A stretch of DNA of 63,952 nucleotides, counting the filler, from Candidatus Woesearchaeota archaeon (GTDB lineage Archaea; Nanobdellota; Nanobdellia; Woesearchaeales; DATGWN01), in assembly GCA_047603125.1 (NCBI GenBank). It is 6 parts of 6 records of this genome, joined end to end, with 100 filler letters (N's around TTAATTAATTAA, not from the genome) between each part and the next. Parts side by side here need not be neighbours in the genome. Positions count along the whole stretch, not along the records: positions 1 to 12,937 come from JBLKOU010000030.1; positions 13,038 to 25,952 come from JBLKOU010000031.1; positions 26,053 to 38,081 come from JBLKOU010000032.1; positions 38,182 to 49,932 come from JBLKOU010000033.1; 2 more parts are not named here. One strand, 5' to 3'. This document shows, piece by piece, positions 1 through 63,952 of this stretch (position 1 is its first letter; each line of letters starts with the position of its first letter). Made by a program: the position numbers and the translations under genes. Under the pieces are notes generated by a model, which saw nothing but the letters and a program-made list of their open reading frames with translations, had not been told where the DNA came from and searched no databases.

Positions 1-1365
1 CCGTCCTCTGTTTTTTTAGCACGTCAAGCAGAATTTCTTCAAGAATACAATATTGATGTAATGAATTTAGGAAATTTTGAATATACGCATTCGGTCACAG
101 GGAGTACTTATAAATTTACTGAGTCCGATGATACATTCACAGTCAATAGAGAACCCGGGGACCATAGCGTTGCGCTTCGAGTAACAATAGATGACACTGG
201 TGTGCAAACAAGGTATTTTCAACCTGAAGATGAGACATCTTCAAGTTTTAGTAGAACAGAAACACTTTCAAATGGTAATGTAAGAGTCACGAGAGGTTCA
301 GGAGATAATCGGGTTGTAACCACACAAGATAGGAACGGAAATGTAATTGAGCGTAAGTATGTTGGAGAACAAAATGGAGACTTGAGAACAATAACAGTTA
401 GAGGAAACCAAGTGTTTGATGACAGTGATACACCAATTGATGGCTTCACTGTCCGAAATGGTCACATCATGTGTCAAGGAAGAGGTGATGACTGTGATAG
501 AAAGAGGCGTGACCAACTCAGAGAAACCCTTCAAACAGCACAGCGTGCGCAACAAAACGACATTGACCTTAATGCAATGAACCGAATTAGTGTCCAGCGC
601 CAAGAAGGGAGAGGTCCGTTTGGGATGTTTGAGCAAGGTGGAACATTTGCACGTATGACTGTTGACCTTGAATACTATTCAACTATTGCAAGAAATGTGG
701 GACAAATAGCATATTGGTTTGGCGATGATGCATTTGGAGGTTGGCAGCAAAGTGTAACCAGAATATTTAGAGAAGCAACGACTGCGGGAGTTGTAGATAG
801 AATTTGTGAGGCAAAATTTGATAGCCCACCGCAACAAACCGCATTTATTCGAGTTCCGGATTCAGTAACTGGAATGAAAATAACGCCAGTTGCCACTGTT
901 GGAGCTCAATGTAGTTTACCAATACCAATTTATAATGAAACGACAGGGGACATTATTCGCGAAGAACGATTGTATAAAATGACAGCGTTTGTGAAAAATC
1001 CATCAACCGATGAATTAGAAAACGGAAGTGTATCTCAGATAGAATTTCAAATTGAATTTCGAGGAGATCAACGAACATTTAATGTCTTTGAAGGTATGTA
1101 TCCTCTAAAAGGAGGAGATGTGTTTTCCTTGAATTTTAGAAATCCTTTTGTTCGATATTCACCGAATGTTTATAATGAAGTATGCATAGTTTTAAGTAGT
1201 GGACTTAATTTATTTAATGGGGGGAATGAAATTTGTAATGAAATAATTTGTGAAGTTCCTCCAGAACAAGGGTATAGTATACCTGAGTTAGAAGATGAGT
1301 CTGACGGCGATTCACAACCGTCAACTGGCGATACGACGCCAGGGTTTAATCCGGGTGACTTTTAA
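1..1365 (+). CDS. C-terminal part of a large hypothetical (probably extracellular) protein, 5'-truncated by the window
   Basis: Frame is open from base 1; beta-rich T/G/N/D composition, scattered Cys, acidic tail. Confidence 0.7.
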   Translation, partial: PSSVFLARQAEFLQEYNIDVMNLGNFEYTHSVTGSTYKFTESDDTFTVNREPGDHSVALRVTIDDTGVQTRYFQPEDETSSSFSRTETLSNGNVRVTRGSGDNRVVTTQDRNGNVIERKYVGEQNGDLRTITVRGNQVFDDSDTPIDGFTVRNGHIMCQGRGDDCDRKRRDQLRETLQTAQRAQQNDIDLNAMNRISVQRQEGRGPFGMFEQGGTFARMTVDLEYYSTIARNVGQIAYWFGDDAFGGWQQSVTRIFREATTAGVVDRICEAKFDSPPQQTAFIRVPDSVTGMKITPVATVGAQCSLPIPIYNETTGDIIREERLYKMTAFVKNPSTDELENGSVSQIEFQIEFRGDQRTFNVFEGMYPLKGGDVFSLNFRNPFVRYSPNVYNEVCIVLSSGLNLFNGGNEICNEIICEVPPEQGYSIPELEDESDGDSQPSTGDTTPGFNPGDF

Positions 1366-1366
1366 T

Positions 1367-2137
1367 ATGAAACAATTTTTGAAAAAACAAAAACTTACGC
1401 CTGCGACGGGAGCATTATTTATTCTGTATGTACTTTTCTTTTTCTTATTTGTGGGGACTTCATCACAAAATCCAGGTTTATTCGTTCAATGGTTTGATTC
1501 CTATGTTGAAGATACTACGGGTTATGCTCTTCTAACAGATGCGCAATTATTTTTTTCGCAGATAGAAAACCCTGAAACATTTGATCAGATGGAACAAGTA
1601 GTTCGACTTATGCTTTTATTTTTGATTTTTTTTCCAATACTTGCTTATTTTGTTTTTGTATTAGTACAAACGGTTTTTATTAACTTGTCATTAAACGATA
1701 AGATGTCTCTCAAGCGTTATTGGAAACATTTTTTACTCACGCTTATGTATTTAGTTTTGGCGATTGTTCCGTTTTCATTAGTCTTGCTTATTGTGATTCT
1801 TATATTTCAGTTATTAAATTTGCCAGAGTGGTTTGGCATTATACTCATTTTGTTTTCAGGGTTATTATTTTTTAGTTATTATATTTACCTTTTGTTTATG
1901 AGCACAACACATGAGAAGTTTTTTGCAGGTCTCTTATCTATAAAGAAGTATTTTGCGCAAAGTGCATTATTGTTACCAAGCTTTTTGATAGGGGCCGCGG
2001 TATTATATCTTTTATCAGCATTAGCGGTGACATATCCTGGTGTGGGAGTTTTAGCTTTGTTAACGCTGATTATTCCTTTGACGTATATAACTCAGGTAAC
2101 AATTAATATATTTGAAGAAGAAAAGAAAAAACATTAA
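1367..2137 (+). CDS. Multi-pass membrane protein, unknown function
   Basis: About 6 hydrophobic segments; GGTGA SD-like motif before ATG 1367. Confidence 0.75.
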   Translation: MKQFLKKQKLTPATGALFILYVLFFFLFVGTSSQNPGLFVQWFDSYVEDTTGYALLTDAQLFFSQIENPETFDQMEQVVRLMLLFLIFFPILAYFVFVLVQTVFINLSLNDKMSLKRYWKHFLLTLMYLVLAIVPFSLVLLIVILIFQLLNLPEWFGIILILFSGLLFFSYYIYLLFMSTTHEKFFAGLLSIKKYFAQSALLLPSFLIGAAVLYLLSALAVTYPGVGVLALLTLIIPLTYITQVTINIFEEEKKKH

Positions 2138-2478
2138 CGAAACTTTGCAAGAACATCGTCAATAGCTTTAAGATTTTCTTGCTTGATTGTTAAATTATAT
2201 CCGGAAAGAACAATTTTAATATCTTCAACATTGAGAGGCATGACATCAATAATTTTACAAATCATGTCTTCTTTAAATCGAGGAATCTCAAGAGCAAGCA
2301 ATTCAGTTTTGAGTTCCTTTGCTGCCTTTTCTGTTAAAGGAGTATTTTCTTTAATATACTCATCTGTTTTTTGAGAACGAAACGAGAGTTCTTCATCTCG
2401 TTTTTTAATGGATTTTAACACTGATTTTGCTTCATAAATAGTTATAGGCTCCTCAGTAATAGGTGTTGGTTGTGTCAT
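2134..2478 (-). CDS. rpo4: RNA polymerase subunit Rpo4/RpoF
   Basis: 114 aa, ELSFRSQKT...KIIDVMP; directly downstream of rpl21e as in most archaea. Confidence 0.85.
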   Translation of the reverse strand: MTQPTPITEEPITIYEAKSVLKSIKKRDEELSFRSQKTDEYIKENTPLTEKAAKELKTELLALEIPRFKEDMICKIIDVMPLNVEDIKIVLSGYNLTIKQENLKAIDDVLAKFR

Positions 2479-2765
2479 TATACTACCCTCAAATGTGCGG
2501 GATGAACAATAAGTGTTTTTTGTTGACCACCATCTACGATAGCCACCTTATAACAATCACCCTGTTTTCCGGCAATTTTTCCCATTTTTGCATGGAAACG
2601 GCGAAAATACATGCCGTTTTGAATTGCAGGTTGTGCAAGTAATAAGACCTTTTGATCCTTTTCAAAGGATTGCAAATAGCGACGGATACTTATTTTACCC
2701 TTTTCTCGCACCTTGCTTTGGAAAATGTGTCGTGTTTTTCGACGAGCTCCACCAATTCGTTTCAT
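2478..2765 (-). CDS. rpl21e: 50S ribosomal protein L21e
   Basis: RRKTR, RRFHAKMG and KTLIVHPAHL motifs. Confidence 0.95.
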   Translation of the reverse strand: MKRIGGARRKTRHIFQSKVREKGKISIRRYLQSFEKDQKVLLLAQPAIQNGMYFRRFHAKMGKIAGKQGDCYKVAIVDGGQQKTLIVHPAHLRVV

Positions 2766-2905
2766 ACGGGCAAGAAATAAGGGGGCATTTATAAATTTGA
2801 CGATTTTTAAAATACACGCTTCTGAGCGTATAATGAGGAATTTTCCAATATGAGTCGCGGATACGTGGCAGACGGCACTTTTTTTGGGAACTAGTGGGTC
2901 GTTTT

Positions 2906-3559
2906 TTACATTATGATCTCCTTGACAGTCTTTGGGTATTTAGTGCTATGCTCGTGTAAAACAAAGGAGTTGGTTTTGTATTGTGAGATATCGTATGAAA
3001 TTTCTTTTTTTGCTTTTCCATTGTATTTACCTAGATAAACAAAATCTAGGACTGTTCTTTCGGGATCAGAGTAAAAATACGTAACACCAGAAACGGTTTT
3101 TTTTGAAAGAATTCCAAAAGAGTATTCAACACCAGCAAGTTTTCTTAGTGTAACTTTGTGACCAAGAATTTTGATAGGTCTATTCGTTTTTATTTTGTTA
3201 TTAATAATTGTATGCAACAAAAATGTTTCATGCGTCATAGCATTTAATGCCAAAGCGCTTTCTAATCCAAAATACCATTTGGTGACTTTTTTTCGTTTCA
3301 TAGCTTTGGCAATGGCTTCATAAAAAGAAATTCTCGAAACATTCTCTTTTTTCTCATCAAGCGTCCGTATATAAAAAATTCCCCTCATTATTCGTTCTAT
3401 ATATCCGTTATTTAAGAGATAACTAATGGCAAAATTGTACTTGAGATTTATATGCTCATTTTTACAATGGGCTTTAATCTCATCCGACGTTATAATACCG
3501 TCTGGCTTTACTAGTTTTCGTTCAATATGCAGTTTTTTTACAAGTGCTTTATAGCTCAT
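2906..3559 (-). CDS. AbiEi-like (type IV TA antitoxin) transcriptional regulator
   Basis: N-terminal wHTH with ERIMRGIFY, then ESALAL and SDPERTVLDFVY, typical of the AbiEi family. Confidence 0.7.
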   Translation of the reverse strand: MSYKALVKKLHIERKLVKPDGIITSDEIKAHCKNEHINLKYNFAISYLLNNGYIERIMRGIFYIRTLDEKKENVSRISFYEAIAKAMKRKKVTKWYFGLESALALNAMTHETFLLHTIINNKIKTNRPIKILGHKVTLRKLAGVEYSFGILSKKTVSGVTYFYSDPERTVLDFVYLGKYNGKAKKEISYDISQYKTNSFVLHEHSTKYPKTVKEIIM

Positions 3560-3641
3560 TTTATTCAGTATTAATATATTTTTTATATAATTAGGGCTTA
3601 TTCCTTATTTATATATGTTTTGCTTACAGTAGAATTCGAAT

Positions 3642-4154
3642 TTACAACAGAATTGTCCGATAGCAACACAATCCGGGCTTTTCTAAGTAAAATCCTGAAG
3701 AATTGCGGCCAAGAATCCCTTTTTCTTCAAGGCGGTACGGGACATCTGTGCAAAATCCCTGTGAAGCAAGCTCATGCGGACGGCATTGTTGGTTTTGTCC
3801 TAGAAAAAAGAGCAGTTTAGCCCGGTGAAAGGCATCTCGATGCGTTGTTCGCTGGCCAATATAGGTTGAGATTGGTAGCGAAAACTTGTCTTCAAGAGTT
3901 CGTGCTCGAAAAGCAAGCGTGCGAGTTGCCGTATTTGCAAGTTGAAAATATGTTGGCCAATAGTCATCAGTTTGCCATAAAAATCCATCTTCAACAAGTT
4001 CTCTTGTTGCATGGCGAACAACTTGGCGCGATTGATCAATTTGCTTTGCCACTTCGTTTATAGTATACACATAGTTTGGTTTAATGGCAAGTGCTATTGA
4101 GACTTTTAGCGAGGTGTGGATGGCTTTGATATGAGGATTCATTGTTTTTGGCAA
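3642..4154 (-). CDS. Hypothetical HTH-like protein
   Basis: TINEVAKQIDQSRQVVRHATRELVEDG resembles a wHTH; start uncertain. Confidence 0.5.
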   Translation of the reverse strand: MPKTMNPHIKAIHTSLKVSIALAIKPNYVYTINEVAKQIDQSRQVVRHATRELVEDGFLWQTDDYWPTYFQLANTATRTLAFRARTLEDKFSLPISTYIGQRTTHRDAFHRAKLLFFLGQNQQCRPHELASQGFCTDVPYRLEEKGILGRNSSGFYLEKPGLCCYRTILL

Positions 4155-4217
4155 TGGTGAATTGTTTAAAAAGATGTGGGTTGGAAATTACACGAAAAAG
4201 TATAGTAATACTATTAT

Positions 4218-4250
4218 TACTGCACGGCGATTTTGCGCCAAGATGCAGTA
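4218..4250 (+). repeat. Structured intergenic element, minimal copy
   Basis: TACTGCA-C-GGCG-ATTTTG-CGCC-AAG-A-TGCAGTA. Confidence 0.65.
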
Positions 4251-4319
4251 GCCTTTTCTCTTCTGTAATACGTTCAACAATTCGTAATCCTTTTAAATCC
4301 GCAACAACTGCACTCTAGT

Positions 4320-5192
4320 ATGTTGCGCAGACTCTTTATGTTAGTGTTTTTATTACTTGTATTTGGTGTTGGGCTCTTTGCACTCTTTTCTCTTACAGGA
4401 TTTTTGCAAGGAGGGCAGATTGACGCAAGAGATCTCGCACGGTGGAATTATACGCAAGATGGTTATATTGTTGGAACGCAACCGTTTACTTTAGAAGGTG
4501 AAACGCAACGTTGCTGGCTTCTCATTCATAGCTATGGTGCTACACCAAAAGAAATGAGTGAGTTGGCACACAGAATTCACAATGAATTTATAGATACGGT
4601 CAGAGTTGTTCGCTTGCTTGGACACGCAACAGTGCCTAGTGATATGCAACAATATTCGTATGAAGATTGGTATGAACAAGTGGCACAAGAATATGAACAA
4701 TTACCGTGCTCGCAAGTTATAGTTGTGGGTTCGTCCATTGGCGGTGCGTTGGCATTAGAGTTGGGGCAAGAATATGAGGTGGAAAAGTTAGTCATTCTTA
4801 ATCCATTTTTATCGACGATGTATGAAGATTTACTTGCAAGCGCACCTGTAGTTCATTTTGCAAAAAAACACAATGTTGCGCAAATTCATGATCCAAGAGG
4901 TAGAGAGCAACATATTGCGTACATGAACATGCCTTTCGAACCATTATTGAATTCGTTTTCTCGACTTGCAAATGTTGAGCAAAATTTGGAAAGTATTGAG
5001 CAACCCATTCTTATTATGCATGGGCCTTTTGATAGAACGAGTAGTCCGAGTGTTCCAATAACAATTTATGATTCTGTTGCAAGTTCACAAAAAGAGCTTC
5101 TGTGGATGGATCAATCAAATCATATATTGCTCATGGATTATCAAAGAGAACAAGTGATTCAAGAGATTCTGGCATTTGCGCGCGAAGAATAA
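4320..5192 (+). CDS. Membrane-anchored alpha/beta hydrolase (carboxylesterase/lipase)
   Basis: N-terminal TM helix, GSSIG nucleophile elbow, Asp in HGPFD, His in SNH. Confidence 0.85.
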   Translation: MLRRLFMLVFLLLVFGVGLFALFSLTGFLQGGQIDARDLARWNYTQDGYIVGTQPFTLEGETQRCWLLIHSYGATPKEMSELAHRIHNEFIDTVRVVRLLGHATVPSDMQQYSYEDWYEQVAQEYEQLPCSQVIVVGSSIGGALALELGQEYEVEKLVILNPFLSTMYEDLLASAPVVHFAKKHNVAQIHDPRGREQHIAYMNMPFEPLLNSFSRLANVEQNLESIEQPILIMHGPFDRTSSPSVPITIYDSVASSQKELLWMDQSNHILLMDYQREQVIQEILAFAREE

Positions 5193-5226
5193 CTACTTTT
5201 AAATAGTACTTAAAGATTGCGCATAT

Positions 5227-7989
5227 ATGCTTGAAAATATTATAACGCATATTGAGTCCAAATCCTCTCGAGGAGAAATTCATGTTCATTTCACAGGTGG
5301 GAAAACAGTTGTGGTGAGTGATTGGCGCCATTATTTTCCGACTAGACCCCTTAATCGTGATGACCGACCACAATCACGTGACTTTGCTCGAGAAAAGTGG
5401 AAAACTATTACTGAGCAGCTCAGGCAGCCTGAGTTTTTATATCAAAAAGGAGAAAAAACATTTCGCCCATCGCAGGCTTTTCAGGATCGATATTGGATGG
5501 TTGGTGGGACATTCTTGCCAATGAAGTCTGCACCGAAACTACCAAAAGAATTTATTTTAGGAAAATATACATGGCAGGCAAAAAAACGACTTGGTATAGT
5601 GCCCGGTATGGTGGTTTTATTTGATCAAAAAACACAAGATACACTCGCGACTGTTGCACAATTTCGCGAAAAGCTCAGACAAGGACGAGCACAAGTTTAT
5701 GAACAATTCTCAAGCAAAGCTCAAGCAACACGTTTTATTAATCTCGCTGATGCGACGGGGGAAAACCACTATGCCTCAGAACTTTTGCAACAGATACGCT
5801 CATTACAACCACAAAGGGTCAAATTTGAACCGCGTTATTCTTCAGGGGTAAAATATGATGTTTGGTACGAGGTGTCAGAACAAGACGCGCAAGAACTGTT
5901 CTCAGATGCAACAGCTGTAACTGCTGACCAAATTCAAAGCGCACCTTGGATGGCTTTTGATATTGAAATACCGCTGTTTCGTCATCCACAAGAATCAAAG
6001 ATCAGTTGGGTTGGTGCTACATTTCGGGAAAATAATCAGCGTCAAAGGGTGGTGTATACGCTCCATGATGGTTCATATGAGGGTTTGGATGGTACTGTTT
6101 TACAATTTTCAAGCCAAGAAGAGCTTATATCTCGTTTTGCAAAAGATATTCAAGAATTTAATCCTATTTTTGTTAGTTCATTTAATGCGAATTTTGATTT
6201 TATGCAAATGCGTGAGACGGGTGCGTGGGATATAGGTGCACACCAGACACCTGCGCTCTATCGTGCAACAGCTCCGTTTTTTGAAAGAATAGGTGTCGGG
6301 TCGCGTATTGTTATTGATCCTATGCGTTTTATGCAAATTGCACGTTTTTTTGATCCAAATGCGAAGCTAGAAATGGCTGCAGGATTAGAAAAATCAATTT
6401 CTTATGATCAGATGGAGCAGTTAGAACGAGAAGCGTGTGCAGGTAATAAGCAAAGTGCAAGAAAAATCGCTTCATATCTTGTTGAGGATGTGAAAGGTTT
6501 GGAGTCGGTGTTATGCTCCAAACAGATGCATGATTTTTATACTGCGGCAAGTTGGATATGTGGTCAGTTTCAAATTTCTTTTGACTCTTTGGTACATAGT
6601 GCGCAAAGCGCGCGCGATATTGTTGACTTTGAGTTTTTCAAGAAAAATAAGATTTATCGAGGACATGTAGCGCCGAATCATCGCACGACGGCAAAAATAA
6701 AAAGAGATATGCGCTCGCTTGCCAAAACCCGGGCGTTTTTGGATAGCACCGCTTTGAAAAAAACAGGATTGTTTACAAATGCGCAAAAGGGATTTGTGAG
6801 TTTGCGCTCATTAGTTGGAAAAATAAAGGGCTCTCATGAAGCGTTTTATGATCATGTAAGTCGCCAGGATGGTTTTTTACGCCATGTGTTTGAGAGGTAC
6901 TATCTTGCGACGATGCGATACATGTTTGAGGATTTTGGTCAGTTTTTGAGAGAGCGAGATGATTTTCAAAAAAAATCGAATATGTCTGTAATAGATTTCT
7001 CTCCATTATATTTGAAAACGATTAGTGGACTCAGTCATCATCGGCTTTTTACGAAATTAGAAGAAAATCGCTATGATAGAAATTTGTTAAAACAATTTAT
7101 TCATGCAAGACCTGGTGTAATGAACATACTTGAGAGCAAACATATCTCTGTTGACACTTTTGGTCAGCTCTTATGTGACTATGTGCAACTTGAAAAAAGA
7201 GCAAAGCAATTTGGCGCAAAGCATGGTATTTTGCCCATTGCTGACTTTTCTGATTCGTCTGATGCACTAGAATCTCGTTTAAATAAAGGTATACAATCTT
7301 TTGAAAACCATCTTCGAGCGCAAGGAAGAACATTGCTTGGGATTTCGAATGCCTATGTGTATATTGACGGGCCGGTAGAACAAACATCGCAGTATGTTCC
7401 TCTAGAATCATTGGATGCGGTCTATATAAGTGATGGTATTTATTACAAAAAAAATGGATTTATTTCAGATAAAACGCTCACGGGGGAGCTTGCTCCAAAT
7501 TATGTTCGAAATGCATTTGAGAATAAGGTTTTTTCGCATATGCTAGAGGCAATTTTAACTGAGGACACAGAGCGTGCGTTGCAAATATATCGAGAAGCAG
7601 AAAAACGACTTCTCAATGGTATTGATTTTTCACAACTTGTGACATATAGTAAGGCAACGGATAGATATTCGCTCTATTGTGATTCTGGTCAGGTGCAGTT
7701 TATGACAAGTCAACAGAGTGCGCAAGCGTACCTTGAAGCTTCACACCAGCAAAGATTGGCACAGTGGGAGAAAACAAAAAAAGGGCCAAAACCAGAAATG
7801 CCTCAAATCCGAGATGATCAATTTGTTGATGAATACCGAGCAAGTAAGCCAGTTGTGCGCATTTGTCAGCCGTCTGATTTACATGTGAATAAAGAGCATT
7901 ATTTTCGAACATTTTCTACTCGTGCACAAGCTTTTTTAGAACCATTGACTTCTCAGATCTCATCATCGAGTCAACTGGAGTTGTTTTGA
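5227..7989 (+). CDS. PolB-derived protein with 3'-5' exonuclease domain and degenerate polymerase domain
   Basis: ExoI FDIE, ExoII FNANFDF, ExoIII YLVED; motif-A-like IDFSPLY; no YGDTDS motif C. Confidence 0.65.
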   Translation: MLENIITHIESKSSRGEIHVHFTGGKTVVVSDWRHYFPTRPLNRDDRPQSRDFAREKWKTITEQLRQPEFLYQKGEKTFRPSQAFQDRYWMVGGTFLPMKSAPKLPKEFILGKYTWQAKKRLGIVPGMVVLFDQKTQDTLATVAQFREKLRQGRAQVYEQFSSKAQATRFINLADATGENHYASELLQQIRSLQPQRVKFEPRYSSGVKYDVWYEVSEQDAQELFSDATAVTADQIQSAPWMAFDIEIPLFRHPQESKISWVGATFRENNQRQRVVYTLHDGSYEGLDGTVLQFSSQEELISRFAKDIQEFNPIFVSSFNANFDFMQMRETGAWDIGAHQTPALYRATAPFFERIGVGSRIVIDPMRFMQIARFFDPNAKLEMAAGLEKSISYDQMEQLEREACAGNKQSARKIASYLVEDVKGLESVLCSKQMHDFYTAASWICGQFQISFDSLVHSAQSARDIVDFEFFKKNKIYRGHVAPNHRTTAKIKRDMRSLAKTRAFLDSTALKKTGLFTNAQKGFVSLRSLVGKIKGSHEAFYDHVSRQDGFLRHVFERYYLATMRYMFEDFGQFLRERDDFQKKSNMSVIDFSPLYLKTISGLSHHRLFTKLEENRYDRNLLKQFIHARPGVMNILESKHISVDTFGQLLCDYVQLEKRAKQFGAKHGILPIADFSDSSDALESRLNKGIQSFENHLRAQGRTLLGISNAYVYIDGPVEQTSQYVPLESLDAVYISDGIYYKKNGFISDKTLTGELAPNYVRNAFENKVFSHMLEAILTEDTERALQIYREAEKRLLNGIDFSQLVTYSKATDRYSLYCDSGQVQFMTSQQSAQAYLEASHQQRLAQWEKTKKGPKPEMPQIRDDQFVDEYRASKPVVRICQPSDLHVNKEHYFRTFSTRAQAFLEPLTSQISSSSQLELF

Positions 7990-8027
7990 GGTTCATCTTT
8001 TTTTGTAGGATTCTGAAAAGGTTTCAT

Positions 8028-8342
8028 TTAATTTTTTAATGTATTCAATTTTTCAACAAGTGTGTCAAAAACAATTTTTTTCTTTTCTTTTGTCAAAGAG
8101 AATACTTTCTTTTCAATCATTATTTTAGATATGGTGAAGATGTAATTTACTTTGATGACGCTGTCTTTAATAGCGCCTTCTTTTTTTGTAAGAGGTATAC
8201 CTCTCATAGATGTATTGCTTGTTACCCCTGCTACAACAAAATTATCAAATTCTTCAAATAAAATTACGGCGGGTCTCGTCTTTATATCAAAAGTGTCTGT
8301 AAATTGAATTTTCGTTAAAACTATATCTCCAGGCTTAGGCAT
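8028..8342 (-). CDS. PemK/MazF-family toxin
   Basis: PGDIVL, FTD, KTRPAVIL, VTS motifs; overlaps upstream small gene. Confidence 0.85.
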   Translation of the reverse strand: MPKPGDIVLTKIQFTDTFDIKTRPAVILFEEFDNFVVAGVTSNTSMRGIPLTKKEGAIKDSVIKVNYIFTISKIMIEKKVFSLTKEKKKIVFDTLVEKLNTLKN

Positions 8343-8559
8343 TTTCCCAAGCCTCGTCTTCATCATTATCCCACAATTCTTTCATTTTAATTTGTTGGAT
8401 CTTATGAAGAAATTCATCGTATTGATTCTTATTTTTCACATTCCTAAATACTTTAATCATCTTGGCGATTAATTCGTTATATGTTTGTTTCGGGTATTCT
8501 CTTGCATCTTTAAGAGAATTTACTAATTCCTTGTCTAATTGTATTGTGGTCGCAGCCAT
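8335..8559 (-). CDS. Antitoxin (RHH-like N-terminus)
   Basis: TTIQLDKE...TYNELI and C-terminal ELWDNDEDEAW; directly upstream of the toxin. Confidence 0.8.
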   Translation of the reverse strand: MAATTIQLDKELVNSLKDAREYPKQTYNELIAKMIKVFRNVKNKNQYDEFLHKIQQIKMKELWDNDEDEAWENA

Positions 8560-8816
8560 TATATATCACCTATAGTTATTATATAATTTCTTATATATAA
8601 ACATTTCGTTAGAAACGTTTTTTCTTGAACAGTTTCTCTCATAAACAAATGCGAAAGAGAGAATAAGAACTGAATGAACCACATCTTTGTTTAACGATCG
8701 CTTAATTTCTCATTATATACTGGGAAATAGTGTCTTTTGGTGAGATTTTCAGCATGACCAAAATCGAAAACTTTAAATATACATCTGTGTCTATGTGAAA
8801 GTAGAGTGTGACGTAG

Positions 8817-9206
8817 ATGAAGATATTCAGTTCATTATTCAAAAAAGAACCTTCTGAAGAAGAGTTGCTGGACATGGAAGAGGAGTATGTGCAGCTTGAT
8901 TCGACTCCAACAAGAAAAGAGTCCGATTCAAAAGTTGTTGTACGCCCGTTTACATTGGAAGATTTTTCTGATGTGAAAGACATTTTAGATTCCTTGCGAA
9001 CTGGGTATACAATTGCCTTGGTAAATATTCGCCCATTAAAGGAAAAAGATATGATTGAGCTTAAACGTGCGATTAATAAAATTAAAAAGACTTGTGATGC
9101 GCTCAAAGGAGATATTGCTGGCTTTGGTGATGATTTTATTGTTGTTGCGCCCGAATTTGCACAAATTTATCGACAAAAAAAAGTATCTTCGACAGATGAT
9201 TTATAA
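8817..9206 (+). CDS. sepF: Cell division protein SepF (archaeal type)
   Basis: LRTGYTIALVNI, ELKRAINKIK, GDIAG motifs. Confidence 0.85.
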   Translation: MKIFSSLFKKEPSEEELLDMEEEYVQLDSTPTRKESDSKVVVRPFTLEDFSDVKDILDSLRTGYTIALVNIRPLKEKDMIELKRAINKIKKTCDALKGDIAGFGDDFIVVAPEFAQIYRQKKVSSTDDL

Positions 9207-9320
9207 TAATTTTTTTTCAATCTTTGTATATTTATTATTTTCTTAGCAGCATCTTTGTGGTGACCAGAAGGATGCATAGATTTATATACTAGTGATAGTC
9301 TTATACTCTTTGGTGAAAAC

Positions 9321-9875
9321 ATGCAAGCACTTAAAGAAGAGTATGGAATTGTACTTGACTTCTTGCCAAATGGCTATCCATTTGATAAGGGATCTTCCTA
9401 TAAGAAAACTCCTATTGTGCAAGCAATTGGAACGACAAATTTCATTTTACTAGAGCTAGTTCCAAAACGTGATATTCACCTCAAAGCACACGATTCTGTA
9501 TACATTGGTCAAGGAAAACGCGATCATATTCACCATATTAATGGGAAAATTGGTCTTGATAAATTGACGGGAACGGCACGAGCTGAACTCCAATATGTAA
9601 TTGAAGACATGATTGATGAGGACGAGAAGCGATTTGTTGACTTTTTTAATAAATCTCAGCCACTTTCCATGCGTATGCACCAGCTTGAATTATTACCTGG
9701 GCTTGGGAAAAAACATATGTGGGAGATTATTGAAGAACGTCGAGAACCATTTACGAGTTTTGAGGATATCAAATCGCGAGTAAAACTCTTACCAAATCCC
9801 AAAGCATTGATTGTGAAAAGAATCTTAAAAGAGTTAGAAGGCGATCAAAAGCACAAGCTCTTTGTGAAAGAGTAG
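9321..9875 (+). CDS. DUF655 family putative nucleic-acid-binding protein
   Basis: VLDFLPNG, FILLEL, RMHQLELLPGLGKK (HhH). Confidence 0.9.
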   Translation: MQALKEEYGIVLDFLPNGYPFDKGSSYKKTPIVQAIGTTNFILLELVPKRDIHLKAHDSVYIGQGKRDHIHHINGKIGLDKLTGTARAELQYVIEDMIDEDEKRFVDFFNKSQPLSMRMHQLELLPGLGKKHMWEIIEERREPFTSFEDIKSRVKLLPNPKALIVKRILKELEGDQKHKLFVKE

Positions 9876-9936
9876 GTTTTTTTCTTTTGGTTTGAAAAGC
9901 ATATTTTTCTCATTTAGTATCAAATGGCGAATTCTC

Positions 9937-10032
9937 ATTATAATGCGGCGATTTTTGAACAGTGGTTCATCTTGCGAATTTCTCCGGCGCAGAGCTTCGC
10001 GAAATTCTAATCGTACGCCAAGGCATTATAAT
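9937..10032 (+). repeat. Structured intergenic element, full copy (96 nt)
   Basis: ATTATAATGC-GGCG...CGCC-AAG-GCATTATAAT; near-identical to 44317-44412. Confidence 0.9.
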
Positions 10033-10097
10033 TTCCTATTACTGTAACCCATTTTTTCCTCAATTTTTATAAACAGTAAATGCTGCTCTTTATGTAG

Positions 10098-10868
10098 ATG
10101 AAGACGATAAAGGAGTATGCCAAAAATGGTATGAAAGATTTATATAATCGGCCGCATCATGTTTTATTAGTATTCATTCTTGTTGTTGCAATGTTATCTT
10201 TTTTCTTTTTCTTTCAAGGCCTTATTACAAATGCTTCGGACACAGGAATGTTAGACGTTGCACTCATAATTATAGGGACACGTGTGCAAGAAGTGACTCA
10301 ACAAGCTGGTGATCCTGTATTTGTACAGCAAAATCCTAATATGAGTCCCATTGATGTTTTATTTTCTGATCCGCTCATACGAAGTGCGTTCTACAGGATA
10401 GTATTTGCATTTTCTTTTTTGTTATTACTTGTATACACATGCGCAGTCACGTTTCAGTATGCAATTTTTCGACTATTGCAAAGAAAAGTTCACTCTTGGC
10501 GTGCGTATGCGACATTACTTGCTAAATGGGTTGCGTTATTTGCGGTGTGTCGCTTTTTCCTTTTACTTATTTCGCTGTTTTTTGTTGCAACACAACAAAC
10601 AGTATTTGGATTTGATATTTTGCACTTGACCACTATTTTTGATATTGTCTTTTTATTTTTCGTTCTCAATTCCATTCGCCGTCATTCGTTTAAGCGAGCG
10701 TTTACTAAACCTGCACCGTTTATTTATATTTACGTCGGTGTTTTTGCAGCATTTTTTCTATTATACCAATTGTCCTTATTTTACACTCCGCTACTTGGGT
10801 TGTTTGGACATGTAATTAGTGCAATACTCTTATTTTTTCTCTATGTGGTGATGCTCTATGATTGGTAA
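10098..10868 (+). CDS. Multi-pass membrane protein
   Basis: About 6 TM segments; TATA-like TTTATAAA upstream. Confidence 0.75.
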   Translation: MKTIKEYAKNGMKDLYNRPHHVLLVFILVVAMLSFFFFFQGLITNASDTGMLDVALIIIGTRVQEVTQQAGDPVFVQQNPNMSPIDVLFSDPLIRSAFYRIVFAFSFLLLLVYTCAVTFQYAIFRLLQRKVHSWRAYATLLAKWVALFAVCRFFLLLISLFFVATQQTVFGFDILHLTTIFDIVFLFFVLNSIRRHSFKRAFTKPAPFIYIYVGVFAAFFLLYQLSLFYTPLLGLFGHVISAILLFFLYVVMLYDW

Positions 10869-11412
10869 GGCGCTTTTAGCACTCTTTGTTGTATTTACTA
10901 TTGCGCTATTTGCACTTCCTTACATTGCACCGTTTGAATTTGAGCAAGAGACAATCGTGAATGAAGTTTTTGATTCGAACACGGTTGGGATGTTTTTTTT
11001 CACTGATTTTTCGTGCTCATATTGCCGTGAAACAGCAGATATTCTTGCAACATCGCAAGTACAGTATGTAATCAGACATTTTCCACAACAACCTTCATCT
11101 TATCAAAAAGCATACATGTATGAGTGTTCCAAACAATTTGGCCTTGAACCTGAATTTCGAAATGCGCTTTACACACGAACAGTCTCACAAATGTTTGAGG
11201 AGTTTAATCTTGATCAGCGAGAATTTACACACTGTATGGAATCACAATCGGTTCGATTACAAGTAGAGCGAGATGTTTTCCACGCACGTGCGCTAGAACT
11301 CGCAGGAACGCCCAGCACAGTGTTTGTGAATACCAACACACTAGAGCTTGATATTTTAACGGGAGTAAAGTCGCAATCGGTTTATGAGTCGTATTTTGCA
11401 AAATATTCTTAA
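10858..11412 (+). CDS. Membrane-anchored DsbA/thioredoxin-fold protein
   Basis: CSYC active site, RHFP and GTPS motifs. Confidence 0.85.
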   Translation: MIGKALLALFVVFTIALFALPYIAPFEFEQETIVNEVFDSNTVGMFFFTDFSCSYCRETADILATSQVQYVIRHFPQQPSSYQKAYMYECSKQFGLEPEFRNALYTRTVSQMFEEFNLDQREFTHCMESQSVRLQVERDVFHARALELAGTPSTVFVNTNTLELDILTGVKSQSVYESYFAKYS

Positions 11413-11435
11413 AGGGTGACTGCTTAAAATTGAGC

Positions 11436-12926
11436 ATGAAAAAGTTTACCACAAAAAAAATTGCCATAACAACTGGCTCAATTCTTATTTGTATGCTTCA
11501 TCAAAAAGATGCAGCATTATTACATGTCAAACCGGGTGATCGTGTTGTTGTTCAATCGGGTCGGGCAAAAATTACGTGTATTGTAGATTTTGGAACTTTA
11601 GTAAAGCCAGGTGAAGTAGGACTATTTGAGGATGTACTCAAAAAATTTCCTGCAAAAAACACTGTGACTGTTTCGATTTTGCCAAAACCAAGAGCTGTAT
11701 TTGCAATTGCAAAAAAACTGCGAGGAGAAATTCTTAGCGCAAAAGAAATGCAAGAGATTGTTCGTGCTATTTCTCATAATGAACTTACTGATGTGGAGTT
11801 GACGTATTTTGTCAGTGCGTGCTATGTTCATGAATTAACGAAAAATGAAATTGTTTGGTTAACACAAGCAATGATTGATCGTGGTGATAGACTTTCCTAT
11901 AATACGAAAAAACCGATTCTTGACAAACATTGTATTGGCGGTGTTCCAGGAAATAGAACGACTGCAGTTGTTGTTCCTATAATAGCAGCAGCAGGATATT
12001 ACATTCCAAAAACAAGTTCTCGCTCTATAACGAGTCCGGCAGGAACAAGCGATACAATCGAAGTACTGGCAAATGTGAGTTTAAGTGCCAAGGACATTCA
12101 AAAAACAGTCAAAAAAGTCGGCGGTTGTTTAGTCTGGGGGGGTGCACTTGATTTAGCACCTGCAGATGATAAAATAATTAAAGTTGAACACCCTATGTCT
12201 CTTGATCCAACAGGGCAATTAATTGCAAGTATTCTTGCAAAGAAAAAGTCGGTTGGGTCTACTCATGTTCTTATTGATATTCCTGTTGGTAAGCATGCAA
12301 AGATAGAGAGTATGAAAAAAGCAAAGCTCTTGCAAGAATTATTTGTTGTTATTGGAAAAAAATTAGGAATGCGTGTGAATGCGATTATTACTGATGGTTC
12401 CCAGCCGATTGGAAGAGGAATAGGTCCGGCACTAGAAGCAAGAGATATTTTACTCACACTCAAAAATGATCCTGCAGGAAGTTCGTACTTGAAGAAAAAG
12501 GCGATTACACTGGCTGGCGATTTATTAGATATGGTACAAAAAAAACGTGATGGAAAAACGTGGGCGCAAGAATTATTTGATAGTGGCAAAGCATATGATA
12601 AATTTATTGAGATTATGCAAGCACAGGGTGCTGTAATTAATCCATTAACGCCAGAGAATGTACCTATGGCAAAACACAAAAAACTTTTGCGTGCTTCAAA
12701 GTCTGGTTATATACAACACATTAATAATAAAGAAATATCGCGCATTGCCGTACTCTTAGGTGCGCCGTCAGACATTACTGCAGGTTTGTACTTACATGTT
12801 CGTGCAAAAACAAAAGTAAAAAAAGGAGATGTTTTGTATGAGTTATATAGTTCAAGCAAAACAAAATTACAAAATGCATTTACGTATGCAACACAATCAA
12901 GTGCGTATACAATTACACGAAAATGA
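11436..12926 (+). CDS. AMP phosphorylase (thymidine phosphorylase family)
   Basis: DKHCIGGVPGN, KTSSRSITSPAGT, LAPADD motifs; N-terminal extra domain. Confidence 0.92.
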   Translation: MKKFTTKKIAITTGSILICMLHQKDAALLHVKPGDRVVVQSGRAKITCIVDFGTLVKPGEVGLFEDVLKKFPAKNTVTVSILPKPRAVFAIAKKLRGEILSAKEMQEIVRAISHNELTDVELTYFVSACYVHELTKNEIVWLTQAMIDRGDRLSYNTKKPILDKHCIGGVPGNRTTAVVVPIIAAAGYYIPKTSSRSITSPAGTSDTIEVLANVSLSAKDIQKTVKKVGGCLVWGGALDLAPADDKIIKVEHPMSLDPTGQLIASILAKKKSVGSTHVLIDIPVGKHAKIESMKKAKLLQELFVVIGKKLGMRVNAIITDGSQPIGRGIGPALEARDILLTLKNDPAGSSYLKKKAITLAGDLLDMVQKKRDGKTWAQELFDSGKAYDKFIEIMQAQGAVINPLTPENVPMAKHKKLLRASKSGYIQHINNKEISRIAVLLGAPSDITAGLYLHVRAKTKVKKGDVLYELYSSSKTKLQNAFTYATQSSAYTITRK

Positions 12927-12937
12927 ACCTTGTTAAC

Positions 12938-13037
12938 NNNNNNNNNNNNNNNNNNNNNNNNNNNNNNNNNNNNNNNNNNNNTTAATTAATTAANNNNNNN
13001 NNNNNNNNNNNNNNNNNNNNNNNNNNNNNNNNNNNNN
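12938..13037. other. Artificial contig spacer
   Basis: N run with TTAATTAATTAA core, 100 nt. Confidence 0.98.
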
Positions 13038-13159
13038 AAATCTATAAAACTTTCGGTTTTTACTAAAATTTATTAAAAATTAAGAAATAGTAGACTTTTT
13101 ACTTACATAATTTAACAATATTTAAATATGAGCACTTTATAGGTCAGTTTAGTGATACA

Positions 13160-13906
13160 ATGAAATATATACATATATTTCTACTAGGTTTTGCTGCGAT
13201 CTTTTTAGTCGCATGTGGCACTGAGACACCAGTGCTGCCTGATACAACGCCGGTAGATGGACAGATTCCACAAGAGCAAATTCAAACACAAATACCTGAT
13301 CAAGAGCAGATTGGTGAACAGCCGCAAATTGAAATGCAGCTTCCACCGCAGCCGGAGCTTCCTGATGTTGATCCAAGTACTGTTGTTGCAACAGTTAATG
13401 GTCAAGAAATTACACAAGAGCAAGTTAATGAAGTTATTATTGGTGTAATGCAACAACAAGGACAGCAGATTAGTTCTCAAGAAGCACTAGAACAAGTCAT
13501 ATATATGCAATTGCTAATGGAGTACGCACAAGAGCAAAGCATTGTCGTAAGTCGAGAACAAGCAGAAGCGTTCTTAGCTGAGCAATTAGAACCAATGGGT
13601 CAAACACTTGAAGAATATGAACAAGCGATTGTTGCACAAGGTGTTGATTTAGAAATCTATTACGCGCAAGTACAAGAGCAACTTGCAGTTGAGCAAATTT
13701 TTGATCAGCTTGTTATTGAACCAGTAGCAGAAGAAGAGATTCGTGCATTTTATGAACAAAATCTTGAGTTTATTGATGAAGAAGTTACTTATGAGCAAAT
13801 TCGACCAGAAATTGAGATGCTTATTGAGCAAAACCGCTTAGAAATTGCATTAAATGAATTTCTCTTGCAATTGCAAGAATCAGCTCAAATAGAAATGATG
13901 CAATAA
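13160..13906 (+). CDS. Lipoprotein with SurA N-terminal-like chaperone domain
   Basis: Lipobox LVAC, P/Q-rich linker, VATVNGQEIT motif; very acidic; no parvulin domain seen. Confidence 0.75.
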   Translation: MKYIHIFLLGFAAIFLVACGTETPVLPDTTPVDGQIPQEQIQTQIPDQEQIGEQPQIEMQLPPQPELPDVDPSTVVATVNGQEITQEQVNEVIIGVMQQQGQQISSQEALEQVIYMQLLMEYAQEQSIVVSREQAEAFLAEQLEPMGQTLEEYEQAIVAQGVDLEIYYAQVQEQLAVEQIFDQLVIEPVAEEEIRAFYEQNLEFIDEEVTYEQIRPEIEMLIEQNRLEIALNEFLLQLQESAQIEMMQ

Positions 13907-13932
13907 TTGCATCTTTTTCTTTATTTTTTTAT

Positions 13933-13989
13933 TATCTCAGATTTTTTCGATCTCATCATATATCAGACGGAGAAAACTTCATCATCGAT
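13933..13989 (-). ncRNA. Box C/D methylation-guide sRNA
   Basis: Minus strand ATGATGA-AGTTTTCTCCGT-CTGA-TAT-ATGATGA-GATCGAAAAAAT-CTGA: perfect C, D', C', D boxes, two 12-nt guides, TTTATAAA about 22 nt upstream. Confidence 0.85.
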
Positions 13990-14072
13990 GCAATGTGTAT
14001 CCCAGTTCCATTTATAAACATACTGCAAAAAAAGGAGTATATTTAAATAAACAGAGGTAGTTTTCACAAATC

Positions 14073-15482
14073 ATGCTCGGAAAATTAGGTGATTCTTTAA
14101 AAGGAGTCATGTCACGGATATCGCAAGCAGTTTTTGTAGATGATTCGCTTATTAATGAACTTGTTAAAGATTTACAACGTTCTTTACTGCAAGCAGATGT
14201 AAATGTTAAAGCTGTTTTAGCAATTGCGCAACAAATTAAAGAGCGCATAAAGACTGAAAAAACACCAACAGGGCTTACTAAAAAAGACCATTTGGTTCAT
14301 ATTCTCTATGAAGAGCTCTCAAATTTACTTGGTGGAGAATTTACTCCAATTACTATCACACGTCCAAATAAGCATACACCATTTACATTCATGCTCGTTG
14401 GGCTTTTTGGTGCAGGAAAAACTACAACGGCCGGAAAACTGGCAAAGTATTATGCTAAGCGCGGATTTAAAGTAGCACTTGTCTCAACAGATACATGGCG
14501 ACCAGCAGCGTTTGAGCAATTAAAGCAAACTGGCGAGAAAATTCATGTTCCTGTTTTTGGCGATCCAACACAAAAAGATCCGGTTAAACTTTATCAATCA
14601 TTACAAAAACAATTAGTGGAATTTGATATTGTCATTGTGGATACGGCAGGTCGTGATGCACTTAATGATGAGTTAATTCAAGAAATTGATGGATTAACAA
14701 AAGTGGTGAATCCTCAAGAAGTTCTTTTGACAATGAGTGCAGATATTGGTCAAACGGCCAAAGATCAAGCACAGGCATTTAAAGATACTTGCGGGGTTAG
14801 CGGGCTTATTATTACCAAACTCGATGGTACGGCAAAAGGTGGCGGTGCTCTAACTGCTGCAGCGATTACGCAGGCTCCGGTGAAATTTATTGGTATTGGT
14901 GAAAAAGTTGATGATTTTGAAGAGTTTAAAGCAAAAAACTTTGTTGGGCAACTCTTAGGAATGGGGGACTTTGAAAAATTACTCACAAAGGTTGAAGACG
15001 CTTTTGAAGGAGAAGACGTGCAAGATCTTTCTAAACGACTACTTAAAGGAGAATTTACACTTATAGACTTATATGATCAAATGAAGGCTGTCAAAAAAAT
15101 GGGTCCGCTCACCAAAGTTTTAGATTTAATACCTGGAATGGGTAGTGCGCAGCTTCCAAAAGAGGCAATTCAAGTACAAGAAGAAAAAATTGTTCTCTGG
15201 AAGTATATTATGGATTCATGTACAAAAAAAGAGCTTGAAGATCCCTCTATTATGTCAACATCTCGAATACAACGTATTGCAAAGGGGAGTGGGACAAATG
15301 AGCGAGATGTTCGCGATTTACTCAAACACTACAAGCAATCAAAAAAGATGGTTCGTGCACTCAAAGGTATGGGCAGCTTAGATTCTGAAAAACCCGTCAA
15401 TGAAAAACAAATGCAAAAAATGATGCGCAAAATGGGTAATACCAAAAATGTCATGAAGCAGTTTATGAAAGGCGGAAGATAA
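14073..15482 (+). CDS. srp54: Signal recognition particle protein SRP54
   Basis: GLFGAGKTT, DTWRPAA, DTAGR, TKLDG motifs; M domain RIAKGSG. Confidence 0.97.
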   Translation: MLGKLGDSLKGVMSRISQAVFVDDSLINELVKDLQRSLLQADVNVKAVLAIAQQIKERIKTEKTPTGLTKKDHLVHILYEELSNLLGGEFTPITITRPNKHTPFTFMLVGLFGAGKTTTAGKLAKYYAKRGFKVALVSTDTWRPAAFEQLKQTGEKIHVPVFGDPTQKDPVKLYQSLQKQLVEFDIVIVDTAGRDALNDELIQEIDGLTKVVNPQEVLLTMSADIGQTAKDQAQAFKDTCGVSGLIITKLDGTAKGGGALTAAAITQAPVKFIGIGEKVDDFEEFKAKNFVGQLLGMGDFEKLLTKVEDAFEGEDVQDLSKRLLKGEFTLIDLYDQMKAVKKMGPLTKVLDLIPGMGSAQLPKEAIQVQEEKIVLWKYIMDSCTKKELEDPSIMSTSRIQRIAKGSGTNERDVRDLLKHYKQSKKMVRALKGMGSLDSEKPVNEKQMQKMMRKMGNTKNVMKQFMKGGR

Positions 15483-15545
15483 AAACACTACTTTCTAGGG
15501 ACGATAATAAAAACATTTATAAATGAGCTTTCTTTATTTTTGATA

Positions 15546-16067
15546 ATGAATTTTGTAAAACGAACATACCCGGGTATGAGCCTTGAGGAATTTGAGACGA
15601 CTATGCGCTTAGTCAAACAACAAGCATGTCAGCGACAAGCGAGTCACACATTATTTACTCATGTAAGTTTTATACCAGAGCCTCATAATTATGATTTCTT
15701 TCTTAGACGATGTGATTCATCACCTATTGCGTTAGTTAGTCACTACGATATTAATCAATTTGAGTATGAATCTCAAATCATGGATTTTTTACAAGAAACA
15801 TTAGACGTTGATGAACAAACAATTAATTGTTGGAATAATGTAGACTCACTGCAACGATATCTTGCTCCAGCAAAAATAGGGGTTTTACATGGTATACGAA
15901 GTTTTGAAAATAATTTTGCAAGAAAGTATCTTTTAGAAGATTTATTGCCAACTGCTGATAGCTGGTTTTTACTTGATTGTTCTCATAAAGACGGCTTTTA
16001 CTCACGTCTTGGGTTTACAAATACATTTATGTACAGTACACGTTGTGAACCGGTTCTTGAGCGATAA
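15546..16067 (+). CDS. Hypothetical protein
   Basis: Fills the gap between srp54 and eno; TTTATAAA upstream. Confidence 0.6.
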   Translation: MNFVKRTYPGMSLEEFETTMRLVKQQACQRQASHTLFTHVSFIPEPHNYDFFLRRCDSSPIALVSHYDINQFEYESQIMDFLQETLDVDEQTINCWNNVDSLQRYLAPAKIGVLHGIRSFENNFARKYLLEDLLPTADSWFLLDCSHKDGFYSRLGFTNTFMYSTRCEPVLER

Positions 16068-16150
16068 TATATGACAAAGCAGTATAATTTCCTTTTGTCT
16101 AAAATTAATCAATCACAATACTTAAAAAGACAGTTATCTCAAAGACAGGT

Positions 16151-17434
16151 ATGATTATACAAAATATTCATGCACGGCAAGTTTTTGATTCTCGAGGCAA
16201 TCCAACAGTTGAAGTAGAACTGATAACACAACAAGGAGTATTTCGCAGTATTGTTCCTAGTGGTGCAAGTACGGGTAAACATGAAGCGCATGAATTGCGT
16301 GATGGTAAAAAGGCGTATTTAGGAAAAGGTGTCTTGCAAGCAGTAAAAAATGTTAACACGGTTATAAAAAAAGAATTCTGCGGAGATGATTGTACGAATC
16401 AAAAAGCAATCGATCGAAAATTATGCAAACTTGATGGAACAAAAAACAAAAAAAAGTTAGGCGCAAATGCAATCCTAGGCGTTTCAATGGCAGTTGCAAA
16501 AGCAGGAGCTGCAGCAAAAGAGCTGCCACTCTACAAGTATATTGGGCAACTTGCCGGAACCAAAAAAATTTGTCTGCCTGTTCCTTGTATGAATATTATT
16601 AATGGAGGCGAGCATGCCGATAATAGTTTAGATGTACAAGAATTTATGATTATTCCAACAGGAGCTACATCATTTTCTCAAGCAATGAAGATGGGAACAG
16701 AAGTGTATCATATTCTCAAAAATATTATAAAACAACAATTTGGCGCGGGTGCCACGGGTGTTGGAGATGAAGGAGGGTTTGCACCTAATGTTCAAAGTAC
16801 AGAACATGCAATAGCACTTATAGAAACGGCAATACAAACGGCAGGATATACAGGGAAAATTCGCATAGGACTTGATGCAGCAGCCTCAGAGTTTTATTCA
16901 AGAAAAAAATATGCATATCAAGGAAAAACAATAACTGGTGAGCAGTTAGCAAAAGAATATAGTGTATTAGCAAAAAAACATTCCATTATTAGCATAGAAG
17001 ATCCCTTTGATCAAGATGATTTTGTCCATCATAGTCAGCTTGTAAAAAATATGAAAGCGCACTGTCAAATTGTTGGAGACGATTTACTTGTGACAAATGT
17101 CTCACGAATGAAACTTGCACACAAAAAAAAGGCATGTACAGCATTACTATTAAAAATTAATCAAATTGGAACAATTAGTCAGGCAATTGATGCGGCAAAA
17201 TTAGCACAGTCATATAAATGGAATGTGATGGTTTCTCATAGAAGTGGCGAGACTGAGGACACGTTTATCGCAGATTTAGTTGTAGGTCTAGGCGTTGGAC
17301 AATTAAAATCAGGTGCACCTTGTCGAAGTGAACGTATGGCTAAGTATAACCAACTTTTACGCATTGAAGAAGAATTGAAAAAACAAGCAGTATACCCAGG
17401 ATTATCAGCCTTTAATAACGCCAAACGGGCATAA
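16151..17434 (+). CDS. eno: Enolase
   Basis: [27 protein letters not shown] motifs. Confidence 0.98.
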
Positions 17435-18814
17435 TTGCACAATTTTTTTTGCAATATTTGCTTGGACACTGACATCAATAACTTGTAATGAATCCTTATA
17501 TGCCCCTGGAGACTCATCAGCAATTTTCGCATTATTTGGTGATTTAATAAATATCCCTTTCTCTTCTAACTGTTTACTAATTGTCAGACCATCAAATTCT
17601 TTAAAAGCTTTTACACGTGACATGATTCTTCCAGCACCATGTGCAGTTGAGCCAAATGTTTGCTCCATTGCTTTTTGTGTACCAACAAGAACAAAACTTG
17701 GTGTACCCATACTACCCGGAATGAGCACGGGATGGCCTGTTTGTTTATAACAATCAGGAAGGTCTTGGTGATGGGCAGGAAATGCTCGTGTTGCACCTTT
17801 TCGATGAACAAGAACCGTTTTTGTCTCATTTAAAACAGTATGTGTTTCAAATTTTGCAATGTTATGTGCAACATCATAGACTGATTGAATGTGACAATCT
17901 GGGAAAAAGGATTTGAGTACTTGCTTGACTTGATACCCCATTAAGAAACGATTCACCCACGCAAAATTTGCACATGCATTCATTGCTTGTAAATAGTCTT
18001 GTGCAAGTGTATCGGAGAGTGGCGCATAAATAAGGTCTTTTTCTTGTAATGTTTGTACAATATCCGGGTATGCCTTTTCCATTTCCCGTAAATAATGTGC
18101 GCAAGTTTGATGGCCGATTCCTCGTGAGCCACTATGAATCATGACCACTATTTGGTTTGGTTGTGTGATGCCAAAAGTTTTTGCAATTTCTTTGTCAAAA
18201 ATGTCTTCTACAACCTGTAATTCAATAAAGTGATTGCCCGCACCAAGTGTTGCAAGTTGGTGCATACCCCGCTGTTTTGCTTTGAGTGGAACAGCACTTG
18301 CACTTGCAGGTAATTTTCCTGAATTTTCACAGCGCTCCAAATCGTCTTGGCTCGCATAGCCTTTTTTATGTGCCCAAAACAATCCTTGCTCAAGAACTTC
18401 ATCGAGTTCTTGCAGTGAGAGTCGAAAGAATCCTTTTCCCCCTTGGCCAACGGGTACTTTTTGATATATGGATTCTAAGATTTCTTGCATTTTTGGCAGT
18501 ACTTGCTCTTTTGTTAGTGTGGTTGCAATGAGTCGAACACCGCAATTAATATCAAATCCAATTCCTCCAGGCGAGACAATACCTGTTTTTGCATCAAAGG
18601 CCCCCACACAACCAATTGGAAACCCATAGCCTTGATGTGCGTCTTGCAAGAGAACGCAAGGTGTCTGAATTCCAGGCAGACTTGCAACATTTTTTGCTTG
18701 TGTGAGCGCTGTTTGAATTGTCGGTAAAATATGCTCATTTGCATAAACCTGTACGGGTACTTGCATACCGGACTCTTTTTCAATGCTATAGGTATTTTTT
18801 TGTATCTGTTTCAT
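17405..18814 (-). CDS. rtcB: RNA ligase RtcB
   Basis: [31 protein letters not shown] motifs. Confidence 0.97.
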
Positions 18815-21186
18815 TCTATGACACTCACCGTATCTTTTTTTTGCACATGAATGATGTGCTCAACAAAGGTTTCAACTTTTTGTTCATGGCTGACAATGAG
18901 TATTTGCTTTGCATGCAATTCTTTTAACACATCTCGAATGCGATCGAGTTGTTGGGATGAAAAACCGTCCGTTGGCTCATCTAAAATCAGCAGGGATTGT
19001 GTTTGTAATTGTGAATGTGACATGTGCAACACTGTGTTTAGTGCAAGTCTATATGCAAGTGCGACACTTGTTTTTTCTCCACCACTTAAATATTCGACGG
19101 GTATTGCATGGCCATTTTGACTGATAACTGGCGAAAATTGCTCATCCAGATACCCTTGTATGGAATCATCTTCGATAAGCATGTCAAACCAGTGAGAAAA
19201 TAAAGAACTACATTGTGCATGAACTTCTTGAAAAGTATGGATTTCTAATTGTTCTAAGAGTGGAATGAAAAATTCTTTTATCCATCGTTGTTTTTTTTCT
19301 AATCGCCTTTTTTTCTTTTCAATAGTTTGCTGTTTTTGCTTTTGTTCTTGTAATTTTTCAAATGCTATTTTTGCTTGTGAGAGTTGAACAGTATTTTTTT
19401 GCAGTTCTATTTCTTGTTCATGAAGAGTTTGTTTGTACAGTTGTTGCTGTTTTTCTCTTTCTTGAACTTTTTGTGTTTGTTTTTTAAAATTCTCATGATC
19501 AAAAGGTATATGGTTTGCCTTTAATTGCTCAATCATTTGCTGTGTTGTTTTTTTGAGCTCGTGTTTTTCTTGTAATATATTTATGAGTGTAGTATACTCT
19601 TGTTTTTTTTGTTCATATTCTTTGGATAATTGTATTTGTTTTTTGTTTTTTTCAAGGGTTTCTTGTAATTGGTTGAGTTGTTGGTCGTAAATTTTTGTGT
19701 GTAATTGAGAAATATCTTTATCAGTTTGCTCTACATCTTGGTGCAATTTAGTAAAATCTGGAAAATCATTTAGCCGTTGATTGATGTGTACAAGCTCTTG
19801 TTTTGCAAGTTCTTGTTTGTGTTCAAGTTGTTTTTGTTCTTTAAGTTTGGATTCGAGTCTTTGCATGGATTGTGTAAGCGTATTTATTTGATCAATAAGC
19901 GTTTCTTTTGTTTGCGTATTTTTTGTTTGAATTGCATGAATATGGTTTTTTGTTATTGGCTGAAAACATGTCGGGCATGAATCTTTTTCACGTAAAGAAA
20001 AAATCTCGTTTATGGTTTCTAGTTGCGCCTTTTTTTGATGAAATGTTTGTTTGAGGTTTTCAAGTGCAGTTTCTGTTAGTTTGCTGTCTTGTATTTTTTG
20101 CTCGGTGATTTTCTGTAATTCTTGCTTTTTATTCTCAAGTTGTTTTTGTTGTTCTTTTTTTGCTAATTGGTCTAAAAGTTGTTGTTTATGTTCTTGTAAT
20201 CGAGAACGTTTTTCTTGCACTTGTTGTTTTTGTAAGATTATTTGACTTTTTTTTGATTCTAATAAGCTGTTTTTTTCATATAATTCGTCTACAAGATGTT
20301 CTGGCTTTTGCAATTGTTCGAATTCTTGTTTTTTTGCTATTTGGTGCTCGATAGTCGTTTGTAATTGCTCTAATGAGACTTTTTTTTCTTGCAATTGCTT
20401 TTTGAAGAATTCTTCCTCCTGGCGTTGTTTTTCAAGGGTTTGTAATAGCTCTTTTTCTAATTGTAGTTCTTGAGCAATTTCATGTTCTTTTTTTTGCGCT
20501 TCTTGTTTTTTTTGTATTATTTTTTGTTTTTGAGATTCTAATTCATTCATTGTTTGCTTTTGTGAGCTTATTTGCTCATCCACATCAACAAAGAGTGAGA
20601 GCTCACCTGAAAGAAACATCATCTGTTCTCTTAAGGCCCGTGCACCAATTTGTACATTGGACTTAACTGTTTTATATGTCTCAATGCCAAAGAGAATACG
20701 AAGTGTTTCTTGGCGCACATCTGTTTTTTCAAACAAAATAGATTTCATCGAGTCTTGGCTTGTGTATGTTGTATATCTGTATAATAAATTTTTTTGTGTT
20801 ATATATGTTGGATATCCAAAGAGTTCAAGAATTTTTGCTCGAAGCTGTGTCGGGGTGAGTTTGTGCTCAACGCCATCTTTAATAAAAAGGCAATTTGTCT
20901 GTGCAACACCTTGCTTTGTTTTTTGTAATCCTCGCTCAATACTATATTGATGATTGTTTAGTATAAATGATAAGCGAACCCGCGCCTGTGTTGTATTTAC
21001 TCGCAACAGAGCTTGTCCATCTAGGTCGGTTCGAATCGTTCCAAAAAAAGCAAATTCGATGCATTGGAGCAATGTTGTTTTTCCTGCACCAATATCGCCA
21101 CTTAACAGAGTAATTCCATCTTGAAATTGTACTAGTGCAGACTCAAAACTACGAATATTTTCAATTTCAAGCTCTCGTAATTGCAT
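18811..21186 (-). CDS. rad50: Rad50/SbcC SMC-family ATPase
   Basis: Walker A GDIGAGKT, coiled coil with CPTC zinc hook, LSGGE signature, LDEPT Walker B. Confidence 0.9.
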   Translation of the reverse strand: MQLRELEIENIRSFESALVQFQDGITLLSGDIGAGKTTLLQCIEFAFFGTIRTDLDGQALLRVNTTQARVRLSFILNNHQYSIERGLQKTKQGVAQTNCLFIKDGVEHKLTPTQLRAKILELFGYPTYITQKNLLYRYTTYTSQDSMKSILFEKTDVRQETLRILFGIETYKTVKSNVQIGARALREQMMFLSGELSLFVDVDEQISSQKQTMNELESQKQKIIQKKQEAQKKEHEIAQELQLEKELLQTLEKQRQEEEFFKKQLQEKKVSLEQLQTTIEHQIAKKQEFEQLQKPEHLVDELYEKNSLLESKKSQIILQKQQVQEKRSRLQEHKQQLLDQLAKKEQQKQLENKKQELQKITEQKIQDSKLTETALENLKQTFHQKKAQLETINEIFSLREKDSCPTCFQPITKNHIHAIQTKNTQTKETLIDQINTLTQSMQRLESKLKEQKQLEHKQELAKQELVHINQRLNDFPDFTKLHQDVEQTDKDISQLHTKIYDQQLNQLQETLEKNKKQIQLSKEYEQKKQEYTTLINILQEKHELKKTTQQMIEQLKANHIPFDHENFKKQTQKVQEREKQQQLYKQTLHEQEIELQKNTVQLSQAKIAFEKLQEQKQKQQTIEKKKRRLEKKQRWIKEFFIPLLEQLEIHTFQEVHAQCSSLFSHWFDMLIEDDSIQGYLDEQFSPVISQNGHAIPVEYLSGGEKTSVALAYRLALNTVLHMSHSQLQTQSLLILDEPTDGFSSQQLDRIRDVLKELHAKQILIVSHEQKVETFVEHIIHVQKKDTVSVIE

Positions 21187-21217
21187 GGATATGAGAAGAG
21201 ACTGTCTTATATATACT

Positions 21218-21493
21218 TTATGCTAATGCTTTTTGTGCAGTTTTTGCAAATTGTGCGTTTTTTTTGACTAAATCAGCAATCGCTTTTTTCAATTCATCTT
21301 TTGGCGAACCAGATTTGACTTCAACAATCATTTTTGGCTTTCCAATAAGTGGATGATCAATTGAATATGCTGCTGCACTGATTGCACTCTGAGACCACAG
21401 CTGATCGACAAGTGCATTGCAAATTGTATGATCTGCACCATCTATTTCTATGTGTAAACGTGATTTTGATTCTTCAAGGACAGTAATTTTCAT
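21218..21493 (-). CDS. rpoL: RNA polymerase subunit L (Rpo11)
   Basis: GADHTICNAL and AYSIDHPL motifs. Confidence 0.93.
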   Translation of the reverse strand: MKITVLEESKSRLHIEIDGADHTICNALVDQLWSQSAISAAAYSIDHPLIGKPKMIVEVKSGSPKDELKKAIADLVKKNAQFAKTAQKALA

Positions 21494-21564
21494 GTATTCA
21501 CCAAGTGAGGAAAATACTGTTTTATTTAAAAAACTTTTGTTTCCATAATTGACAACATTAAAAA

Positions 21565-21659
21565 GCGATAATACCTTGGCGTAAAATCACAAAAATGGGT
21601 GATTTATGCAGCCCATTTTTGGCAAATAGACAGCTGTCTTATGTTCGCCGTATTAACGC
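21565..21659 (-). repeat. Structured intergenic element, full copy (95 nt)
   Basis: Reverse strand GCGTTAATAC-GGCG...GACAGCTGTC...GCTGCATAAATC...CGCC-AAG-GTATTATCGC. Confidence 0.85.
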
Positions 21660-21703
21660 AAACTTTTGTTGTACACTACTATTAGGTTTTGTTCAAGAAG
21701 AGG

Positions 21704-21744
21704 AAAAAGAGCATCTTGGCGCAAAGTCAGAAAATTCAGTGATT
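21704..21744 (-). repeat. Structured element, 3' half only
   Basis: Reverse strand ...TTTGCGCC-AAG-ATGCTCTTTTT, resembling the 3' arms at 4236-4250 and 26230-26248. Confidence 0.55.
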
Positions 21745-21885
21745 GTTTGAAGACTTCTTTCAAACTTGAGGATGGAAATCCGAAAGAAACGTACTATACA
21801 CTCAAGTATCTATGTTTGGATACATAGATGTATTTGTATAAAAGTATTTAAACAAAATATTCAAAAAATTTACTTGGGGTGACAA

Positions 21886-22413
21886 ATGGTTGGAATAGTT
21901 AGTGTAAATCGGTTAAAAACCTTTGAGCGCTCAGTAAAAGAATCTTTTTCTAAAGTAAAAGATGAATTGACTGAACATTTGGATACTATTAATGAAAATA
22001 CTATTGAACTTCAATCCCATCAAGAACAATTAACGCTTCTCGAGCAAAAAATTGACAAGCTCACTGATAAATTTGATCAATTACTTTATGCTCTAGAGGG
22101 AAAGAAAAAAGAACAGCACACAATTGAGACGCTCACATTGCGTGAGCAAGAGGTGTTTGTTTGCTTATATTCCTTGGATGATGCACAGGGTCTGACATAT
22201 TTAGATATAGGACGCCGCACAGGGCTTCCAGAAGAGATGATTAAGTCATTGGTGAAATCTCTTATTAGTAAGGGAGTACCGCTTATTAAACGCTTTATTG
22301 AAGATCAGCTCTATATACAATTAGATGTTGAGTTTAAGTTACTTCAGACAAAAACAAATATTCTCGAATTAAATGAACAAATTGTCAAGCAAATGGTTCA
22401 ACAAGATTTATAA
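21886..22413 (+). CDS. Coiled-coil plus winged-HTH protein
   Basis: N-terminal heptads; LTLREQEVF...LTYLDIGRRTGL...LISKGVP; GGGGTGA SD. Confidence 0.8.
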   Translation: MVGIVSVNRLKTFERSVKESFSKVKDELTEHLDTINENTIELQSHQEQLTLLEQKIDKLTDKFDQLLYALEGKKKEQHTIETLTLREQEVFVCLYSLDDAQGLTYLDIGRRTGLPEEMIKSLVKSLISKGVPLIKRFIEDQLYIQLDVEFKLLQTKTNILELNEQIVKQMVQQDL

Positions 22414-22440
22414 ATAGTTAGAATTTCTTCACACATACAA

Positions 22441-22512
22441 GCACTGGTAGTACAATGGTTAGTATTCGGGCCTTCCAAGCCTGTGATCCGGGTTCGAATC
22501 CCGGCCGGTGCA
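22441..22512 (+). tRNA. tRNA-Gly (TCC)
   Basis: Cloverleaf with GCACTGG/CCGGTGC acceptor, CTTCCAA anticodon loop, GTTCGAATC T loop; no encoded CCA. Confidence 0.95.
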
Positions 22513-22585
22513 TTGTTTTTTTCGGGATTCGAACATTCTACGACTAAAGTCTTGAAGTTTGTGTTTGTTCATACAAACAGCAAAC

Positions 22586-22610
22586 AATCCCGGCCGGTGC
22601 ATTGTTTTTT
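22586..22610 (+). repeat. Exact 25-bp duplication of the tRNA-Gly 3' end (att-like)
   Basis: AATCCCGGCCGGTGCATTGTTTTTT, also at 22497-22521. Confidence 0.9.
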
Positions 22611-22631
22611 GGGGTTATCGAATACTATTTA

Positions 22632-23222
22632 CTAAACCCTGCGCTGATATGCTTCCATTGCATCAATAAATGTTGGAAATTCACGGGCAATGGCACGTGA
22701 AAGGGATCCATCAATTTTTCGTACAGATTCATAAAATTCCATAGGATCTGATAAATCAATACGTCCGTGTATTGCTGCAAGACCATTGAGAACTTGTTCT
22801 TTTGAGCGATATTGTGTAGAATCATGGGTTGGTATGATAACAACTTCTTCTTTTTTTCCGTTTCTTTTATTTCTTTGTCTTGTCTGAAGTTTATTAGGTC
22901 TTGAAGCGGGTTTTTGAACAGGTGGCGTATATTCAGGCAAAGGCTTCTCATACTTTAAGGGTTCGCCTGTGGCTACTTGATGTACATAGTCTGCAAAATC
23001 TTCTGCGCCTATTTTATCAAAACTCTTTGCGATTTCTTTTAAGTATTCGGGAAGATTGTCTCGAATTTTTGGATATTCTTGTAAAGCCATGTAATCTTTT
23101 GGTCGTATGCGACGAAACGTTTCGACTGTGAATCGTTCATTTCTGTCTTGGCATCGTAGCAAGGTATGTATGAGACCTGAGCGAATAGTATGCTCAAAAT
23201 TTAGTTGTTCTTCAAGTTCCAT
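22632..23222 (-). CDS. Hypothetical protein
   Basis: 196-aa ORF with a P/K-rich central linker; TATA-like sequence upstream. Confidence 0.65.
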   Translation of the reverse strand: MELEEQLNFEHTIRSGLIHTLLRCQDRNERFTVETFRRIRPKDYMALQEYPKIRDNLPEYLKEIAKSFDKIGAEDFADYVHQVATGEPLKYEKPLPEYTPPVQKPASRPNKLQTRQRNKRNGKKEEVVIIPTHDSTQYRSKEQVLNGLAAIHGRIDLSDPMEFYESVRKIDGSLSRAIAREFPTFIDAMEAYQRRV

Positions 23223-23298
23223 AGTTAGGGGTGCTTAAGAGGTTTTTTATAAAATTATGGGTCTTTTTTACAAGAAAATAGTCGACGACATTAATTTC

Positions 23299-23392
23299 GC
23301 ATAACTCGGCGATTTCACGACAGCTGTCAAGTTTGCAAAATCAGAGCTGCATGAATCGCTCTGATTTTTGATTTTACGCCAAGGAGTTATGC
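23299..23392 (+). repeat. Structured intergenic element, full copy (94 nt)
   Basis: GCATAACTC-GGCG...GACAGCTGTC...GCTGCATGAATC...CGCC-AAG-GAGTTATGC. Confidence 0.9.
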
Positions 23393-23458
23393 TTTTCTTT
23401 TGCCGCTAACTAAAACATCGATATATTTATATAATAAAAATATCAAAAAACACGTACA

Positions 23459-23911
23459 ATGTATCAAGGTGAACAGACGGGAATGTCTCCTTTCTTTCGG
23501 GTTCAAACACATGCCGACCCAACACATATACTAACAGCGCATGCAATTACTCTTTTCGAACAACTTCGAGAGCTTACTCATGGAGATTTTTATGATTTTT
23601 TGCCCGTAAAACAGCCAAAATCGTTTACTGAATGGAAAATTCACCCTGTGTGTGCTCATGATATGCTTGTTGCATCTTCTTCTCTTGAACAACAATTACG
23701 AAGAGAAATTCTTGCAGGAAATACTATTCAAAAGCCACATCTTGTTCAAGGAGTTTGGGTTCCTGCAGATCAACTTAACTATGCATTTCAAACATTTGCT
23801 CGAGATTTAACACAAGAAAATGGAATCCGTCCACGAAGAATTGAATCTGCACTTCATCATTTATCTAATCCGAAGGTTCCTTACTCTGTAAGCGGTATAC
23901 CCTATCATTGA
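23459..23911 (+). CDS. Hypothetical protein
   Basis: 150-aa ORF with TTTATATA box upstream. Confidence 0.6.
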   Translation: MYQGEQTGMSPFFRVQTHADPTHILTAHAITLFEQLRELTHGDFYDFLPVKQPKSFTEWKIHPVCAHDMLVASSSLEQQLRREILAGNTIQKPHLVQGVWVPADQLNYAFQTFARDLTQENGIRPRRIESALHHLSNPKVPYSVSGIPYH

Positions 23912-25878
23912 GTCTGTTCTTGTAATACGACCACACCATATGGCGCAATCTGACTTAAGACGACTTCTCTGTCAAGTACTTCAAACTGCGTGCTTGGTTG
24001 ATTGAGTAAAACAAGTGGATAGGAAACAAGTCCAAGACCGGAATATTCAAATAAATCGCTATTAAGAACCACTGAATACGGATTTTTTGTTCGCACACCA
24101 ACCTTATAATTATAATGATTCCAGGAAGTGAGATTAATAACAATAACATAGCGTGTTTGTTTTCCTTTATACTCACTGCTTCGCTCAACAACGAGTATTT
24201 TATTTTGCTCATCCACATTGAGAACTCGTCTATTCTTTGTAAACTGTGGCCAGAATGCAGGGTCGTCCATGAGCTGATTTACTGCTTGCTTATATGCAAC
24301 CATGTTTTTGTTGCATTGTGTAAATGTTAAGAACCATTGAATAGAGCTGTCATGTTCAAATGTTCCTTTTTGCAGTAAAAATGTTTGGATTAAATCAAGT
24401 GTTCTTCCTTCTCCCAGAAACGAAATGATTGCCTCCATAACTTTTATTTTCCCAATCGCATGCAAGTGGTTATGAGGTTGTTTATGTGTCATAGTGTCAT
24501 ACGCATATGAACCTGTTGCACGTTCGTGCATAAGACCAGCGGCAGCATCATGATTGTGAAAATCGCTAATTGTACTATTTGATTGACCCCACTCCATCTC
24601 ATCAATGATGTGTTTAAACTTCCAAGCACTGACTTTTTTTCCATCCATGAGCATATAGACTGTGTGAAAATAATAGGCTAAGCGAGAATTTGTATATGCT
24701 GTTGCCCCCAGTGCACGAGTGTCTTGATCAAAGGGTATGACTAATAGTTTTGCATTATCTTCATGAAAGTAATGTGCTTCTAAGTGAATGAGTGCAAGAG
24801 GATTATAGTCATAAATTTCTTTGTGTAATTGCCGTAAAAATGTTCTTCCATGTGGTCGTTCTTGCTCATCCCCATTGACTCCATAACGTAAAATTCCATC
24901 GACATTATCGATTCTTAAGCCATCTATTTTATAGCGATCAAGAAAATGAAGACAACTTGCCACCATAAAATCACGAACATGGGGATTGTCATAATCAATT
25001 CGCATTGTCCCCCAAGATGTTTCTTCTTTCATAAAGAGTCTTGTTCCATGGCGATTAACCCAGCACTGAATACCGTTTTTCTCACCATCATGACCAAATA
25101 TGCGATAATCTTTAAATGGCAAATGTCCAATAACAAAATCTCCAATGACGGCAATACCATTTTTATGGAACATATCAATCATGTATGCAAAATCATCCGG
25201 TGTCCCCCAGTTTTTTTGAATAGCAAATTGAAATGGAACAAGGTAACGATATTTCCAATTATCACCATCAATGTTTTGCGCAAATGGTAAGAATTGAACG
25301 GTATTAAACCCTAATTCTTTAATGTGTTCTATAATTCCACTATCTGCAATAAATCGGTAATAGTTTTTTTGTTCAATATCGCGACCCAATACACCCTTTT
25401 TATCTGCCCAATGAACTAATAAACCAGGAAGATCTGTTTGCAACACTTTTGTTGCACGTGTTACTGTATCAACAAAGGGATGAACTTGTTTGTAGCTTCG
25501 AGGATCATCAAAATCCCAAAAAATGGTGTTTCCATGATCATCAAAATAATACCCTGCTGGATCTTGCATATATTCTTGCGTTCCATGGGAGCAAACAAGA
25601 AGTTTATATGGTGTTTGATGTGTTAATGCCGTTGTTTGCAAGCTTGCATACACCGAATGCTCATCAGCTATGAGTTTGTATGCGTCTCTATCTTTATTTC
25701 CCCAATCATTAAAAGGTCCGACAAGATATACTTGCGTTTTTGGATTGTCTATAAGAACAGTAATTTGTGTTTTATACGCTCGTTTTTGCTTTCGTTCTAA
25801 TACAACAACTCCAACATGACTTTGATAATTCTTTTTTTTTGGCGCACAACCAATTGCCGCTTCCCATTGATATTGCAT
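23905..25878 (-). CDS. GH13 1,4-alpha-glucan branching enzyme-like protein
   Basis: CBM48-like LVGPFNDW; DGLRIDNV nucleophile, HLEAH acid/base, NHD motif. Confidence 0.85.
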   Translation of the reverse strand: MQYQWEAAIGCAPKKKNYQSHVGVVVLERKQKRAYKTQITVLIDNPKTQVYLVGPFNDWGNKDRDAYKLIADEHSVYASLQTTALTHQTPYKLLVCSHGTQEYMQDPAGYYFDDHGNTIFWDFDDPRSYKQVHPFVDTVTRATKVLQTDLPGLLVHWADKKGVLGRDIEQKNYYRFIADSGIIEHIKELGFNTVQFLPFAQNIDGDNWKYRYLVPFQFAIQKNWGTPDDFAYMIDMFHKNGIAVIGDFVIGHLPFKDYRIFGHDGEKNGIQCWVNRHGTRLFMKEETSWGTMRIDYDNPHVRDFMVASCLHFLDRYKIDGLRIDNVDGILRYGVNGDEQERPHGRTFLRQLHKEIYDYNPLALIHLEAHYFHEDNAKLLVIPFDQDTRALGATAYTNSRLAYYFHTVYMLMDGKKVSAWKFKHIIDEMEWGQSNSTISDFHNHDAAAGLMHERATGSYAYDTMTHKQPHNHLHAIGKIKVMEAIISFLGEGRTLDLIQTFLLQKGTFEHDSSIQWFLTFTQCNKNMVAYKQAVNQLMDDPAFWPQFTKNRRVLNVDEQNKILVVERSSEYKGKQTRYVIVINLTSWNHYNYKVGVRTKNPYSVVLNSDLFEYSGLGLVSYPLVLLNQPSTQFEVLDREVVLSQIAPYGVVVLQEQTQ

Positions 25879-25952
25879 CTATGTTAAACCTCGCATGTTT
25901 TTATAGCTTTTCATTTTTTGTTTGTATTTTTCCAAATACCTCTCACAAAAGA

Positions 25953-26052
25953 NNNNNNNNNNNNNNNNNNNNNNNNNNNNNNNNNNNNNNNNNNNNTTAA
26001 TTAATTAANNNNNNNNNNNNNNNNNNNNNNNNNNNNNNNNNNNNNNNNNNNN
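25953..26052. other. Artificial contig spacer
   Basis: N run with TTAATTAATTAA core. Confidence 0.98.
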
Positions 26053-26207
26053 ATCCCTGTCATTTTTTATCACCAATTATAGTTTTTTAAACTATAATAA
26101 AAAATGCGGGGTTTAACATACAATCATAGTTGGACGTTTTTTGTGCGTCCTTATTAATGTTCGTATTTTTTGGAAAAAACTCTCGTTTCATCTACTAATT
26201 GCTTTTC

Positions 26208-26248
26208 AAAAAAGAGCACGCAGATCTGGCTGCAAGGTGCTCTTTTTT
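26208..26248 (+). repeat. Structured intergenic element, minimal copy
   Basis: AAAAAAGAGCAC-GCAG-ATCTGG-CTGC-AAG-GTGCTCTTTTTT. Confidence 0.7.
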
Positions 26249-26310
26249 CTTATTTTTTTAATGGAGTTAAAAACTCCGGATTTGTGTAAAAAATCGAATT
26301 TTTATTTTAC

Positions 26311-26405
26311 AGCAATATTACGATTAATTCAGACTCGCGTATCTTGCCGACGAGGCGCTGCATAAATCGCGCCATGTCGTAATGAGGCATCAAGGTAATA
26401 TTGCT
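26311..26405 (+). repeat. Structured intergenic element, divergent full copy (95 nt)
   Basis: AGCAATATTAC-GAT...GCTGCATAAATCGC...ATC-AAG-GTAATATTGCT. Confidence 0.8.
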
Positions 26406-26477
26406 TACTTCTTTTAATTTTTACACAAACCCAAAACCTCCTTAACATTTTTAAAGACTAGCGAATGTGCCATTTCT

Positions 26478-28667
26478 ATGTCCTATGAATTAATCATTAC
26501 AGAGAAACCATCCGCAGCTGAAAAAATTGCACACGCCCTTGCAGATCTCAAACCAGATAAAAAACGCGAGGGACAAGTAAGTTATTATGAAATTACACAT
26601 AATAAAAAACCAATTATTGTTGCCTGTGCAGTAGGACATTTATACACAGTAACTGAAAAAGAAAAATCTAAAGGGTGGACATATCCAATTTTTGATTTGA
26701 AATGGGAACAATCCTCCAAAGTCAATAAAGGTTCTGCGTTTACTTCTAAATATGTTTCTGTTATTAAAAAATTAGCAAAGGATGCAAATGAGTTTACGGT
26801 TGCAACAGATTATGATATTGAGGGGGAAGTGATTGGTTTAATGTGTGTTCAGTTTGCGTGTAAGCAAAAAGATGCAAATAGGATGAAGTTTTCAACTTTA
26901 ACAAAGCCTGATTTAATAAAAGCATATCAACAAAAAGCAAAAACACTTAATTGGGGACAAGCCCTTGCAGGAAAAACACGTCATGAACTGGATTGGTATT
27001 ATGGTATTAATTTAAGTCGTGCATTGTCTCTTGCGATTCGAAGTGCTGGTCAGTTTAAAATTCTCTCTTCTGGTCGTGTACAAGGTCCAGCATTAAAAAT
27101 CTTAGTCGACAAGGAAAAAGAAATTTCAGCCTTTGTCAGTGAACCTTATTGGCAGATTGAACTCTATTCAAAAAAAAACAATCAAGAAATTATTGCATTA
27201 TATACGGAAGAGAAAGTATTTGATAAAGAAAAAGCACAAAACGTGTATCAAACATGTAAAGATGCAAAAGAAGCAATTGTCCAAGACGTTCAAACGACAC
27301 AATTTAAACAGCAACCTCCAACTCCTTTTGATTTAACATCGCTTCAAGTAGAAAACCACCGTGTTCATAAGATAACGCCAAAAGTTACGCTCTCACTTGC
27401 TCAAGATTTATACATTAATGGATTTATTTCTTATCCGCGAACATCTTCACAAAAATTGCCAAAAGAAATTGGTTATACAAAAATTCTCAAAGAACTTTCT
27501 CGCCAGAGTCAATATATGGAATTGACAAATAAGCTATTAGCGCAAAAGACGCTTAAACCAAACGAAGGAAAAAAAACCGATGACGCGCACCCGGCAATTT
27601 ATCCGACTGGTCTTGTTCCTCAAAAGTTAACCGCACAACACCTCAAACTCTATGATTTAATCGTTCGCCGATTTTTAGCAGTGTTTGGTGAGCCTGCAAC
27701 GCGTGAGCGTATGAGTGCAAAATTAGAGGCAAATACAATTTCATTTTTAACAAAAGGAGTGCATACAGTTGAAAAAGGATGGCACGAATATTATGGGAAG
27801 TTTGCAATGTTTGAGGAAACAACATTGCCTGATTTAACAGTTGGTGAGAAATTACCGGTAGTAAAAATTGAAAAACAAGAAAAACAAACAAAGCCACCAA
27901 AACGATATACTGCTTCTTCTATTATTAAAGAATTAGAAAAGCAAAATTTAGGGACAAAGGCAACACGCTCAGCAATTGTTGAAAATTTATATGATCGGGG
28001 ATATGTGAATGAAAAATCAATACAGGCAACTGATATTGGTATAAAAACATGTGATATTTTGCAACAATATTGTCCGAAAATAATTGATCCGGCACTAACT
28101 CGTCAATTTGAAGATGAAATGGAGGATATTCGAACGCAAAAAACAACGCCTCAAAAAGTACTTGATCATTCAAAAGAGATTTTAAGTGACATCTTAACAG
28201 ATTTTAAGAAAAAAGAAAAGGATATTGGAAAGGCACTCTTGAATGCAACACGAGAAACTGTAGAGCAATTAACAACGATTGGACCTTGTCCTGTTTGTAA
28301 AGAAGGGACACTAAAAATAAAACGTGGGAAATTTGGTGAGTTCATTGCATGTGATAACTATCCTGACTGTAAGTCAACATATTCAATTCCAAAGGGGGTA
28401 AAGGCAAAACCAACTGAGCAAGTAAGCGAACAAGGAGATCCTATTGTAGAATTTGTTAAAGCTCGTTCAAAACCGGAGATGGTGACATTGACTGCACAAA
28501 TGCTTGGTTCAAAAAAAGTTGAAAAACTTAAAAAGAAATGTCCTACTTGTAAAACAGGTGATCTGCTCAAGCGCTCTTCGTATCGGGGAGAATTTATCGG
28601 TTGCTCAAATTATCCTAAATGTACGTATACTGAACAGATTGCAGTAGAGAAAAAAAAAGATGAATAG
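26478..28667 (+). CDS. topA: DNA topoisomerase IA
   Basis: ITEKPS, ATDYDIEG TOPRIM, SGRVQ, ISYPRT catalytic Tyr, two C4 zinc ribbons. Confidence 0.97.
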   Translation: MSYELIITEKPSAAEKIAHALADLKPDKKREGQVSYYEITHNKKPIIVACAVGHLYTVTEKEKSKGWTYPIFDLKWEQSSKVNKGSAFTSKYVSVIKKLAKDANEFTVATDYDIEGEVIGLMCVQFACKQKDANRMKFSTLTKPDLIKAYQQKAKTLNWGQALAGKTRHELDWYYGINLSRALSLAIRSAGQFKILSSGRVQGPALKILVDKEKEISAFVSEPYWQIELYSKKNNQEIIALYTEEKVFDKEKAQNVYQTCKDAKEAIVQDVQTTQFKQQPPTPFDLTSLQVENHRVHKITPKVTLSLAQDLYINGFISYPRTSSQKLPKEIGYTKILKELSRQSQYMELTNKLLAQKTLKPNEGKKTDDAHPAIYPTGLVPQKLTAQHLKLYDLIVRRFLAVFGEPATRERMSAKLEANTISFLTKGVHTVEKGWHEYYGKFAMFEETTLPDLTVGEKLPVVKIEKQEKQTKPPKRYTASSIIKELEKQNLGTKATRSAIVENLYDRGYVNEKSIQATDIGIKTCDILQQYCPKIIDPALTRQFEDEMEDIRTQKTTPQKVLDHSKEILSDILTDFKKKEKDIGKALLNATRETVEQLTTIGPCPVCKEGTLKIKRGKFGEFIACDNYPDCKSTYSIPKGVKAKPTEQVSEQGDPIVEFVKARSKPEMVTLTAQMLGSKKVEKLKKKCPTCKTGDLLKRSSYRGEFIGCSNYPKCTYTEQIAVEKKKDE

Positions 28668-29160
28668 AACACAATCAATTATAGGCATTTGGCATGTGCT
28701 AATAATTCTCGGTTTATTGATTCCTTTTATGATTGCGGTAATGGTGACTTCTTTTTATGTCTATTCAGTGTATAGTCCCCTCTGCGGTTGTCACATTCCA
28801 CTGTGGCTTATTATTATTGTTTTATCTATTAGTGGAATTCTTATTGGCACATTAACTTATTATATTTTAACAAAAAATCGTCTTAAAGAGAAAAGTATGG
28901 ATGCACAAGCAATTTTTTCCTTGCTGAGTCTGCTCGACAAAACACAACTTCTTATCTTAAAAGAACTTGTTTTGGCAAAAGGGCAGCTGACACAGAGTAC
29001 ACTACGAAAAAAAACTCAGGTGGACAAAGTGAAGCTGTCTCGTGCACTTAAGCAATTAGAGCAAAAAGAGATTATACAAAAGACTCAGAAAGGGATGACA
29101 AATACTATCAAATTAGACCTCCAAATTCTTACTGTTTTAGAGGGTTGTTTCAATAAATGA
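28660..29160 (+). CDS. Membrane-anchored winged-HTH regulator
   Basis: Two TM helices with a CGCH loop; C-terminal wHTH (QSTLRKKT...KVKLSRALKQLE). Confidence 0.8.
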   Translation: MNRTQSIIGIWHVLIILGLLIPFMIAVMVTSFYVYSVYSPLCGCHIPLWLIIIVLSISGILIGTLTYYILTKNRLKEKSMDAQAIFSLLSLLDKTQLLILKELVLAKGQLTQSTLRKKTQVDKVKLSRALKQLEQKEIIQKTQKGMTNTIKLDLQILTVLEGCFNK

Positions 29161-29198
29161 AACAAATATTTAAAAAGGGTTGTGACATACTCCCATAC

Positions 29199-30089
29199 AT
29201 GAAAAAGATATTGTTGCTTGCGTTATTCCTTTTGCTTGCGACTCAGCTAAGTTTTGCAGACCAAGAGATCATTGATGTTCCTCTTATTGGTGAATATGAT
29301 GTTTCCCAGGTACCACTGCTTGTGAGTACAATATTGATTGCAGCAGTGGACGGGGTGAATCCGTGTTCCATTTGGGTTTTATTATTCTTATTAGGTATGG
29401 TTCTTCATACTGGTTCTCGAAGAAAAATTTTACTTGTTGGTTCAGTATTTTTGCTTGTTACGGCAACAATATATGGAGTTTTTATTGCAGGCGTTTTTAC
29501 TATTTTTACCTTTATGAATCAAATTCAATGGATTATTTATATTGTCGCAGGTCTCGCGTTACTATTTGGAATTGTGAATATAAAAGATTATTTTTGGTTT
29601 AAAAAAGGTTTGAGTTTTACTATTTCTGACAAATATAAACCGAAACTTTTCAAACAAGCAAGAGGTCTGATAAAAACTGATAACACTTGGTTTTTAATAG
29701 GTGCTACAATCGTTATGGCTGCAGGAATTGCTATTATTGAATTACCATGTACGGCAGGTTTACCTGTTATTTGGTCTGGCTTACTTGCAAGTTCACAAGA
29801 GCAGATTCCGTTTTTATTATACTTATTTGTGTATGTCTTTATTTATTTACTTATTGAAATAATCATACTGGTAAGTGTTGTGATAACACTGCGCTCGATA
29901 AAAATGGATGAATTTAAAGGTCGCGCGCTCAAACTTATTGGAGGGGTTTTGATTACAGCCTTAGCAATTATTTTGCTTTGGGATAGAACACTCATGTATA
30001 GTATTGGTTCAGTATTTGCTATTATTTTTGGAGCTTTACTCATAAGTATCCTTATTATTGCAGGAGAGATACTTTGGAGGAGAAGATGA
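29199..30089 (+). CDS. CcdA/DsbD-beta-like transmembrane disulfide transporter
   Basis: About 7 TM helices plus signal-like N-terminus; two Pro-Cys motifs (DGVNPCS, IELPCTAG). Confidence 0.8.
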   Translation: MKKILLLALFLLLATQLSFADQEIIDVPLIGEYDVSQVPLLVSTILIAAVDGVNPCSIWVLLFLLGMVLHTGSRRKILLVGSVFLLVTATIYGVFIAGVFTIFTFMNQIQWIIYIVAGLALLFGIVNIKDYFWFKKGLSFTISDKYKPKLFKQARGLIKTDNTWFLIGATIVMAAGIAIIELPCTAGLPVIWSGLLASSQEQIPFLLYLFVYVFIYLLIEIIILVSVVITLRSIKMDEFKGRALKLIGGVLITALAIILLWDRTLMYSIGSVFAIIFGALLISILIIAGEILWRRR

Positions 30090-30454
30090 GTTTACCAAAA
30101 GATCGATTATATAATACAGATAGTACTTGGGTTATTGAAAAAGATGGTGTTGCGACACTAGGAATGGTTCAAGAGTCAGTTGACAAAGCACAAGATATAG
30201 TGTTTATTAATTTACCAAAAAAGAATGATCAATTAACAATTGGTAAAACATATGTCAGTGTGGAGTCGGTTAAATGGTCGGGAGAATTAGAGAGTCCGGT
30301 CTCGGGAGAGGTTGTTCAAGTAAATGATGTGCTCTTTGATCAGCCAGAACTTTTAAATCAAGATTCATACATAAACTGGATAGTCAAGGTTCGTGTAGAA
30401 AAAAAAGATACCTTATATGAGGCAAACGATGTACAAAATAAATATACAAAATAA
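30086..30454 (+). CDS. Glycine cleavage H-like lipoyl carrier protein
   Basis: VESVK lipoyl-lysine motif, SPVSGEVVQVN, PELLNQDSY..WI. Confidence 0.9.
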   Translation: MSLPKDRLYNTDSTWVIEKDGVATLGMVQESVDKAQDIVFINLPKKNDQLTIGKTYVSVESVKWSGELESPVSGEVVQVNDVLFDQPELLNQDSYINWIVKVRVEKKDTLYEANDVQNKYTK

Positions 30455-30464
30455 AAAACAAACA

Positions 30465-30914
30465 ATGCGTTTTCACTTATTCTTATTACTTGTAATAAGC
30501 GTTTTTGTCATGAGTGCATGCCAGTCACCAACTGGAAATGTTACAGGCAATCAACAAAATGATTATAATCTGACATCCTTGATAGAGACAATGGAGCAAA
30601 ATGAAGACAAGGTACAAGTGTATTACTTCTATGGTGAAACATGTCCTTTCTGTCAACAGCAAAGACCTGTGTTAGAACAATTAGAGCAAGAATATGACAT
30701 TCAAGTACACTGGTTTGAAGTATATTCGAGCCGTGAAAATCAGCAATTGTGGAGAGAAGTAGCAGATATTTATCAAACACAAGCGCGAGGAGTTCCCATG
30801 ACATTTATTGGAGACGAGTATTGGAGTGGATTTAATAATAGAGTTGCACAAGAGCTTGAGCAAAAAATACGTGAGTGTTTAGATGTAGGATGTGAGGATT
30901 TACTACAACAATGA
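30465..30914 (+). CDS. Thioredoxin/glutaredoxin-fold lipoprotein
   Basis: Signal with MSAC lipobox, CPFC active site, GVP cis-Pro motif. Confidence 0.85.
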   Translation: MRFHLFLLLVISVFVMSACQSPTGNVTGNQQNDYNLTSLIETMEQNEDKVQVYYFYGETCPFCQQQRPVLEQLEQEYDIQVHWFEVYSSRENQQLWREVADIYQTQARGVPMTFIGDEYWSGFNNRVAQELEQKIRECLDVGCEDLLQQ

Positions 30915-32140
30915 ATATAGTCATAGTTGGAGGTTCAACGGCAGGAGTTCAAGTAGCTCGAATGCTTCGATTCTATGATAAGAAATCTACAATAACAATT
31001 GTTGATTCTTCCCCACATACACAATATAGCCCTTGTAGTCTTCCGTATTTTATAGAAGGAAAAATTTCATACAAGGATTTATTTGTTTATGAGCAGTATG
31101 ATCAAGACACTATTTTGCTGCATAATAACACGACAATTACAAAAATAGAACCAAAACATGTAATCGGTGTGGATGCGCAGGGTAAAGAAAAGCTATTTTC
31201 GTATGATGTGCTGGTTATTGCAACAGGAAGTAGACCAAAACAAATACGTTGTCAAGGAAAAGCGCCACTTTTTTTAAAGACACTTGATGATGCAAAAAAA
31301 ATTAAAGATTCCTCGGGACCGTTTGTTATTTTAGGGGCAGGATATATTGGTTGTGAACTTGCTGCAAGTTTAGCAAAAAAGGGTGAGACTGTGCAGTTAG
31401 TGGAGATGCAAAACCAAGTATTGGCGCAATTGGATGCAGATATGAGTCAAATTGTTTTTTCTTATTTACAATCGTTAGGGGTAGAAATTTTTTTAGAAAC
31501 TTCGCTGGACTCTTTTCAAATAGACAAACAGACACTTATTCAAACTTGTGGCTTTGAGCCAAATACCCAGCTTCTTGAAGATAATAATTTTCCAATTCAG
31601 ACAAATGAGTTTTTACAAGTAAAAGAGAATATTTATGTGGTTGGTGATGTGGCAAAAGTCAAAAATAAACAAACACAAAAGTATGAGCATTCTTTTTTTG
31701 CAAATACTGCGATGATTCAAGCAAATATGGTAGTTTCTAATATTGTTGGAAAAAAACAAATATACCCTGGATTTTTGACAAATGCAATAAGTAAAATTGG
31801 TGATTTAGATGTTGGAATAGTTGGAACACGAACAGAAGAGGCATGTGTTTTTGCAAAATACAAGGGTTTTGATGCATATGTGAGTTGTGGTGGAAAAGAG
31901 TTGACAGTCAAACTCTTCGTAAATAAGGATGGAGTAATACAGCATGCCCAAATAATTGGATATAAGGAAGTTAGTGGAAGGCTAAATTGGATTGCGCACT
32001 GTATTGAGCATAGTCACACACTTGATGATCTTATTCGAGTCCAAACATGTTATAATCCCTGTGTTGCAACTATTCTTGACCCGGTGATTGAAGCTGCAAA
32101 AATTTGTCGCAAAAAACTCCTTTTATTACAGAAGAGGTAG
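30911..32140 (+). CDS. FAD/NAD(P)H oxidoreductase, Nox/CoA-disulfide reductase class
   Basis: VGGSTAG, SPCSLPY single redox Cys, ATGS, GAGYIGCE, VGD, C-terminal CYNP. Confidence 0.88.
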   Translation: MNIVIVGGSTAGVQVARMLRFYDKKSTITIVDSSPHTQYSPCSLPYFIEGKISYKDLFVYEQYDQDTILLHNNTTITKIEPKHVIGVDAQGKEKLFSYDVLVIATGSRPKQIRCQGKAPLFLKTLDDAKKIKDSSGPFVILGAGYIGCELAASLAKKGETVQLVEMQNQVLAQLDADMSQIVFSYLQSLGVEIFLETSLDSFQIDKQTLIQTCGFEPNTQLLEDNNFPIQTNEFLQVKENIYVVGDVAKVKNKQTQKYEHSFFANTAMIQANMVVSNIVGKKQIYPGFLTNAISKIGDLDVGIVGTRTEEACVFAKYKGFDAYVSCGGKELTVKLFVNKDGVIQHAQIIGYKEVSGRLNWIAHCIEHSHTLDDLIRVQTCYNPCVATILDPVIEAAKICRKKLLLLQKR

Positions 32141-32149
32141 GATTTTAAA

Positions 32150-32932
32150 ATGAGTGAAATTCCTCTCTATGTTGTTCAAAGACAAGGAATTTCTGCGTAC
32201 AATTTACATATGCTACAAAGAGATTTAACACAATATCTTGCGCAATACAAGCCTGGTACTGGCGTTGTTGGTTTTTTTGAATGTGAATCCACAATTTCTT
32301 TTGGAAATGCGACTCGAAGAAATAGTTTGAAACCGGGCTCTCAAACAGATGTGGATAGTCGTATTGAGAGTTTTTTTCAGACTGATTTATATTTTCCCGA
32401 TAGTGGTTTGATTCCTTTTATAAAGTCGGAAAGGGGTGGTGGTTCGACATATCTTGGTCCCGGTCAAAGAACTATTTTTTTTATACTGCCCATGGTAGAA
32501 GAAACTGTCGCGGGTTTTGATAGTTTTGTGAATTCTTTTTTAGAAACGACTGTAAAGGATGCTACCAAAAATGATCAAATTATTTCAGTTCCAAAAAAAG
32601 ATTTAATCTATGTAGATGAGCATGGTCTCGAATATAAGCTTGCTTCAAAAGGGTTAAGCTTTAAATTATATAATAATAGACTCTATTCTCAATTTGGTGT
32701 TTCAATTCATGTTCTTCGAGACAGTGTTGAAGGATTTGCAAGAGTGAACCCTTGTGGTTTTGAAAATTTACTTGTGACTTCGTGCCAGGATTTGAATTCA
32801 TTAGTAACTATGGAGAGCTTTGATACTGGCGCATATAACTATTTATCAAAACATTTTTCTAAACTTATCAGACCTGGGAGTCCAGCTAATTATATGCAAA
32901 AAAATGTGGATAACTATCTTTCGGGTCTATAA
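32150..32932 (+). CDS. LipB-like octanoyl/lipoyl transferase
   Basis: ERGGGSTYLGPGQ, KLASKG and VNPCG motifs. Confidence 0.8.
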   Translation: MSEIPLYVVQRQGISAYNLHMLQRDLTQYLAQYKPGTGVVGFFECESTISFGNATRRNSLKPGSQTDVDSRIESFFQTDLYFPDSGLIPFIKSERGGGSTYLGPGQRTIFFILPMVEETVAGFDSFVNSFLETTVKDATKNDQIISVPKKDLIYVDEHGLEYKLASKGLSFKLYNNRLYSQFGVSIHVLRDSVEGFARVNPCGFENLLVTSCQDLNSLVTMESFDTGAYNYLSKHFSKLIRPGSPANYMQKNVDNYLSGL

Positions 32933-33652
32933 TTGGTATATCCATTCTTTTTGAGCGTATTGCTGTGAGAATTGATGTGCAAGTTCTAAGTCTTCTTTCG
33001 TCCATGTGTATGGTGAAACTTTAAAACCTTTTGTAAGGCTGTTCTCTACTATGGAAATTGCTTTTTTGAATGATATATTTGAGAGCTCAGATATGCATGA
33101 GATTTTCTTTTTCTTTTCTGGAAGGCCTTTGTTATAATCGTTTTCTGGTCGTAGATATTTATTCATAAGGTCCTTTCTTTTTTTATACAAAAGTGTTCCC
33201 ATCACATAGACAACGCCTTGTCTTTGTGTTATTGCGCTTCCTGATATTTTTCCTTTTGCTGTAATAATGTCATTTATAGGTTTAAATTGGCTGTTAATAC
33301 CCATCTGCGCGAGGGCTTCTCTTATTTTTGCTGTTGCAAATTCATGGATGTCTTGAATATTTTCTGGAAAAAAAGTTCTTGGCCCGACAATTCCCCAACA
33401 AATATCATCGGGTGTCAGTACGACTGCTCCTCCTCCAGATTCTCTTCGTATGATGAGTGTTTCATTTATGGCTTCTTGGTTTAGAACATCTTTGATTTTT
33501 TGATTCACACCTATGCTGACGCAAATTTGATTCCATCCCGTCAGAGAAAAGTAGACTGCTGGTTTTTTTTTGACTTTTTCGATAAGAACTTGATTTAATC
33601 CAAGTCTTGTATAAGGGGAATAATATTGAAATGGTATGAGATAATAATCCAT
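32927..33652 (-). CDS. Lipoate-protein ligase family (LplA/LipM catalytic domain only)
   Basis: RRESGGGAV, INDI, KISGSA, GTLLY motifs. Confidence 0.88.
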   Translation of the reverse strand: MDYYLIPFQYYSPYTRLGLNQVLIEKVKKKPAVYFSLTGWNQICVSIGVNQKIKDVLNQEAINETLIIRRESGGGAVVLTPDDICWGIVGPRTFFPENIQDIHEFATAKIREALAQMGINSQFKPINDIITAKGKISGSAITQRQGVVYVMGTLLYKKRKDLMNKYLRPENDYNKGLPEKKKKISCISELSNISFKKAISIVENSLTKGFKVSPYTWTKEDLELAHQFSQQYAQKEWIYQL

Positions 33653-33711
33653 ATTTTTAGTGTTTTTTTAGCATTTAAATGTATTGTGTAAATAGTTTAT
33701 GAGATGAGAAA

Positions 33712-33806
33712 ATTGTAATGCGGTAATTTTGAACAGTTGTTCACTTTGCGAATTTCTCCGGCGCAAAGCTTTGCGAAATTCTGATTAAATGTCGAGCCAT
33801 TCTAAT
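33712..33806 (+). repeat. Structured intergenic element, degenerate full copy (95 nt)
   Basis: Shares TTTTGAACAG and TTGCGAATTTCTCCGGCGCA...GCGAAATTCT with 9937-10032; outer stem decayed. Confidence 0.85.
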
Positions 33807-33874
33807 TTTTATTGTCTTTAATGAAAATATCTAAAATCGTTCAATTTATATACCTAGTGTTCTCTTCTTTTTGT

Positions 33875-34264
33875 ATGGGATACGGGAAGATACTCTTGCT
33901 TTTAGTTGTTGCTATATTATTTGTTGCAACATTGGTTGCAATATTATATGATTCTTCACAAGAACCGATATTAGTATCAATACCTTCCCAGACATTTAGT
34001 GATTTTCAGGCTCAGCATCCTGAGATTGTAGTCATAGATCTTCGTACACCACAAGAATACTCACAAGGCCATGTTCCAGGTTCTATCAATATTGATTTTT
34101 ATCAAAGTGATTTTGAGCAAAGGTTAGATCAGTTGGATAAAAAACAAACATATGTCATATATTGTCGAAGTGGTAATCGTTCGAAGCAGGCCTTAAGAAT
34201 TATGGAATCGTTGGGATTTCTCACTGTCTACGAGCTTCATGAAGGCATTAGTCAGTGTTGTTAG
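33875..34264 (+). CDS. Membrane-anchored rhodanese-domain protein
   Basis: N-terminal TM helix; IDLRTPQEY, GHVPGS, YCRSGNRS motifs. Confidence 0.9.
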   Translation: MGYGKILLLLVVAILFVATLVAILYDSSQEPILVSIPSQTFSDFQAQHPEIVVIDLRTPQEYSQGHVPGSINIDFYQSDFEQRLDQLDKKQTYVIYCRSGNRSKQALRIMESLGFLTVYELHEGISQCC

Positions 34265-34826
34265 TCTCAAATGTTTTATTTACTTCAAGAACGTCCATAT
34301 TGTCAAAACCATTGAATTCCAGTATATTCACACAGGCATTTTTTTGTTCTAAATTGTCATCATAATCGTGGATGTTTCGTATTGTTTGTATGATTGCTTT
34401 ATTAATTCCGCTATGTGCAACAAGCAAAAGCGTATCATTTTTATGTTTGAAATAAAGATATTCGAGGAGAATTTTTGCTCGATTCATGAGTTTATCAAAT
34501 GTTTCTGCACCTATTGGTGGATTTGTTCTCCAATCGGGTCGTACTGATATTGGTTTTCCCTCAAGCTCTCCTAAATATGCCTCACGTAATAGCGGATTTA
34601 GATGAAGGGGTGTGGTTGGATATTGTTCTTGTAAGATAAGTGCGGTTTGATGTGCTCGCTGCAAGTCACTAGAATAAATTGCATCAAAATTCTTATCTTT
34701 TAACCCCTGTGAAGTACAGCAAACTTGTTCTTTGCCTTTTTGAGTCAATTCGCTTGGTAAGTAACCTTGCCAAAATCCATTAATATTACCCTGGGATTGG
34801 CCGTGTCGTACAAGGTAGAGCTTCAT
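34248..34826 (-). CDS. Histidine phosphatase family protein
   Basis: RHG, SSDLQRA, VAHSG motifs. Confidence 0.9.
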   Translation of the reverse strand: MKLYLVRHGQSQGNINGFWQGYLPSELTQKGKEQVCCTSQGLKDKNFDAIYSSDLQRAHQTALILQEQYPTTPLHLNPLLREAYLGELEGKPISVRPDWRTNPPIGAETFDKLMNRAKILLEYLYFKHKNDTLLLVAHSGINKAIIQTIRNIHDYDDNLEQKNACVNILEFNGFDNMDVLEVNKTFETNNTD

Positions 34827-34875
34827 AATAGTAAAAAACACAAGACTTTTTAAAAAGGTATTGTTGTGAATGCAT

Positions 34876-35361
34876 ATGAAATACTTACTTGTCGTCGGAG
34901 TACAACAAATGGCTGTACAACCACATTCTTCGAGATTTGTTCTGCTCAGTCACACACTTGAGCGAATAAATGTACTTATTCGTTTGCTTCGCAAAAAAGA
35001 GTACACTGTCGTTTTCTCTCAATATATTAGTGAGCAAATGGGAGAAACAAGTTGGGATGCCCAAATTGCAGCTGATATTCGTGAGGGAGATGCTGTTATT
35101 TCACATATGGGTGCAAATCCATTCTTTAAAAGTCAATTACAAACTGAGCTTGCGCTTGCATCAACAGTTATTATTTGTGGTGCTCATACAAATATTGCAG
35201 TGCGTGACGCTGCATGCACATTGTCTGATATGGGAAAACAAGTTGTAGTGGTCAGTGATTGTTGTTCAGCTAGTAGTCCAAATGTTCATCAATTTACTCT
35301 AGAAGATCTTTCTCATTCTCGAAAGAATGTGCGCGTTTGTTCATTGCAAGAATTGAGTTAA
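34876..35361 (+). CDS. Isochorismatase-like protein, catalytic residues apparently altered
   Basis: Fold motifs NPFFKS, ICGAHTNIAV, VVSDCC; the usual Asp, Lys and Cys appear as G, H and A. Confidence 0.7.
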   Translation: MKYLLVVGVQQMAVQPHSSRFVLLSHTLERINVLIRLLRKKEYTVVFSQYISEQMGETSWDAQIAADIREGDAVISHMGANPFFKSQLQTELALASTVIICGAHTNIAVRDAACTLSDMGKQVVVVSDCCSASSPNVHQFTLEDLSHSRKNVRVCSLQELS

Positions 35362-35457
35362 ATCAAGGATTTGCAGATTCTACAACTAATCTATTACTCG
35401 GTTTTTTCACTTTTTTAAACCAAAACTTATATATATTGCTAGATATTTTCGGTCTGG

Positions 35458-36399
35458 ATGAGCTTTTCCAAACATTTTCAAAACTATGTGACAAAGGATC
35501 CTTTTACTGATATTATCGGGCTTGCAAAAGTGAAGTCTCAACTGCTTTCTGCGTTATTAACCGATCGTCATGTTCTTATTATGGGGCAACCAGGTATTGG
35601 AAAAACAACATTGGCCAAAAATGTTGCAAAACTGCTTCCCGATGTTGGTGGGAAAAAGGGCTTGGATCGATTTATTCGTATACAGGGCTCGCCGGATTTG
35701 ACTGTAGAGGATTTAATTGGTGATATTGACCCACAAAAAGCATTGGAGTTTGGTCCTTTGAGTAAAGAAGCATTTGTTCCTGGAAAAATTTTTCAGGCAA
35801 ATGAAGGGATTTTATTTTTTGATGAAGTGAATCGTTGCTCAGAAAAGCTGCAAAACGCGTTACTTCAAGCACTCGAAGAAGGAGTTGCAACGATTGGTTC
35901 CTATGATGTAGACTTACCTGCTAATTTTTTATTTATAGGAACACTCAACCCTCAGGATACATCAACTGAGAAACTCAGTGATGCGTTTTTGGATCGTTTT
36001 GATGTCATTGAGATGAGTTTTCCTGAAACTCCTCAAGACGAAGTGAAAATTTTGCAAACACATGGTTTGAAATTATCTGTTGATATGCCACCAAAATTGG
36101 TTCAGGCAATAGTTGATTTTGTTCGCTCGTTTCGAGATCCGTCCCGAGTAAAAAAAATGCCAGGTGTTCGTGCTAGTTTAGGTTTATATGAGAGAGCACA
36201 AGCAAATGCGCTTCTTAATGGCAATAAAGAAGTCACCGTGTATGATATTCAACAAGCAATCCCTTCTGTTATTACGCACAGAATTGAACTAAAACCCTCT
36301 CTTAAATATTCAACATCGCTGGACAAATATGTGATGCAAGAATTTGAGCGTATTATTTCAGGAGCAAATATACAATCGGCAAAAGGTGATTTGACCTGA
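35458..36399 (+). CDS. MoxR/ChlI-type AAA+ ATPase
   Basis: GQPGIGKT Walker A, FFDEVNR Walker B, TLNP sensor, LDRF Arg finger. Confidence 0.9.
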   Translation: MSFSKHFQNYVTKDPFTDIIGLAKVKSQLLSALLTDRHVLIMGQPGIGKTTLAKNVAKLLPDVGGKKGLDRFIRIQGSPDLTVEDLIGDIDPQKALEFGPLSKEAFVPGKIFQANEGILFFDEVNRCSEKLQNALLQALEEGVATIGSYDVDLPANFLFIGTLNPQDTSTEKLSDAFLDRFDVIEMSFPETPQDEVKILQTHGLKLSVDMPPKLVQAIVDFVRSFRDPSRVKKMPGVRASLGLYERAQANALLNGNKEVTVYDIQQAIPSVITHRIELKPSLKYSTSLDKYVMQEFERIISGANIQSAKGDLT

Positions 36400-37594
36400 C
36401 GGGAGTGCAGGAGAAGATGAGGCAGAGCCTGATATTGATAAAATAGATGAGCCGTTAATTGAAAATACCTCTGATCAAAACAACCCTCGGGGTGGAGACC
36501 CGACAGGAAATTCATTAGGAACAGAACCGGTTGATCAAGAACGCCGTGATGGTCAATTTGTTGAAGAAATGTACAACCAAGGCATGTCTTCGTTTGTCCC
36601 TGATTCGCTTTTTTCTCAAATGACGACGCAATTTTCTCAAACACGTCAACAATTTGGTGATTCCATCCTGCAATATGCAACTGGTTATGACGCAGATTAT
36701 TTACAAAGAAATATTAAGATTCCTGAGTTTCAAAAACAATTACAAAAACAAATGAATCAAAAAGCTCGCGAGCTTGAAGATAAGGATTTTATTGATGATG
36801 AGGGAAGTCTGACACAAACGGCAAAACAGGCAGCATTACTCGAGCTTTACATTCGTGAACTTGATGCGCTGCAGGCAAAAGGTTTTTTTGGTTCACACAC
36901 ACACAATATCGATCATGTGTATGGAGAAAGACAAGATGTTCGTCCATACAAAAAAGGTGACCGATTTCGAGATGTTTCTATAAAAAAAACAGCCCACACT
37001 GCTTTGCGCAGACTTCATACATCCATTCAACCGGGAGACTTTCGTATTTCGACTCGTCAATCTCGTGGGGATATTACGGTTTTATATGCAATTGATGCCT
37101 CAAGTTCGATGAGAGGAGAAAAGATAGCTGCTGCAAAACGCGCAGGGATGGCTCTTGCGTATGCAGCAATACAAAATAATGATTCTGTTGGTCTGATTGT
37201 CTTTTCTGATACGGTTGTCACTCATACGCAAATCACAAAAGACTTTCAAGAATTTGCACATGCGCTTGTAAATGTAAAAGCACAAAAGCAAACAGATCTT
37301 GCATGTGCAATTGATAAATCTATAGAATTATTTGAAAATACACAAGGTTCAAAACATGTCATTATTATTACAGATGCCGAAGGTACTGTTGGCGATGATC
37401 CAAAAAAGCGTGCAATGGATGCTGCATACATGGCAAATGAACATGACATTTCTCTCTCTATTGTCGGTGTTGGCTTAGAAGATGATGCATTTGCAAGGCA
37501 GGTGGCTGAAGTGGGAAAAGGCAAACTCTATATTGCAAAAAATATTGAAAAAATAGATTTACTTGTCTTGCAAGATTATGATCAGCTTAGTTGA
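36398..37594 (+). CDS. Acidic linker plus VWA domain (ChlD-like C-terminal part), probably reached by +1 frameshift; first ATG at 36569
   Basis: MIDAS DASSS...T...ITD; frame open from 36395 with no ATG/GTG/TTG before 36569. Confidence 0.8.
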   Translation, partial: DGSAGEDEAEPDIDKIDEPLIENTSDQNNPRGGDPTGNSLGTEPVDQERRDGQFVEEMYNQGMSSFVPDSLFSQMTTQFSQTRQQFGDSILQYATGYDADYLQRNIKIPEFQKQLQKQMNQKARELEDKDFIDDEGSLTQTAKQAALLELYIRELDALQAKGFFGSHTHNIDHVYGERQDVRPYKKGDRFRDVSIKKTAHTALRRLHTSIQPGDFRISTRQSRGDITVLYAIDASSSMRGEKIAAAKRAGMALAYAAIQNNDSVGLIVFSDTVVTHTQITKDFQEFAHALVNVKAQKQTDLACAIDKSIELFENTQGSKHVIIITDAEGTVGDDPKKRAMDAAYMANEHDISLSIVGVGLEDDAFARQVAEVGKGKLYIAKNIEKIDLLVLQDYDQLS

Positions 37595-37979
37595 CAAGAA
37601 GGGAATGAATGTTTTCTAATTTATCGTTGTGGTTTTTTCGCTCAACGATTCGCTCTTTTTTATTATAGCGTGGAATAATATGAAGATGCACATGTGCGAC
37701 TTCTTGACCTGCAATTGGTCCATCATTAATTTCAAAGTTAAATGATTTGCAGTTGAGTTTTCTTTCAAGCATGTGTGCAATTTCTGAGGCAATGGGCATC
37801 ATTTTTCGTAGATATGGTTCAGGTAAGTCGATAATACTTGCCACTTCTATTTTTGGTATCAAAAGTGTATGCCCTTTCGTATTTGGATGTGCATCAAGTA
37901 TTGCAATGAACTGTTTATCTTCATAGAGAATATGTGCAGGGATTTCTTTATCTATAATTTTTGTAAAAATGGAAGCCAT
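37587..37979 (-). CDS. HIT family hydrolase
   Basis: SIFTKII, GHTLLIPK, HVHLHIIPR motifs. Confidence 0.93.
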   Translation of the reverse strand: MASIFTKIIDKEIPAHILYEDKQFIAILDAHPNTKGHTLLIPKIEVASIIDLPEPYLRKMMPIASEIAHMLERKLNCKSFNFEINDGPIAGQEVAHVHLHIIPRYNKKERIVERKNHNDKLENIHSLLVN

Positions 37980-38020
37980 GTAGTAAGAGTAATGTTTTAA
38001 CTTTATAAATATTGCTTCTA

Positions 38021-38081
38021 TTTAGTTAGCGGTAAAAGAAAAGCATAACTCCTTGGCGTGAAACCAAAAATCAGAGTGATT
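38021..38081 (-). repeat. Structured element, 3' half plus shared flank, truncated at contig end
   Basis: Reverse complement is near-identical to 23354-23414. Confidence 0.85.
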
Positions 38082-38181
38082 NNNNNNNNNNNNNNNNNNN
38101 NNNNNNNNNNNNNNNNNNNNNNNNNTTAATTAATTAANNNNNNNNNNNNNNNNNNNNNNNNNNNNNNNNNNNNNNNNNNNN
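38082..38181. other. Artificial contig spacer
   Basis: N run with TTAATTAATTAA core. Confidence 0.98.
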
Positions 38182-38751
38182 ATGAAGATCATTTCACGAA
38201 ATGAGCTGCAAACGCATACACACGCGTACATTCCAAAATTTAAGTCAGGCAAGATACTCGTATACCCAACAGATACGATATACGGGATAGGATGTAATGC
38301 ACTTATCAATGCATCAGTTGCCAAAATTCGTGAAATTAAAGGTAATTTTACAACACCATTCTCCATAATTGTCCCAGATGTGGATTGGATTCAACAACAT
38401 TGTGTCGTTCCAGGTAATGCAAAAGAATGGCTTGATAAACTCCCTGGGCCGTATACACTTATTTTTCAATTAAAAGATCCTAAATTATTCAGTGAGCATG
38501 TGACTCTAGGAAAAGATACTATTGGCGTGAGAATTCCCGATCACTGGATTACTGAAATTGTAAAAGAAGTAGGATATCCCATCATCACAACGTCTGTAAA
38601 CAAAATGGGTCGAACATTTATGACAGATGTTGAAAATCTCGATCAAGACATTGCTCAACAAATAGACATTCTTGTAGAGGATGGTGAAGTTCAAGGAAAA
38701 CCATCAACAATTGTTCATTTAACAGGTGAGCAAAAAATTATTAATCGCTAG
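38182..38751 (+). CDS. Threonylcarbamoyl-AMP synthase (TsaC/Sua5 domain)
   Basis: YPTDTIYGIG, PGPYT, GVRIP, TTSVN, PSTIV motifs. Confidence 0.92.
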   Translation: MKIISRNELQTHTHAYIPKFKSGKILVYPTDTIYGIGCNALINASVAKIREIKGNFTTPFSIIVPDVDWIQQHCVVPGNAKEWLDKLPGPYTLIFQLKDPKLFSEHVTLGKDTIGVRIPDHWITEIVKEVGYPIITTSVNKMGRTFMTDVENLDQDIAQQIDILVEDGEVQGKPSTIVHLTGEQKIINR

Positions 38752-39377
38752 ATACGACCATTTCTCAAATAGTCTTGCAAGTCGCTTTCATCTAATTCAA
38801 ATTTATTTCCAATAACTCTACGTGCACGAACAGATTTTTCTTTGATAAAAGACGCAAACAGAAACCCAAAGCCCAAGCCAATAAAGTGTGCAGTAATTGC
38901 AACATTTGCAGGCGCTGCAAACAGATCAAATAAAATTAAAAAAATTCCAAACATCCAAAGAGGCATAGGAATGACACCCCATATAAGCACTTTCATTTTT
39001 GGTCGAAGACGGATAAGTGCGCCGGCAACCCCCATAACTGCACCACTTGCACCTAAAGCTAAACTTGGCGGAGGGATGAGTGAATACCCGATTGCTGCAA
39101 TTATTCCTGCAAGAAAATACAATAATACAAATCGGCGAATACCTAAAATTTGCTCTAAGACTGAACCCATAAAAAAGAAAAAGAGCATGTTAAATATTAT
39201 GTGTGAAGGTGTTTGTAAACTATGTAAGAACATAGAAGTAACAAGCGTATAGAATCGCTCGAAAAAAACAGCGCTCGTATCTAGAATAAACCAACCTGTA
39301 AACGGCTCAATAGTAATTTGAAGTAAATATACAAGCATACACACACCGATAATAGAAATTGTTGCTCTCATTGTCAA
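38748..39377 (-). CDS. Rhomboid intramembrane protease
   Basis: TSMFLH, HIIFNM, GASGA, AHFIG motifs. Confidence 0.92.
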   Translation of the reverse strand: MTMRATISIIGVCMLVYLLQITIEPFTGWFILDTSAVFFERFYTLVTSMFLHSLQTPSHIIFNMLFFFFMGSVLEQILGIRRFVLLYFLAGIIAAIGYSLIPPPSLALGASGAVMGVAGALIRLRPKMKVLIWGVIPMPLWMFGIFLILFDLFAAPANVAITAHFIGLGFGFLFASFIKEKSVRARRVIGNKFELDESDLQDYLRNGRI

Positions 39378-39847
39378 TCGTTATATAACTCGACACGAAA
39401 CTTTTCAGGAAGTGGCTTTTTTTCACTCTCTCGAATTTGATATCTCTCAACCACTAAGTCAAATAAATCAGGTTGAATACGTAATACGTCTTTTATTGTT
39501 AAAAAACCTAGCAAATTTTCTTGATGAATTACTGGAACATGGCGCACATCATATTCACGCATATGTTCAAGCGCACGAAAAATATCTAAATCAGGACTAA
39601 TACACACGATGTTTTTTGTCATGACTGAAGAAACCTGTGTTGACGCTGGAGAAACATTCTTAGAAACAACACGACGAACAAAGTCACGCTCGGTAAGAAT
39701 CCCTATTAATTTTTTATCTTCCACAACTAACAAACTCCCAACATTATGTTTATCCATTAATTGTGCACACGCCTCGAGTGTTGCCTGTGGACTTACCGTT
39801 ATAGGCAATCGTGTCATTGCATCCAAAACTTTTATTCCTGTTTCCAC
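39374..39847 (-). CDS. CBS domain pair protein
   Basis: VGSLLV...GILTERD and VRHVPV...GFLTIKD. Confidence 0.9.
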   Translation of the reverse strand: METGIKVLDAMTRLPITVSPQATLEACAQLMDKHNVGSLLVVEDKKLIGILTERDFVRRVVSKNVSPASTQVSSVMTKNIVCISPDLDIFRALEHMREYDVRHVPVIHQENLLGFLTIKDVLRIQPDLFDLVVERYQIRESEKKPLPEKFRVELYND

Positions 39848-40024
39848 CTTTCATCCCTCATAAAAAAGGTAAACTGAAATAGTATTTAAACATTTGTGTT
39901 TTGCACAACTACTTGCATCGTTTTTACTGAATAAAAGAGAATGAGAATTCGCCATTCGGTCTTAATTGAAAAACAATAGTTTTCCAAACCTCGCAAACCA
40001 AACGGTTTTCTAGAAAACCCAAAA

Positions 40025-41857
40025 CTATTGAGGAAGGACTTCCACTTCCGTTCCAAAGAGCGTTTTCAAGTCCGAATATGTCTTACTTTTGATTGTAAAA
40101 TCCTTTGGCACAGTTTCTTGAACAAGCGCTTTTTCAAATTCTTGCACATTGCAAGAACTCACTTTGCCAAAACCCCCCGTCGGTGTGATGTGCGCTGTCA
40201 CATATTCACGTTCCTGAGCGAGAACGTCAAGAATGGCATATGCGAGTTGACCAAAAATAAACACTTCCCCAATTTTCTCGCCATACTTTACACGAATGCG
40301 TGTTTTTGCAAGATTCTTACTTTGTACTCGCTCTATGTACTCAACTAAAACTCGTAACAAACTATGAGATTCCATGCGAAGTTTTTCAATTTCAGATTTA
40401 TGCAATTTCTTTTTTTGCTTATAAGCATCAAAAATAAGCTCAATTTGACGTACCACATGAACCGGAAGTTTGTTTGAGCTCACAACTGTCTCTTTAAATA
40501 CATCAAGAAGTTTTTCGTCTTTAACTGATTTTACATTTTCAAGCGATAATATATCACGAATAACCGTGACGACTTGATCATATGTGTGCTCAATACTTTT
40601 TCCTAATTGTTGCTGTTCAATATCAGTAAATAATTTTCGAATACGCTTGAGAAATTTCGCACTGTCTTTTATACAACGGTCTATTTCTTTGACATCTACT
40701 TCTTTTTGCATGTCATGCTCTAATTCTTTTCGAAGTTGAATATTATTTTGTAAAATTTTTACATATTCGGGTTCAAGAAGCTTTTCTTCTTTCACAAAAA
40801 TTTTCTCCATAAGCTCAGCAGTCTCACGAGGAGTTGGAGGTGGTAAACCATATAGCATCAATGAGGCTTGCGCGGGATAAATAATGGAGTAATACGTATC
40901 TTCCATACCAATTTCTTTGAGCTTGAATTTTGTTCGCTCAAGCATTTGCTCACCCGTACTCATATACATGTCAATGGATTCCATGCTTGGTTTAATTTTT
41001 CCTAAACGAAGTAATTGTTTCCAGGGCATGAAAATTCCCCGATCATAAAACGGTACACCATCGCGTAAAAAAGTAAAGATTACAGGATTTGCTTCTTTAA
41101 TAGAATCCCAAAAATCAGTAAGAATGTATGTTTGAATTTGAAACTGACGAGAAATGCCCGTCATCTCGCTTGCTTGAGAAGCCATGCTTAAAATGATGCC
41201 ACGAAGTTTGTCTTTGAGCTCAACACGCGTCATTTTTTTCACATCAGTGTCGTCAATGACAATAAATACATCAATATCACTTTTCTCAGTTGAACGTCCT
41301 TGGACGAAACTTCCAGCCAAGACATAGCTCACAATGTACTTTTCAAATTTTTGTAAAACTAAGGCTTTATGCACCTCTGAGATTTTAATTGCTGAGAGCA
41401 TCCCCGTATCATAAACGGTTGCACCTGCTGCAATAATTTGTAAAATTTCTGTTTTGGAATCAAAACAATATTGCCACAATTCTGTATAAATAAGTGTTTG
41501 TGGATTCAGTCGAGAATCAATATTTTTTGCAATCTCTTTAATGACACCATCAAGTTTGTCTCGAAGCTCCAACTTGCTCATTTTTGTTGGCTCAGTGTCA
41601 TCGATAAGAACAAGGACGTTGATATTGTCTGATTGCTGCTGCTTATCAAACTCTTCTTGCGATTGTGGTTCAGGTTCGTGAATGTGTTCTATTGTTCTTC
41701 CTGGAGGAAGCAGTGATACGCCGGAAACATACCCTTCAAAGCGCTCCACTACCTTATCTTTAAACTTTTCAACAATTGCTTGAATTTGTTTGAGTTTCTC
41801 CGAAGAAATCTGATCCTGTTGTTGTGCAGGTTGCGTCTGTGTCTGTTCATCTGCCAT
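40025..41857 (-). CDS. Tandem nucleotidyltransferase domains plus HEPN-like domain
   Basis: Degenerate N-terminal NTase (INVLVLIDD), intact second copy (AGSF...SDIDVFIVIDD), RKELEH Rx4H motif. Confidence 0.8.
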   Translation of the reverse strand: MADEQTQTQPAQQQDQISSEKLKQIQAIVEKFKDKVVERFEGYVSGVSLLPPGRTIEHIHEPEPQSQEEFDKQQQSDNINVLVLIDDTEPTKMSKLELRDKLDGVIKEIAKNIDSRLNPQTLIYTELWQYCFDSKTEILQIIAAGATVYDTGMLSAIKISEVHKALVLQKFEKYIVSYVLAGSFVQGRSTEKSDIDVFIVIDDTDVKKMTRVELKDKLRGIILSMASQASEMTGISRQFQIQTYILTDFWDSIKEANPVIFTFLRDGVPFYDRGIFMPWKQLLRLGKIKPSMESIDMYMSTGEQMLERTKFKLKEIGMEDTYYSIIYPAQASLMLYGLPPPTPRETAELMEKIFVKEEKLLEPEYVKILQNNIQLRKELEHDMQKEVDVKEIDRCIKDSAKFLKRIRKLFTDIEQQQLGKSIEHTYDQVVTVIRDILSLENVKSVKDEKLLDVFKETVVSSNKLPVHVVRQIELIFDAYKQKKKLHKSEIEKLRMESHSLLRVLVEYIERVQSKNLAKTRIRVKYGEKIGEVFIFGQLAYAILDVLAQEREYVTAHITPTGGFGKVSSCNVQEFEKALVQETVPKDFTIKSKTYSDLKTLFGTEVEVLPQ

Positions 41858-41976
41858 GGTAAACTAGCATATGATATCGTTTATAAAGTTTATTGCCAAA
41901 ATTATGAAATAGTTTTTTCAGATAAAGGCATATACCCGTCGATACTTTTAAAAACAACTGTGTCCCATAAATTGGT

Positions 41977-42465
41977 ATGCCCAAAGATGATATTGGATTT
42001 GCACCACTACGATATCGTGGTTTATGCGATTTAGAAAAAATTTATAGGACTACTGTAAAGTGGATGAAACAAAATAATTTCAAAGTCTTTCAAAATTCTT
42101 ACAAAGATAAAGTTTCAGGCCCAGGTGTGAGTGAAATTGAAATAAAATTTGAATCGAAATTAAAAGTGGATGAATATCATCGTTGCTTGTTTAAATTTGT
42201 ACTCAAAACATGGGATACACAAAAAGTGCAAACTGAAGATGGAAAAATGCTCTATAATGGACGAATAGACATTAACATCAAAGGAAGCATTGAAACAGAC
42301 TGGCAAGGAGCCTATGATGGCAAGACCACGCTGCGAGATTTAATGGGCAAAGTCGTCTATAATTTGAAAAAAAACGATCCCGATCAATATTATGAAGATT
42401 GGTTTCGCGAGCGCATTTATGAATTACAAGAACAAATTAAACAGATTATAGGTATTCAAACATGA
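41977..42465 (+). CDS. Hypothetical protein, paralog 1 of 3
   Basis: 162 aa; LRYRGLCD...GRIDINIKG. Confidence 0.75.
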   Translation: MPKDDIGFAPLRYRGLCDLEKIYRTTVKWMKQNNFKVFQNSYKDKVSGPGVSEIEIKFESKLKVDEYHRCLFKFVLKTWDTQKVQTEDGKMLYNGRIDINIKGSIETDWQGAYDGKTTLRDLMGKVVYNLKKNDPDQYYEDWFRERIYELQEQIKQIIGIQT

Positions 42466-42953
42466 GTGAGAAAAAAGTACTTGTTCCCCACATGCAACTC
42501 ACGCATAAGGGCACACTGGACTGTAACAGCATAGAGCACACGATACTAAAATCTCTAAAAAAAAGAGATTATCAACTTGATGACCAGTCTTATGATATAG
42601 AACAGACCCCAGATGGACTAAATCAAGCAATCACCTACACGTTTGTAAAACAAGACACAAAATATGGTATTTCTAAAATAACAATCACAAGTTCATTTAC
42701 GCATCTCAAACCCGTCGTATTAAAAACGGATGTCCAAACGACATTATTTTCAGGAGAATTCACATTAACATTTAAAGGACAAACCATTACAGAACATGAA
42801 GGAAGAATTGCACATAAACCATGGCTTTATTTTGAAAAAATGATTTTAAGTAAATTCGTCTCACGATCTTTTTTTCCAAGACCTGGAACGGACATTGCAG
42901 ATACAATTTTTGATACAAAAAAACAAGTGGAGCATTTACTAAAACATGAGTGA
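42462..42953 (+). CDS. Hypothetical protein, paralog 2 of 3
   Basis: 163 aa; LTHKGTLD...GEFTLTFKG; ATGA overlap with the previous gene. Confidence 0.75.
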   Translation: MSEKKVLVPHMQLTHKGTLDCNSIEHTILKSLKKRDYQLDDQSYDIEQTPDGLNQAITYTFVKQDTKYGISKITITSSFTHLKPVVLKTDVQTTLFSGEFTLTFKGQTITEHEGRIAHKPWLYFEKMILSKFVSRSFFPRPGTDIADTIFDTKKQVEHLLKHE

Positions 42954-43443
42954 AGAATTTCGCATAAATGAACGAGAACTTTCTTTTACAGGGTATTTTC
43001 ACATTAAAGAAATTAAAAAAATAATAGAAACACATATTGCTCAAAAAGGATATGATAAGCAAGAGATTGTTCATGAAGTTCAGCACAGAAAAGACGGCAA
43101 TTACACGTTTATCAAATTATATCCCATACGCCGTTTTACTGATGAGGAAACCTTTACACTCGAGCTCACCTATGGCTTTGGTAGTATTACCCAAGAAAAA
43201 TTAAAAGGAACAGTTTATGATAAAGGAACATTTTTTATTTCGATGGGAGGCACGCTCGATGTGGATACCGCAGGCAAATGGTCTTCATTTTATGATGGAC
43301 TCGGGCTGCTTATTCGTTTTATAGGAAATATGTTTGTATTCAAAGAACATCATCAAAGCCTCATTGACGATTGCAAACAAGACAGGGATGAGCTCTATCA
43401 AGCACTTCTGAGTTATTGTAATGGGCAAAAAATAAACCGATAA
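42946..43443 (+). CDS. Hypothetical protein, paralog 3 of 3
   Basis: 165 aa; LSFTGYFH...GTFFISMGG; 8-nt overlap with the previous gene. Confidence 0.75.
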   Translation: MSEEFRINERELSFTGYFHIKEIKKIIETHIAQKGYDKQEIVHEVQHRKDGNYTFIKLYPIRRFTDEETFTLELTYGFGSITQEKLKGTVYDKGTFFISMGGTLDVDTAGKWSSFYDGLGLLIRFIGNMFVFKEHHQSLIDDCKQDRDELYQALLSYCNGQKINR

Positions 43444-43477
43444 CCATTTAAATACCTGTTTTTGCCTCAACACCTAT

Positions 43478-43562
43478 GCACGGGTAACAAAGTCTGGTCA
43501 AATGTGCAGGACTTAAGATCCTGTGGCGTACGCCTTCGTGGGTTCAAATCCCTCCCCGTGCA
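43478..43562 (+). tRNA. tRNA-Leu (TAA)
   Basis: GCACGGG/CCCGTGC acceptor, CAGGA-CTTAAGA-TCCTG anticodon arm, long variable arm, GTTCAAATC T loop. Confidence 0.93.
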
Positions 43563-43569
43563 CTTTTTC

Positions 43570-44259
43570 TTAGCCATTATGTGCTAAATAATAGCAAAAA
43601 TAGAGACTTGTTGCGCTTATCATAAATGTTGTATAAAAAATTAGAAACACAATTTGTGAAAGATAAAATAAAAGAACAAAATGCACACCAATTATGAGAA
43701 AAAAGACAAATGCCATTATTTGTAATTTCCAAAAATGTCTTGCCCATGCGAATTTAACTGCACAACTAAATGAACTTGTTTTCATAAGACCAGCTAAAAA
43801 CGCAAATAAATAGCTACAAAGAGCATACACCAGTCCTGCAAATACTCCATACACTAGAAATAATGCGCCTCTGGCTAGTATATTGGAAGCATATGCGATT
43901 AAAAAAGGGATAACTAACAATACTTGCAATACTATGAGCAAAATTAATGGAAGTAAGAGCACAAACCCTACAAAAACACTCAAAGAAAAAAGCATGTTCC
44001 AATATGAGGTTTTTACAAATTTCTCCTGAGCTATTTTTTGAAAAATAAACGCACTCAAAAATGTAACAAGTGCAATTGTTACTAAAAAAAGCATCATAAA
44101 TTGATTTTGTGCACTCACTGAAGGCTCAAGTGAAAGCATGACTTCTTGTGATGCCGGTAGAATATATACAAATGTTTGCCAACCTGCAAGTAGGGCAAAA
44201 AACCACCAACATTTCTCAAAAATATAAACTACTTGTTCGTATATACTTGTACTCATCAA
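43570..44259 (-). CDS. Multi-pass membrane protein
   Basis: About 6 TM segments. Confidence 0.7.
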   Translation of the reverse strand: MMSTSIYEQVVYIFEKCWWFFALLAGWQTFVYILPASQEVMLSLEPSVSAQNQFMMLFLVTIALVTFLSAFIFQKIAQEKFVKTSYWNMLFSLSVFVGFVLLLPLILLIVLQVLLVIPFLIAYASNILARGALFLVYGVFAGLVYALCSYLFAFLAGLMKTSSFSCAVKFAWARHFWKLQIMAFVFFLIIGVHFVLLFYLSQIVFLIFYTTFMISATSLYFCYYLAHNG

Positions 44260-44316
44260 TGCTTATGCAGGTTTCATCATTTATAAGTGTTGAGGAACTT
44301 TCGTTTTTGATAATAC

Positions 44317-44412
44317 ATTATAATGCGGCGATTTTTGAACAGCGGTTCATCTTGCGAATTTCTCCGGTGCCAAGCTTCGCGAAATCCTGATTATGCGTCA
44401 AGGCATTATAAT
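44317..44412 (+). repeat. Structured intergenic element, full copy (96 nt)
   Basis: ATTATAATGC-GGCG...CGTC-AAG-GCATTATAAT. Confidence 0.9.
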
Positions 44413-44475
44413 TTGTTACTGTTTAAAACCACTTTTATCTGTGATTCATACTACAAGTAATATCAATAATGCTCC

Positions 44476-45666
44476 CTACCTACCAATCCATTTTTTTCGC
44501 AGTTCTAAAAATGTACCATCATGTATAGATTGTCGAATAGTACGCATCAATTCTTGCATAAAATGAACATTATGTATTGTTGCAAGTTTGTGATAGGAAA
44601 GATCTTTAATTCTATGCAAATGTCGTAAATATGCCCGCGAGTATTTTTGACAAACAATACAAGAACAATTTGAGTCAATTGGTCCCATATCAGATTTATA
44701 TTTTGAACCATCAATATTTATATGAAATTTGTTTTTCACAGAACCACCATTTTCTGGACTCACATATAGACTTCCTCGTCGTGCATTTCTTGTTGGCGAT
44801 ACACAATCAAAGGTATCTACGCCCATGCTCACCCCATCAAAAATATTTTCAACATCACCAATTCCTAATAAATGTCTTGGCCGATCATCTAATAGCGGTG
44901 TAATCCAACTGAGCACTGTTTGAAAATCATTGACTTTTTCTGTGCCAAATGATCCTCCTATTGCAATTCCCTCAAATGGTTGTGAGAGTACAAACCGAGT
45001 TGATTCTTCTCGTAAATCCCTGTGCTCGCCACCTTGAATGATTCCATAAAGTGCTTGTTTAGGATCTTTATGTTTGAGCGACTCCAACTCCCAACGATGT
45101 GTTCGTTTCAACGATTCTTTAGCATATTCATAACTCACTCCTGGTGGCGTACATTCATCAAAAGCCATAATCATTTCACTTCCAATGACTGATTGTATAT
45201 GCATGGACTCTTTGGGACCGAAAAAATGCCACGTACCATCATACACAGATTTAAAATGAATGCCATCTTCAGTTAATTTGGCATGTTGGTCAACTTGTTT
45301 TTGTGTTGTTTTTTGTGTCGAACCAAATTTACTAATCATTTGATTCATTCCAAGACCAAGAGAAAATGCCTGAAAGCCTCCCGAATCAGAAAAGAAAGGT
45401 TTATCAAAATTCATAAAGCCTTGGATACCTCCTGCTTTTTTTAATACTTCAAGACCGGGACGCAAGAAGAGGTGATAGGTATTTGTCAATGCACACTCTA
45501 ATTGAAGGTTCTCTAAATCTTGACTATCCAGTCCTCGTAGAGAACCACGCGTTGCAACACTGACAAAATGTGGTGTTTGTATTGTACCACGACGAGTTTT
45601 TATCAGACCTACCCGAGCAGCAGTCTGTGAATCTGTTTTTTGTATATCAAAGGAAAACTGAGCCAT
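44476..45666 (-). CDS. tgt: tRNA-guanine transglycosylase, bacterial/queuine type
   Basis: NTYHL, DSGGFQ, FDEC, QGG, HLLGIG, DTFDCV, CSCIVC...HN zinc site; no PUA extension. Confidence 0.93.
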   Translation of the reverse strand: MAQFSFDIQKTDSQTAARVGLIKTRRGTIQTPHFVSVATRGSLRGLDSQDLENLQLECALTNTYHLFLRPGLEVLKKAGGIQGFMNFDKPFFSDSGGFQAFSLGLGMNQMISKFGSTQKTTQKQVDQHAKLTEDGIHFKSVYDGTWHFFGPKESMHIQSVIGSEMIMAFDECTPPGVSYEYAKESLKRTHRWELESLKHKDPKQALYGIIQGGEHRDLREESTRFVLSQPFEGIAIGGSFGTEKVNDFQTVLSWITPLLDDRPRHLLGIGDVENIFDGVSMGVDTFDCVSPTRNARRGSLYVSPENGGSVKNKFHINIDGSKYKSDMGPIDSNCSCIVCQKYSRAYLRHLHRIKDLSYHKLATIHNVHFMQELMRTIRQSIHDGTFLELRKKWIGR

Positions 45667-45758
45667 TTGGATAAGCAAAGCCCTTCTTTTTAAAAGATTT
45701 ACTCGAATTTTCGCAATGTTTAAAAAGAAACTCCAACGCCGTGCTCATTGGTGATGAT

Positions 45759-46514
45759 ATGACATCAAAAACAAAACATGAAAATACTACGCATCATTCA
45801 ACAAGACGCGTAGAAAACACAAATCAAAACAATCCAATGATGTGGATTGCGGTCGTTCAAACCGTTCTTTTATTTGTGGTCGTTCTTCAATTAGGAATGC
45901 TTGAAGTAGGAACAAGTGCACCCGCACAACAACCTGCACCAGCTCCACAGCCTGCCCCACAACCTGGCGAGCAGCAACCCGGACAACCACAAGAAATTGA
46001 TATGGAATCATTGCTCACACCTACTAGTAGAATTATTGGTGATAGTGATGCACCTGTGACCATAATTGAATATTCTGACTTTCGATGTGGCTTTTGTGCA
46101 AGATTTCATTCCGAAACATATGAACTGCTAAAAGAAGAATACATTGACACAGGAATTGTTCGCTTTGTCTATAAAGACTTTCCAGTTGTCGGCGGTCAAG
46201 AGGCAGCAGAAGCAGCATGGTGTGCGCAGGAGCAAGGTCAATTCTGGGAATACCATGATTTGGTTTTTGAAAACCATCAATCAATCTCGAATGCAAATCT
46301 AAAATCATGGGCGGCTCAACTTGGCTTAGATACAGCACAGTTCAATGAATGTCTTGATTCAGGCCAGTATGAAGAGCGTGTATTAAGCGAAGCTATTGTT
46401 GCAAGAGATTTAGGCGTACAAGGAACTCCAACTTTTATCATTAACGGAGAAATTCTTGTCGGCGCTCAACCATTTGCGGCATTTGAACAAGCTATTGCAG
46501 CTGCTTCAAATTAA
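45759..46514 (+). CDS. Membrane-anchored DsbA family protein
   Basis: TM helix, PAPQ repeat linker, EYSDFRCGFC, GTPTF; GGTGA SD. Confidence 0.92.
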   Translation: MTSKTKHENTTHHSTRRVENTNQNNPMMWIAVVQTVLLFVVVLQLGMLEVGTSAPAQQPAPAPQPAPQPGEQQPGQPQEIDMESLLTPTSRIIGDSDAPVTIIEYSDFRCGFCARFHSETYELLKEEYIDTGIVRFVYKDFPVVGGQEAAEAAWCAQEQGQFWEYHDLVFENHQSISNANLKSWAAQLGLDTAQFNECLDSGQYEERVLSEAIVARDLGVQGTPTFIINGEILVGAQPFAAFEQAIAAASN

Positions 46515-47358
46515 GGCATTGAGTAACTAACCCATGGGGCGTAAAAAAATGCCCTGTTTTTTTTATTCTTTCAAATTTATCCGGCCATTGTGTCGGATTA
46601 TTTTTTATTGCTTGAATGTGATGCGACTCGTATTGATAAACAACGGGCAAGTGTTTTTCTAAATATGCCTGTAATTGTGAAATTGTTTGAATATGCTTTT
46701 GTTTTGCAAGAATGCAAAGTCGACTTGCTTGCTCCAGCTCCTCTGTTTTTTGCTCAAAGCTATACCACGCAAATTTCTTTTGTAAAAACAGACTCATTCT
46801 TCCCGGTGTGAGTTCTTGTTCACTTCCTTGTTTTTGTACATATAACCGTTTTATTTCTATAAACTCCTCCTCAATTAAATCTAACATTGCATTCAATGCT
46901 TGCATTTTTTTCTGCGTCTTCTCATCCACACCTATTTTTTTATAATTAACATGATGTTCCATATTCGCCCATGCATCATGGAGCGCCGTGCGTATTTGAA
47001 TTTCAACTTTCATATCACAAAAATGAACGATGCAGTGATGCGCCGTATAATTAAATGAACCCGATGTATGTTCGAGTTGATGGTCTATTGCGAACTCTTG
47101 TTCGATTTTTTTTCGTATTCTCTCAATATCATCACCAAATAAACACACAATTCGTGCGCCAACAATATCCGTACATTGGACAAAGGGTTGTTGATATTTT
47201 TTTTGCTTGACTTTTGCCAGAAACGAAGATTGTTCTTTTACACGAACATGTATATAAGAAAGTGCTACATCACCAAAACAAGAACGGAGCTTTTGCTCCA
47301 ATTGCCTTGCGACTTTTTCAAATACTGCCCTTTGTTTTTGATATTGTTGCTCAAGCAT
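46492..47358 (-). CDS. RelA/SpoT-domain small alarmone synthetase-like protein
   Basis: RVKEQSSFLAK, DIVGARI, YTAHH, EIQIRT..HDAWANMEH motifs. Confidence 0.88.
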   Translation of the reverse strand: MLEQQYQKQRAVFEKVARQLEQKLRSCFGDVALSYIHVRVKEQSSFLAKVKQKKYQQPFVQCTDIVGARIVCLFGDDIERIRKKIEQEFAIDHQLEHTSGSFNYTAHHCIVHFCDMKVEIQIRTALHDAWANMEHHVNYKKIGVDEKTQKKMQALNAMLDLIEEEFIEIKRLYVQKQGSEQELTPGRMSLFLQKKFAWYSFEQKTEELEQASRLCILAKQKHIQTISQLQAYLEKHLPVVYQYESHHIQAIKNNPTQWPDKFERIKKTGHFFTPHGLVTQCLNLKQLQ

Positions 47359-47395
47359 AGTTTTGCAAGCTCATCTCCAATTAAAAATATATCGC

Positions 47396-49033
47396 TTATG
47401 AATTGAGTGCTTGGGATAAATGCACAAAATAGGGGTGTGCTTGCTCTTTTGCAAGGCGCTGGATGATAAGCTCAGGAGTACTTTTTGCCAGACGTCCAAT
47501 TACAGGATTATGATCGACAATGAGTTTATTCTGCTCATCTAATCCCTTCGCTTCTATGCCATCTATACGGATTGAGGCGTGCGATGTAAACACATTTCCT
47601 AAATGAGATGCAAGCACCAAATGTGCTCCTTGCTTTGAGAAAAAATCCATCGTTTTTGCAATAATAACACTTGCAACACTTGGCTCTGTCACAGATTCCA
47701 ACTCATCAGCTAAAATAAGAGCATTTTTAGGATTTACTTTTGATAACTGTGAGAGCATCGTCTCAAAAGCCCCTTTTTGTGTGCTTCCTTTAGATTTTGC
47801 AAAATAATAAATCGCCTCATAATCAGGAATACTTTTTGCACCACTCACAGGAAACCCCATTTTATGCAAAATGACTGATTGAATAATATGCTCTAAAAGC
47901 GTTGTCTTTCCCCCACTATTTGCACCTGTTAATACGATGCTCGCATGTTCTTTTCCAAAATGATACGTAATTGGTTGCGGATTATCTAAAAGAAGATTCT
48001 TTGACTTCTCAACTAAAAAAGCATTAGTTGTTTGTGCATACTGTCCTTCTTGTCGTTTCATATACGAACAGATAATATTTTGCGCATCTTGTATGAGTAA
48101 TGCATGTTCATACTCCTTGAGGAGTTTTGGTATTTTAACTATACTTTCTTTTTGCAAGAGTATTTGTTTTACTAAACCACTAAATGCTTGCTCACGTATT
48201 GTTCGCTCATAAAGCGCCCATTCTTTTTCATTTATTCGTATTGGATATGTGAGTGAAAATAATTTCGTTGGTAACTGGCTTTGCTGTATGACCGAGTCAA
48301 TTGCAACAACGACTTGGTCGGGAAGTTTTTGTAAATTTACTGCATCTAATAAAACTCTTGCTGAAAATTGTTGTGAATGAAGCGTTTGATCAAGAATTTC
48401 TTGTAAACGCACACACTCTTGTTCAATATCTGGGATTTGAACATTTACTGGTTGAAGTAATGAACAAAGAGCTTCTAACTCTTTTTGTTCAAAGACTTCA
48501 AGTAATGGACGGTATGAGGATAAACGGCACAGTTGTGCTTCGAGCAATAATTCTTGCGTATTTTTTACTTCATGTGCATTTGCAAGCTGACCTACTTCAT
48601 AACAAAAGGTATCACATTCTATATACCGTACGACATCTGCTCGAATATGCTCAACATCACTTGCTTTTGTAATAAGTTCGCAGTACAGATGATGTTGCTT
48701 GCAAAATTCATACACCTCGTGAGACTCTGTAACAATGACCAAATCATAAGGAATATTCCAAGTTGGTTTTGCAGGCCGACAATTTGGTATTGGTCTATAG
48801 TGTGCATTTTTTGCAAATAACCGCTTCTCTTCTATTGAAGTTTGAGAAGTTAATAAGTTCGAAAAAATATGCATAGAAGCAGAAAACTGAGAAAATGAAC
48901 GCAAAAGTGAAAAAATATTTTTGGAAACTGTTTTTGCATAGCGAGTTTGTAAAAAAGGGGCATCACTGGATGCACCCGTTGTTTGAAGACTCACGTCTTG
49001 TTGTTGCAAATAATCAGTTAATTGTTCAATCAT
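47396..49033 (-). CDS. MutS-family ATPase (domain V; archaeal MutS2/MutS5-like)
   Basis: LTGANSGGKTT, GAFE, ILADELESVTEP, ASH motifs; no mismatch-binding domain seen. Confidence 0.85.
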   Translation of the reverse strand: MIEQLTDYLQQQDVSLQTTGASSDAPFLQTRYAKTVSKNIFSLLRSFSQFSASMHIFSNLLTSQTSIEEKRLFAKNAHYRPIPNCRPAKPTWNIPYDLVIVTESHEVYEFCKQHHLYCELITKASDVEHIRADVVRYIECDTFCYEVGQLANAHEVKNTQELLLEAQLCRLSSYRPLLEVFEQKELEALCSLLQPVNVQIPDIEQECVRLQEILDQTLHSQQFSARVLLDAVNLQKLPDQVVVAIDSVIQQSQLPTKLFSLTYPIRINEKEWALYERTIREQAFSGLVKQILLQKESIVKIPKLLKEYEHALLIQDAQNIICSYMKRQEGQYAQTTNAFLVEKSKNLLLDNPQPITYHFGKEHASIVLTGANSGGKTTLLEHIIQSVILHKMGFPVSGAKSIPDYEAIYYFAKSKGSTQKGAFETMLSQLSKVNPKNALILADELESVTEPSVASVIIAKTMDFFSKQGAHLVLASHLGNVFTSHASIRIDGIEAKGLDEQNKLIVDHNPVIGRLAKSTPELIIQRLAKEQAHPYFVHLSQALNS

Positions 49034-49232
49034 ATACTTTTTTAACCAGCTCGCCTTTAAATATCCTTTTTGCAGACTTGTCCAGTGGTGAGTGCAGGAT
49101 ACCCTTTAATACATAGGATATTGTAGGCTACTATACTTTAAGAAGTATAAACGTCTCCCTTTCGAAAGGTATTAAAATGATTCGCATTTCCCTCAATAAC
49201 GAAATATCGACTACAGAATTTCATATAAGATA

Positions 49233-49646
49233 ATGAAACGACTTTACGTAACAACTGATGCATTAGAAGCAAAAACACTGATTGAGGGTGCTGATCTAGA
49301 ACCCAAATTCAAATACTATAATTTTGACTCTCAACATGGGGAGCATTTAGTTAAAATACTCGGTTTTAATCCCATGTGTTCAGTAGAACTAGATGAAAAT
49401 ATTTCTGCAAGAGAATTAGATGTTCTTGCAACAAAATTAGTTAAAGAAGGACTTCTGGTTACAACAGAGACCGATGAACGAGTACAAAAATATGTTCCTT
49501 GCGATATAACATTTAGAAATACACTTGTCAAAATATCATTATATGAAATAAAAGAGAAACGAATTTTTGAGAATCCAAGTGGAGCTATTTTAAGATATTC
49601 CAATAATCCTAATACTATTCAAACATTTTACAATTCTTACTATTAA
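49233..49646 (+). CDS. Hypothetical protein
   Basis: 137-aa ORF. Confidence 0.55.
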   Translation: MKRLYVTTDALEAKTLIEGADLEPKFKYYNFDSQHGEHLVKILGFNPMCSVELDENISARELDVLATKLVKEGLLVTTETDERVQKYVPCDITFRNTLVKISLYEIKEKRIFENPSGAILRYSNNPNTIQTFYNSYY

Positions 49647-49932
49647 TCATATATTCCAAAAAAAAAAAATATAAAAACACAAGATTAACCTAAAATCAGT
49701 ATTTAAAAAAGAAAACCAGAAACAAGTGCTGTGTCAGATAAACCAGTACCAGTTTAGAAAAAATCCAACAAAAAACTTACTTTTAAGAAAAGAATGGCAT
49801 TTCATCTAGCAGAAAGCTTTGCTTCGAGTGTATTTTTTCATACGCTCATAGTTCGAAAACTTCATTTTTGCTTCGTTAAAGCAATTTTCTTCTTTGTGAC
49901 TCTTTACGCATTCGCCAAAACAGCGTTTAACT

Positions 49933-50032
49933 NNNNNNNNNNNNNNNNNNNNNNNNNNNNNNNNNNNNNNNNNNNNTTAATTAATTAANNNNNNNNNNNN
50001 NNNNNNNNNNNNNNNNNNNNNNNNNNNNNNNN
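49933..50032. other. Artificial contig spacer
   Basis: N run with TTAATTAATTAA core. Confidence 0.98.
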
Positions 50033-50166
50033 TTATTTTTAATAAAAAATAGCCAACTGTCAAATGAAATTCCCGCACTAAATAGTTGACAAACTGTCAA
50101 ACTTGGGTTGTAACCATTTTAAAGTAGATGAGCTTGATTATTTTGAAAAAAAGAAAGAGAAAGAAA

Positions 50167-50781
50167 TTAATCTTCCATAAATTGGTCAAGTGAAAATTCC
50201 ATCTCTTCTGGAGATGCAATCATTTTTCGATCCATCATATACTCGCGTGCAAGCAAATAAAAGTACAGACCAAGGCTCTTTCGACCCTTATTGTTACATG
50301 GAACAACAAAATCCACATTATTACATTGATTATTTGTGTCACAGAGTGCAATAACTGGAATACCCATTTTTATAGCATCTTCCATTGCGTTTCTATCCGC
50401 CCATGCATCCACAACAACTATAATCTTTACTTCCATAAAATTTTCAAGATTCGGATTTGTTAATACTCCAGGAGGATAGCGGCCTGCAAATGTTTTAATG
50501 CCCGTTAATTTGCCAAGCATTTTAACCGGAAGCCAGCCATTTTCTCGTCGACAAACAACGAGGATTTCTTGCGGCTCGTACTGTTTGAGTAAATTAAACG
50601 ACAAGCGAATTCTCTCATCTATTTTTGTTACATCCAGAACCGATAATCCATCCGGTCTTGTCTTGTAAATAAATGGAGCCATATGCTTTGACTTAAACTT
50701 TGTTCCTACATGTATTCCTGATTTTAAATACACTTCTTGTTCTACGAGTGCATCTTCACTCATTTTTGGTTCTTCTACCAT
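50167..50781 (-). CDS. rps2: 30S ribosomal protein uS2
   Basis: YLKSGIHVGT, GRYPPGVLTN, PVIALCDT, PCNNKG motifs. Confidence 0.97.
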   Translation of the reverse strand: MVEEPKMSEDALVEQEVYLKSGIHVGTKFKSKHMAPFIYKTRPDGLSVLDVTKIDERIRLSFNLLKQYEPQEILVVCRRENGWLPVKMLGKLTGIKTFAGRYPPGVLTNPNLENFMEVKIIVVVDAWADRNAMEDAIKMGIPVIALCDTNNQCNNVDFVVPCNNKGRKSLGLYFYLLAREYMMDRKMIASPEEMEFSLDQFMED

Positions 50782-50936
50782 TACTTATACCTTCGCATAC
50801 ACGATACTTTAAGAATCGCGTAGCAATTTTTTTCGCCTCATGCTACTTATAAACATCCTAGACTCACGATGTTTACGTCGGCTATGATGACGGGAAACAT
50901 TGAAACCTTTATAAAGGTGATTGTTTCAAATACATC

Positions 50937-51501
50937 ATGGAATTTTATTTAATACGCCACCCACATACAGAATTTAATATGCAAGGTCGAATTCAAGGCC
51001 ACGCAGACTCTCCCTTGACAAAAGAAAGTATTTTACTTGCGCAAAAAATAGGTCATTTTCTTAAAGATGAGCCAATCACGAAAATATATTCAAGCGACCT
51101 TGGGCGATGTGTGCAGACAAGTAAAATTATCAGCCAAATTCTTCAAGTTGAAATCGTCAAAACAAAACAACTTCGAGAACAAAATCTTGGGGACTTAAAT
51201 GGACAATTCAAGGATCAAATTGCAACAGAATACAATGAACATGACCCTTACCAAATTGCGACGAATGGCGAAAGTTGGACACAAATGAAAGAACGAATTT
51301 TACAGTATCTTATCAAATTGCAAAAAAAATGAAACCCAACCTATTCTTATTGTTACGCATAACGGCTGTGTTCAAGCAATCCTTAGCCAAGTGTATAATT
51401 GTGAATATCCAAACAAAAAATTAAATACTACAACTAAAGGCGTGCGATTATTTGAGTTGAGTAAAAAAGGATTGAAAATAAAAAGGGTTCTTATTAAATA
51501 A
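50937..51501 (+). pseudogene. Histidine phosphatase split by a frameshift in an A8 run (51322-51329)
   Basis: RH and SSDLGRC motifs in the first frame; ILIVTHNG continues in the +1 frame to TAA 51501. Confidence 0.75.
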
Positions 51502-51551
51502 AGCCCAAAACTCCTCAACCTTTATAAAAAACAAACGCCAAAGAAGTAATC

Positions 51552-51773
51552 ATGGATAAAAACATTCCTCGAAACGCCATTCGCACACTGCTCAAAGACA
51601 TGGGCGCTATTCGCGTTTCTGAAAAAGCTATTTCTCAATTTATTAAACAAATCGAACAAACTACTCAAGATATCGGACAACGCTCCTTAAAATATATGCG
51701 CCATGCAAAACGAAAGACTGTGCATGAGAGCGACATCGACCTGGCTATAAAAGACTATGAGAATCGCAATTGA
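51552..51773 (+). CDS. Archaeal histone (HMf-like)
   Basis: IPRNAIRTLLK..GAIRVS and HAKRKTV..SDI motifs. Confidence 0.92.
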   Translation: MDKNIPRNAIRTLLKDMGAIRVSEKAISQFIKQIEQTTQDIGQRSLKYMRHAKRKTVHESDIDLAIKDYENRN

Positions 51774-52491
51774 TATTGGTGGAACAAAAATTGCTGCAGG
51801 AGTCATACAAAAAAAAACTCTTCTCACAGTCATTGAACAACCAACGCAAACAAATATTGCAAAACAAATTCAAACGCTTATAGAACAATTAAACCCCAAA
51901 CAAAAAAAGATAACAAGAATCAGTATTGCATATCCATCACCCATTGTTAATAAGAAACTTGACTTTGCAAAAAATTTGAAAAAACAAGACGCACAACTTG
52001 TTAAAAAACTTCAAAAAATTGCACCCGTCTTTATTCAAAATGACGTAAACTGTGTAGCAGTAGGTTTACAGACACTTCAAAAAACTCCTAAAGATTTTGC
52101 CGTCATCAATATTGGAACAGGACTGGGATGTGCAATTGTTATTAACAAAAAACTTCTCAATGGTCATACAGGATATGCTGGAGAAATAGGAAATCTCCCA
52201 TATAAGGAGTCCATACTCGAAAATTATGTGAGCGGTCATTATTTTGAAACACATACAAAAAAACAATTGCGTGAATTTAGCCATCATCTTGCATATTGTA
52301 TTACACTTCTCTCCCTTGCTATCGATACTCCCGTTATTTATTTACATGGATCAGTCACGCAGGCATACAAACTATGTAAGAGTGATGTGCAAAAAGAATT
52401 GCAAAAAATCAATTCATTTCGAAAAAAACTTCCGCAAATAAAAATAATAACAAAAAACCATATCGCACTTATTGGTGCAGATAGTTTATAA
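51757..52491 (+). CDS. ROK family kinase
   Basis: IDIGGTK, QNDVN, GTGLG, AGEIG motifs. Confidence 0.9.
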   Translation: MRIAIDIGGTKIAAGVIQKKTLLTVIEQPTQTNIAKQIQTLIEQLNPKQKKITRISIAYPSPIVNKKLDFAKNLKKQDAQLVKKLQKIAPVFIQNDVNCVAVGLQTLQKTPKDFAVINIGTGLGCAIVINKKLLNGHTGYAGEIGNLPYKESILENYVSGHYFETHTKKQLREFSHHLAYCITLLSLAIDTPVIYLHGSVTQAYKLCKSDVQKELQKINSFRKKLPQIKIITKNHIALIGADSL

Positions 52492-52539
52492 AAATAAAAA
52501 CACCGCCTGAAGCGCACATCCACAAGCTTTATAAAAAAA

Positions 52540-53766
52540 ATGAAAACAGCCAATACCATGAAAACACTTGCAAAACAACTCAGCATAGCACTATTTTTAA
52601 TCGTTTCTATGAGCACACTTGCTCTTGCCCAAATTTCAGTTGTGTCTACGAATCCCGACCCAATAATCGCTGGAGAATATGCAGACATTACAGTCCAATT
52701 TCGACAAGGACCTATTTTTGCTGGTGACAAACGAACTGATGTCGAAATCAGTCTTATTGAAAATGAATTCATTAGACCCATTCCTGATCAAACATTACAT
52801 GTACGAGAAATATTTGAAAACCAAGTTGTTTCACGAACATTTCGCGCGTATTTTACTCGAGACATTCCCCCGGGGTTCATACCAATTAAAGTTTTAGTCA
52901 AAGATTCTCGAACAAGTGTTGAATACCAAGATAATATACTTATTCGAGAAACCGCACTTGACGCACAACTCCGTATAGGACAAGTACGAAGTATTCCTAA
53001 CAAACTCATCGCAGACACTACTGATAATCAGCTTCAACTTACACTTGAAAATCTTGGTGACAGACGAGCAGATTTACTCAAAATAACGCTGGAAGCCAAC
53101 GGCATTTCACAATCTTACTTTAATAGTTTGCAAACATCTATTTCTTCAATCGAACCAGGACAACAAGAAGTTATTACATTTGATTTTGATATTGATAAAA
53201 AACCAAACAATATTAACACACTCGCAGCAAATCTTTTCATAGAATATCGCGAAAGAAATAGACTCGACACAGGATTTCAGACAAGAACAGCACAACTTCC
53301 CTTTGAAATCATTTTAACTGATGCTCCTAATTTTGTATTTACAAATATCGAGCCTGAGCGACCGATTCAAGTAGGTGTAAAAGATCAGACTATTCGAGCG
53401 ACAATTACTAATGAGAATCAACGAAAAGGTGAGAATGTCAGACTTCGCTTATTCCCAGATCCCGCATCACCATTTGACTTTGAAAAAACAACCTATTTTG
53501 TTACACCAAGACTTGAACAAAATAAAGAAAGTTCTGTGCTCATAGAATTTGATGTTCTTCCAAACGCAATTACGCAAGAATATATTGTACTGGCCCAAAT
53601 AGAGAGTTTTATAGGACAGAACCGATTTGTACAAACAAAAGAACTTATTATTGATGTTCAAGAAGAACGACCAACAACAATACGCCAAAATGCAATTGCT
53701 ATTATCATCGCTCTTGTCGTAATTGCTTCAATCATAGGATTTTTTTCTTTTAAGAAAAGAAAATGA
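52540..53766 (+). CDS. COG1361-type S-layer/Ig-like surface protein
   Basis: Signal peptide, three beta-sandwich repeats, C-terminal TM helix with basic tail. Confidence 0.75.
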   Translation: MKTANTMKTLAKQLSIALFLIVSMSTLALAQISVVSTNPDPIIAGEYADITVQFRQGPIFAGDKRTDVEISLIENEFIRPIPDQTLHVREIFENQVVSRTFRAYFTRDIPPGFIPIKVLVKDSRTSVEYQDNILIRETALDAQLRIGQVRSIPNKLIADTTDNQLQLTLENLGDRRADLLKITLEANGISQSYFNSLQTSISSIEPGQQEVITFDFDIDKKPNNINTLAANLFIEYRERNRLDTGFQTRTAQLPFEIILTDAPNFVFTNIEPERPIQVGVKDQTIRATITNENQRKGENVRLRLFPDPASPFDFEKTTYFVTPRLEQNKESSVLIEFDVLPNAITQEYIVLAQIESFIGQNRFVQTKELIIDVQEERPTTIRQNAIAIIIALVVIASIIGFFSFKKRK

Positions 53767-55856
53767 TTGAAAAAGCAGTCAATAAACTCCTGGATTTTTC
53801 AAAAATACTTGTGTTTGGTTTTCTTGCACTCTTTGTTATTTTGTTTTTTTTTGCATTACAATTACAAATTGACCCTTCTTTTTCTTCGCTTATTAGCGAT
53901 GACACAGAATTTAACACAAATGAGCGACTATTAGGAAATATTCTTGGAACTTCTGATACGTTTATCATTATTGCAAAACTGGATGAAACCTCCTTTCTTT
54001 TAGAAAGACCCCTTGAACTATCCCAGCCACAAATACAAGAACATCTTGAGCTTATTCGAACAACAGTGAATCAGAGTCAATTTGTACGTCAAGTTCTTCC
54101 AGTACAGATGACTGATGATCAGACCTATGCGCAAATTATTATTCAAACAGCAACACCGCGCAATATTCAAGGATTTGCTGATGTCATTGATGATATAGAA
54201 CGCCATTTTTTACTTGTGAACACCTACCCTGGACTTGACATTAGTCTTACGGGTTTTCCTCTTCTTCTTAATGAAGTAAATACACTCATTATTTCAGATA
54301 ATATTAAAACAATTGCATTTACTATCATTGCAATATTTCTTGTACTCTATGCCTACTTTCGAAGCCTTCGCTTAACTATGATTACACTTTTGATTCCTCT
54401 TATGAGTGTTGTTATGCTGGGAGGCGTCATGAGTTTTTTTTCCATACCTATTTCAATTACACTGGCTATTGTTGGAATTTTAACCGTTGCGCTCGGTGTT
54501 GATTTTGCCATTCACCTCATTGTTTCTTACGAATCCTATCTTGAAAAAAGAAATTCTCATAGGAAAAGTATTGTTCTTGCGGTGAAGCATTTGTATCTGG
54601 CGATTATAGCATCATTTCTTACGACTGCTGCCGGATTTAGCGCACTTATTTTTGGCATTTCACCCGCAACGCAGAGTCAAGGAATTGTCCTTATGATTGC
54701 AATTTCTATCATTGCACTTTTAACGATTATTTTCTTTCCTTGTGCAATTTATCTTTTTAGTGATGGGCATCTACCACCAAAAAATCCTCTGTTTGAGAGC
54801 ATCAAACGCTTTCTAGGAAAATTTGCGATTGTACAAGCAAGGCGTCCTAAAACTGTCCTCCTCTTTTTAGGTATAGCCACTGTTTTTCTCTTCGGAGGCG
54901 TTGTTCAAATTGGCTTTGATACGAGCAACGATAATTGGATTCCACCCGATAATCCCATTCAAGATAGCTTTCGTGAAAATAGTTATGCTTTTGGAAATGA
55001 TTTTTCAACACTACAAATTATACTCACATCACAAGAAAGAAATCTCAAAGATGTGCAAGTCGTTCGTGATATTCAAAACCTTCAAGCACAATTACTTGCC
55101 ATACCAGAAGTTGAGACTATTCGGAGCCCATTTACCGACCTTCCTTTAGATCAAACACTCATTCATGAACAAATAGATGGAACTAATTTTAATGAAGACT
55201 TTACATTCACTGCACTCACACTTCAAGCAACATCCTTTGACTCAGATGCAGGCGGAGATTCAGTTGTTCTTGAACATATCCGCGAGCGAATTGATCAAAA
55301 TCCAATCTACTATACTGAAGTCGGTCTGTTTGGAGATGTTATTAGATTTCGAGAACTTGGAGAAAGCTTGGGAAGGGATACTGGAATCACAACAATTTTG
55401 AGTTTTCTCTTTGTTTTTCTTATTGCATCAGTCATATATCTCTCTTTTGCTGTTGGTATGATTGCAATCTCACCAATAATTATTGGAATTATTTGGACAC
55501 TGGGGTTCATGGGCTATTTTCAAGTCCCCTTTACAAGCCTGAGTACTGGGCTTATTGCACTCGTTTTAGGAATTGGGATTGATTTTTCCATTCATTTAGT
55601 AAATAGTACAAGAAATTATGTACGGGACGGAATTCCTCTTGAAAAAGCATTACAAAAAACAATGACGTATTCGGGAGGCGCACTGCTATTAACAAGTGTC
55701 ACGACATTCATCGGATTCTTCTCACTTATTCTAGCCTCCCTCCTTGGTATACAGCGACTAGGACTGAGTCTTGCATTTAGTATTTTGGCTGTTTTTTTAG
55801 TGACAATTATTATGGTTCCAAGCGTTTTACAACTCACACTAAAAAAGAAAACATAG
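53763..55856 (+). CDS. RND/MMPL family transporter
   Basis: Two halves with GVDFAIH and GIDFSIH motifs, about 12 TM segments. Confidence 0.9.
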   Translation: MIEKAVNKLLDFSKILVFGFLALFVILFFFALQLQIDPSFSSLISDDTEFNTNERLLGNILGTSDTFIIIAKLDETSFLLERPLELSQPQIQEHLELIRTTVNQSQFVRQVLPVQMTDDQTYAQIIIQTATPRNIQGFADVIDDIERHFLLVNTYPGLDISLTGFPLLLNEVNTLIISDNIKTIAFTIIAIFLVLYAYFRSLRLTMITLLIPLMSVVMLGGVMSFFSIPISITLAIVGILTVALGVDFAIHLIVSYESYLEKRNSHRKSIVLAVKHLYLAIIASFLTTAAGFSALIFGISPATQSQGIVLMIAISIIALLTIIFFPCAIYLFSDGHLPPKNPLFESIKRFLGKFAIVQARRPKTVLLFLGIATVFLFGGVVQIGFDTSNDNWIPPDNPIQDSFRENSYAFGNDFSTLQIILTSQERNLKDVQVVRDIQNLQAQLLAIPEVETIRSPFTDLPLDQTLIHEQIDGTNFNEDFTFTALTLQATSFDSDAGGDSVVLEHIRERIDQNPIYYTEVGLFGDVIRFRELGESLGRDTGITTILSFLFVFLIASVIYLSFAVGMIAISPIIIGIIWTLGFMGYFQVPFTSLSTGLIALVLGIGIDFSIHLVNSTRNYVRDGIPLEKALQKTMTYSGGALLLTSVTTFIGFFSLILASLLGIQRLGLSLAFSILAVFLVTIIMVPSVLQLTLKKKT

Positions 55857-56747
55857 TTACAATTTTATTTTCATAAAATCATGTGCAAGCTTTGTATTTT
55901 CAAAATAAAGTTTTGCTTGCTCTTCTAAAATAGTTGCATCTTTGTAACGCTGCGAAACATGTGTCAAGTATAGTGCTCCAACATTTGCTGCGTTTGCAAT
56001 TTGTGCTGCTTGCTCACTTGTCAGATGAAAATATTCTTGTGCTCGATTCTCGTGTTCTTTTGCATACGTTGATTCTATGATTGCAACATCTGCATCTTGG
56101 CATAAATCAACTGCTTGCTGACAATACACCGTGTCTCCTATATAGGCAAACTTTTTTGGTGCAACTGTAAATGTTACATCTTTTGCACGAATAGTTTTTT
56201 TCCCATGAGTCACGTCTTTTCCTTGCTGTAATTCTGCTAACAACGGCCCTTGTTCTAAACCCAGTGCTTTTGCTTTTTGCATATCAATTCGAAGCCGTTC
56301 TTTTTCTATAAAACAAAATCCGACACACGGAATGCCATGCTCTAAAATATCTGCATGAATCTCATATTTTTTCTTCTGCACGACAATTGCTTTTTGAGAG
56401 ATTTCATGAACCTGTAAATCTACTAATAAATCAAAATATGTTGCTGCAAGTAGATGGTCGAGGCGCTCCTTTGTTCCAACGGGACCGTAAATATCTAAGC
56501 GCTGTTTTTCTAAATTTCCAATTGTTTGAATGAGCCCTAAAAGACCCGCAACATGATCGGCATGCCAGTGACTAATGAATACTTTTTTTACTTTTTGACG
56601 ACTTAAACCCGCAATCGCCATTTGACGCTGCGTTCCTTCACCACAATCAAAAAGCATGCCCTCTCCTTCAAACTCCAAATAGGTAGCACTTACATTTCTC
56701 TCCTTTGTTGGAACCATACAACTTGTCCCTAATATTATAATCTGCAT
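55857..56747 (-). CDS. rnz: Ribonuclease Z
   Basis: LGTS..PT, DCGEGTQ, HWHADH, GDT, THVSQRY motifs. Confidence 0.95.
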   Translation of the reverse strand: MQIIILGTSCMVPTKERNVSATYLEFEGEGMLFDCGEGTQRQMAIAGLSRQKVKKVFISHWHADHVAGLLGLIQTIGNLEKQRLDIYGPVGTKERLDHLLAATYFDLLVDLQVHEISQKAIVVQKKKYEIHADILEHGIPCVGFCFIEKERLRIDMQKAKALGLEQGPLLAELQQGKDVTHGKKTIRAKDVTFTVAPKKFAYIGDTVYCQQAVDLCQDADVAIIESTYAKEHENRAQEYFHLTSEQAAQIANAANVGALYLTHVSQRYKDATILEEQAKLYFENTKLAHDFMKIKL

Positions 56748-56769
56748 ATACATAAGAAAATGCATGGAT

Positions 56770-56777
56770 TTTATAAA
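56770..56777. promoter_or_regulatory. Palindromic TATA box, possible bidirectional promoter
   Basis: TTTATAAA lies 23 nt from both divergent ATGs (56747 and 56800). Confidence 0.55.
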
Positions 56778-56799
56778 CATTGAGGTTTATCTAGACCCT

Positions 56800-58761
56800 A
56801 TGAAATCTTGCAAAAAAACGGCCTTTTTTTTAAAAAAGATGGGTCGACTACTCAAAAGAAAACGCGTCTATATACCAATTATATTAGTTTGCTTTCTTGT
56901 AGTCATTTCTCTTGCATTTTTACAAATTTCAATTAGTCTGCAAGATCCTCTTGTTTTGGAATTCTCACCTCAAACACAAATTGTTCAAACGCAACGTAAT
57001 CAAACTACAACAGTTTCCACACAGCTCTTACAAACAGCAGGTCATTGTCAAGCAAGTTGTCAAATTCAACACTTTGATGGATACACAGGTCAAACACGTC
57101 ACATTACGCAAGGATCACTTCCACTTGACATATCATTTCAAATTCAATCGCCACCCCTCGGACAAGGTTTTGCCCCACATTCTATTTATGCCACTTGTGT
57201 TATTGAACCATCACAAAACTGTCCGCGAAATTTGCGACTTGCATCCTCATTTGTCATGAACACATTTTCGTTTCAAGCGCAAGATAATATTGCACTTGAA
57301 TCTGAGCTGAAACAAACAACAGTACTTGCGGCTCAAATTGAACAATATGCACACATTCAATTCCACCCCATTCAAGAACAGATAAGGAGATATCAGTCTT
57401 TAGACACAACATTTCAAACCATTCTTACGCGATGGAATCAACAGCTATACCACCAAATTTCACCCGGTACGCTCGCGTCTCTTCACAGAACATTTGAGCA
57501 AATAAATGCCAGTCTAGAACGAGAGTTTGAACAATATCACAATAGAATCATCTTGCAAAACCAAATGCGCACAGAATACGAACACATTGTTAATCAAACA
57601 CAACCACTTCTGAAACTCACCTATACATATGAAACGCCATTTGAACTCTTTTTTTTACAATTAGAACGAGCATTACAAAGCGGCCATAATAATAGTGCAA
57701 TCTTTGAGCAAATTGATCCGATTAAAAACTATCTACAAGCAAGAGATGCCTTTTTAGAGCAAACGGCACAAATCTATAACACCAGTGCAAGCTGTGAAGC
57801 TTTTCATGAGCAAAATATAACAACAAATATGAGTGAACAATTTTGTACACCTCGCCAAAGACCCCACCCACAATGGAATTTAACTGCACGTATGCAAGAA
57901 ATACCAACAAAACAAGAAACGCAGGTCGCATCTGTTAAACCAATTATTGAACAATGCTGTTATTCAGGAGTGTGTCAGGTTTGCCAAGAACAAACACCCA
58001 TACTTCTTATCCACGGTCATCTTTTTAACGAAAATAATGATCCGGCACAAACACTCCAAGGCTTTACACTTTTGCAGCGATCACTCACAGACTTAGGGTA
58101 TATGAATGGAGGAATTCTTGACCCGCGCGCCGCCTCACAATTACAAGCTCGAGGATTTCCTATCACAAAAAGAGCAAGCTATTATTACATCACTACATAC
58201 TCAGTTGGCGAATTACAAATAAATGTACAAACTACTGAGCGCATTGAAAACTATGCACTGCGATTGCGAGAAATTATAGAACAAACAAAACAAATTGCTG
58301 GCGCTCAAAATGTTACCATCATTGCACATTCTATGGGGGGGCTTGTTGCTCGCGAATACCTGACTTTATTCGGACATGATGATGTGGACACACTTATTCT
58401 TATCGGGACACCAAACTTTGGTATAGAAGGGAGGGTCAGCCAAGTATGTCCTATTTTTGGCTCACAGCGAGAATGTGACGATATGCGCACAGGAAGTGTC
58501 TTTTTACAAAGACTCAATAACAATCCCCGCTCAATTATCGAAAACAAAACATTTATGATTTATGGAACAGGCTGTAACACGGATGGACAAGATGGGGACG
58601 GAATTGTCTCTATTGAGAATGCTCAACTGCCCGGTGCAACAAATATTCAAATCAATGGAACATGCACGGATCGATTTTCTACCAGTTTTCACTCACAAAT
58701 GACTGACCCTCGATTATATCCGCAAGTGTTAACACATATTCAACAAATTATTACACGCTAG
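56800..58761 (+). CDS. Membrane-anchored protein with C-terminal alpha/beta hydrolase domain
   Basis: TM helix, Cys-containing extracellular region, LIHG, AHSMGG, GDGIV, FH motifs. Confidence 0.8.
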   Translation: MKSCKKTAFFLKKMGRLLKRKRVYIPIILVCFLVVISLAFLQISISLQDPLVLEFSPQTQIVQTQRNQTTTVSTQLLQTAGHCQASCQIQHFDGYTGQTRHITQGSLPLDISFQIQSPPLGQGFAPHSIYATCVIEPSQNCPRNLRLASSFVMNTFSFQAQDNIALESELKQTTVLAAQIEQYAHIQFHPIQEQIRRYQSLDTTFQTILTRWNQQLYHQISPGTLASLHRTFEQINASLEREFEQYHNRIILQNQMRTEYEHIVNQTQPLLKLTYTYETPFELFFLQLERALQSGHNNSAIFEQIDPIKNYLQARDAFLEQTAQIYNTSASCEAFHEQNITTNMSEQFCTPRQRPHPQWNLTARMQEIPTKQETQVASVKPIIEQCCYSGVCQVCQEQTPILLIHGHLFNENNDPAQTLQGFTLLQRSLTDLGYMNGGILDPRAASQLQARGFPITKRASYYYITTYSVGELQINVQTTERIENYALRLREIIEQTKQIAGAQNVTIIAHSMGGLVAREYLTLFGHDDVDTLILIGTPNFGIEGRVSQVCPIFGSQRECDDMRTGSVFLQRLNNNPRSIIENKTFMIYGTGCNTDGQDGDGIVSIENAQLPGATNIQINGTCTDRFSTSFHSQMTDPRLYPQVLTHIQQIITR

Positions 58762-58828
58762 TGTGTACAAACGTAAAAAAATCAAAAATTCACATACTTT
58801 TAAAAATACAAACATCTCAAAAGAGTTC

Positions 58829-59746
58829 ATGGTAACTATATACCCCGAATTTGATCAAGTAGTACGCGATATAAAGTCTTTACATATTCAAGGAGCGCAA
58901 CGCATTGCAAAAGAAGGGTTTGCTGCATTTAAACATGTTGCACTTCAAGGGGCACACGATTTAGCACATTTGAGCGATTACGCAAGATTATTAAAAAAAG
59001 CAAAAGATGCACTCATACAAGCAAGAAGCACAGAGCCATTGTTACGCAATGTTTTACGTATCGTTTTTAATGATAAAGAAATTCTTAAATACCACACCAT
59101 TATTGAATTACACGAGCATATACAAAAAAAAGCAAAAATTGTCGAACAACATTTCGAGCAAGTGCACAAAATGATTCCAAGAATTGGAGCGCATAAAATC
59201 AAAGATGGTTTTACTGTATATACGCATTGCCATTCTTCAAATGTTGTCAATGCTATTTTAGAGGCAAATGCAAAAGGAAAAACACTTCGCGTCTGTAACA
59301 CAGAAACAAGACCAAAATTTCAAGGAAGAATCACTGCAAAAGAACTTGCACTCCATCAAATACCCGTTGAACACTTTGTTGATAGTGCCATGCGCCTTGC
59401 AATAAAAAAATGCGATATTGTTCTCATTGGTTGTGATGCAATTGACACGACAGGAAGGGTTTATAATAAAATCGGATCCGAACTTGTTTGTGAAACTGCT
59501 CATAAATATCAAAAGCCCGTCTACATTGTTACGGACTCATGGAAATTTGATCCAGAACATGAAAACGAGCCTATTGAAATGCGAGAGGCAAGTGAAGTAT
59601 GGGAAGATGCACCCGAAGGTGTGACAATATCAAACTATGCTTTTGAAAGAATTAATCCAGAGCTCATAACAGGCATTATCAGCGAATTTGGAATTCACAC
59701 AATTCCAGAATTTCTCAAGGAAGTACGAGAACGATATGATTTTTAA
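58829..59746 (+). CDS. Ribose-1,5-bisphosphate isomerase (eIF2B-like family)
   Basis: IQGA, THCHSS catalytic Cys, ETRP..QG, GCDAI catalytic Asp, NKIGS. Confidence 0.88.
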   Translation: MVTIYPEFDQVVRDIKSLHIQGAQRIAKEGFAAFKHVALQGAHDLAHLSDYARLLKKAKDALIQARSTEPLLRNVLRIVFNDKEILKYHTIIELHEHIQKKAKIVEQHFEQVHKMIPRIGAHKIKDGFTVYTHCHSSNVVNAILEANAKGKTLRVCNTETRPKFQGRITAKELALHQIPVEHFVDSAMRLAIKKCDIVLIGCDAIDTTGRVYNKIGSELVCETAHKYQKPVYIVTDSWKFDPEHENEPIEMREASEVWEDAPEGVTISNYAFERINPELITGIISEFGIHTIPEFLKEVRERYDF

Positions 59747-59755
59747 GGTGAAATA

Positions 59756-60208
59756 ATGAAAAAACAACAAATTTTATACAAAAAAAACTGCACAATACTA
59801 AAACAACTCTTAGCAGACGAGCAAATATTGCTTGCAAAAACACGAAATTTTCACTGGAATCTTACTGGTGATCAATTTCTCTCACTTCACAAACTTTTTG
59901 ACGATCAATATGAACAACTTGCTTCACTCATTGATGAAATTGCAGAACGAATTCGTCAATTACATGATAGTGCACCTGGCACACTTCGCGAATATTTAGC
60001 GATGACAAAACTCAAGGAACCTGCAAAAAAAACAATGACGCAAAAGCAAATGATAACAGAATTACTTAGCGATCATACGGCACTTATTGACTCCCTTCGA
60101 AAAAATATACCTGCTGCAGAACAAAAAGATGCAGGAACGGTTGATTTTTTAACGTCCATATTGCAAATTCATGAAAAAAACGCGTGGTTTTTGCAATCTC
60201 AGTTATAA
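59756..60208 (+). CDS. dps: Dps-family ferritin-like protein
   Basis: NFHWNLTG..F..LH and DEIAERI motifs. Confidence 0.93.
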   Translation: MKKQQILYKKNCTILKQLLADEQILLAKTRNFHWNLTGDQFLSLHKLFDDQYEQLASLIDEIAERIRQLHDSAPGTLREYLAMTKLKEPAKKTMTQKQMITELLSDHTALIDSLRKNIPAAEQKDAGTVDFLTSILQIHEKNAWFLQSQL

Positions 60209-60210
60209 TG

Positions 60211-61218
60211 TTAAAGGCACTCGATGTCAATACAGATTCTATGTATACGAACACCCTGCGTTCCACAAGTATGGATGCCTAATAGTTTGGTTTGCTTGTT
60301 TTTTTTTGAGAAAAAGTCCTGCAAATCTTTTGCACTTTGTTCAAATTCATTCTCTTTTGCAAAACAGTAAAAATGCAATATCGTATTTTTTTGAAAATGT
60401 GTATTTGCGCTTTCCAAAAACTCCCACGACGCTTTTGGATGATTCATAATAATGTGATCAAAAGACTGCTTTACTGTAAGCGCAATAGTTTGTGCATCTC
60501 CTTGTAGTATGTCTGCACGCACATGATTTTTTTTAAGATTTTGTTTAGCAAAACTGACCGCATCCGGATTAATTTCAATACCTGTGACATTTGCACCAAG
60601 TTTAGCAGCCTGAACAACAAGCGAGCCAACTCCACAAAACATATCAAGCACCCATTGACCTTGAGCTATTTGCGCGCAAAGACGCTCGCGCTCGCTTGCC
60701 ATGCGTGGAGAAAAATACGTTTTTTGAATATCCATCTCTAAACGAACACCGTTTTCTACATGAATTGTTTGTGTTGTTTTCTCTCCAGCTAAATGTCTGA
60801 CTTGTTGAATACGATACGGTCCTTGATGGGGGCCGTCTTTTCGAACAACGGTACGAACATGTGCGTGTGCGTCTAAAAGTAGCTGGGCAATCTTTTGTTC
60901 AAATGTTCGATATTGTTCATCAATTTCTAAAATGGCAATCGTTCCAATAATTTCAAAACTTGTTTTCACGCCTTTGGCTTGCGGTAATTCTTGCTCGATG
61001 AGTTCTTTTAAAGATTGTATTTTGATTTTTTTTGCAAATTCCTCATCAGACTTTTCTTCAAAATGTGTATCAGGATGAGAAAAAACGTTTTTGACAGGAA
61101 TAAATAAAAATTGTTCATCCGAAAAGACGCGAAACTTTGAATCTGAGATATCATGCTCTTTAATATATGCCAGAACATTTGGCGCATTTTTTTTCTCAAC
61201 AATTGCACAGAGGACCAT
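60211..61218 (-). CDS. Trm5/Taw2-family tRNA methyltransferase
   Basis: FEIIGTIAI, YFSPRMASER, DMFCGVG, EINP, IMNHP motifs. Confidence 0.88.
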   Translation of the reverse strand: MVLCAIVEKKNAPNVLAYIKEHDISDSKFRVFSDEQFLFIPVKNVFSHPDTHFEEKSDEEFAKKIKIQSLKELIEQELPQAKGVKTSFEIIGTIAILEIDEQYRTFEQKIAQLLLDAHAHVRTVVRKDGPHQGPYRIQQVRHLAGEKTTQTIHVENGVRLEMDIQKTYFSPRMASERERLCAQIAQGQWVLDMFCGVGSLVVQAAKLGANVTGIEINPDAVSFAKQNLKKNHVRADILQGDAQTIALTVKQSFDHIIMNHPKASWEFLESANTHFQKNTILHFYCFAKENEFEQSAKDLQDFFSKKNKQTKLLGIHTCGTQGVRIHRICIDIECL

Positions 61219-61337
61219 ACTGTGCGAAAATACTTCTCGTTTATTAAATTTCCCACATTATAGTCGACGTCAATAGTAACGCATATAAATAAGTAGTACT
61301 GTTAGTATTGTATGTTATCAATATCGGATAGAAAACT

Positions 61338-61437
61338 NNNNNNNNNNNNNNNNNNNNNNNNNNNNNNNNNNNNNNNNNNNNTTAATTAATTAANNNNNNN
61401 NNNNNNNNNNNNNNNNNNNNNNNNNNNNNNNNNNNNN
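61338..61437. other. Artificial contig spacer
   Basis: N run with TTAATTAATTAA core. Confidence 0.98.
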
Positions 61438-61511
61438 ACAAGATTAATAGGGTCAGATAATGTAAAAGTTTCGGGTCTGAACCTGTAAAACATATGTTTG
61501 ACAAGCATTGC

Positions 61512-61590
61512 AGCCGCATCCTAAAAAGTTCTCAAACCCTACCATGTAAAACATGATAGGGTTTTTTTGACACAAACGTTGCAATTATTG
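61512..61590 (+). repeat. About 78-bp imperfect direct repeat with internal hairpin, copy 1
   Basis: CTCAAACCCTACCATGTAAAACATGATAGGGTTTTTTTGACACAAAC; matches 63602-63679. Confidence 0.85.
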
Positions 61591-61719
61591 ATTTCAAGAT
61601 TACAGCGGTAAATTATTTGTGAACCTGCATGGGAGTTGATGGGGGAAGGTGTATCTTTTTTAGTGATTTTAGGATTTGAAAAAATGGTGGATTTGTTTTG
61701 AAGAATGTAGTAGAATTTT

Positions 61720-62049
61720 GTGGTGGGAAAATTTATTGATTTGAGCGAAGCGAAAGGAGTGATGCTTAAAATGCAAGATAAATATTTAGATATGATTTAT
61801 GAACAATATGATGACATTTTAATGATGTACAAAATGCATGAAAAACACCGCCCAATAATTGAATATTCTGTTCAGGAGGAAAAAATACACTCTTATCCGT
61901 ATGAAGAATATAGAAATAACTTATCACCGAGCTCACAAGGAGCCGTTAAAGAACAGTATGAGAATGCTCTTGGTAATGATGGATTTGTAGTATTTGTAAG
62001 AGATACTAAGAGAAAAAAGCTTCGTTCGTACACTTTAGATATTAACTAG
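61720..62049 (+). CDS. Hypothetical protein (bacterial-looking; start may be about 61771)
   Basis: ORF with an internal AAGGAG SD-like sequence. Confidence 0.65.
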   Translation: MVGKFIDLSEAKGVMLKMQDKYLDMIYEQYDDILMMYKMHEKHRPIIEYSVQEEKIHSYPYEEYRNNLSPSSQGAVKEQYENALGNDGFVVFVRDTKRKKLRSYTLDIN

Positions 62050-62121
62050 TGATGTTCTGAAAATTGGAAAGTATTGAAATAATGAAGAGCTGTTTGATGT
62101 GAAAATTAAAAAAATCTTAGG

Positions 62122-62658
62122 ATGCTCAATGGAGGGATAGAAGTGGCACAAAAAAGAAAGTCGATTAATGTACCAAAAGAAATGCAAGAACGTTTTGAAG
62201 AGGTAAGTAGAATAATTGTTGAATTTTGTGAAGAGAAATTAAATGAGGAATATAAAGAATTATGCTTGCAATTGTGTGCATCGCTTTGCAGAAAAAGACC
62301 GTCTCCTGTTGTTTCCGGAAAGGCAAATACATGGGCTTGTGGAATTGTACATGCTATTGGTATGGTGAATTTTCTTTTTGATTCAACGCAAAAGCCTCAT
62401 ATAAAATCAAGAGATTTGTATAAATGGTTTGGGATTGCTGAAAGTACCGGAAGCGGTAAATCAAAAAAGATTAGAGATTTATTTAAGATGGGAGTTTTTG
62501 ACAAGGATTGGACTCTTCAAAGTAAGATGGAAAAAAATCCATTTGCATGGATGATTCAGGTGAATGGACTTAATGTAGATGCAAGACAATGTCCTCCTGA
62601 AATACAGATGGAGGCATATAAAAGAGGGCTTATTCCGTATTTGCATTACAAAAACTAA
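62122..62658 (+). CDS. DUF6398-like protein
   Basis: [22 protein letters not shown]...NFLFD...[14 protein letters not shown] pattern. Confidence 0.7.
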
Positions 62659-62674
62659 TAGAAGGGAAGGAAGA

Positions 62675-63565
62675 ATGAATTATATGGGCATAAAAGAATT
62701 GATTTCAAAAATTGAACGCAACAATGGAATATTTCCGCAAAAAGAAATTGAACAGTTAATAGAAAATAGAGATCATGTTATTCCTGAATTATTGGCTATG
62801 CTCGAAAATACAAGGGATAATATTGATGATGTAATAGAAGATGATACATATTTTGCACATATGTATGCAACTTATTTACTAGCACAGTTTAGGGAGTTTA
62901 GGGCTTATAAGATTATCTTTGAAATACTTTGTAATCCGGAAGATAAAGTGGAAAGTATTTATGGTGATTCTATAACAGGGGATATGGATAGAATTTTAGC
63001 GTCTGTTTCTTGCAATGATATCTCCTTAATAACAAAGCTTATTGAGGATGATTCCCTCAATGAATATGTCCGGGGAGCAGCTGTAAGCTCATTGCTAATA
63101 TTGGTAGCACAAAAAGAGAGAACTAGGGAAGAAATTATTTCTTATTTTCGTAGTTTGTTTGAAGGAAAATTGAAAAGAGAGTATTCTCAAGTTTGGAATT
63201 CTCTTGTTAGTTGTGCTAGTAGATTATACCCGGAAGAGCTTATGAGCGAGATTAAGAAGGTTTTTGAAGAAGGTTTGATTGATGAGTTTTATATAGGTTT
63301 TGAAAATATACAGAAACGATTAAAAATTGGTAAAGAAGTTGTTTTGAAAAAGCTGGAGAAGGAGAAAAGTTATACTTTTATCGAAGATACTATTTGTGAA
63401 CTGAAGAATTGGGCTTGCTTTGAAAGCGTTCATAAGGAAAGATTAGCGAAAAATAATTATGGAACAGAGAAATTTGTTCCAAATTCAGTCTATAAGCCCA
63501 AAATAGGAAGAAATGATCCGTGTCCTTGTAGGAGTGGGAAGAAATATAAAAAATGTTGTGGTTGA
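62675..63565 (+). CDS. DUF1186-like helical-repeat protein with SEC-C motif
   Basis: [10 protein letters not shown] and YVRGAA; C-terminal [18 protein letters not shown]. Confidence 0.85.
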
Positions 63566-63601
63566 ATCAGAAATTTAAATCTTAAAACTACATATTTTAC
63601 A

Positions 63602-63679
63602 AGCCACATCCAAAAGGTGCTCAAACCCTGCCACGTGAAATATGGTAGGGGTTTTTTGACACAAACCTTGCATTTATTG
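63602..63679 (+). repeat. About 78-bp imperfect direct repeat, copy 2
   Basis: CTCAAACCCTGCCACGTGAAATATGGTAGGGGTTTTTTGACACAAAC. Confidence 0.85.
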
Positions 63680-63713
63680 GTGTAGGATTTTGGTTGCTAG
63701 AAAGAAGTTCTCT

Positions 63714-63929
63714 ATGAAATTTGGATTTAGAAAACCTAGCATCAAGAAAAGAATATCTGCAAGAACAAGTATAAAAAGACAGCTTACTCATAGAGCAGGA
63801 CTAAAGATGCCCAAAGGTTATGGCTGGCTTCGTAGTCCTAAAAAGTATGGTTACAATAAAGTTAGTTTAAATGGCTTAAGAGGTTGTTTAGGAGTTAGAT
63901 TTTTTGTCTGGAGAGGGTTGTTTAATTAG
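63714..63929 (+). CDS. Small basic hypothetical protein
   Basis: MKFGFRKPSIKKRISARTS...YNKV; from memory resembles small basic proteins of bacterial mobile regions. Confidence 0.6.
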   Translation: MKFGFRKPSIKKRISARTSIKRQLTHRAGLKMPKGYGWLRSPKKYGYNKVSLNGLRGCLGVRFFVWRGLFN

Positions 63930-63952
63930 AGTATTTGTTATAAAATTCCTGT

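Follow-up and report, generated by a model that had tools for sequence, protein, structure and literature searches.

A covarying three-way-junction core shared by MITE subfamilies of a woesearchaeal genome

Repeated elements in the window

The window, by which we mean the whole stretch of 63,952 nucleotides analysed here from a Candidatus Woesearchaeota archaeon, is made up of six contigs joined by N linkers. The model R1, which was used to search it at E ≤ 0.001, marks eight places, and every repeat copy that had been listed in a first-pass annotation of this DNA is present, with eight of them recovered by R1. The repeated unit had been described as 94-96 nt long. This length applies to the core only, as the repeats run for 20-45 nt further on each side; they are MITEs, since inverted termini and target-site duplications of 3, 8 or 9 bp flank the elements, and the 94-96 nt unit is their core.

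A complete A-type MITE of 134 bp lies on the + strand at 23279..23412 (core 23299-23392), with the ends TAGTCGACGAC...GCCGCTAACTA, a 3-bp duplication (AAA, at 23276-23278 and 23413-23415), and a TATA-like box that starts about 13 nt past its right end. The complete K-type MITE, 155 bp in length (26278..26432, + strand, core 26313-26403), has the ends GGATTTGTGT...ACACAAACCC, a 3-bp helix (GAT/ATC), and a 9-bp duplication with one mismatch (AAAAACTCC / AAAACCTCC), and a TATA-like box is again found about 15 nt past the right end. Adjoining it is a C-type shell (26185..26268, +) with a minimal core at 26211-26245, consisting of an outer stem, a GCAG/CTGC helix, a 6-nt loop, and the AAG bulge, without inner hairpins. 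Another minimal core, at 4217..4251 (+), has an outer stem, a GGCG/CGCC helix, a 6-nt loop, and the AAG bulge, and sits in a D-type shell whose arms extend over roughly 4175-4270, these bounds being approximate.

B-type elements occur on the + strand at three positions. In the MITE at 9915..10051 (core 9938-10031) the left end resembles the TAGTA...CGAAT ends of the IS family and the right end, ...GTAACCCA, is degenerate. The MITE at 33693..33824 (core 33713-33805) is decayed, with GAG replacing AAG and an R1 score of 41 bits, and is spanned with zero differences by a DNA contig of run X2. The copy at 44317..44429 (core 44318-44411) has degenerate outer arms and one mismatch in its helix (GGCG/CGTC). 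On the − strand, a J-type MITE (21546..21681, core 21566-21658) has a shell of the TAGT...GCGACA kind, in which the unlike arms are reversed in order relative to the core when compared with the A type.

Sequences annotated initially as halves of the element are real. Of a long-form copy truncated at its 5′ side (21691..21785, −) there remain part of a loop insert of ~42 nt, the 3′ strand of hairpin 2, and the junction, together with CGCC and the AAG bulge; the right outer stem and arm are likewise kept. The 3′ part of an A-type long-form copy (38023..38081, −) is incomplete because the end of a contig, C11, falls there within the joined window. Its right end, ...ACCGCTAACTA, is followed by AAT, and a TATA-like box lies about 13 nt beyond.

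Fold and conservation of the core

The core is a three-way junction, formed by an outer stem, a 4-bp helix with an invariant AAG bulge closing it, and two hairpins. Both this architecture and the covariation of the stems had been noticed on first inspection, and they hold in an alignment of 44 distinct sequences drawn from this genome and six other genera. Within this set 92.0% of cells are paired compared with 58.7% in shuffles, none of 500 shuffles being as high, and controls in which the pairing was slid give 35-43%. Both sides have changed in 25 of the 27 pairs, and for the helix the proportion of cells paired rises to 98.9%. The 1136 cells include 1020 Watson-Crick pairs, 25 GT, and 20 AC. 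Stem sequences vary by lineage with Watson-Crick complementarity kept, and the AAG bulge is found in every full copy except the decayed one. The loop of hairpin 2 is conserved (TGCATRAATC), as is the junction YTGATTTTR that comes after it. Folding energy by itself is a weak signal and is the same for either strand, with Z-scores between +0.76 and −3.43 for the + strand and between +0.02 and −4.64 for the − strand.

The annotators had recognized no known family in these repeats, and Rfam is without a match to them: at the gathering score it returned only two tRNAs from the window, and at E ≤ 1 the eight element loci gave zero matches. Kink-turn and hammerhead motifs were rejected by eye, as the base after the bulge is Watson-Crick paired and the order of junction motifs is unfit, and Rfam agrees with this.

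Termini, duplications, and copy number

About 110 full copies and 22 partial copies are dispersed in the 1.1 Mb genome, in which R1 has 111 matches. The elements are non-coding and 130-196 bp in length, and in each subfamily the core is extended by complementary arms that finish in terminal inverted repeats of its own, for example GGCTTCATCC/GGATGAAGCC, TAGTCGACGAC/GCCGCTAACTA, and GACAGTGTTTGAA/TTCAAACACTGTC, with both arms and termini conserved within the subfamily. The variable termini had earlier been taken to argue against a classical MITE. That argument falls away at the true ends, which are specific to each subfamily, inverted, and accompanied by target-site duplications. These are exact over 3 bp in 18 of 18 A-type elements and over 8 bp in all three E-type elements; the 9-bp duplication of the C type is exact in 9 of 24 and has at most one mismatch in 13 of 24, and that of the K type, scored by eye with the right end taken one base further out, is exact in three of four and has one mismatch in the fourth.

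Placement is largely intergenic, with six of the 110 copies inside greedy-selected ORFs; when all ORFs were checked there were 11 overlaps with elements, mostly start-codon artefacts. Over the elements, DNA cover is 10-20 times as deep as over unique sequence. No empty sites were seen in contigs of runs X1, X2, X5, and X6, and the joints seen there connect different copies.

The core rides on at least four kinds of transposon backbone and also occurs in a few copies without a shell, and backbones and cores have been reshuffled. Some copies are mosaics, and the loop insert of ~42 nt is common to six subfamilies in nearly identical form. The TAGT...GCGACA shell is asymmetric and, as judged by eye, the orientation of the core inside it varies by lineage. 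In one genome (G087), two shell-less cores share an identical hairpin 2 and helix and have different outer stems and hairpins 1. The converse, a shell without a core, was found once in 10 genomes searched with spacings of 15-45 nt, as a 46-bp TAGT...ACTA element in G006. Minimal C-type copies retain the helix and the bulge.

Genomic context

Placement between divergent genes, as first described, is common: among 110 copies there are 31 divergent and four convergent contexts. Where the neighbouring genes are in tandem, 25 copies have the same orientation as the genes and 22 the opposite. Copies are found upstream of promoters in either orientation, and the elements dock 12-17 nt from TATA-like boxes. 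In IS relatives without the core, too, the distance from the end to such a box is about 14-16 nt (eight of 22 loci, by eye), so that a role for the core in targeting is unlikely; the idea of the core as a promoter-targeting device was set aside on this basis. One RNA library contains two contigs with whole elements and unique flanks; these contigs carry no information on strand or read ends, and carry-over of DNA is a possible source of them.

An insertion sequence that carries the core

The core is present in six of nine sister genera, in none of the 31 other families of a first sample, and in four of 150 further genomes of the order. In related archaea (genomes G007 and G005 and two metagenome contigs) it falls within the final codons of a gene for an IS4/ISH3-like DDE transposase, at a distance of 12-45 nt from the end of the IS. 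At L041 in G007, for example, a 390-aa ORF occupies 1141-2313 (−) and the core 1155-1256 (−), and L042, L046, and L045 have the same arrangement. The sense strand of the transposase carries the core in all four ISs, overlapping the last codons and the stop.

The transposase of this group, P0001, and its homologues match PF01609 (DDE_Tnp_1) and PF04693 (‘ISC1217’), a likeness to IS4/ISH3-like archaeal ISs, and PF01609 matches occur in three of the 10 genomes of the family. The ISs of P0001 and its homologues are 1.28-1.65 kb in length, with CAGTA... inverted termini and duplications of roughly 5 bp (four clear cases among 22 loci, by eye), a duplication length shared with none of the MITE shells here. 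The core is limited to the subclade at least 60% identical to P0001, where its place is after the conserved part of the coding sequence and before the right end; conservation of the transposase ends just ahead of it, and C-terminal tails vary among homologues. For the 9-bp shells, we take the IS903 group of the IS5 family to be the closest kin, and we know of no module like the core at the 3′ side of IS4/ISH3-like or IS903-group elements.

The one core for which a cognate IS was recovered is that of the F type (CAGTATCTCCGAAT ends), and contig ends of G000 bear fragments of the IS. The family's 10 genomes, whose assemblies break at repeats, yielded no autonomous partners with TAGT...GCGACA, GGCTTC, or GACAGTG ends, and for that reason we infer, rather than observe, the descent of these shells from core-bearing ISs. 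In the genome to which the window belongs, 1318 ORFs were compared all against all without yielding a multi-copy transposase, shell ends paired at IS-like distances amounted to noise only, and a scan of genome contigs with P0001 recovered just the G007 locus itself. In viral contigs there were four pattern matches, none of them confirmed by R1, whose sole match there (15 bits) lies elsewhere in L125.

What the core may do

The reading that we favour, with moderate confidence, is that these are conserved foldable centres of MITEs and that the core has its role at the level of DNA, for the transposons themselves. Since related archaea have the same core where a transposase gene ends, service to the transposons is likely. 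A role as DNA is preferred over one as RNA because wobble pairs are strand-symmetric (GT 25, AC 20), both strands fold equally, and the copies have no bias in orientation towards neighbouring genes (25 and 22 in tandem contexts); the orientation of the core in its shell also varies by lineage, and deletions recur at the same short repeats. Under such a model, MITEs would arise from ISs through internal deletion with the core retained, and pairing would be kept at the DNA level equally for both strands. The core could then act as a branched hairpin or cruciform tip, or as a set of nested palindromic binding sites for protein, and its conserved unpaired bases might be recognized by the transposase or by a host protein. 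The short ‘minimal’ copies may result from replication slippage between short direct repeats at the junction base.

Conserved loops and covarying stems would likewise be shown by a functional RNA, and the sense-strand core in four of four ISs and the element-bearing contigs of the RNA library count against a role as DNA. All of these would suit an RNA element of the transposase transcript, acting for instance in 3′-end stability, termination, or control of synthesis, that was selected in ISs and inherited by MITEs, and several shells also have T-rich runs after the core. We regard this as possible, though unlikely. Wobble is rare as well as symmetric, compensated variants exist inside a single MITE family, and a core inverted in its shell has nevertheless not been lost. 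Furthermore, there are at least 10 MITE subfamilies with three duplication lengths, each of which would need a core-bearing parent IS, and one kind of such IS was found. Other ideas give the core a life of its own. It might spread as a module by invading the centres of palindromic mobile elements, or through capture by them, and so be carried on transposons of unrelated kinds; new MITE families could even be seeded in this way, if flanking ends were copied by fold-back. That one core occurs in shells whose duplications measure 3, 8, or 9 bp, in the IS with ~5 bp, and in the two shell-less copies of G087 fits such spreading, as do the near-identical loop insert in six subfamilies and the single coreless shell of G006. 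We nevertheless think it improbable: an enzyme, a target-site signature of the core, and an empty/filled pair were all not found, minimal C-type copies retain the helix and bulge, and the two unlike arms of the TAGT...GCGACA shell are conserved across families and therefore fit true left and right IS ends, not a fold-back copy. We hold equally improbable the idea that the core, as an autonomous structured module, lives with transposons as parasite or partner, moves between unrelated DDE backbones, and acts in their transposition as a nucleic-acid cofactor or licensing site. If this were true, these would be the first DDE elements dependent on a shared, exchangeable folded part made of RNA or DNA.

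The core is probably neither a spliced RNA nor an integron-like site. In the bulge-helix-bulge motif, the half at the 3′ splice site has a bulge placed 3′ of a 4-bp helix and beside an outer helix, and the first-pass annotation had pointed to the likeness of the core to such a half. The geometry is indeed there on the + strand, with a 3-nt bulge, a 4-bp helix, a longer outer helix, and the correct polarity, and the core has the one bulge and two helices of the relaxed bulge-helix-loop form. It could on these grounds be an intron-like RNA that is cut by the archaeal splicing endonuclease and ligated or circularized by RtcB. The rest of the likeness fails, in that a second bulge, an inner helix, and a strand signature in the wobble pairs are absent. 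Where a strict motif has two 3-nt bulges on opposite strands, 4 bp apart, the core has the 3′ bulge only, and by eye the bases after the 5′ helix strand cannot form the second bulge or the inner helix. Sequence hardly varies at the AAG bulge and the pairs that flank it, in contrast to known motifs, a host RNA with exons to join is lacking, and copies stand upstream of promoters in both orientations. Splicing at the bulge would also remove the 3′ helix strand and bulge that minimal copies keep. We consider an intron-like origin very improbable. Least credible to us is the suggestion, also from the annotation, of a single-stranded DNA hairpin used by a tyrosine or HUH recombinase in the manner of attC or REP/RAYT systems, which would account for variable sequence on a conserved structure with an extrahelical bulge. 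Fixed-length target-site duplications and inverted termini indicate instead DDE-type transposition, and the gene to which the core is physically linked encodes a DDE transposase. Conserved R boxes and cassette arrays are missing from what are single, dispersed copies, and the sole Y1 HUH match in the genome is truncated (PF01797; its open frame of 67 aa spans 57 of the 121 positions in the profile). The elements were accordingly rejected as integron attC sites, with termini that vary by subfamily and duplications flanking each copy, and as REP/RAYT sequences, being far longer than palindromes of 20-40 nt. A guide-RNA idea was dropped after inspection by eye, in which the variable segments showed no complementarity to the target duplications.

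Hairpin 2 has a hypervariable tip in the C family, often with compensation (33 haplotypes among 42 copies), and this is explained by none of the models considered.

Comparison with known systems

MITEs with foldable bodies in prokaryotes include Correia/NEMIS elements in Neisseria, ERIC, RUP, the archaeal SM elements, and the MITEs of halophiles. Like the present elements, they are short, non-coding, intergenic, and high in copy number, with inverted termini, duplications, and long hairpins, and derive from ISs. As far as those MITEs are known, the present elements differ from them in two respects, namely the single asymmetric, covarying three-way-junction core found here across genera, families, and shells with differing termini and duplication lengths, and docking at a fixed distance from TATA-like boxes.

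RNAs over the 3′ ends of transposase-like genes are known as the omega RNA or reRNA of TnpB and the ‘sotRNAs’ of IS1341-type genes. They share with the core-bearing IS a conserved structured segment that lies over the 3′ end of the ORF and extends towards the right end of the element. The transposase here is of the DDE type, in contrast, a guide-like segment was not found, and Rfam gives no match. Parvovirus genomes have T-shaped terminal hairpins, and the core may be compared with these as a structural analogy only, in that a long stem capped by two small internal palindromes would make a three-way junction in DNA. Unlike these hairpins, the elements are chromosomal and flanked by duplications, and no flip/flop pairs were seen within a family.

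In the usual view of a MITE, filler separates the two ends of a transposon. In these elements that ‘filler’ is the best-conserved part, a branched fold with compensating changes across genera; the backbones that carry it differ in their ends and cut spacing, and an autonomous IS has it too. Should mobility or stability depend on the fold, it would represent a new cis requirement in archaeal DDE transposition. In these genomes of 1 Mb the elements fill a large share of promoter-proximal DNA and break assemblies, and they are liable to be misread as RNA genes, attC-like sites, or introns.

Identity of the elements

The folded repeat of 94-96 nt with an AAG bulge, termed the core here, lies at the centre of a superfamily of MITEs, and we are confident that the same centre also forms the 3' module of an insertion sequence (IS). 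Every copy listed in the first-pass annotation is present where it was placed, and a profile search of the host assembly (1.116 Mb, 70 contigs, 36% GC) gave 110 full-length copies and a further 22 that are partial. The unit is longer than the 94-96 nt originally assigned to it. Within each subfamily the flanks stay similar for a further 20-45 nt on each side, the left and right sides being complementary. Termini whose variability had been held to argue against a MITE are the innermost part of these arms, and the true ends are inverted and bordered by duplicated targets.

Subfamilies are told apart by the shell of arms and termini around the core. The A type (134 bp, ends TAGTCGACGAC...GCCGCTAACTA) has an exact 3-bp duplication in 18/18 copies, and the E type (end GACAGTGTTTGAA...) an exact 8-bp duplication in all three. 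The C type measures 152-153 bp, rising to 190-196 bp in copies that contain a loop insert, and has ends GGCTTCATCC...GGATGAAGCC; its 9-bp duplication is exact in 9 of 24 copies and has at most one mismatch in 13 of 24. For the K type, an exact 9-bp duplication was seen by eye in three of four copies once the terminus is moved outward by one base. Complementary arms, subfamily-specific ends and duplications of fixed length together identify the elements as MITEs. One paper (PMC11602168) reports that a Woesearchaeal genome, with 105 conserved MITEs per Mb, ranks among the archaeal genomes in which such elements are densest.

Structure and variation of the core

In its 5' part, the core comprises an outer stem, a 4-bp helix (GGCG, GCAG, GGTG, GAAG, GAAA and others), a short junction, hairpin 1 and a junction ending in TTGC. 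The 3' part continues with hairpin 2 (loop TGCATRAATC), the junction YTGATTTTR, the 3' strand of the helix, the AAG bulge and the 3' strand of the outer stem. R1, a covariance model of the core derived from 23 representatives, gave 8 matches in the window and at least 111 in the genome, the latter a lower bound from scoring 150 of 929 candidates.

The covariation of the stems, proposed earlier, holds up in 44 distinct sequences from the host and six other genera. Of the cells, 92.0% pair, a level reached by 0 of 500 shuffles, and shuffling lowers the share to 58.7%; the alignment was fitted to R1, which favours structure, but the margin is nevertheless large. Changes on both sides occur in 25 of the 27 core pairs, and sliding the partner by 1-3 columns reduces pairing to 35-43%. 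Folding energy by itself is unremarkable and equal on the plus and minus strands. The core had not been recognized as a known family, and comparison with Rfam likewise returned no match for it: at gathering score the window gave only two tRNAs, and eight loci gave 0 matches at E<=1. Full-text literature searches turned up no description of the fold. Systems for comparison include IS903, ISH3, Correia elements, TnpB RNAs, the splice motif and parvovirus hairpins.

A nearly identical insert of ∼42 nt occupies the loop of hairpin 2 in ∼37 of the 110 copies, spread over six subfamilies (C, K, D, A, J and G). The E type carries a different, two-hairpin insert at the same place, and in a single F-type copy hairpin 1 contains an insert. 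Both inner hairpins are missing from the minimal copies. The loops of these copies correspond to 3' junction variants found in different full copies, indicating that the same deletion between short GAT repeats recurred several times. In forms of 73-79 nt the deleted stretch lies between CTGC or similar repeats, and such deletion forms may have arisen by replication slippage at the folded junction. Variation among C-type copies is concentrated in two hypervariable places, the four base pairs at the tip of hairpin 2 and the 6-nt junction preceding that hairpin, which give 33 haplotypes in 42 copies. Most of the changes are transitions, and many are compensated. No variation affects hairpin 1, the insert, the helix or AAGG, and the remainder of the element is almost invariant.

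Association with a transposase

Matches to PF01609 occur in three of ten genomes of the family. One of these, G007, contains an element of ∼1.28 kb in which a 390-aa open reading frame (P0001; PF01609 and PF04693) lies between CAGTATCTCCGAAT inverted ends; we take this IS to be IS4/ISH3-like. A core scoring 67 bits spans the last ∼38 codons of the frame on the sense strand, ∼45 nt from the right end. The copy in G005 has the same layout, its frame interrupted by two TGA codons. There are 73 homologues of P0001, most of them on contigs 1.2-1.7 kb long. When 30 homologues are aligned, protein conservation stops at ...LSSF, just before the core, and the tails beyond vary in length and sequence; the tail motifs ...VISLQG... 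and ...PCMNQ... appear to be core DNA read in two different frames. It follows that constraint acts on nucleotides rather than protein.

Among 80 metagenome loci of the transposase superfamily, R1 matches only L046 (59 bits) and L045 (29 bits), the only two that combine at least 60% identity with an intact 3' end; weak matches in L071 and L072 (E 0.7) are probably due to chance. Relatives at 45% identity retain the IS ends and have other sequence in place of the core. By eye, the superfamily has CAGTA... ends and duplications of ∼5 bp, the latter being clear in L052, L099, L111 and L113 among 22 loci.

In the host, the IS is present only as contig-end fragments and one solo right end. Repeats at window positions 26054-26129, 25872-25948, 50038-50107 and 13041-13107 have 4-7 copies in the genome, all at contig ends; they are probably the ends of multi-copy ISs unresolved in the assembly and are candidates for the missing autonomous partners.

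Distribution and inversion of the core

R1 has matches in six of nine other genomes of the family, one genus each (2-41 per genome), and in none of 31 genomes that each represent another family. Sampling the order more widely (150 genomes) added four positive genomes in four families, with 1-3 matches each. The TAGT...GCGACA shell with its 3-bp duplication also occurs in G007 and G046, and a GGCTTTGCACG shell with a 9-bp duplication in G005. Two shell-less copies in G087 are identical in hairpin 2, junction and helix and differ in outer stem and hairpin 1. At locus L133 of that genome (C8:154500-161500), two shell-less cores in inverted orientation bracket 3.1 kb encoding a 23S-IVP family protein, an unknown 494-aa frame and Kae1/TsaD.

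The arms of the TAGT shell, ...GCGACAAAAG and ...GCGACATTAAT, are unlike each other. Read by eye, the core has one direction in the A type and in L037 and the reverse direction in the J type, L022, L031, L135 and L138. Opposite directions within one asymmetric shell show that the core was inverted inside it, as recombination between inverted arms would produce.

Genomic placement

Only 6 of 110 copies fall in greedy-selected open reading frames; checking every frame gives 11 overlaps, mostly start-codon artefacts. Copies prefer promoter sides (31 divergent, 4 convergent, 25 tandem in the same orientation and 22 tandem opposed) and have no orientation bias. Of the 44 copies whose ends are defined, 30 have a TATA-like octamer that starts 12-17 nt away from one of them, against 5.9% of random intergenic points (C type 14/21, A 12/16, K 3/4, E 1/3). 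MITEs of four shell types dock beside TATA-like boxes in either orientation; examples in the window are to the right of 23412, 26432 and 10051 and to the left of 38023. By eye, a TATA-like box also follows the right end by ∼14-16 nt in 8 of 22 IS loci. As most of these loci are coreless, promoter docking does not require the core.

Possible roles of the core

Our preferred view is that the core acts in cis as DNA. It would form either a branched hairpin or cruciform tip or a nest of palindromic sites for binding, and would serve transposition or the stable carriage of these long palindromes. The main rival makes it a 3' RNA element of the transposase message. The core is always on the transposase sense strand, conservation is highest in its unpaired parts, and two RNA-library contigs cover whole elements with unique flanks, although strand, ends and DNA carry-over are not readable from contigs. 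Against this, the 1136 paired cells include 1020 Watson-Crick, 25 GT and 20 AC combinations. An RNA made from one strand would tolerate GU and not AC, so this near-symmetry favours DNA as the level at which bases pair or half-sites match. Two further observations agree: copies lack an orientation bias, and the core has survived inversion within its shell.

A bolder rival treats the core as a module spreading among transposon backbones. An attC/REP-type site is a weak alternative, as is an intron-like element: minimal copies keep the 3' helix strand and bulge that bulge splicing would remove, and were rejected as splice products.

Other features of the window and genome

Since the window joins six contigs (C9, C10, C11, C12, C13 and C65), features that seem to cross the N linkers around TTAATTAATTAA (12938-13037, 25953-26052, 38082-38181, 49933-50032 and 61338-61437) are artefacts. 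Its archaeal genes include those for an Rpb11-like RNA polymerase subunit, DUF655, a family B polymerase and archaeosine TGT. A second, coreless repeat of ∼190 bp occurs at C1:23208-23403, C8:9492-9684, C37:3748-3939 and ∼15 more sites of the host genome, none in the window. It starts GAGAGTTTCGCGGG..., ends ...CGAGCAGCGAACTTTTG, is flanked by TTATT and is often inserted after CTTATT in the right arm of core-bearing MITEs. Contig C25 (38117-38290) holds a truncated Y1 (IS200/IS605-type) transposase fragment, whose 67-aa open frame aligns to 57 of the 121 positions in the profile. A 68-nt pair at window positions 61523-61590 and 63612-63679, 85% alike and unrelated to the core family, contains the hairpin CAAACCCTACCATG...CATGATAGGGTTT followed by a T run.

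Follow-up and report, generated by a model that had tools for sequence, protein, structure and literature searches.

To our knowledge, the NADPH-thioredoxin system feeds transmembrane relays of the CcdA/DsbD type, and chains that use a lipoyl reductant have been described only inside the cell. The gene cluster considered here shares with CcdA (5VKV), DsbD and ScsB a six-helix membrane domain, two cysteines in register, an exported thioredoxin-fold partner and, by prediction, outward transfer. It differs in that Pfam DsbD models barely detect its membrane family, in that the thioredoxin domains are usually fused N-terminally, and in that the cytoplasmic protein linked to it is a lipoyl carrier instead of thioredoxin, in a genome that also keeps a canonical ccdA. 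Nyvltova et al. in 2016 are said to have described in Trichomonas hydrogenosomes an incomplete glycine decarboxylase made up of H and L proteins, together with OsmC; there too, an H-protein is reported to shuttle reductant from a flavoprotein in the absence of P and T, but its client is a soluble peroxidase and its flavoprotein a true L protein, whereas the constant partner here is a membrane relay, next to a flavoprotein mostly of the Nox/CoADR type.

Two further lipoyl chains are comparable. PMC8945050 sets out a chain from Lpd through a lipoyl E2 to AhpD, with AhpD reduced by lipoylated proteins, and 10.64898/2026.10.01.755906 proposes a lipoyl-dependent chain for a Hyphomicrobium GcvH_1 encoded beside OsmC. 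Both resemble the cluster in an NADH-driven lipoyl reductant, and an AhpD-type CxxC gene lies directly behind the H gene in many of our loci; the two chains borrow a dehydrogenase E2 or stay cytoplasmic, without a membrane relay, and the window genome lacks the AhpD-type (CMD) gene. The Staphylococcus aureus GcvH-L/LplA2/SirTM operon, an oxidative-stress operon according to PMC12440151, likewise pairs a free-standing lipoyl carrier with a dedicated ligase, but no sirtuin or macrodomain was seen in our loci, and E2 recipients are mostly absent from the cluster genomes. LbpA of the sHdr system (PMC6067878, PMC10332631) is a dedicated GcvH-like carrier clustered with its own lipoylation genes; sulfur-relay genes occur here in a few loci. 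In contrast to LbpA, cluster H-proteins lack the cysteine pair near the N- and C-terminus (the window protein has no Cys, and no Cys column exceeds 9/53), and LipA is found rather than LipS1/S2; no Hdr-like genes were recognised in the fetched loci. In the literature searched, no description of a module joining a lipoyl-H-protein to a membrane relay was found.

The locus and its two-cysteine membrane protein

The window (the whole stretch of 63,952 nucleotides that was analysed) comes from a Woesearchaeota-like genome, G000 (completeness 100, contamination 0.98). All eight open reading frames lie on a single 12,029-base contig, C11 (window 26053-38081), and the module that the earlier note had described at 28660..34264, with its packed operon at 29199-32932, is confirmed in gene positions, overlaps and short gaps. 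ATGA overlaps join the membrane gene to the H gene (30086-30089) and the thioredoxin gene to the flavoprotein gene (30911-30914), while 10 nt separate H from thioredoxin and 9 nt the flavoprotein gene from the LipB-like gene, whose stop overlaps convergently with that of lplA by 6 nt. An in-frame ATG at 29157 in the membrane gene would make a third ATGA overlap, with the stop of the upstream regulator gene. The TATA-like 8-mer TTTAAAAA, previously taken as a signal, does stand at 29169-29176, yet the window holds 19 copies against 28.9 expected, and we do not retain it as one.

The CcdA-like protein (29199..30089, plus strand; alternative start 29157) has a predicted signal peptide plus 6-7 helices. 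The two-Pro-Cys relay motif noted earlier is present as NPC and LPC, and its cysteines, Cys56 and Cys184 in helices 1 and 4, are invariant in the 53 aligned proteins. No Pfam or NCBIfam model matches the window protein over its cut-off; across 53 membrane proteins, Pfam detects DsbD_2 in 1 (E 0.004) and SfLAP in 3. True CcdA aligns with both cysteines in register (hhalign E 0.002, probability only 13%), and in structure comparison (VIA) CcdA 5VKV ties for first place with LysP at a Z of 8.8, below the 13 advised for helical bundles, superposing over 204/224 residues at rmsd 4.8. Its Atlas neighbours are SfLAP/DsbD_2/DsbD_TM proteins. These low scores weakly suggest kinship with CcdA.

Mean K+R in loops 1, 3 and 5 is 3.4, 9.5 and 3.4, against 0.4-0.8 in the other loops, so that the N-terminus is predicted to lie outside together with the one or two thioredoxin domains fused to it in 51 of 57 loci. 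Thioredoxin is a separate gene in 21/57, and in the window a predicted exported lipoprotein with thioredoxin-fold Pfam matches is encoded at 30465..30914 (plus strand). Its description as a CPFC lipoprotein stands: CPFC is at 60-63, and the protein has a GVP loop and a lipobox-like SAC with Cys19, a cysteine shared by most relatives. Signal peptides are predicted too.

CPHC with a GVP loop is the signature of oxidising DsbA, and the outer thioredoxin domains carry CPHC in 54/85 cases and a GVP loop in 53/79. Electrons might then flow inward, DsbA-like outer domains oxidising surface thiols and passing electrons through the membrane protein and lipoyl-H to the flavoprotein and on to O2 or NAD+, a reading that also suits a flavoprotein resembling NADH oxidases. 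We consider it unlikely. The outer domain scores as glutaredoxin/thioredoxin-like and is shorter than DsbA; G000 already has two VKORs plus DsbA-like proteins for oxidative folding; and the LpdA of locus L056 and the AhpD-like genes, both described below, indicate a reductant chain. Moreover, a DsbA-like dithiol has a potential of about -0.12 V. Lipoamide is at -0.29 V (PMC6067878), so that transfer from such a dithiol to lipoamide would run uphill and outward flow is favoured.

The membrane-anchored winged-helix regulator (28660..29160, plus strand; DUF7343/MarR match and hydropathy) is built of two hydrophobic helices joined by a CxC loop (CGC, 42-44) and a C-terminal MarR-like wHTH. It adjoins 36 of the 57 loci, where the loop holds CxC in 27, CxxxC in 5 and neither in 4. 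It is a conserved part of the module and likely a thiol or metal sensor.

Conservation of the lipoyl carrier and its membrane neighbour

The stand-alone H-protein-like carrier (30086..30454, plus strand; GCV_H 2e-27) is the only full-length H-protein of G000. Its VESVK lysine is intact, as first noticed, at Lys63 in a motif of the E[AS]xKWSG type, and the lipoyl lysine is invariant (53/53). The protein falls below the GcvH NCBIfam cut-offs (TIGR00527 82, cut-off 116), and in a quick tree glycine-cleavage-type H-proteins form a branch separate from the cluster H-proteins (SH-aLRT 94). The earlier note saw no GcvP/T or 2-oxoacid dehydrogenase gene nearby; a search of the whole of G000 gave no match to GcvP, GcvT or E2, and the H-protein has no such partner there. 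In 54 other cluster genomes searched for GcvP and E2, GcvP was found in none and E2 in 3.

Among 401 genomes of the same order, an H gene lies directly behind the two-cysteine membrane gene at 57 loci in 55 genomes (count after fetching loci), and the cluster is thus conserved, contrary to the outcome that would have undone the earlier proposal. Fifty-four of the 99 full-length H-proteins in these genomes sit there, but none of the 32 best-scoring ones, and the adjacency is commoner than chance. In metagenome loci it holds in 34/42, and a contig end cuts 6 of the other 8. The link between these two genes, usually overlapping, is the most constant in the cluster, and gene order is fixed in 30 families. 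It is hard to reconcile these observations with the notion that the H-protein is left over from glycine cleavage or relays lipoate to 2-oxoacid dehydrogenases, its neighbourhood being incidental. In B. subtilis GcvH acts as a lipoyl relay (PMC6067878), and E2 subunits receive lipoate from GcvH-L (PMC12440151), but the want of GcvP, the rarity of E2, the separate lineage and the fixed order largely refute this notion, to which we give next to no weight.

Companions of the pair are the membrane regulator, thioredoxin domains, the lipoylation proteins LipA/LplA/LplB and a Nox/CoADR-like flavoprotein; an AhpD-like protein is frequent, and ars genes adjoin several clusters. Downstream counts rest on 40 loci with at least 4 kb of downstream sequence. 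LipA or LplA lies within 6 kb in 36/40 by script count (LplA is likewise given as 36/40). A CMD gene directly follows H in about 15/40 (16 carry the label, one through a fusion to ArsD) and is absent from 24/40; the one AhpD-like protein tested scores over the ahpD_dom cut-off, and a genome-wide search found no CMD gene in G000. H-Nox pairs without the membrane gene also exist (L079, L082).

The membrane family is far wider than the H-protein, with matches in 276/401 genomes, and four other genomes carry the membrane gene but lack an H gene in the surrounding 1.5 kb or so. TrxB is present in 54/54 cluster genomes, and G000 carries trxA, trxB and the separate canonical ccdA. Hence the idea that the H-protein replaces thioredoxin cell-wide has to be given up: the module stands beside thioredoxin. 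The same facts accommodate a co-regulated thiol-stress operon of two branches, in which flavoprotein and lipoyl-H would serve cytoplasmic acceptors (the AhpD-like protein, ArsM/ArsC, small thiols) and thioredoxin would feed the membrane relay. CMD genes behind H, the adjoining ars genes and the GcvH-like protein proposed as OsmC donor (10.64898/2026.10.01.755906) fit it too. We nevertheless think it rather improbable: the membrane-H link is the one most firmly kept; where CMD is missing, as in 24/40 loci and G000, H has no visible cytoplasmic client; and among the nearest homologues of the membrane protein that have no H gene beside them, 16/20 genomes have an H-protein elsewhere (kin, and so not independent), against 43/349 overall and 1/30 for distant homologues.

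Flavoprotein, lipoylation genes and flanking genes

The flavoprotein (30911..32140, plus strand; Pyr_redox_2 3e-41) has YSPC with Cys42, a C-terminal CYNP and an NADH-type fingerprint. Its earlier description as single-Cys is right for the active site and wrong for the whole protein, which has 10 cysteines. The best NCBIfam model is CoA-disulfide reductase, below cut-off (TIGR03385 214, cut-off 579), and the nearest solved relatives include NoxA-3 (6pfz), CoADRs and CoA-persulfide reductases (8a56, 3ntd). Cys42 aligns with the Cys of 6pfz and 3cgb, and the pattern of a Cys near 42 with a C-terminal YxP was picked up in 33/36 related enzymes. An assignment to LpdA was rejected, with neither a CxxxxC disulfide nor a C-terminal His-Glu and a TIGR01350 score of 81 (cut-off 409). 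LpdA reducing lipoyl-H is established chemistry; for a Nox-type enzyme we know of no such precedent, and a lipoyl reductase activity of the window flavoprotein is a prediction. A Nox-type gene is present in 30/40 loci. At L056, which has none, a true LpdA (TIGR01350 492) occupies the usual Nox position; in G094 (one contig, 99% complete) the cluster is present and no Nox-type or LpdA match was obtained.

Could the flavoprotein instead feed radical-SAM LipA, or remove O2, while the thioredoxin system reduces lipoyl-H? For LipT, a role as electron source in sulfur insertion has been proposed (PMC10332631), and the G094 cluster has TrxB alone. However, Nox and LipA assort independently over the 40 loci (by hand count both 16, Nox only 14, LipA only 5, neither 5), G000 has Nox and no lipA, and LpdA fills the Nox slot at L056, all of which makes this very unlikely.

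The window lplA (32927..33652, minus strand; LplA-B_cat 1e-28), a catalytic domain without an LplB domain, is inverted relative to the co-directional copies of most relatives. Genome search of G000 found neither lipA nor LplB, the latter by its own profile or by PF10437, which missed the G094 LplB too; lipoylation in G000 is thus not assured. The divergent LipB-like acyltransferase (32150..32932, plus strand) matches LipB models at E 1e-16, below cut-off, and LplA-B_cat at 9e-7, with RGGG, Lys163 and NPCG (Cys202). A 39% identical homologue in G007 keeps these motifs and the convergent pairing with lplA, on a different contig from the core; no further match was found in the fetched loci or the protein database. 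The membrane-anchored single-domain rhodanese (33812..34264, plus strand; Rhodanese 1e-19; CRSGNRS with Cys118), divergent from lplA, had no relative in loci L016-L232 by BLASTP at E 1e-4. Both had been counted as module parts; since neither was seen in any other locus, they are not conserved parts: the LipB-like gene is a local addition and the rhodanese a flanking gene.

The rhodanese bears on a further alternative, in which sulfane sulfur would ride on the lipoyl protein, as on LbpA, the flavoprotein would reduce persulfides, and sulfur would be exchanged with the outside through the membrane protein and the rhodanese. CoA-persulfide reductases among the solved relatives, and YeeE together with DsrE/F(H) genes within certain clusters (L081, L111-L113), are in keeping with it. 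Yet these loci are few and all have lipA, so the genes may supply sulfur for lipoate synthesis; the rhodanese was seen in no other locus; and the cysteine pair conserved in LbpA (PMC6067878) is missing. We judge this alternative improbable.

Proposed electron path and its possible significance

The best reading, at a probability of about 0.5, is a chain from NADH through the flavoprotein, lipoyl-H and the membrane relay to exported thioredoxin, in which every electron transfer is inferred. LplA (with or without LplB) or LipA, whose genes occur among the clusters, would lipoylate the invariant lysine. The Nox/CoADR-like flavoprotein, or LpdA where present, would reduce the lipoyl disulfide with NADH. 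The dihydrolipoyl arm would then reduce the membrane cysteine pair, the key new step, in the role that cytoplasmic thioredoxin plays for CcdA, and by analogy also the AhpD-like protein where there is one. The membrane protein would reduce the fused or lipoprotein thioredoxin domains outside, as the predicted topology allows, and these might repair or isomerise thiols at the surface or pass electrons to disulfides outside; through its CxC loop, the membrane wHTH likely monitors thiol or metal conditions on that side. This would be an NADH-driven branch alongside the NADPH-thioredoxin system. The chain gains support from the AhpD-like genes and the one true LpdA in related clusters. Against it, the universal TrxB means that thioredoxin could feed the membrane protein, G094 and 10/40 loci lack Nox, and the outer motifs are DsbA-like; the wide spread of the membrane family, the H-Nox pairs without it, the lipA and LplB missing from the G000 searches and the low CcdA scores also count against it.

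More tentatively, and with the odds somewhat against it, ultra-small archaea and some candidate-phyla bacteria may share lipoate-based electron export, with this H-lineage as direct cytoplasmic donor to the uncharacterised two-cysteine membrane family and a Nox/CoADR-type enzyme as a new kind of lipoamide reductase. If true, the module would join a transmembrane relay to a lipoyl chain, and it would be the first thiol relay across a membrane to run on NADH and a swinging lipoyl arm. Two new activities are indicated by prediction, a Nox-type lipoamide reductase and a lipoyl-accepting membrane transporter. The module would account for the "gcvH", lipA and lplA kept without gcvP/T in many minimal genomes, gene sets that annotation takes for broken glycine cleavage, and would give lipoate a function in organisms that otherwise have no need of it. 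In that case, fermenters lacking a respiratory chain could reduce disulfides at the surface or on a host and regenerate NAD+.

The locus and its genome

The cluster sits on contig C11 (window 26053-38081) of a 1.12-Mb genome, here G000, in 70 contigs (completeness 100, contamination 0.98). A re-reading of the window sequence bore out the eight ORFs, overlaps and motifs described in the earlier note, and Pfam and NCBIfam models confirm the H-protein, the thioredoxin fold, the flavoprotein, the rhodanese, the wHTH and two LplA/B-type catalytic domains; the membrane protein matches no model of either collection above cut-off, and its close homologues belong, by source names, to Candidatus Woesearchaeota. 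GC content is flat along the contig (0.34-0.40), with no sign of recent insertion, and a promoter/terminator scan, made with a bacterial model on an archaeal host, stayed at chance (31 versus 23.6 +/- 5.6; 3 versus 2.9). The TATA-like 8-mer TTTAAAAA, which had been read as a signal, likewise occurs at chance level in the window, and it was dropped as a module part together with the rhodanese and the LipB-like gene, both earlier counted as members and neither found at any other locus. An lplA/LipB-like pair is found in G007, unlinked from its core. Upstream, a DNA topoisomerase I-like gene overlaps the wHTH start by 8 nt (window 26478-28667), and downstream lie a histidine phosphatase, an isochorismatase and a pair formed by an AAA ATPase and a vWA protein (window 34248-37594), the topoisomerase, AAA and vWA labels coming from sequence inspection.

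The lack of glycine-cleavage and 2-oxoacid dehydrogenase genes noted earlier for the neighbourhood extends to the whole bin: genome-wide profile searches of G000 found no GcvP, no GcvT and no 2-oxoacid dehydrogenase lipoyl subunit (E2), and a lipoyl carrier would therefore have no classical job there. LipA, for which the bin was also checked, is missing, as is CMD, the AhpD-like CxxC family; LplB was not found by searches that included a Pfam model, itself insensitive. Both trxA and trxB are present, as a cytoplasmic WCGPC thioredoxin and TrxB, and the thioredoxin system is intact. A canonical CcdA lies on another contig than the module, and the genome also holds two VKORs and DsbA-like proteins. 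This copy of the module is thus a reduced version, with neither LipA nor LplB, so that scavenged lipoate and an unusual LplA plus LipB-like pair would be needed; in some archaea LplA by itself cannot adenylate lipoate. Within C36:749-4668, G000 has another membrane wHTH of this family, whose gene diverges from those of a heavy-metal P-type ATPase and a membrane protein with an HMA domain; the pairing with P-type ATPases recurs at loci L098 and L102, and this regulator family may sense metals.

Conservation and gene order

When 401 genomes of the order were searched with PF01597, full-length matches numbered 99, spread over 95 genomes, and 37 partial, weaker ones were set aside; the membrane domain matched in 276 of the 401. 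Adjacency was scored against the best 150 of 324 membrane places and is a lower bound: on that basis at least 54 of the 99 H genes (52 genomes) stand directly behind a membrane gene on the same strand, and none of the 32 top-scoring H genes does. Six of those 32 were inspected, four lying in gcvP clusters, one beside lipA at a contig end and one in lipA-lplB-lplA-lpdA. After locus fetching, the neighbourhood, whose conservation had been left for checking, proved to be kept at 57 loci, which come from 55 genomes and count the window among them. The unpublished genomes G215, G140, G321, G217, G342, G213, G251, G190, G280 and G378 enter the order-wide and subfamily tallies; none is among the 57 loci.

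At 51 of the 57 loci the membrane protein is fused at its N-terminus to one or two thioredoxin domains. Of the six loci left, three run into contig ends and three (the window, L016 and L068) have the stand-alone form, with a thioredoxin lipoprotein encoded as a separate gene behind it. For a census we took the 40 loci whose downstream sequence reaches 4 kb or more, and counted wHTH at 28, thioredoxin lipoprotein at 14, CMD at 16 (one an ArsD fusion), the NADH-oxidase/CoA-disulfide-reductase-type flavoprotein (Nox) at 30, LipA at 21, LplA at 36, LplB at 25, a CPTM lipoprotein at 11 and ArsR at 9, the commonest order being wHTH, Trx-CcdA-like, H, Trx or CMD, Nox, LipA, LplA, LplB. An apparent exclusion between thioredoxin lipoprotein and CMD after H (17 and 16 loci with one only, 2 with both, 16 with neither) was discarded, as the pattern follows lineages. 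A motif scan of metagenomes, whose loci may overlap the searched genomes, gave 43 loci, 42 with an H gene; the membrane gene is adjacent at 34 of these and absent at 2, and 6 meet a contig end. The source names also place members of the H clade in Pacearchaeota, Aenigmatarchaeota and CPR bacteria, and L113, from a record titled Saccharibacteria, has the whole cluster. In a phylum sample of 301 genomes the clade was not found outside the same order at E 1e-36; a plasmid search gave one match.

Several other genes keep company with the cluster. Arsenic-resistance genes (ArsR, ArsM, ArsP, ArsG, ArsC-like, an ArsD-CMD fusion, ArsA) directly follow it in several genomes (L017:1279-5520, L018:1-3588, L019:13748-16501, L062, L081), and ArsG is itself a DsbD_2 protein with two PC motifs; dithiols bind As(III), and the module may thus have a part in arsenic handling. 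Genes for a YeeE sulfur transporter and DsrE-family proteins are inserted between the thioredoxin lipoprotein and lipA (L113:8345-10346, L081:6867-8221, L111:9071-10419), with DsrF- and TusB-like genes added in L113. The slot after H is elsewhere taken by DUF169 proteins (L036:6927-7688, L042:5982-6743, L204, L217), a short-chain dehydrogenase (L195, L208) or a HesB/IscA Fe-S carrier (L069:1255-1614). An exported lipoprotein of about 205 residues with a conserved (Y/H)CPTM motif (L056:1403-2029, L019:12399-13019 and others; 13 of 57 loci), which has no Pfam or NCBIfam match, is a candidate client of the outer thioredoxin. Behind the Trx-CcdA-like gene, archaeal genomes can also have a gene for a prolipoprotein diacylglyceryl transferase, which is unusual for archaea (L101:7192-7953, the one tested, E 2e-79; similar ORFs in L093, L094 and L096).

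Carrier, flavoprotein and membrane protein

The lipoyl lysine is invariant in 53 of 53 H-proteins, and glycine-cleavage H-proteins form a separate branch (SH-aLRT 94, in a quick tree from a short alignment). Among the 54 other cluster genomes, GcvP occurs in none, E2 in 3, dihydrolipoamide dehydrogenase (LpdA) over cut-off in 5 and TrxB in all 54. From these sequence patterns, we take the H-protein to be a dedicated, presumably lipoylated carrier. With gcvP in none of these genomes, it is scarcely credible that the H-protein is a relic of glycine cleavage. Sulfur carriage by a lipoyl protein is improbable here; the LbpA cysteine pair is missing from the H-proteins of the cluster. L027, L029 and L069-L075 have the same cluster built from a further, shorter type of H-protein (about 100 aa, MKGT motif) and a membrane subfamily that goes with it, and a relative at L028:8162-8464 has Glu replacing the lysine. 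In G010, H-lipA-lplB-lplA-lpdA stands apart from any membrane gene (L024:3349-7192); G155 has a lipA-lpdA pair (L274:3698-5924).

The flavoprotein is of Nox/CoADR type with Cys42 and is no LpdA; an acidic NADH-type fingerprint, a loose pattern, is present in 35 of 35 readable flavoproteins. The strongest pointer to lipoyl-H as its substrate comes from locus L056, where the cluster has a true LpdA (CxxxxC, HPHPTIVE; 492 against a cut-off of 409) and no Nox; this single case is not conclusive because its genome, G243, carries E2 elsewhere. The cluster of G028 also lacks Nox, and this genome has LpdA but neither E2 nor GcvP; its orphan lpdA (L272:5061-6452) adjoins a pyruvate:ferredoxin oxidoreductase-like gene. 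A fixed role for the flavoprotein is argued against by the 10 of 40 loci that lack Nox, and by the single-contig genome G094, which has neither Nox nor LpdA. That the enzyme serves some other end we consider very improbable; in the census Nox and LipA assort independently, and a LipT-like role is therefore disfavoured. The Cys before the C-terminal YNP, present by hand count in only 19 of 36 enzymes, was rejected as a required resolving cysteine. In G049 the gene is split into two ORFs of 198 and 252 aa (L018:5274-6639) adjoining lipA with an N stretch, and may reflect an assembly fault.

Both membrane cysteines are invariant in the alignment of cluster homologues and align with those of the true CcdA of G000 (E 0.002, probability 13%, three-row template). 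The predicted structure (pLDDT 85) matches CcdA 5VKV over 204 of 224 residues with Z 8.8, tied by an unrelated permease, and its Atlas neighbours are SfLAP/DsbD clusters. Foldseek against PDB gave nothing at E 0.001, nor did a profile run against the sequences of solved structures at E 1; neither result shows a new fold. Charge bias places loops 1, 3 and 5 on the inner side of the membrane and the thioredoxin domains on the outer side. On this predicted topology and fold, the protein is a candidate CcdA-like relay.

The wider membrane family does not need H, since it matches in those 276 genomes and in four other genomes has no H gene close by (50 of 74 genomes covered). The closest subfamily does track H: in the 62 best-scoring genomes H is adjacent in 42, and 16 of the remaining 20 have an H-protein elsewhere. 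In bands of weaker score this falls to 12 of 40 and to 1 of 30; the overall figure is 43 of 349. Two gcv-type genomes (L090, L097) hold wHTH, Trx-CcdA-like and CMD genes together with no H gene of their own, an arrangement that would fit borrowing of the glycine-cleavage H-protein. Two co-regulated branches in place of one chain seem rather unlikely. The correlation of membrane and H distances (rho 0.51; 0 of 2000 permutations as high) was rejected as a sign of interaction, linked inheritance explaining it.

The proposed chain and its direction

Gene content, gene order, residue conservation, the absence of GcvP and the presence of TrxB are observed. We propose a single chain, to which we give a probability of roughly 0.5: NADH would reduce the lipoyl-H-protein via the flavoprotein, lipoyl-H would reduce the membrane cysteines, and these would pass electrons to the outer thioredoxin and a putative client. 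The bolder version, in which the H-protein is the direct donor to a new membrane family and the Nox-type enzyme a new lipoamide reductase, is less likely than not. The main doubt on direction is a CPHC/GVP signature in the outer thioredoxin domains, which we take to be DsbA-like; even so, inward flow looks a poor prospect. The potentials of NADH and DsbA enter the argument, as do the separate VKORs. Because of these, and with lipoamide at -0.29 V (PMC6067878), the chain would run outward.

No description of the cluster was found by full-text literature searches, subscription journals being mostly outside their coverage, nor in the available portions of PMC12440151, PMC8945050, PMC6067878, PMC10332631, 10.64898/2026.10.01.755906, 10.1101/2022.04.06.487207, PMC5049849 and PMC8600131; these lipoate genes may figure in the genome tables of PMC10332631, and the GCVH-like operon of PMC12419801 is unrelated. 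The module, apparently undescribed, would couple a CcdA-like relay to a reductant chain based on lipoyl groups.

Follow-up and report, generated by a model that had tools for sequence, protein, structure and literature searches.

The window analyzed here is a 63,952-nucleotide stretch of DNA, filler included, from a Candidatus Woesearchaeota archaeon (GCA_047603125.1), made by joining contigs of a 70-contig assembly of about 1.1 Mb. The locus of interest lies on contig C11 (window positions 26053-38081), and because the window is a concatenation, the absence of genes beyond the limits of this contig is uninformative. The features of this locus described below are on the forward strand. An ORF of 313 aa (35458..36399), with the motifs of a MoxR/ChlI-like AAA+ ATPase, would be the short, termination product of the locus. 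It ends in AAA GGT GAT TTG ACC TGA C (36382-36400), which can be parsed into an internal element resembling a Shine-Dalgarno (SD) sequence, AGGTGAT (36384..36390); a 3-nt spacer, TTG (36391..36393), which would be the E-site codon when the stop occupies the A site; a candidate P-site shift codon, ACC (36394..36396), which would re-pair to CCT after a +1 movement; and the stop TGA followed by C (36397..36400), a weak termination context. The TG of the spacer and the next A form a TGA (36392-36394) that closes the +1 frame. Past it, this frame is open from 36395 up to 37594, and runs for 58 codons without any ATG, GTG or TTG, the earliest being ATG 36569. The +1 frame encodes an acidic, start-less linker (36398..36523; pLDDT <50 over model residues 1-42), a conserved helical middle domain with a weak winged-helix-like character that contains the annotated but internal ATG 36569 (36524..36880), a finger-like insert ahead of the VWA core, as in NorD, with a match to DUF58 (36881..37066), and a VWA domain with an intact MIDAS (DxSxS at 37094-37108, T and D) and the final stop (37067..37594). 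The predicted structural model shows the same order of disordered linker, helical domain, finger and VWA core. Conceptual joining of the two frames by a +1 shift at ACC yields an ATPase-VWA product of 711 aa. The initial annotation had described this junction, the closing and opening of the +1 frame and its start-less stretch, and had placed the only possible shift at ACC-UGA-C; all of this was reproduced by our reading of the window.

It had also proposed that AGGTGAT is complementary to the typical 16S 3' end and lies 3 nt before the P-site codon, which holds against the genome's own 16S rRNA. The 3' end of the latter (contig C7) is GGATCACCTCCT, the element is the complement of its AUCACCU tail, and the duplex between them has a computed energy of -9.2 kcal/mol. 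A genome-wide survey recovered 296 candidate sites with a shifty codon and a stop, 12 of which have an SD at the corresponding place. The junction is unlikely to be a chance occurrence because it is the strongest of these 12 and the only one that terminates a long ORF. With a 70-contig assembly, and with fused relatives known (see below), one might suspect an assembly error or a fusion gene decayed to a pseudogene. However, contigs from two public sequencing runs (covering 36296-36460 and 36280-36700) span the junction without a gap or a base difference; these are the two bridging runs of four compared, and the best-matching run may be the source of the window itself. The contig of one non-bridging run ends 8 bases past the stop, and one RNA run offered a single contig at 36501-36727, outside the junction. 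Further, the catalytic motifs are intact in both halves of the protein, and the same offset and motif recur at 177 loci from 75 families. The suspicion of an assembly error or pseudogene is hence effectively refuted, in agreement with the indel check suggested by the initial annotation.

The orthologous loci were chosen by their score to the protein of the window: 202 were fetched, with high scores favored, and removal of 22 duplicates and of one that lacked the ATPase at a contig end left 179, among which kin are not independent. The VWA frame is +1 relative to the ATPase stop in 177 of these distinct loci and -1 in two; none is a plain fusion, and the offset that the initial annotation wished to see checked is thus widely retained. 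When a single locus is taken per family, the +1 offset is seen in 74 of 75, with an SD in 70 of those 74 and a C after the stop in 47. The offset is kept across a G+C range of 25-63%, and the named relatives are mostly titled Woesearchaeota or Nanoarchaeota; clusters in the ESM Atlas give a consistent picture, and the organism probably belongs to the Woesearchaeales. Some records titled 'uncultured Methanosarcinales' were placed among these relatives on the tree, and we regard that title as unreliable. At E 0.001 the VWA part has matches, weak paralogues included, in 57 of the 61 near genomes; at 1e-20 it has them in 167 of 301 genomes of the phylum. No in-frame fusion was found among the 150 matches listed (no open frame >557 aa); a further 18 phylum matches lay outside those 150, and five of their genomes were checked. 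The five genomes without the VWA part that were checked proved to be without the ATPase as well. In family f56, from the same order, the VWA part was unmatched in all 36 sampled genomes, and the two that were checked also lack the ATPase.

Comparison of these loci points to a compact RNA signal around the stop. A match to the anti-SD that ends 3 nt before the last codon occurs at 166 of 177 loci, as opposed to 11 of 172 ends of the VWA frames and, for the ORF ends of the genome, 148 of 646. The pairing energy peaks sharply at that one position, and the sequence from -12 to -7 is GGTG(A/G)T. The last sense codon is CCC in 61, CTT in 46, CGG in 25, GGG in 20, CCG in 11 and ACC in 8 of the 177 loci, with six others seen once each. 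This six-codon set, from which the synonyms are excluded, ends the ATPase in 171 of 177 cases, while the controls use it in 11 of 172 (ends of the VWA frames) and 30 of 646 (ORF ends of the genome); as it was defined after inspection, synonymous choice provides the cleaner test. When the last residue is proline, CCC (61) and CCG (11) are used but never CCT or CCA, which make up 73% of the proline codons elsewhere in the same genes. Likewise, leucine is encoded by CTT in 46 of 47 cases (25% elsewhere in these genes), glycine by GGG in 20 of 20 (14%), arginine by CGG in 25 of 26 (6%) and threonine by ACC in 8 of 8 (16%). The glycine four codons upstream is GGT in 108 of 131 loci (19% elsewhere in genes), and position -8 is A or G, both of which can pair with U, in 171 of 175. 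These synonymous preferences at the last codon and the glycine, together with the purine at -8, argue that selection acts on the RNA rather than on the peptide. The stop itself is TGA in 89, TAG in 65 and TAA in 23 of the 177 loci, and is followed by C in 125; where the VWA frames of these loci end, C follows in 22 of 172. On a FastTree tree of 175 loci, the P-site codon has undergone at least 61 changes and yet keeps to the set, and the stop has undergone at least 52; although many deep branches are weak, this indicates that the codon restriction is not a single inherited accident. Two loci were left out of the counts of structure, start codons and position -8: L046, which has an internal stop further on, and L200, which contains Ns. 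Individual variants include five loci reading GG(G/T) TA(T/C) CTT TGA C, which end in the consensus of the bacterial prfB shift site; L076, in which the stop has shifted two codons downstream with SD and CCC retained; and L202, the most distant of the split loci, in which the SD is absent. The motif expected by the initial annotation, namely an SD and 3 nt followed by NCC-UGA, is accordingly conserved across 75 families in its SD, its 3-nt gap and its stop followed by C, but not in its NCC or UGA, which give way to six codons and three stops. The ACC of the window is a minority shift site, most being CCC and CTT.

Could the SD instead serve termination-reinitiation between two separate, translationally coupled genes? 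The start of the second gene would then be the GTG within GGTGAT (-11), an ATG or GTG at -8, or the methionine of a DKLM motif about 85 nt downstream. Indeed, 130 of 175 loci have a start-like codon at -11, with an open frame in 128 of them, the conserved methionine column is ATG in 131 of 173, and gene callers place the starts of many such VWA proteins at these codons. Intragenic SDs are also known to help reinitiation in archaea (PMC6728339), and the spacing of the SD at the junction is the commonest initiation spacing of this genome. Nevertheless, the -11 GTG runs into a TGA after two codons in both the window and L002, and 21 of 175 loci have no ATG, GTG or TTG anywhere between -29 and a conserved GKL. 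At -11, GTG is used 125 times and ATG no more than 5. An SD stands before the P-site codon in 161 of 175 loci as against 24 of 130 for the -11 codon and 19 of 131 for the conserved methionine, with 96 of 880 for internal methionines as a control; the absence of an SD is by itself a weak argument, since even the ATPase's own ATG is preceded by one in only 30 of 154 cases, and the weight lies on the positive signal before the P-site codon. The codons that the SD targets in the +1 frame are CCT, TTT, GGT and CGT, none of them a start, and overlaps of the ATGA or TGATG type (PMC6728339) would lead into the -1 frame, and 158 of 173 linkers are closed in that frame. Coupled genes would also leave both the six-codon set and the C after the stop unexplained, and the conserved methionine is internal in the natural fusions. 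In keeping with this, the VWA protein was not found to have a conserved start codon of its own preceded by an SD; orthologs with their own start were among the outcomes that the initial annotation had named as speaking against its reading. We consider coupled genes unlikely on these grounds; additional internal initiation at the -11 codon or the conserved methionine is possible.

The linker provides a further line of evidence. It is open in the +1 frame at all 177 +1 loci, and over 5050 codons has no stop in that frame, while the two remaining frames have 280 and 603. The distance from the stop to the conserved methionine takes 27 different lengths from 40 to 148 nt, every one of them in frame. 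Upstream of this methionine, an EExxGKL motif is conserved while its synonymous codons vary freely. Moreover, natural fusions read through the same region. Taken together, these features argue that the linker is translated. The fusions came from 32 long homologues of the ATPase, 24 of which are in-frame ATPase-VWA fusions of 683-818 aa matching both the ATPase and VWA parts, the remaining 8 being intein-bearing. Among the fusions are the cluster of Methanopyrus kandleri AAM01409.1 (818 aa) and a Woesearchaeota protein. The intein-bearing sequences (P0006-P0009, P0011, P0012, P0016 and P0017) have an intein with a LAGLIDADG endonuclease near ATPase residue 165. A search for fusions with the VWA part recovered none, but this search is insensitive, as the fusions were found via the ATPase homologues. 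In a tree rooted on Methanopyrus, which included 13 of the 24 fusions, the fusions are basal and the split genes derived. Two fused proteins, P0010 and P0018, are nested among the split loci; P0010 is the sister of the split locus L182 (support 1.0), and its alignment runs uninterrupted through the predicted shift point. Being a single record, P0010 could be an indel artefact.

A translated linker could also be reached by other routes of recoding, such as a hop in which the P-site codon skips the stop and lands on a matching linker codon, a shift by -2, or the loss of a base at the RNA level by polymerase slippage, a tiny intron or editing. In this regard, +1 re-pairing is poor for CGG and CCG, the codons of 36 loci, and the variable linker could conceal a landing site. 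Also pertinent are the two loci whose VWA part is at -1: L140 has a run of A that opens this frame, and resembles a published -1 site of the chelatase genes (PMC3711429, PMC9227772), and L013 has a run of G at its junction, TTG GGG TAA. They represent either real switches of the signal or homopolymer errors. Along with the fusions within the group, of which there are at least two, they mean that the signal is dispensable or else that these assemblies have indels. However, most junctions have no homopolymer run, and no conserved RNA structure was detected, either spanning the stop (mean z -0.32 over 88 loci) or following it (0.04), with a control at -0.16. Of three positions, the P-site codon agrees with the +1 codon on average at 1.73 and with the -2 codon at only 0.78. 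The fixed distance of the SD, the P-site codon and the stop context all point to a paused ribosome, and we see these other routes as improbable, somewhat more so than coupled genes.

Accordingly, the explanation that we favor, with a probability of roughly 0.87 on the strength of comparative sequence, is SD-assisted +1 ribosomal frameshifting at a shifty stop, by which a single locus would make both the 313-aa ATPase and the 711-aa ATPase-VWA protein. The initial annotation had proposed the same pair of products, and the comparison of loci supports it. As we envisage it, the ribosome finishing the ATPase would pause at the stop followed by C, and the 16S tail AUCACC would pair with GGTG(A/G)T abutting the E-site codon, as suggested by their complementarity and covariation. 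The P-site tRNA would then be displaced by one base, from CCC or ACC to CCT, from CTT to TTT, from GGG or CGG to GGT, or from CCG to CGT. Most ribosomes would probably terminate with aRF1 and release the 313-aa ATPase, while a minority would slip by +1 and append the linker, helical domain, finger and VWA domain to reach 711 aa. The aligned spacing of the SD to the 16S tail is 6 in 130 of the 160 junctions scored and 3 in another 23; a spacing of 6 is the commonest at initiation in this genome, which has GGTG 5 nt before the ATG at 25 starts. As this register is that of ordinary initiation and differs from that of prfB, a prfB-like 'compression' or tension on the mRNA is unsupported. During initiation in Pyrococcus, a AUCACCUCC duplex stands one unpaired base away from the E codon in a state termed relaxed (PMC7005279). 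The junction would lack this unpaired base until the +1 move, and we hypothesize that this might supply a modest driving force or cause a clash with the E-site tRNA.

A link with the tRNA complement was also considered. An AGU anticodon in tRNA-Thr is unusual for archaea. This genome (G000) has a clean 72-nt tRNA-Thr(AGU) (C56:3103-3174; L204), with no GGU tRNA called, and ACC is its rarest threonine codon (7.5%). With AGU and without GGU, the move from ACC to CCT would be nearly cost-free. In an insensitive survey, whose GGU pattern matched only 20 of 80 genomes, the AGU tRNA turned up in only 2 of the 80 (a third match was something else) and in 0 of the 7 other genomes with ACC; one genome, G031 (L205), has both AGU and GGU. 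Pro-CGG, Arg-CCG and Gly-CCC tRNAs were likewise uncalled in the genome of the window. A tRNA called as Ile(UAU) with an intron was noted at C39:32618-32725 of the same genome.

The signal has evident counterparts among known recoding systems. As in the bacterial prfB gene, where an internal SD, a stop and a following C accompany the +1 shift (PMC5009743, PMC3711429, PMC10798248), the SD ends 3 nt before the P-site codon, the stop would lie in the A site with C after it, the direction is +1 and there is no downstream structure. The prfB consensus CTT_TGA_C (PMC3711429) is itself present in 33 CTT-TGA loci. Unlike prfB, in which shifting is also possible without SD pairing (PMC10798248), this gene belongs to an archaeon and encodes an AAA+/VWA motor rather than a release factor; aRF1 is encoded elsewhere in the genome in one open 373-aa frame. 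Again in contrast to prfB, the shift would come at codon 313 and both products would fold as proteins; the P-site codon is one of six and each of the three stops occurs, the window having ACC in place of CUU-U; and the pairing would be with the AUCACC of the 16S tail rather than with its CCUCC half, at an aligned spacing of 6 versus 2. The RF2-style geometry put forward in the initial annotation is therefore right as to the 3-nt gap but not as to the pairing register, which differs by 4 nt. Shifty stops of the UCC-UGA, CCC-UGA and CCG-UGA-C types are known from antizyme and phages (PMC5009743), and the CCC-stop and CCG-stop sites, poorly re-pairing P-site codons among them, recall these. In eukaryotes there is no SD stimulator; conversely, nothing at the present loci suggests control by polyamines or a 3' pseudoknot. 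In terms of gene products there is a parallel with frameshifted chlD, where one gene likewise yields a ChlI-like ATPase as its short product and a protein of ATPase, linker and VWA as its long one, fused homologues exist and some carriers are without the large subunit (PMC3711429, PMC9227772). The published chlD signals are mostly -1, with A-rich slippery runs and downstream structure; +1 cases are said to exist, though the available parts of these papers do not give their signal (PMC3711429, PMC9227772). Unlike the -1 sites of chlD, the present loci are +1 in 177 of 179, have no structure and show an A run in L140 only. Also unlike chlD, they have their own helical middle domain, and the closest named fusion is the 818-aa protein of Methanopyrus kandleri (AAM01409.1).

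Both halves keep their catalytic motifs. In 164 full-length orthologues, the ATPase motifs are retained in 159 (Walker A), 164 (Walker B), 162 (sensor 1), 152 (Arg finger) and 154 (sensor 2) sequences, and the MIDAS residues D232, S234, S236, T298 and D325 are invariant in 47 sequences. The NorD chain 9qh8_G aligns with model residues 152-397 over 226 residues (Z 19.9, rmsd 4.7), the longest alignment among the 50 matches listed. For the middle domain, a structure search retrieved no clear solved match (best Z 5.6, rmsd 3.1, 83 aligned); 28 of the 50 matches listed are titled MarR, PadR, DtxR/MntR, HxlR, Sso10a or winged helix, and this weak resemblance in the predicted model is a lead only. 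An identity as a chelatase was considered and rejected: the ATPase scores at most 91.5 bits and three fusions 135-205, against a cut-off of 779. More generally, the AAA+/VWA family scores are 60-205 bits, compared to cut-offs of 467-779 for ChlI (TIGR02030), ChlD (TIGR02031) and cobaltochelatase (TIGR02442). CobN/ChlH (PF02514) was found in 0 of 61 genomes, 42 of them near-complete, with control matches in 5 of 14. The protein is not a chelatase; of the ChlI/ChlD-like subunits claimed by the initial annotation, what stands is the layout of AAA, acidic linker and VWA.

RuBisCO, considered as a client, was not found in this genome. The recurrent neighbor genes of the orthologous loci code for a metallophosphoesterase (73 loci), a wyosine radical-SAM enzyme (23), an unnamed ORF (21) and the CCA enzyme (11); none of these four is present at the locus of the window, and no client is indicated. 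The metallophosphoesterase lies mostly downstream (flanks of L118-L197), and RNA cyclase genes also recur. Elsewhere in the window, a glycine-cleavage H protein, a thioredoxin-like ORF, an FAD oxidoreductase and two lipoate-ligase-like genes are clustered at 30074-33652, in what is a reduced genome, and three tandem ORFs of 162-165 aa without a Pfam match occupy 41977-43443 (contig C12). Repeats of 60-175 bp at 23273-23449, 26054-26129, 26276-26433, 38020-38081, 44317-44422 and 49781-49932 are common to many other contigs, often at contig ends, and are possibly a small mobile element.

A functional analogy is offered by NorQD and CobST, which also combine a clade-7-type ATPase with a VWA partner bearing a MIDAS and a finger, and in which this finger enters the pore of the ATPase hexamer (PMC13036017; bioRxiv 10.64898/2026.10.09.757910). 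In those systems the ATPase and adaptor each have a gene of their own and the clients are known, whereas here the adaptor would be tethered to an ATPase subunit by the predicted recoding, with no linked client gene. By this analogy, the purpose of the shift would most likely be stoichiometry, in that the AAA+ hexamer would consist chiefly of the short form and carry roughly one VWA adaptor on a tether, the finger of which might thread the ring pore. The entry of the finger into the hexamer pore in NorQD and CobST explains why a minority long subunit would be useful. We would view the protein as a housekeeping remodelling motor and not a tetrapyrrole chelatase.

Both the production of two proteins from one chlD-like gene, to which the initial annotation had alluded (PMC3711429, PMC9227772), and the SD/shifty-stop design of prfB are already published. 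Their combination in archaea was not found in the papers available for searching; Antonov 2020, the main work on frameshifted chlD, may already list +1 signals. A 2021 review lists one demonstrated archaeal programmed frameshift, the -1 shift of fucA1, with a suggested case in the chelatase genes of Methanococcales and archaeal +1 shifting only in a halovirus, in the part available (PMC8211752). A recent preprint on Nanobdellota treats split genes as assembly frameshifts, and its available part names no chelatase or MoxR gene (10.64898/2026.05.13.725050). Going further, it is about an even bet that we are dealing with an order-wide archaeal cassette with an origin separate from that of prfB, in a gene that had formerly been fused, driven by AUCACC with any of six codons and three stops, its output sensitive to aRF1 and setting the ratio of ATPase to adaptor in a near-universal Woesearchaeota motor. 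Within the same proposal, the client would be a nucleic acid or ribonucleoprotein rather than a metal cofactor, as suggested by the winged-helix-like middle domain.

Finally, if this last proposal is true, this would be the first cellular archaeal +1 programmed frameshift with a defined stimulator, and the 177 sites would amount to a ready-made natural mutagenesis. A short, portable and conserved +1 signal makes it testable whether archaeal ribosomes pair their anti-SD with mRNA inside a gene during elongation, and which P-site codons and stops permit a +1 slip with aRF1. It would also correct the annotation of over half of the sampled Nanobdellota genomes (the 167 of 301 with the VWA part), in which the gene is currently called as two proteins with arbitrary starts, and would draw attention to a conserved, uncharacterised motor of organisms whose genomes are very small.
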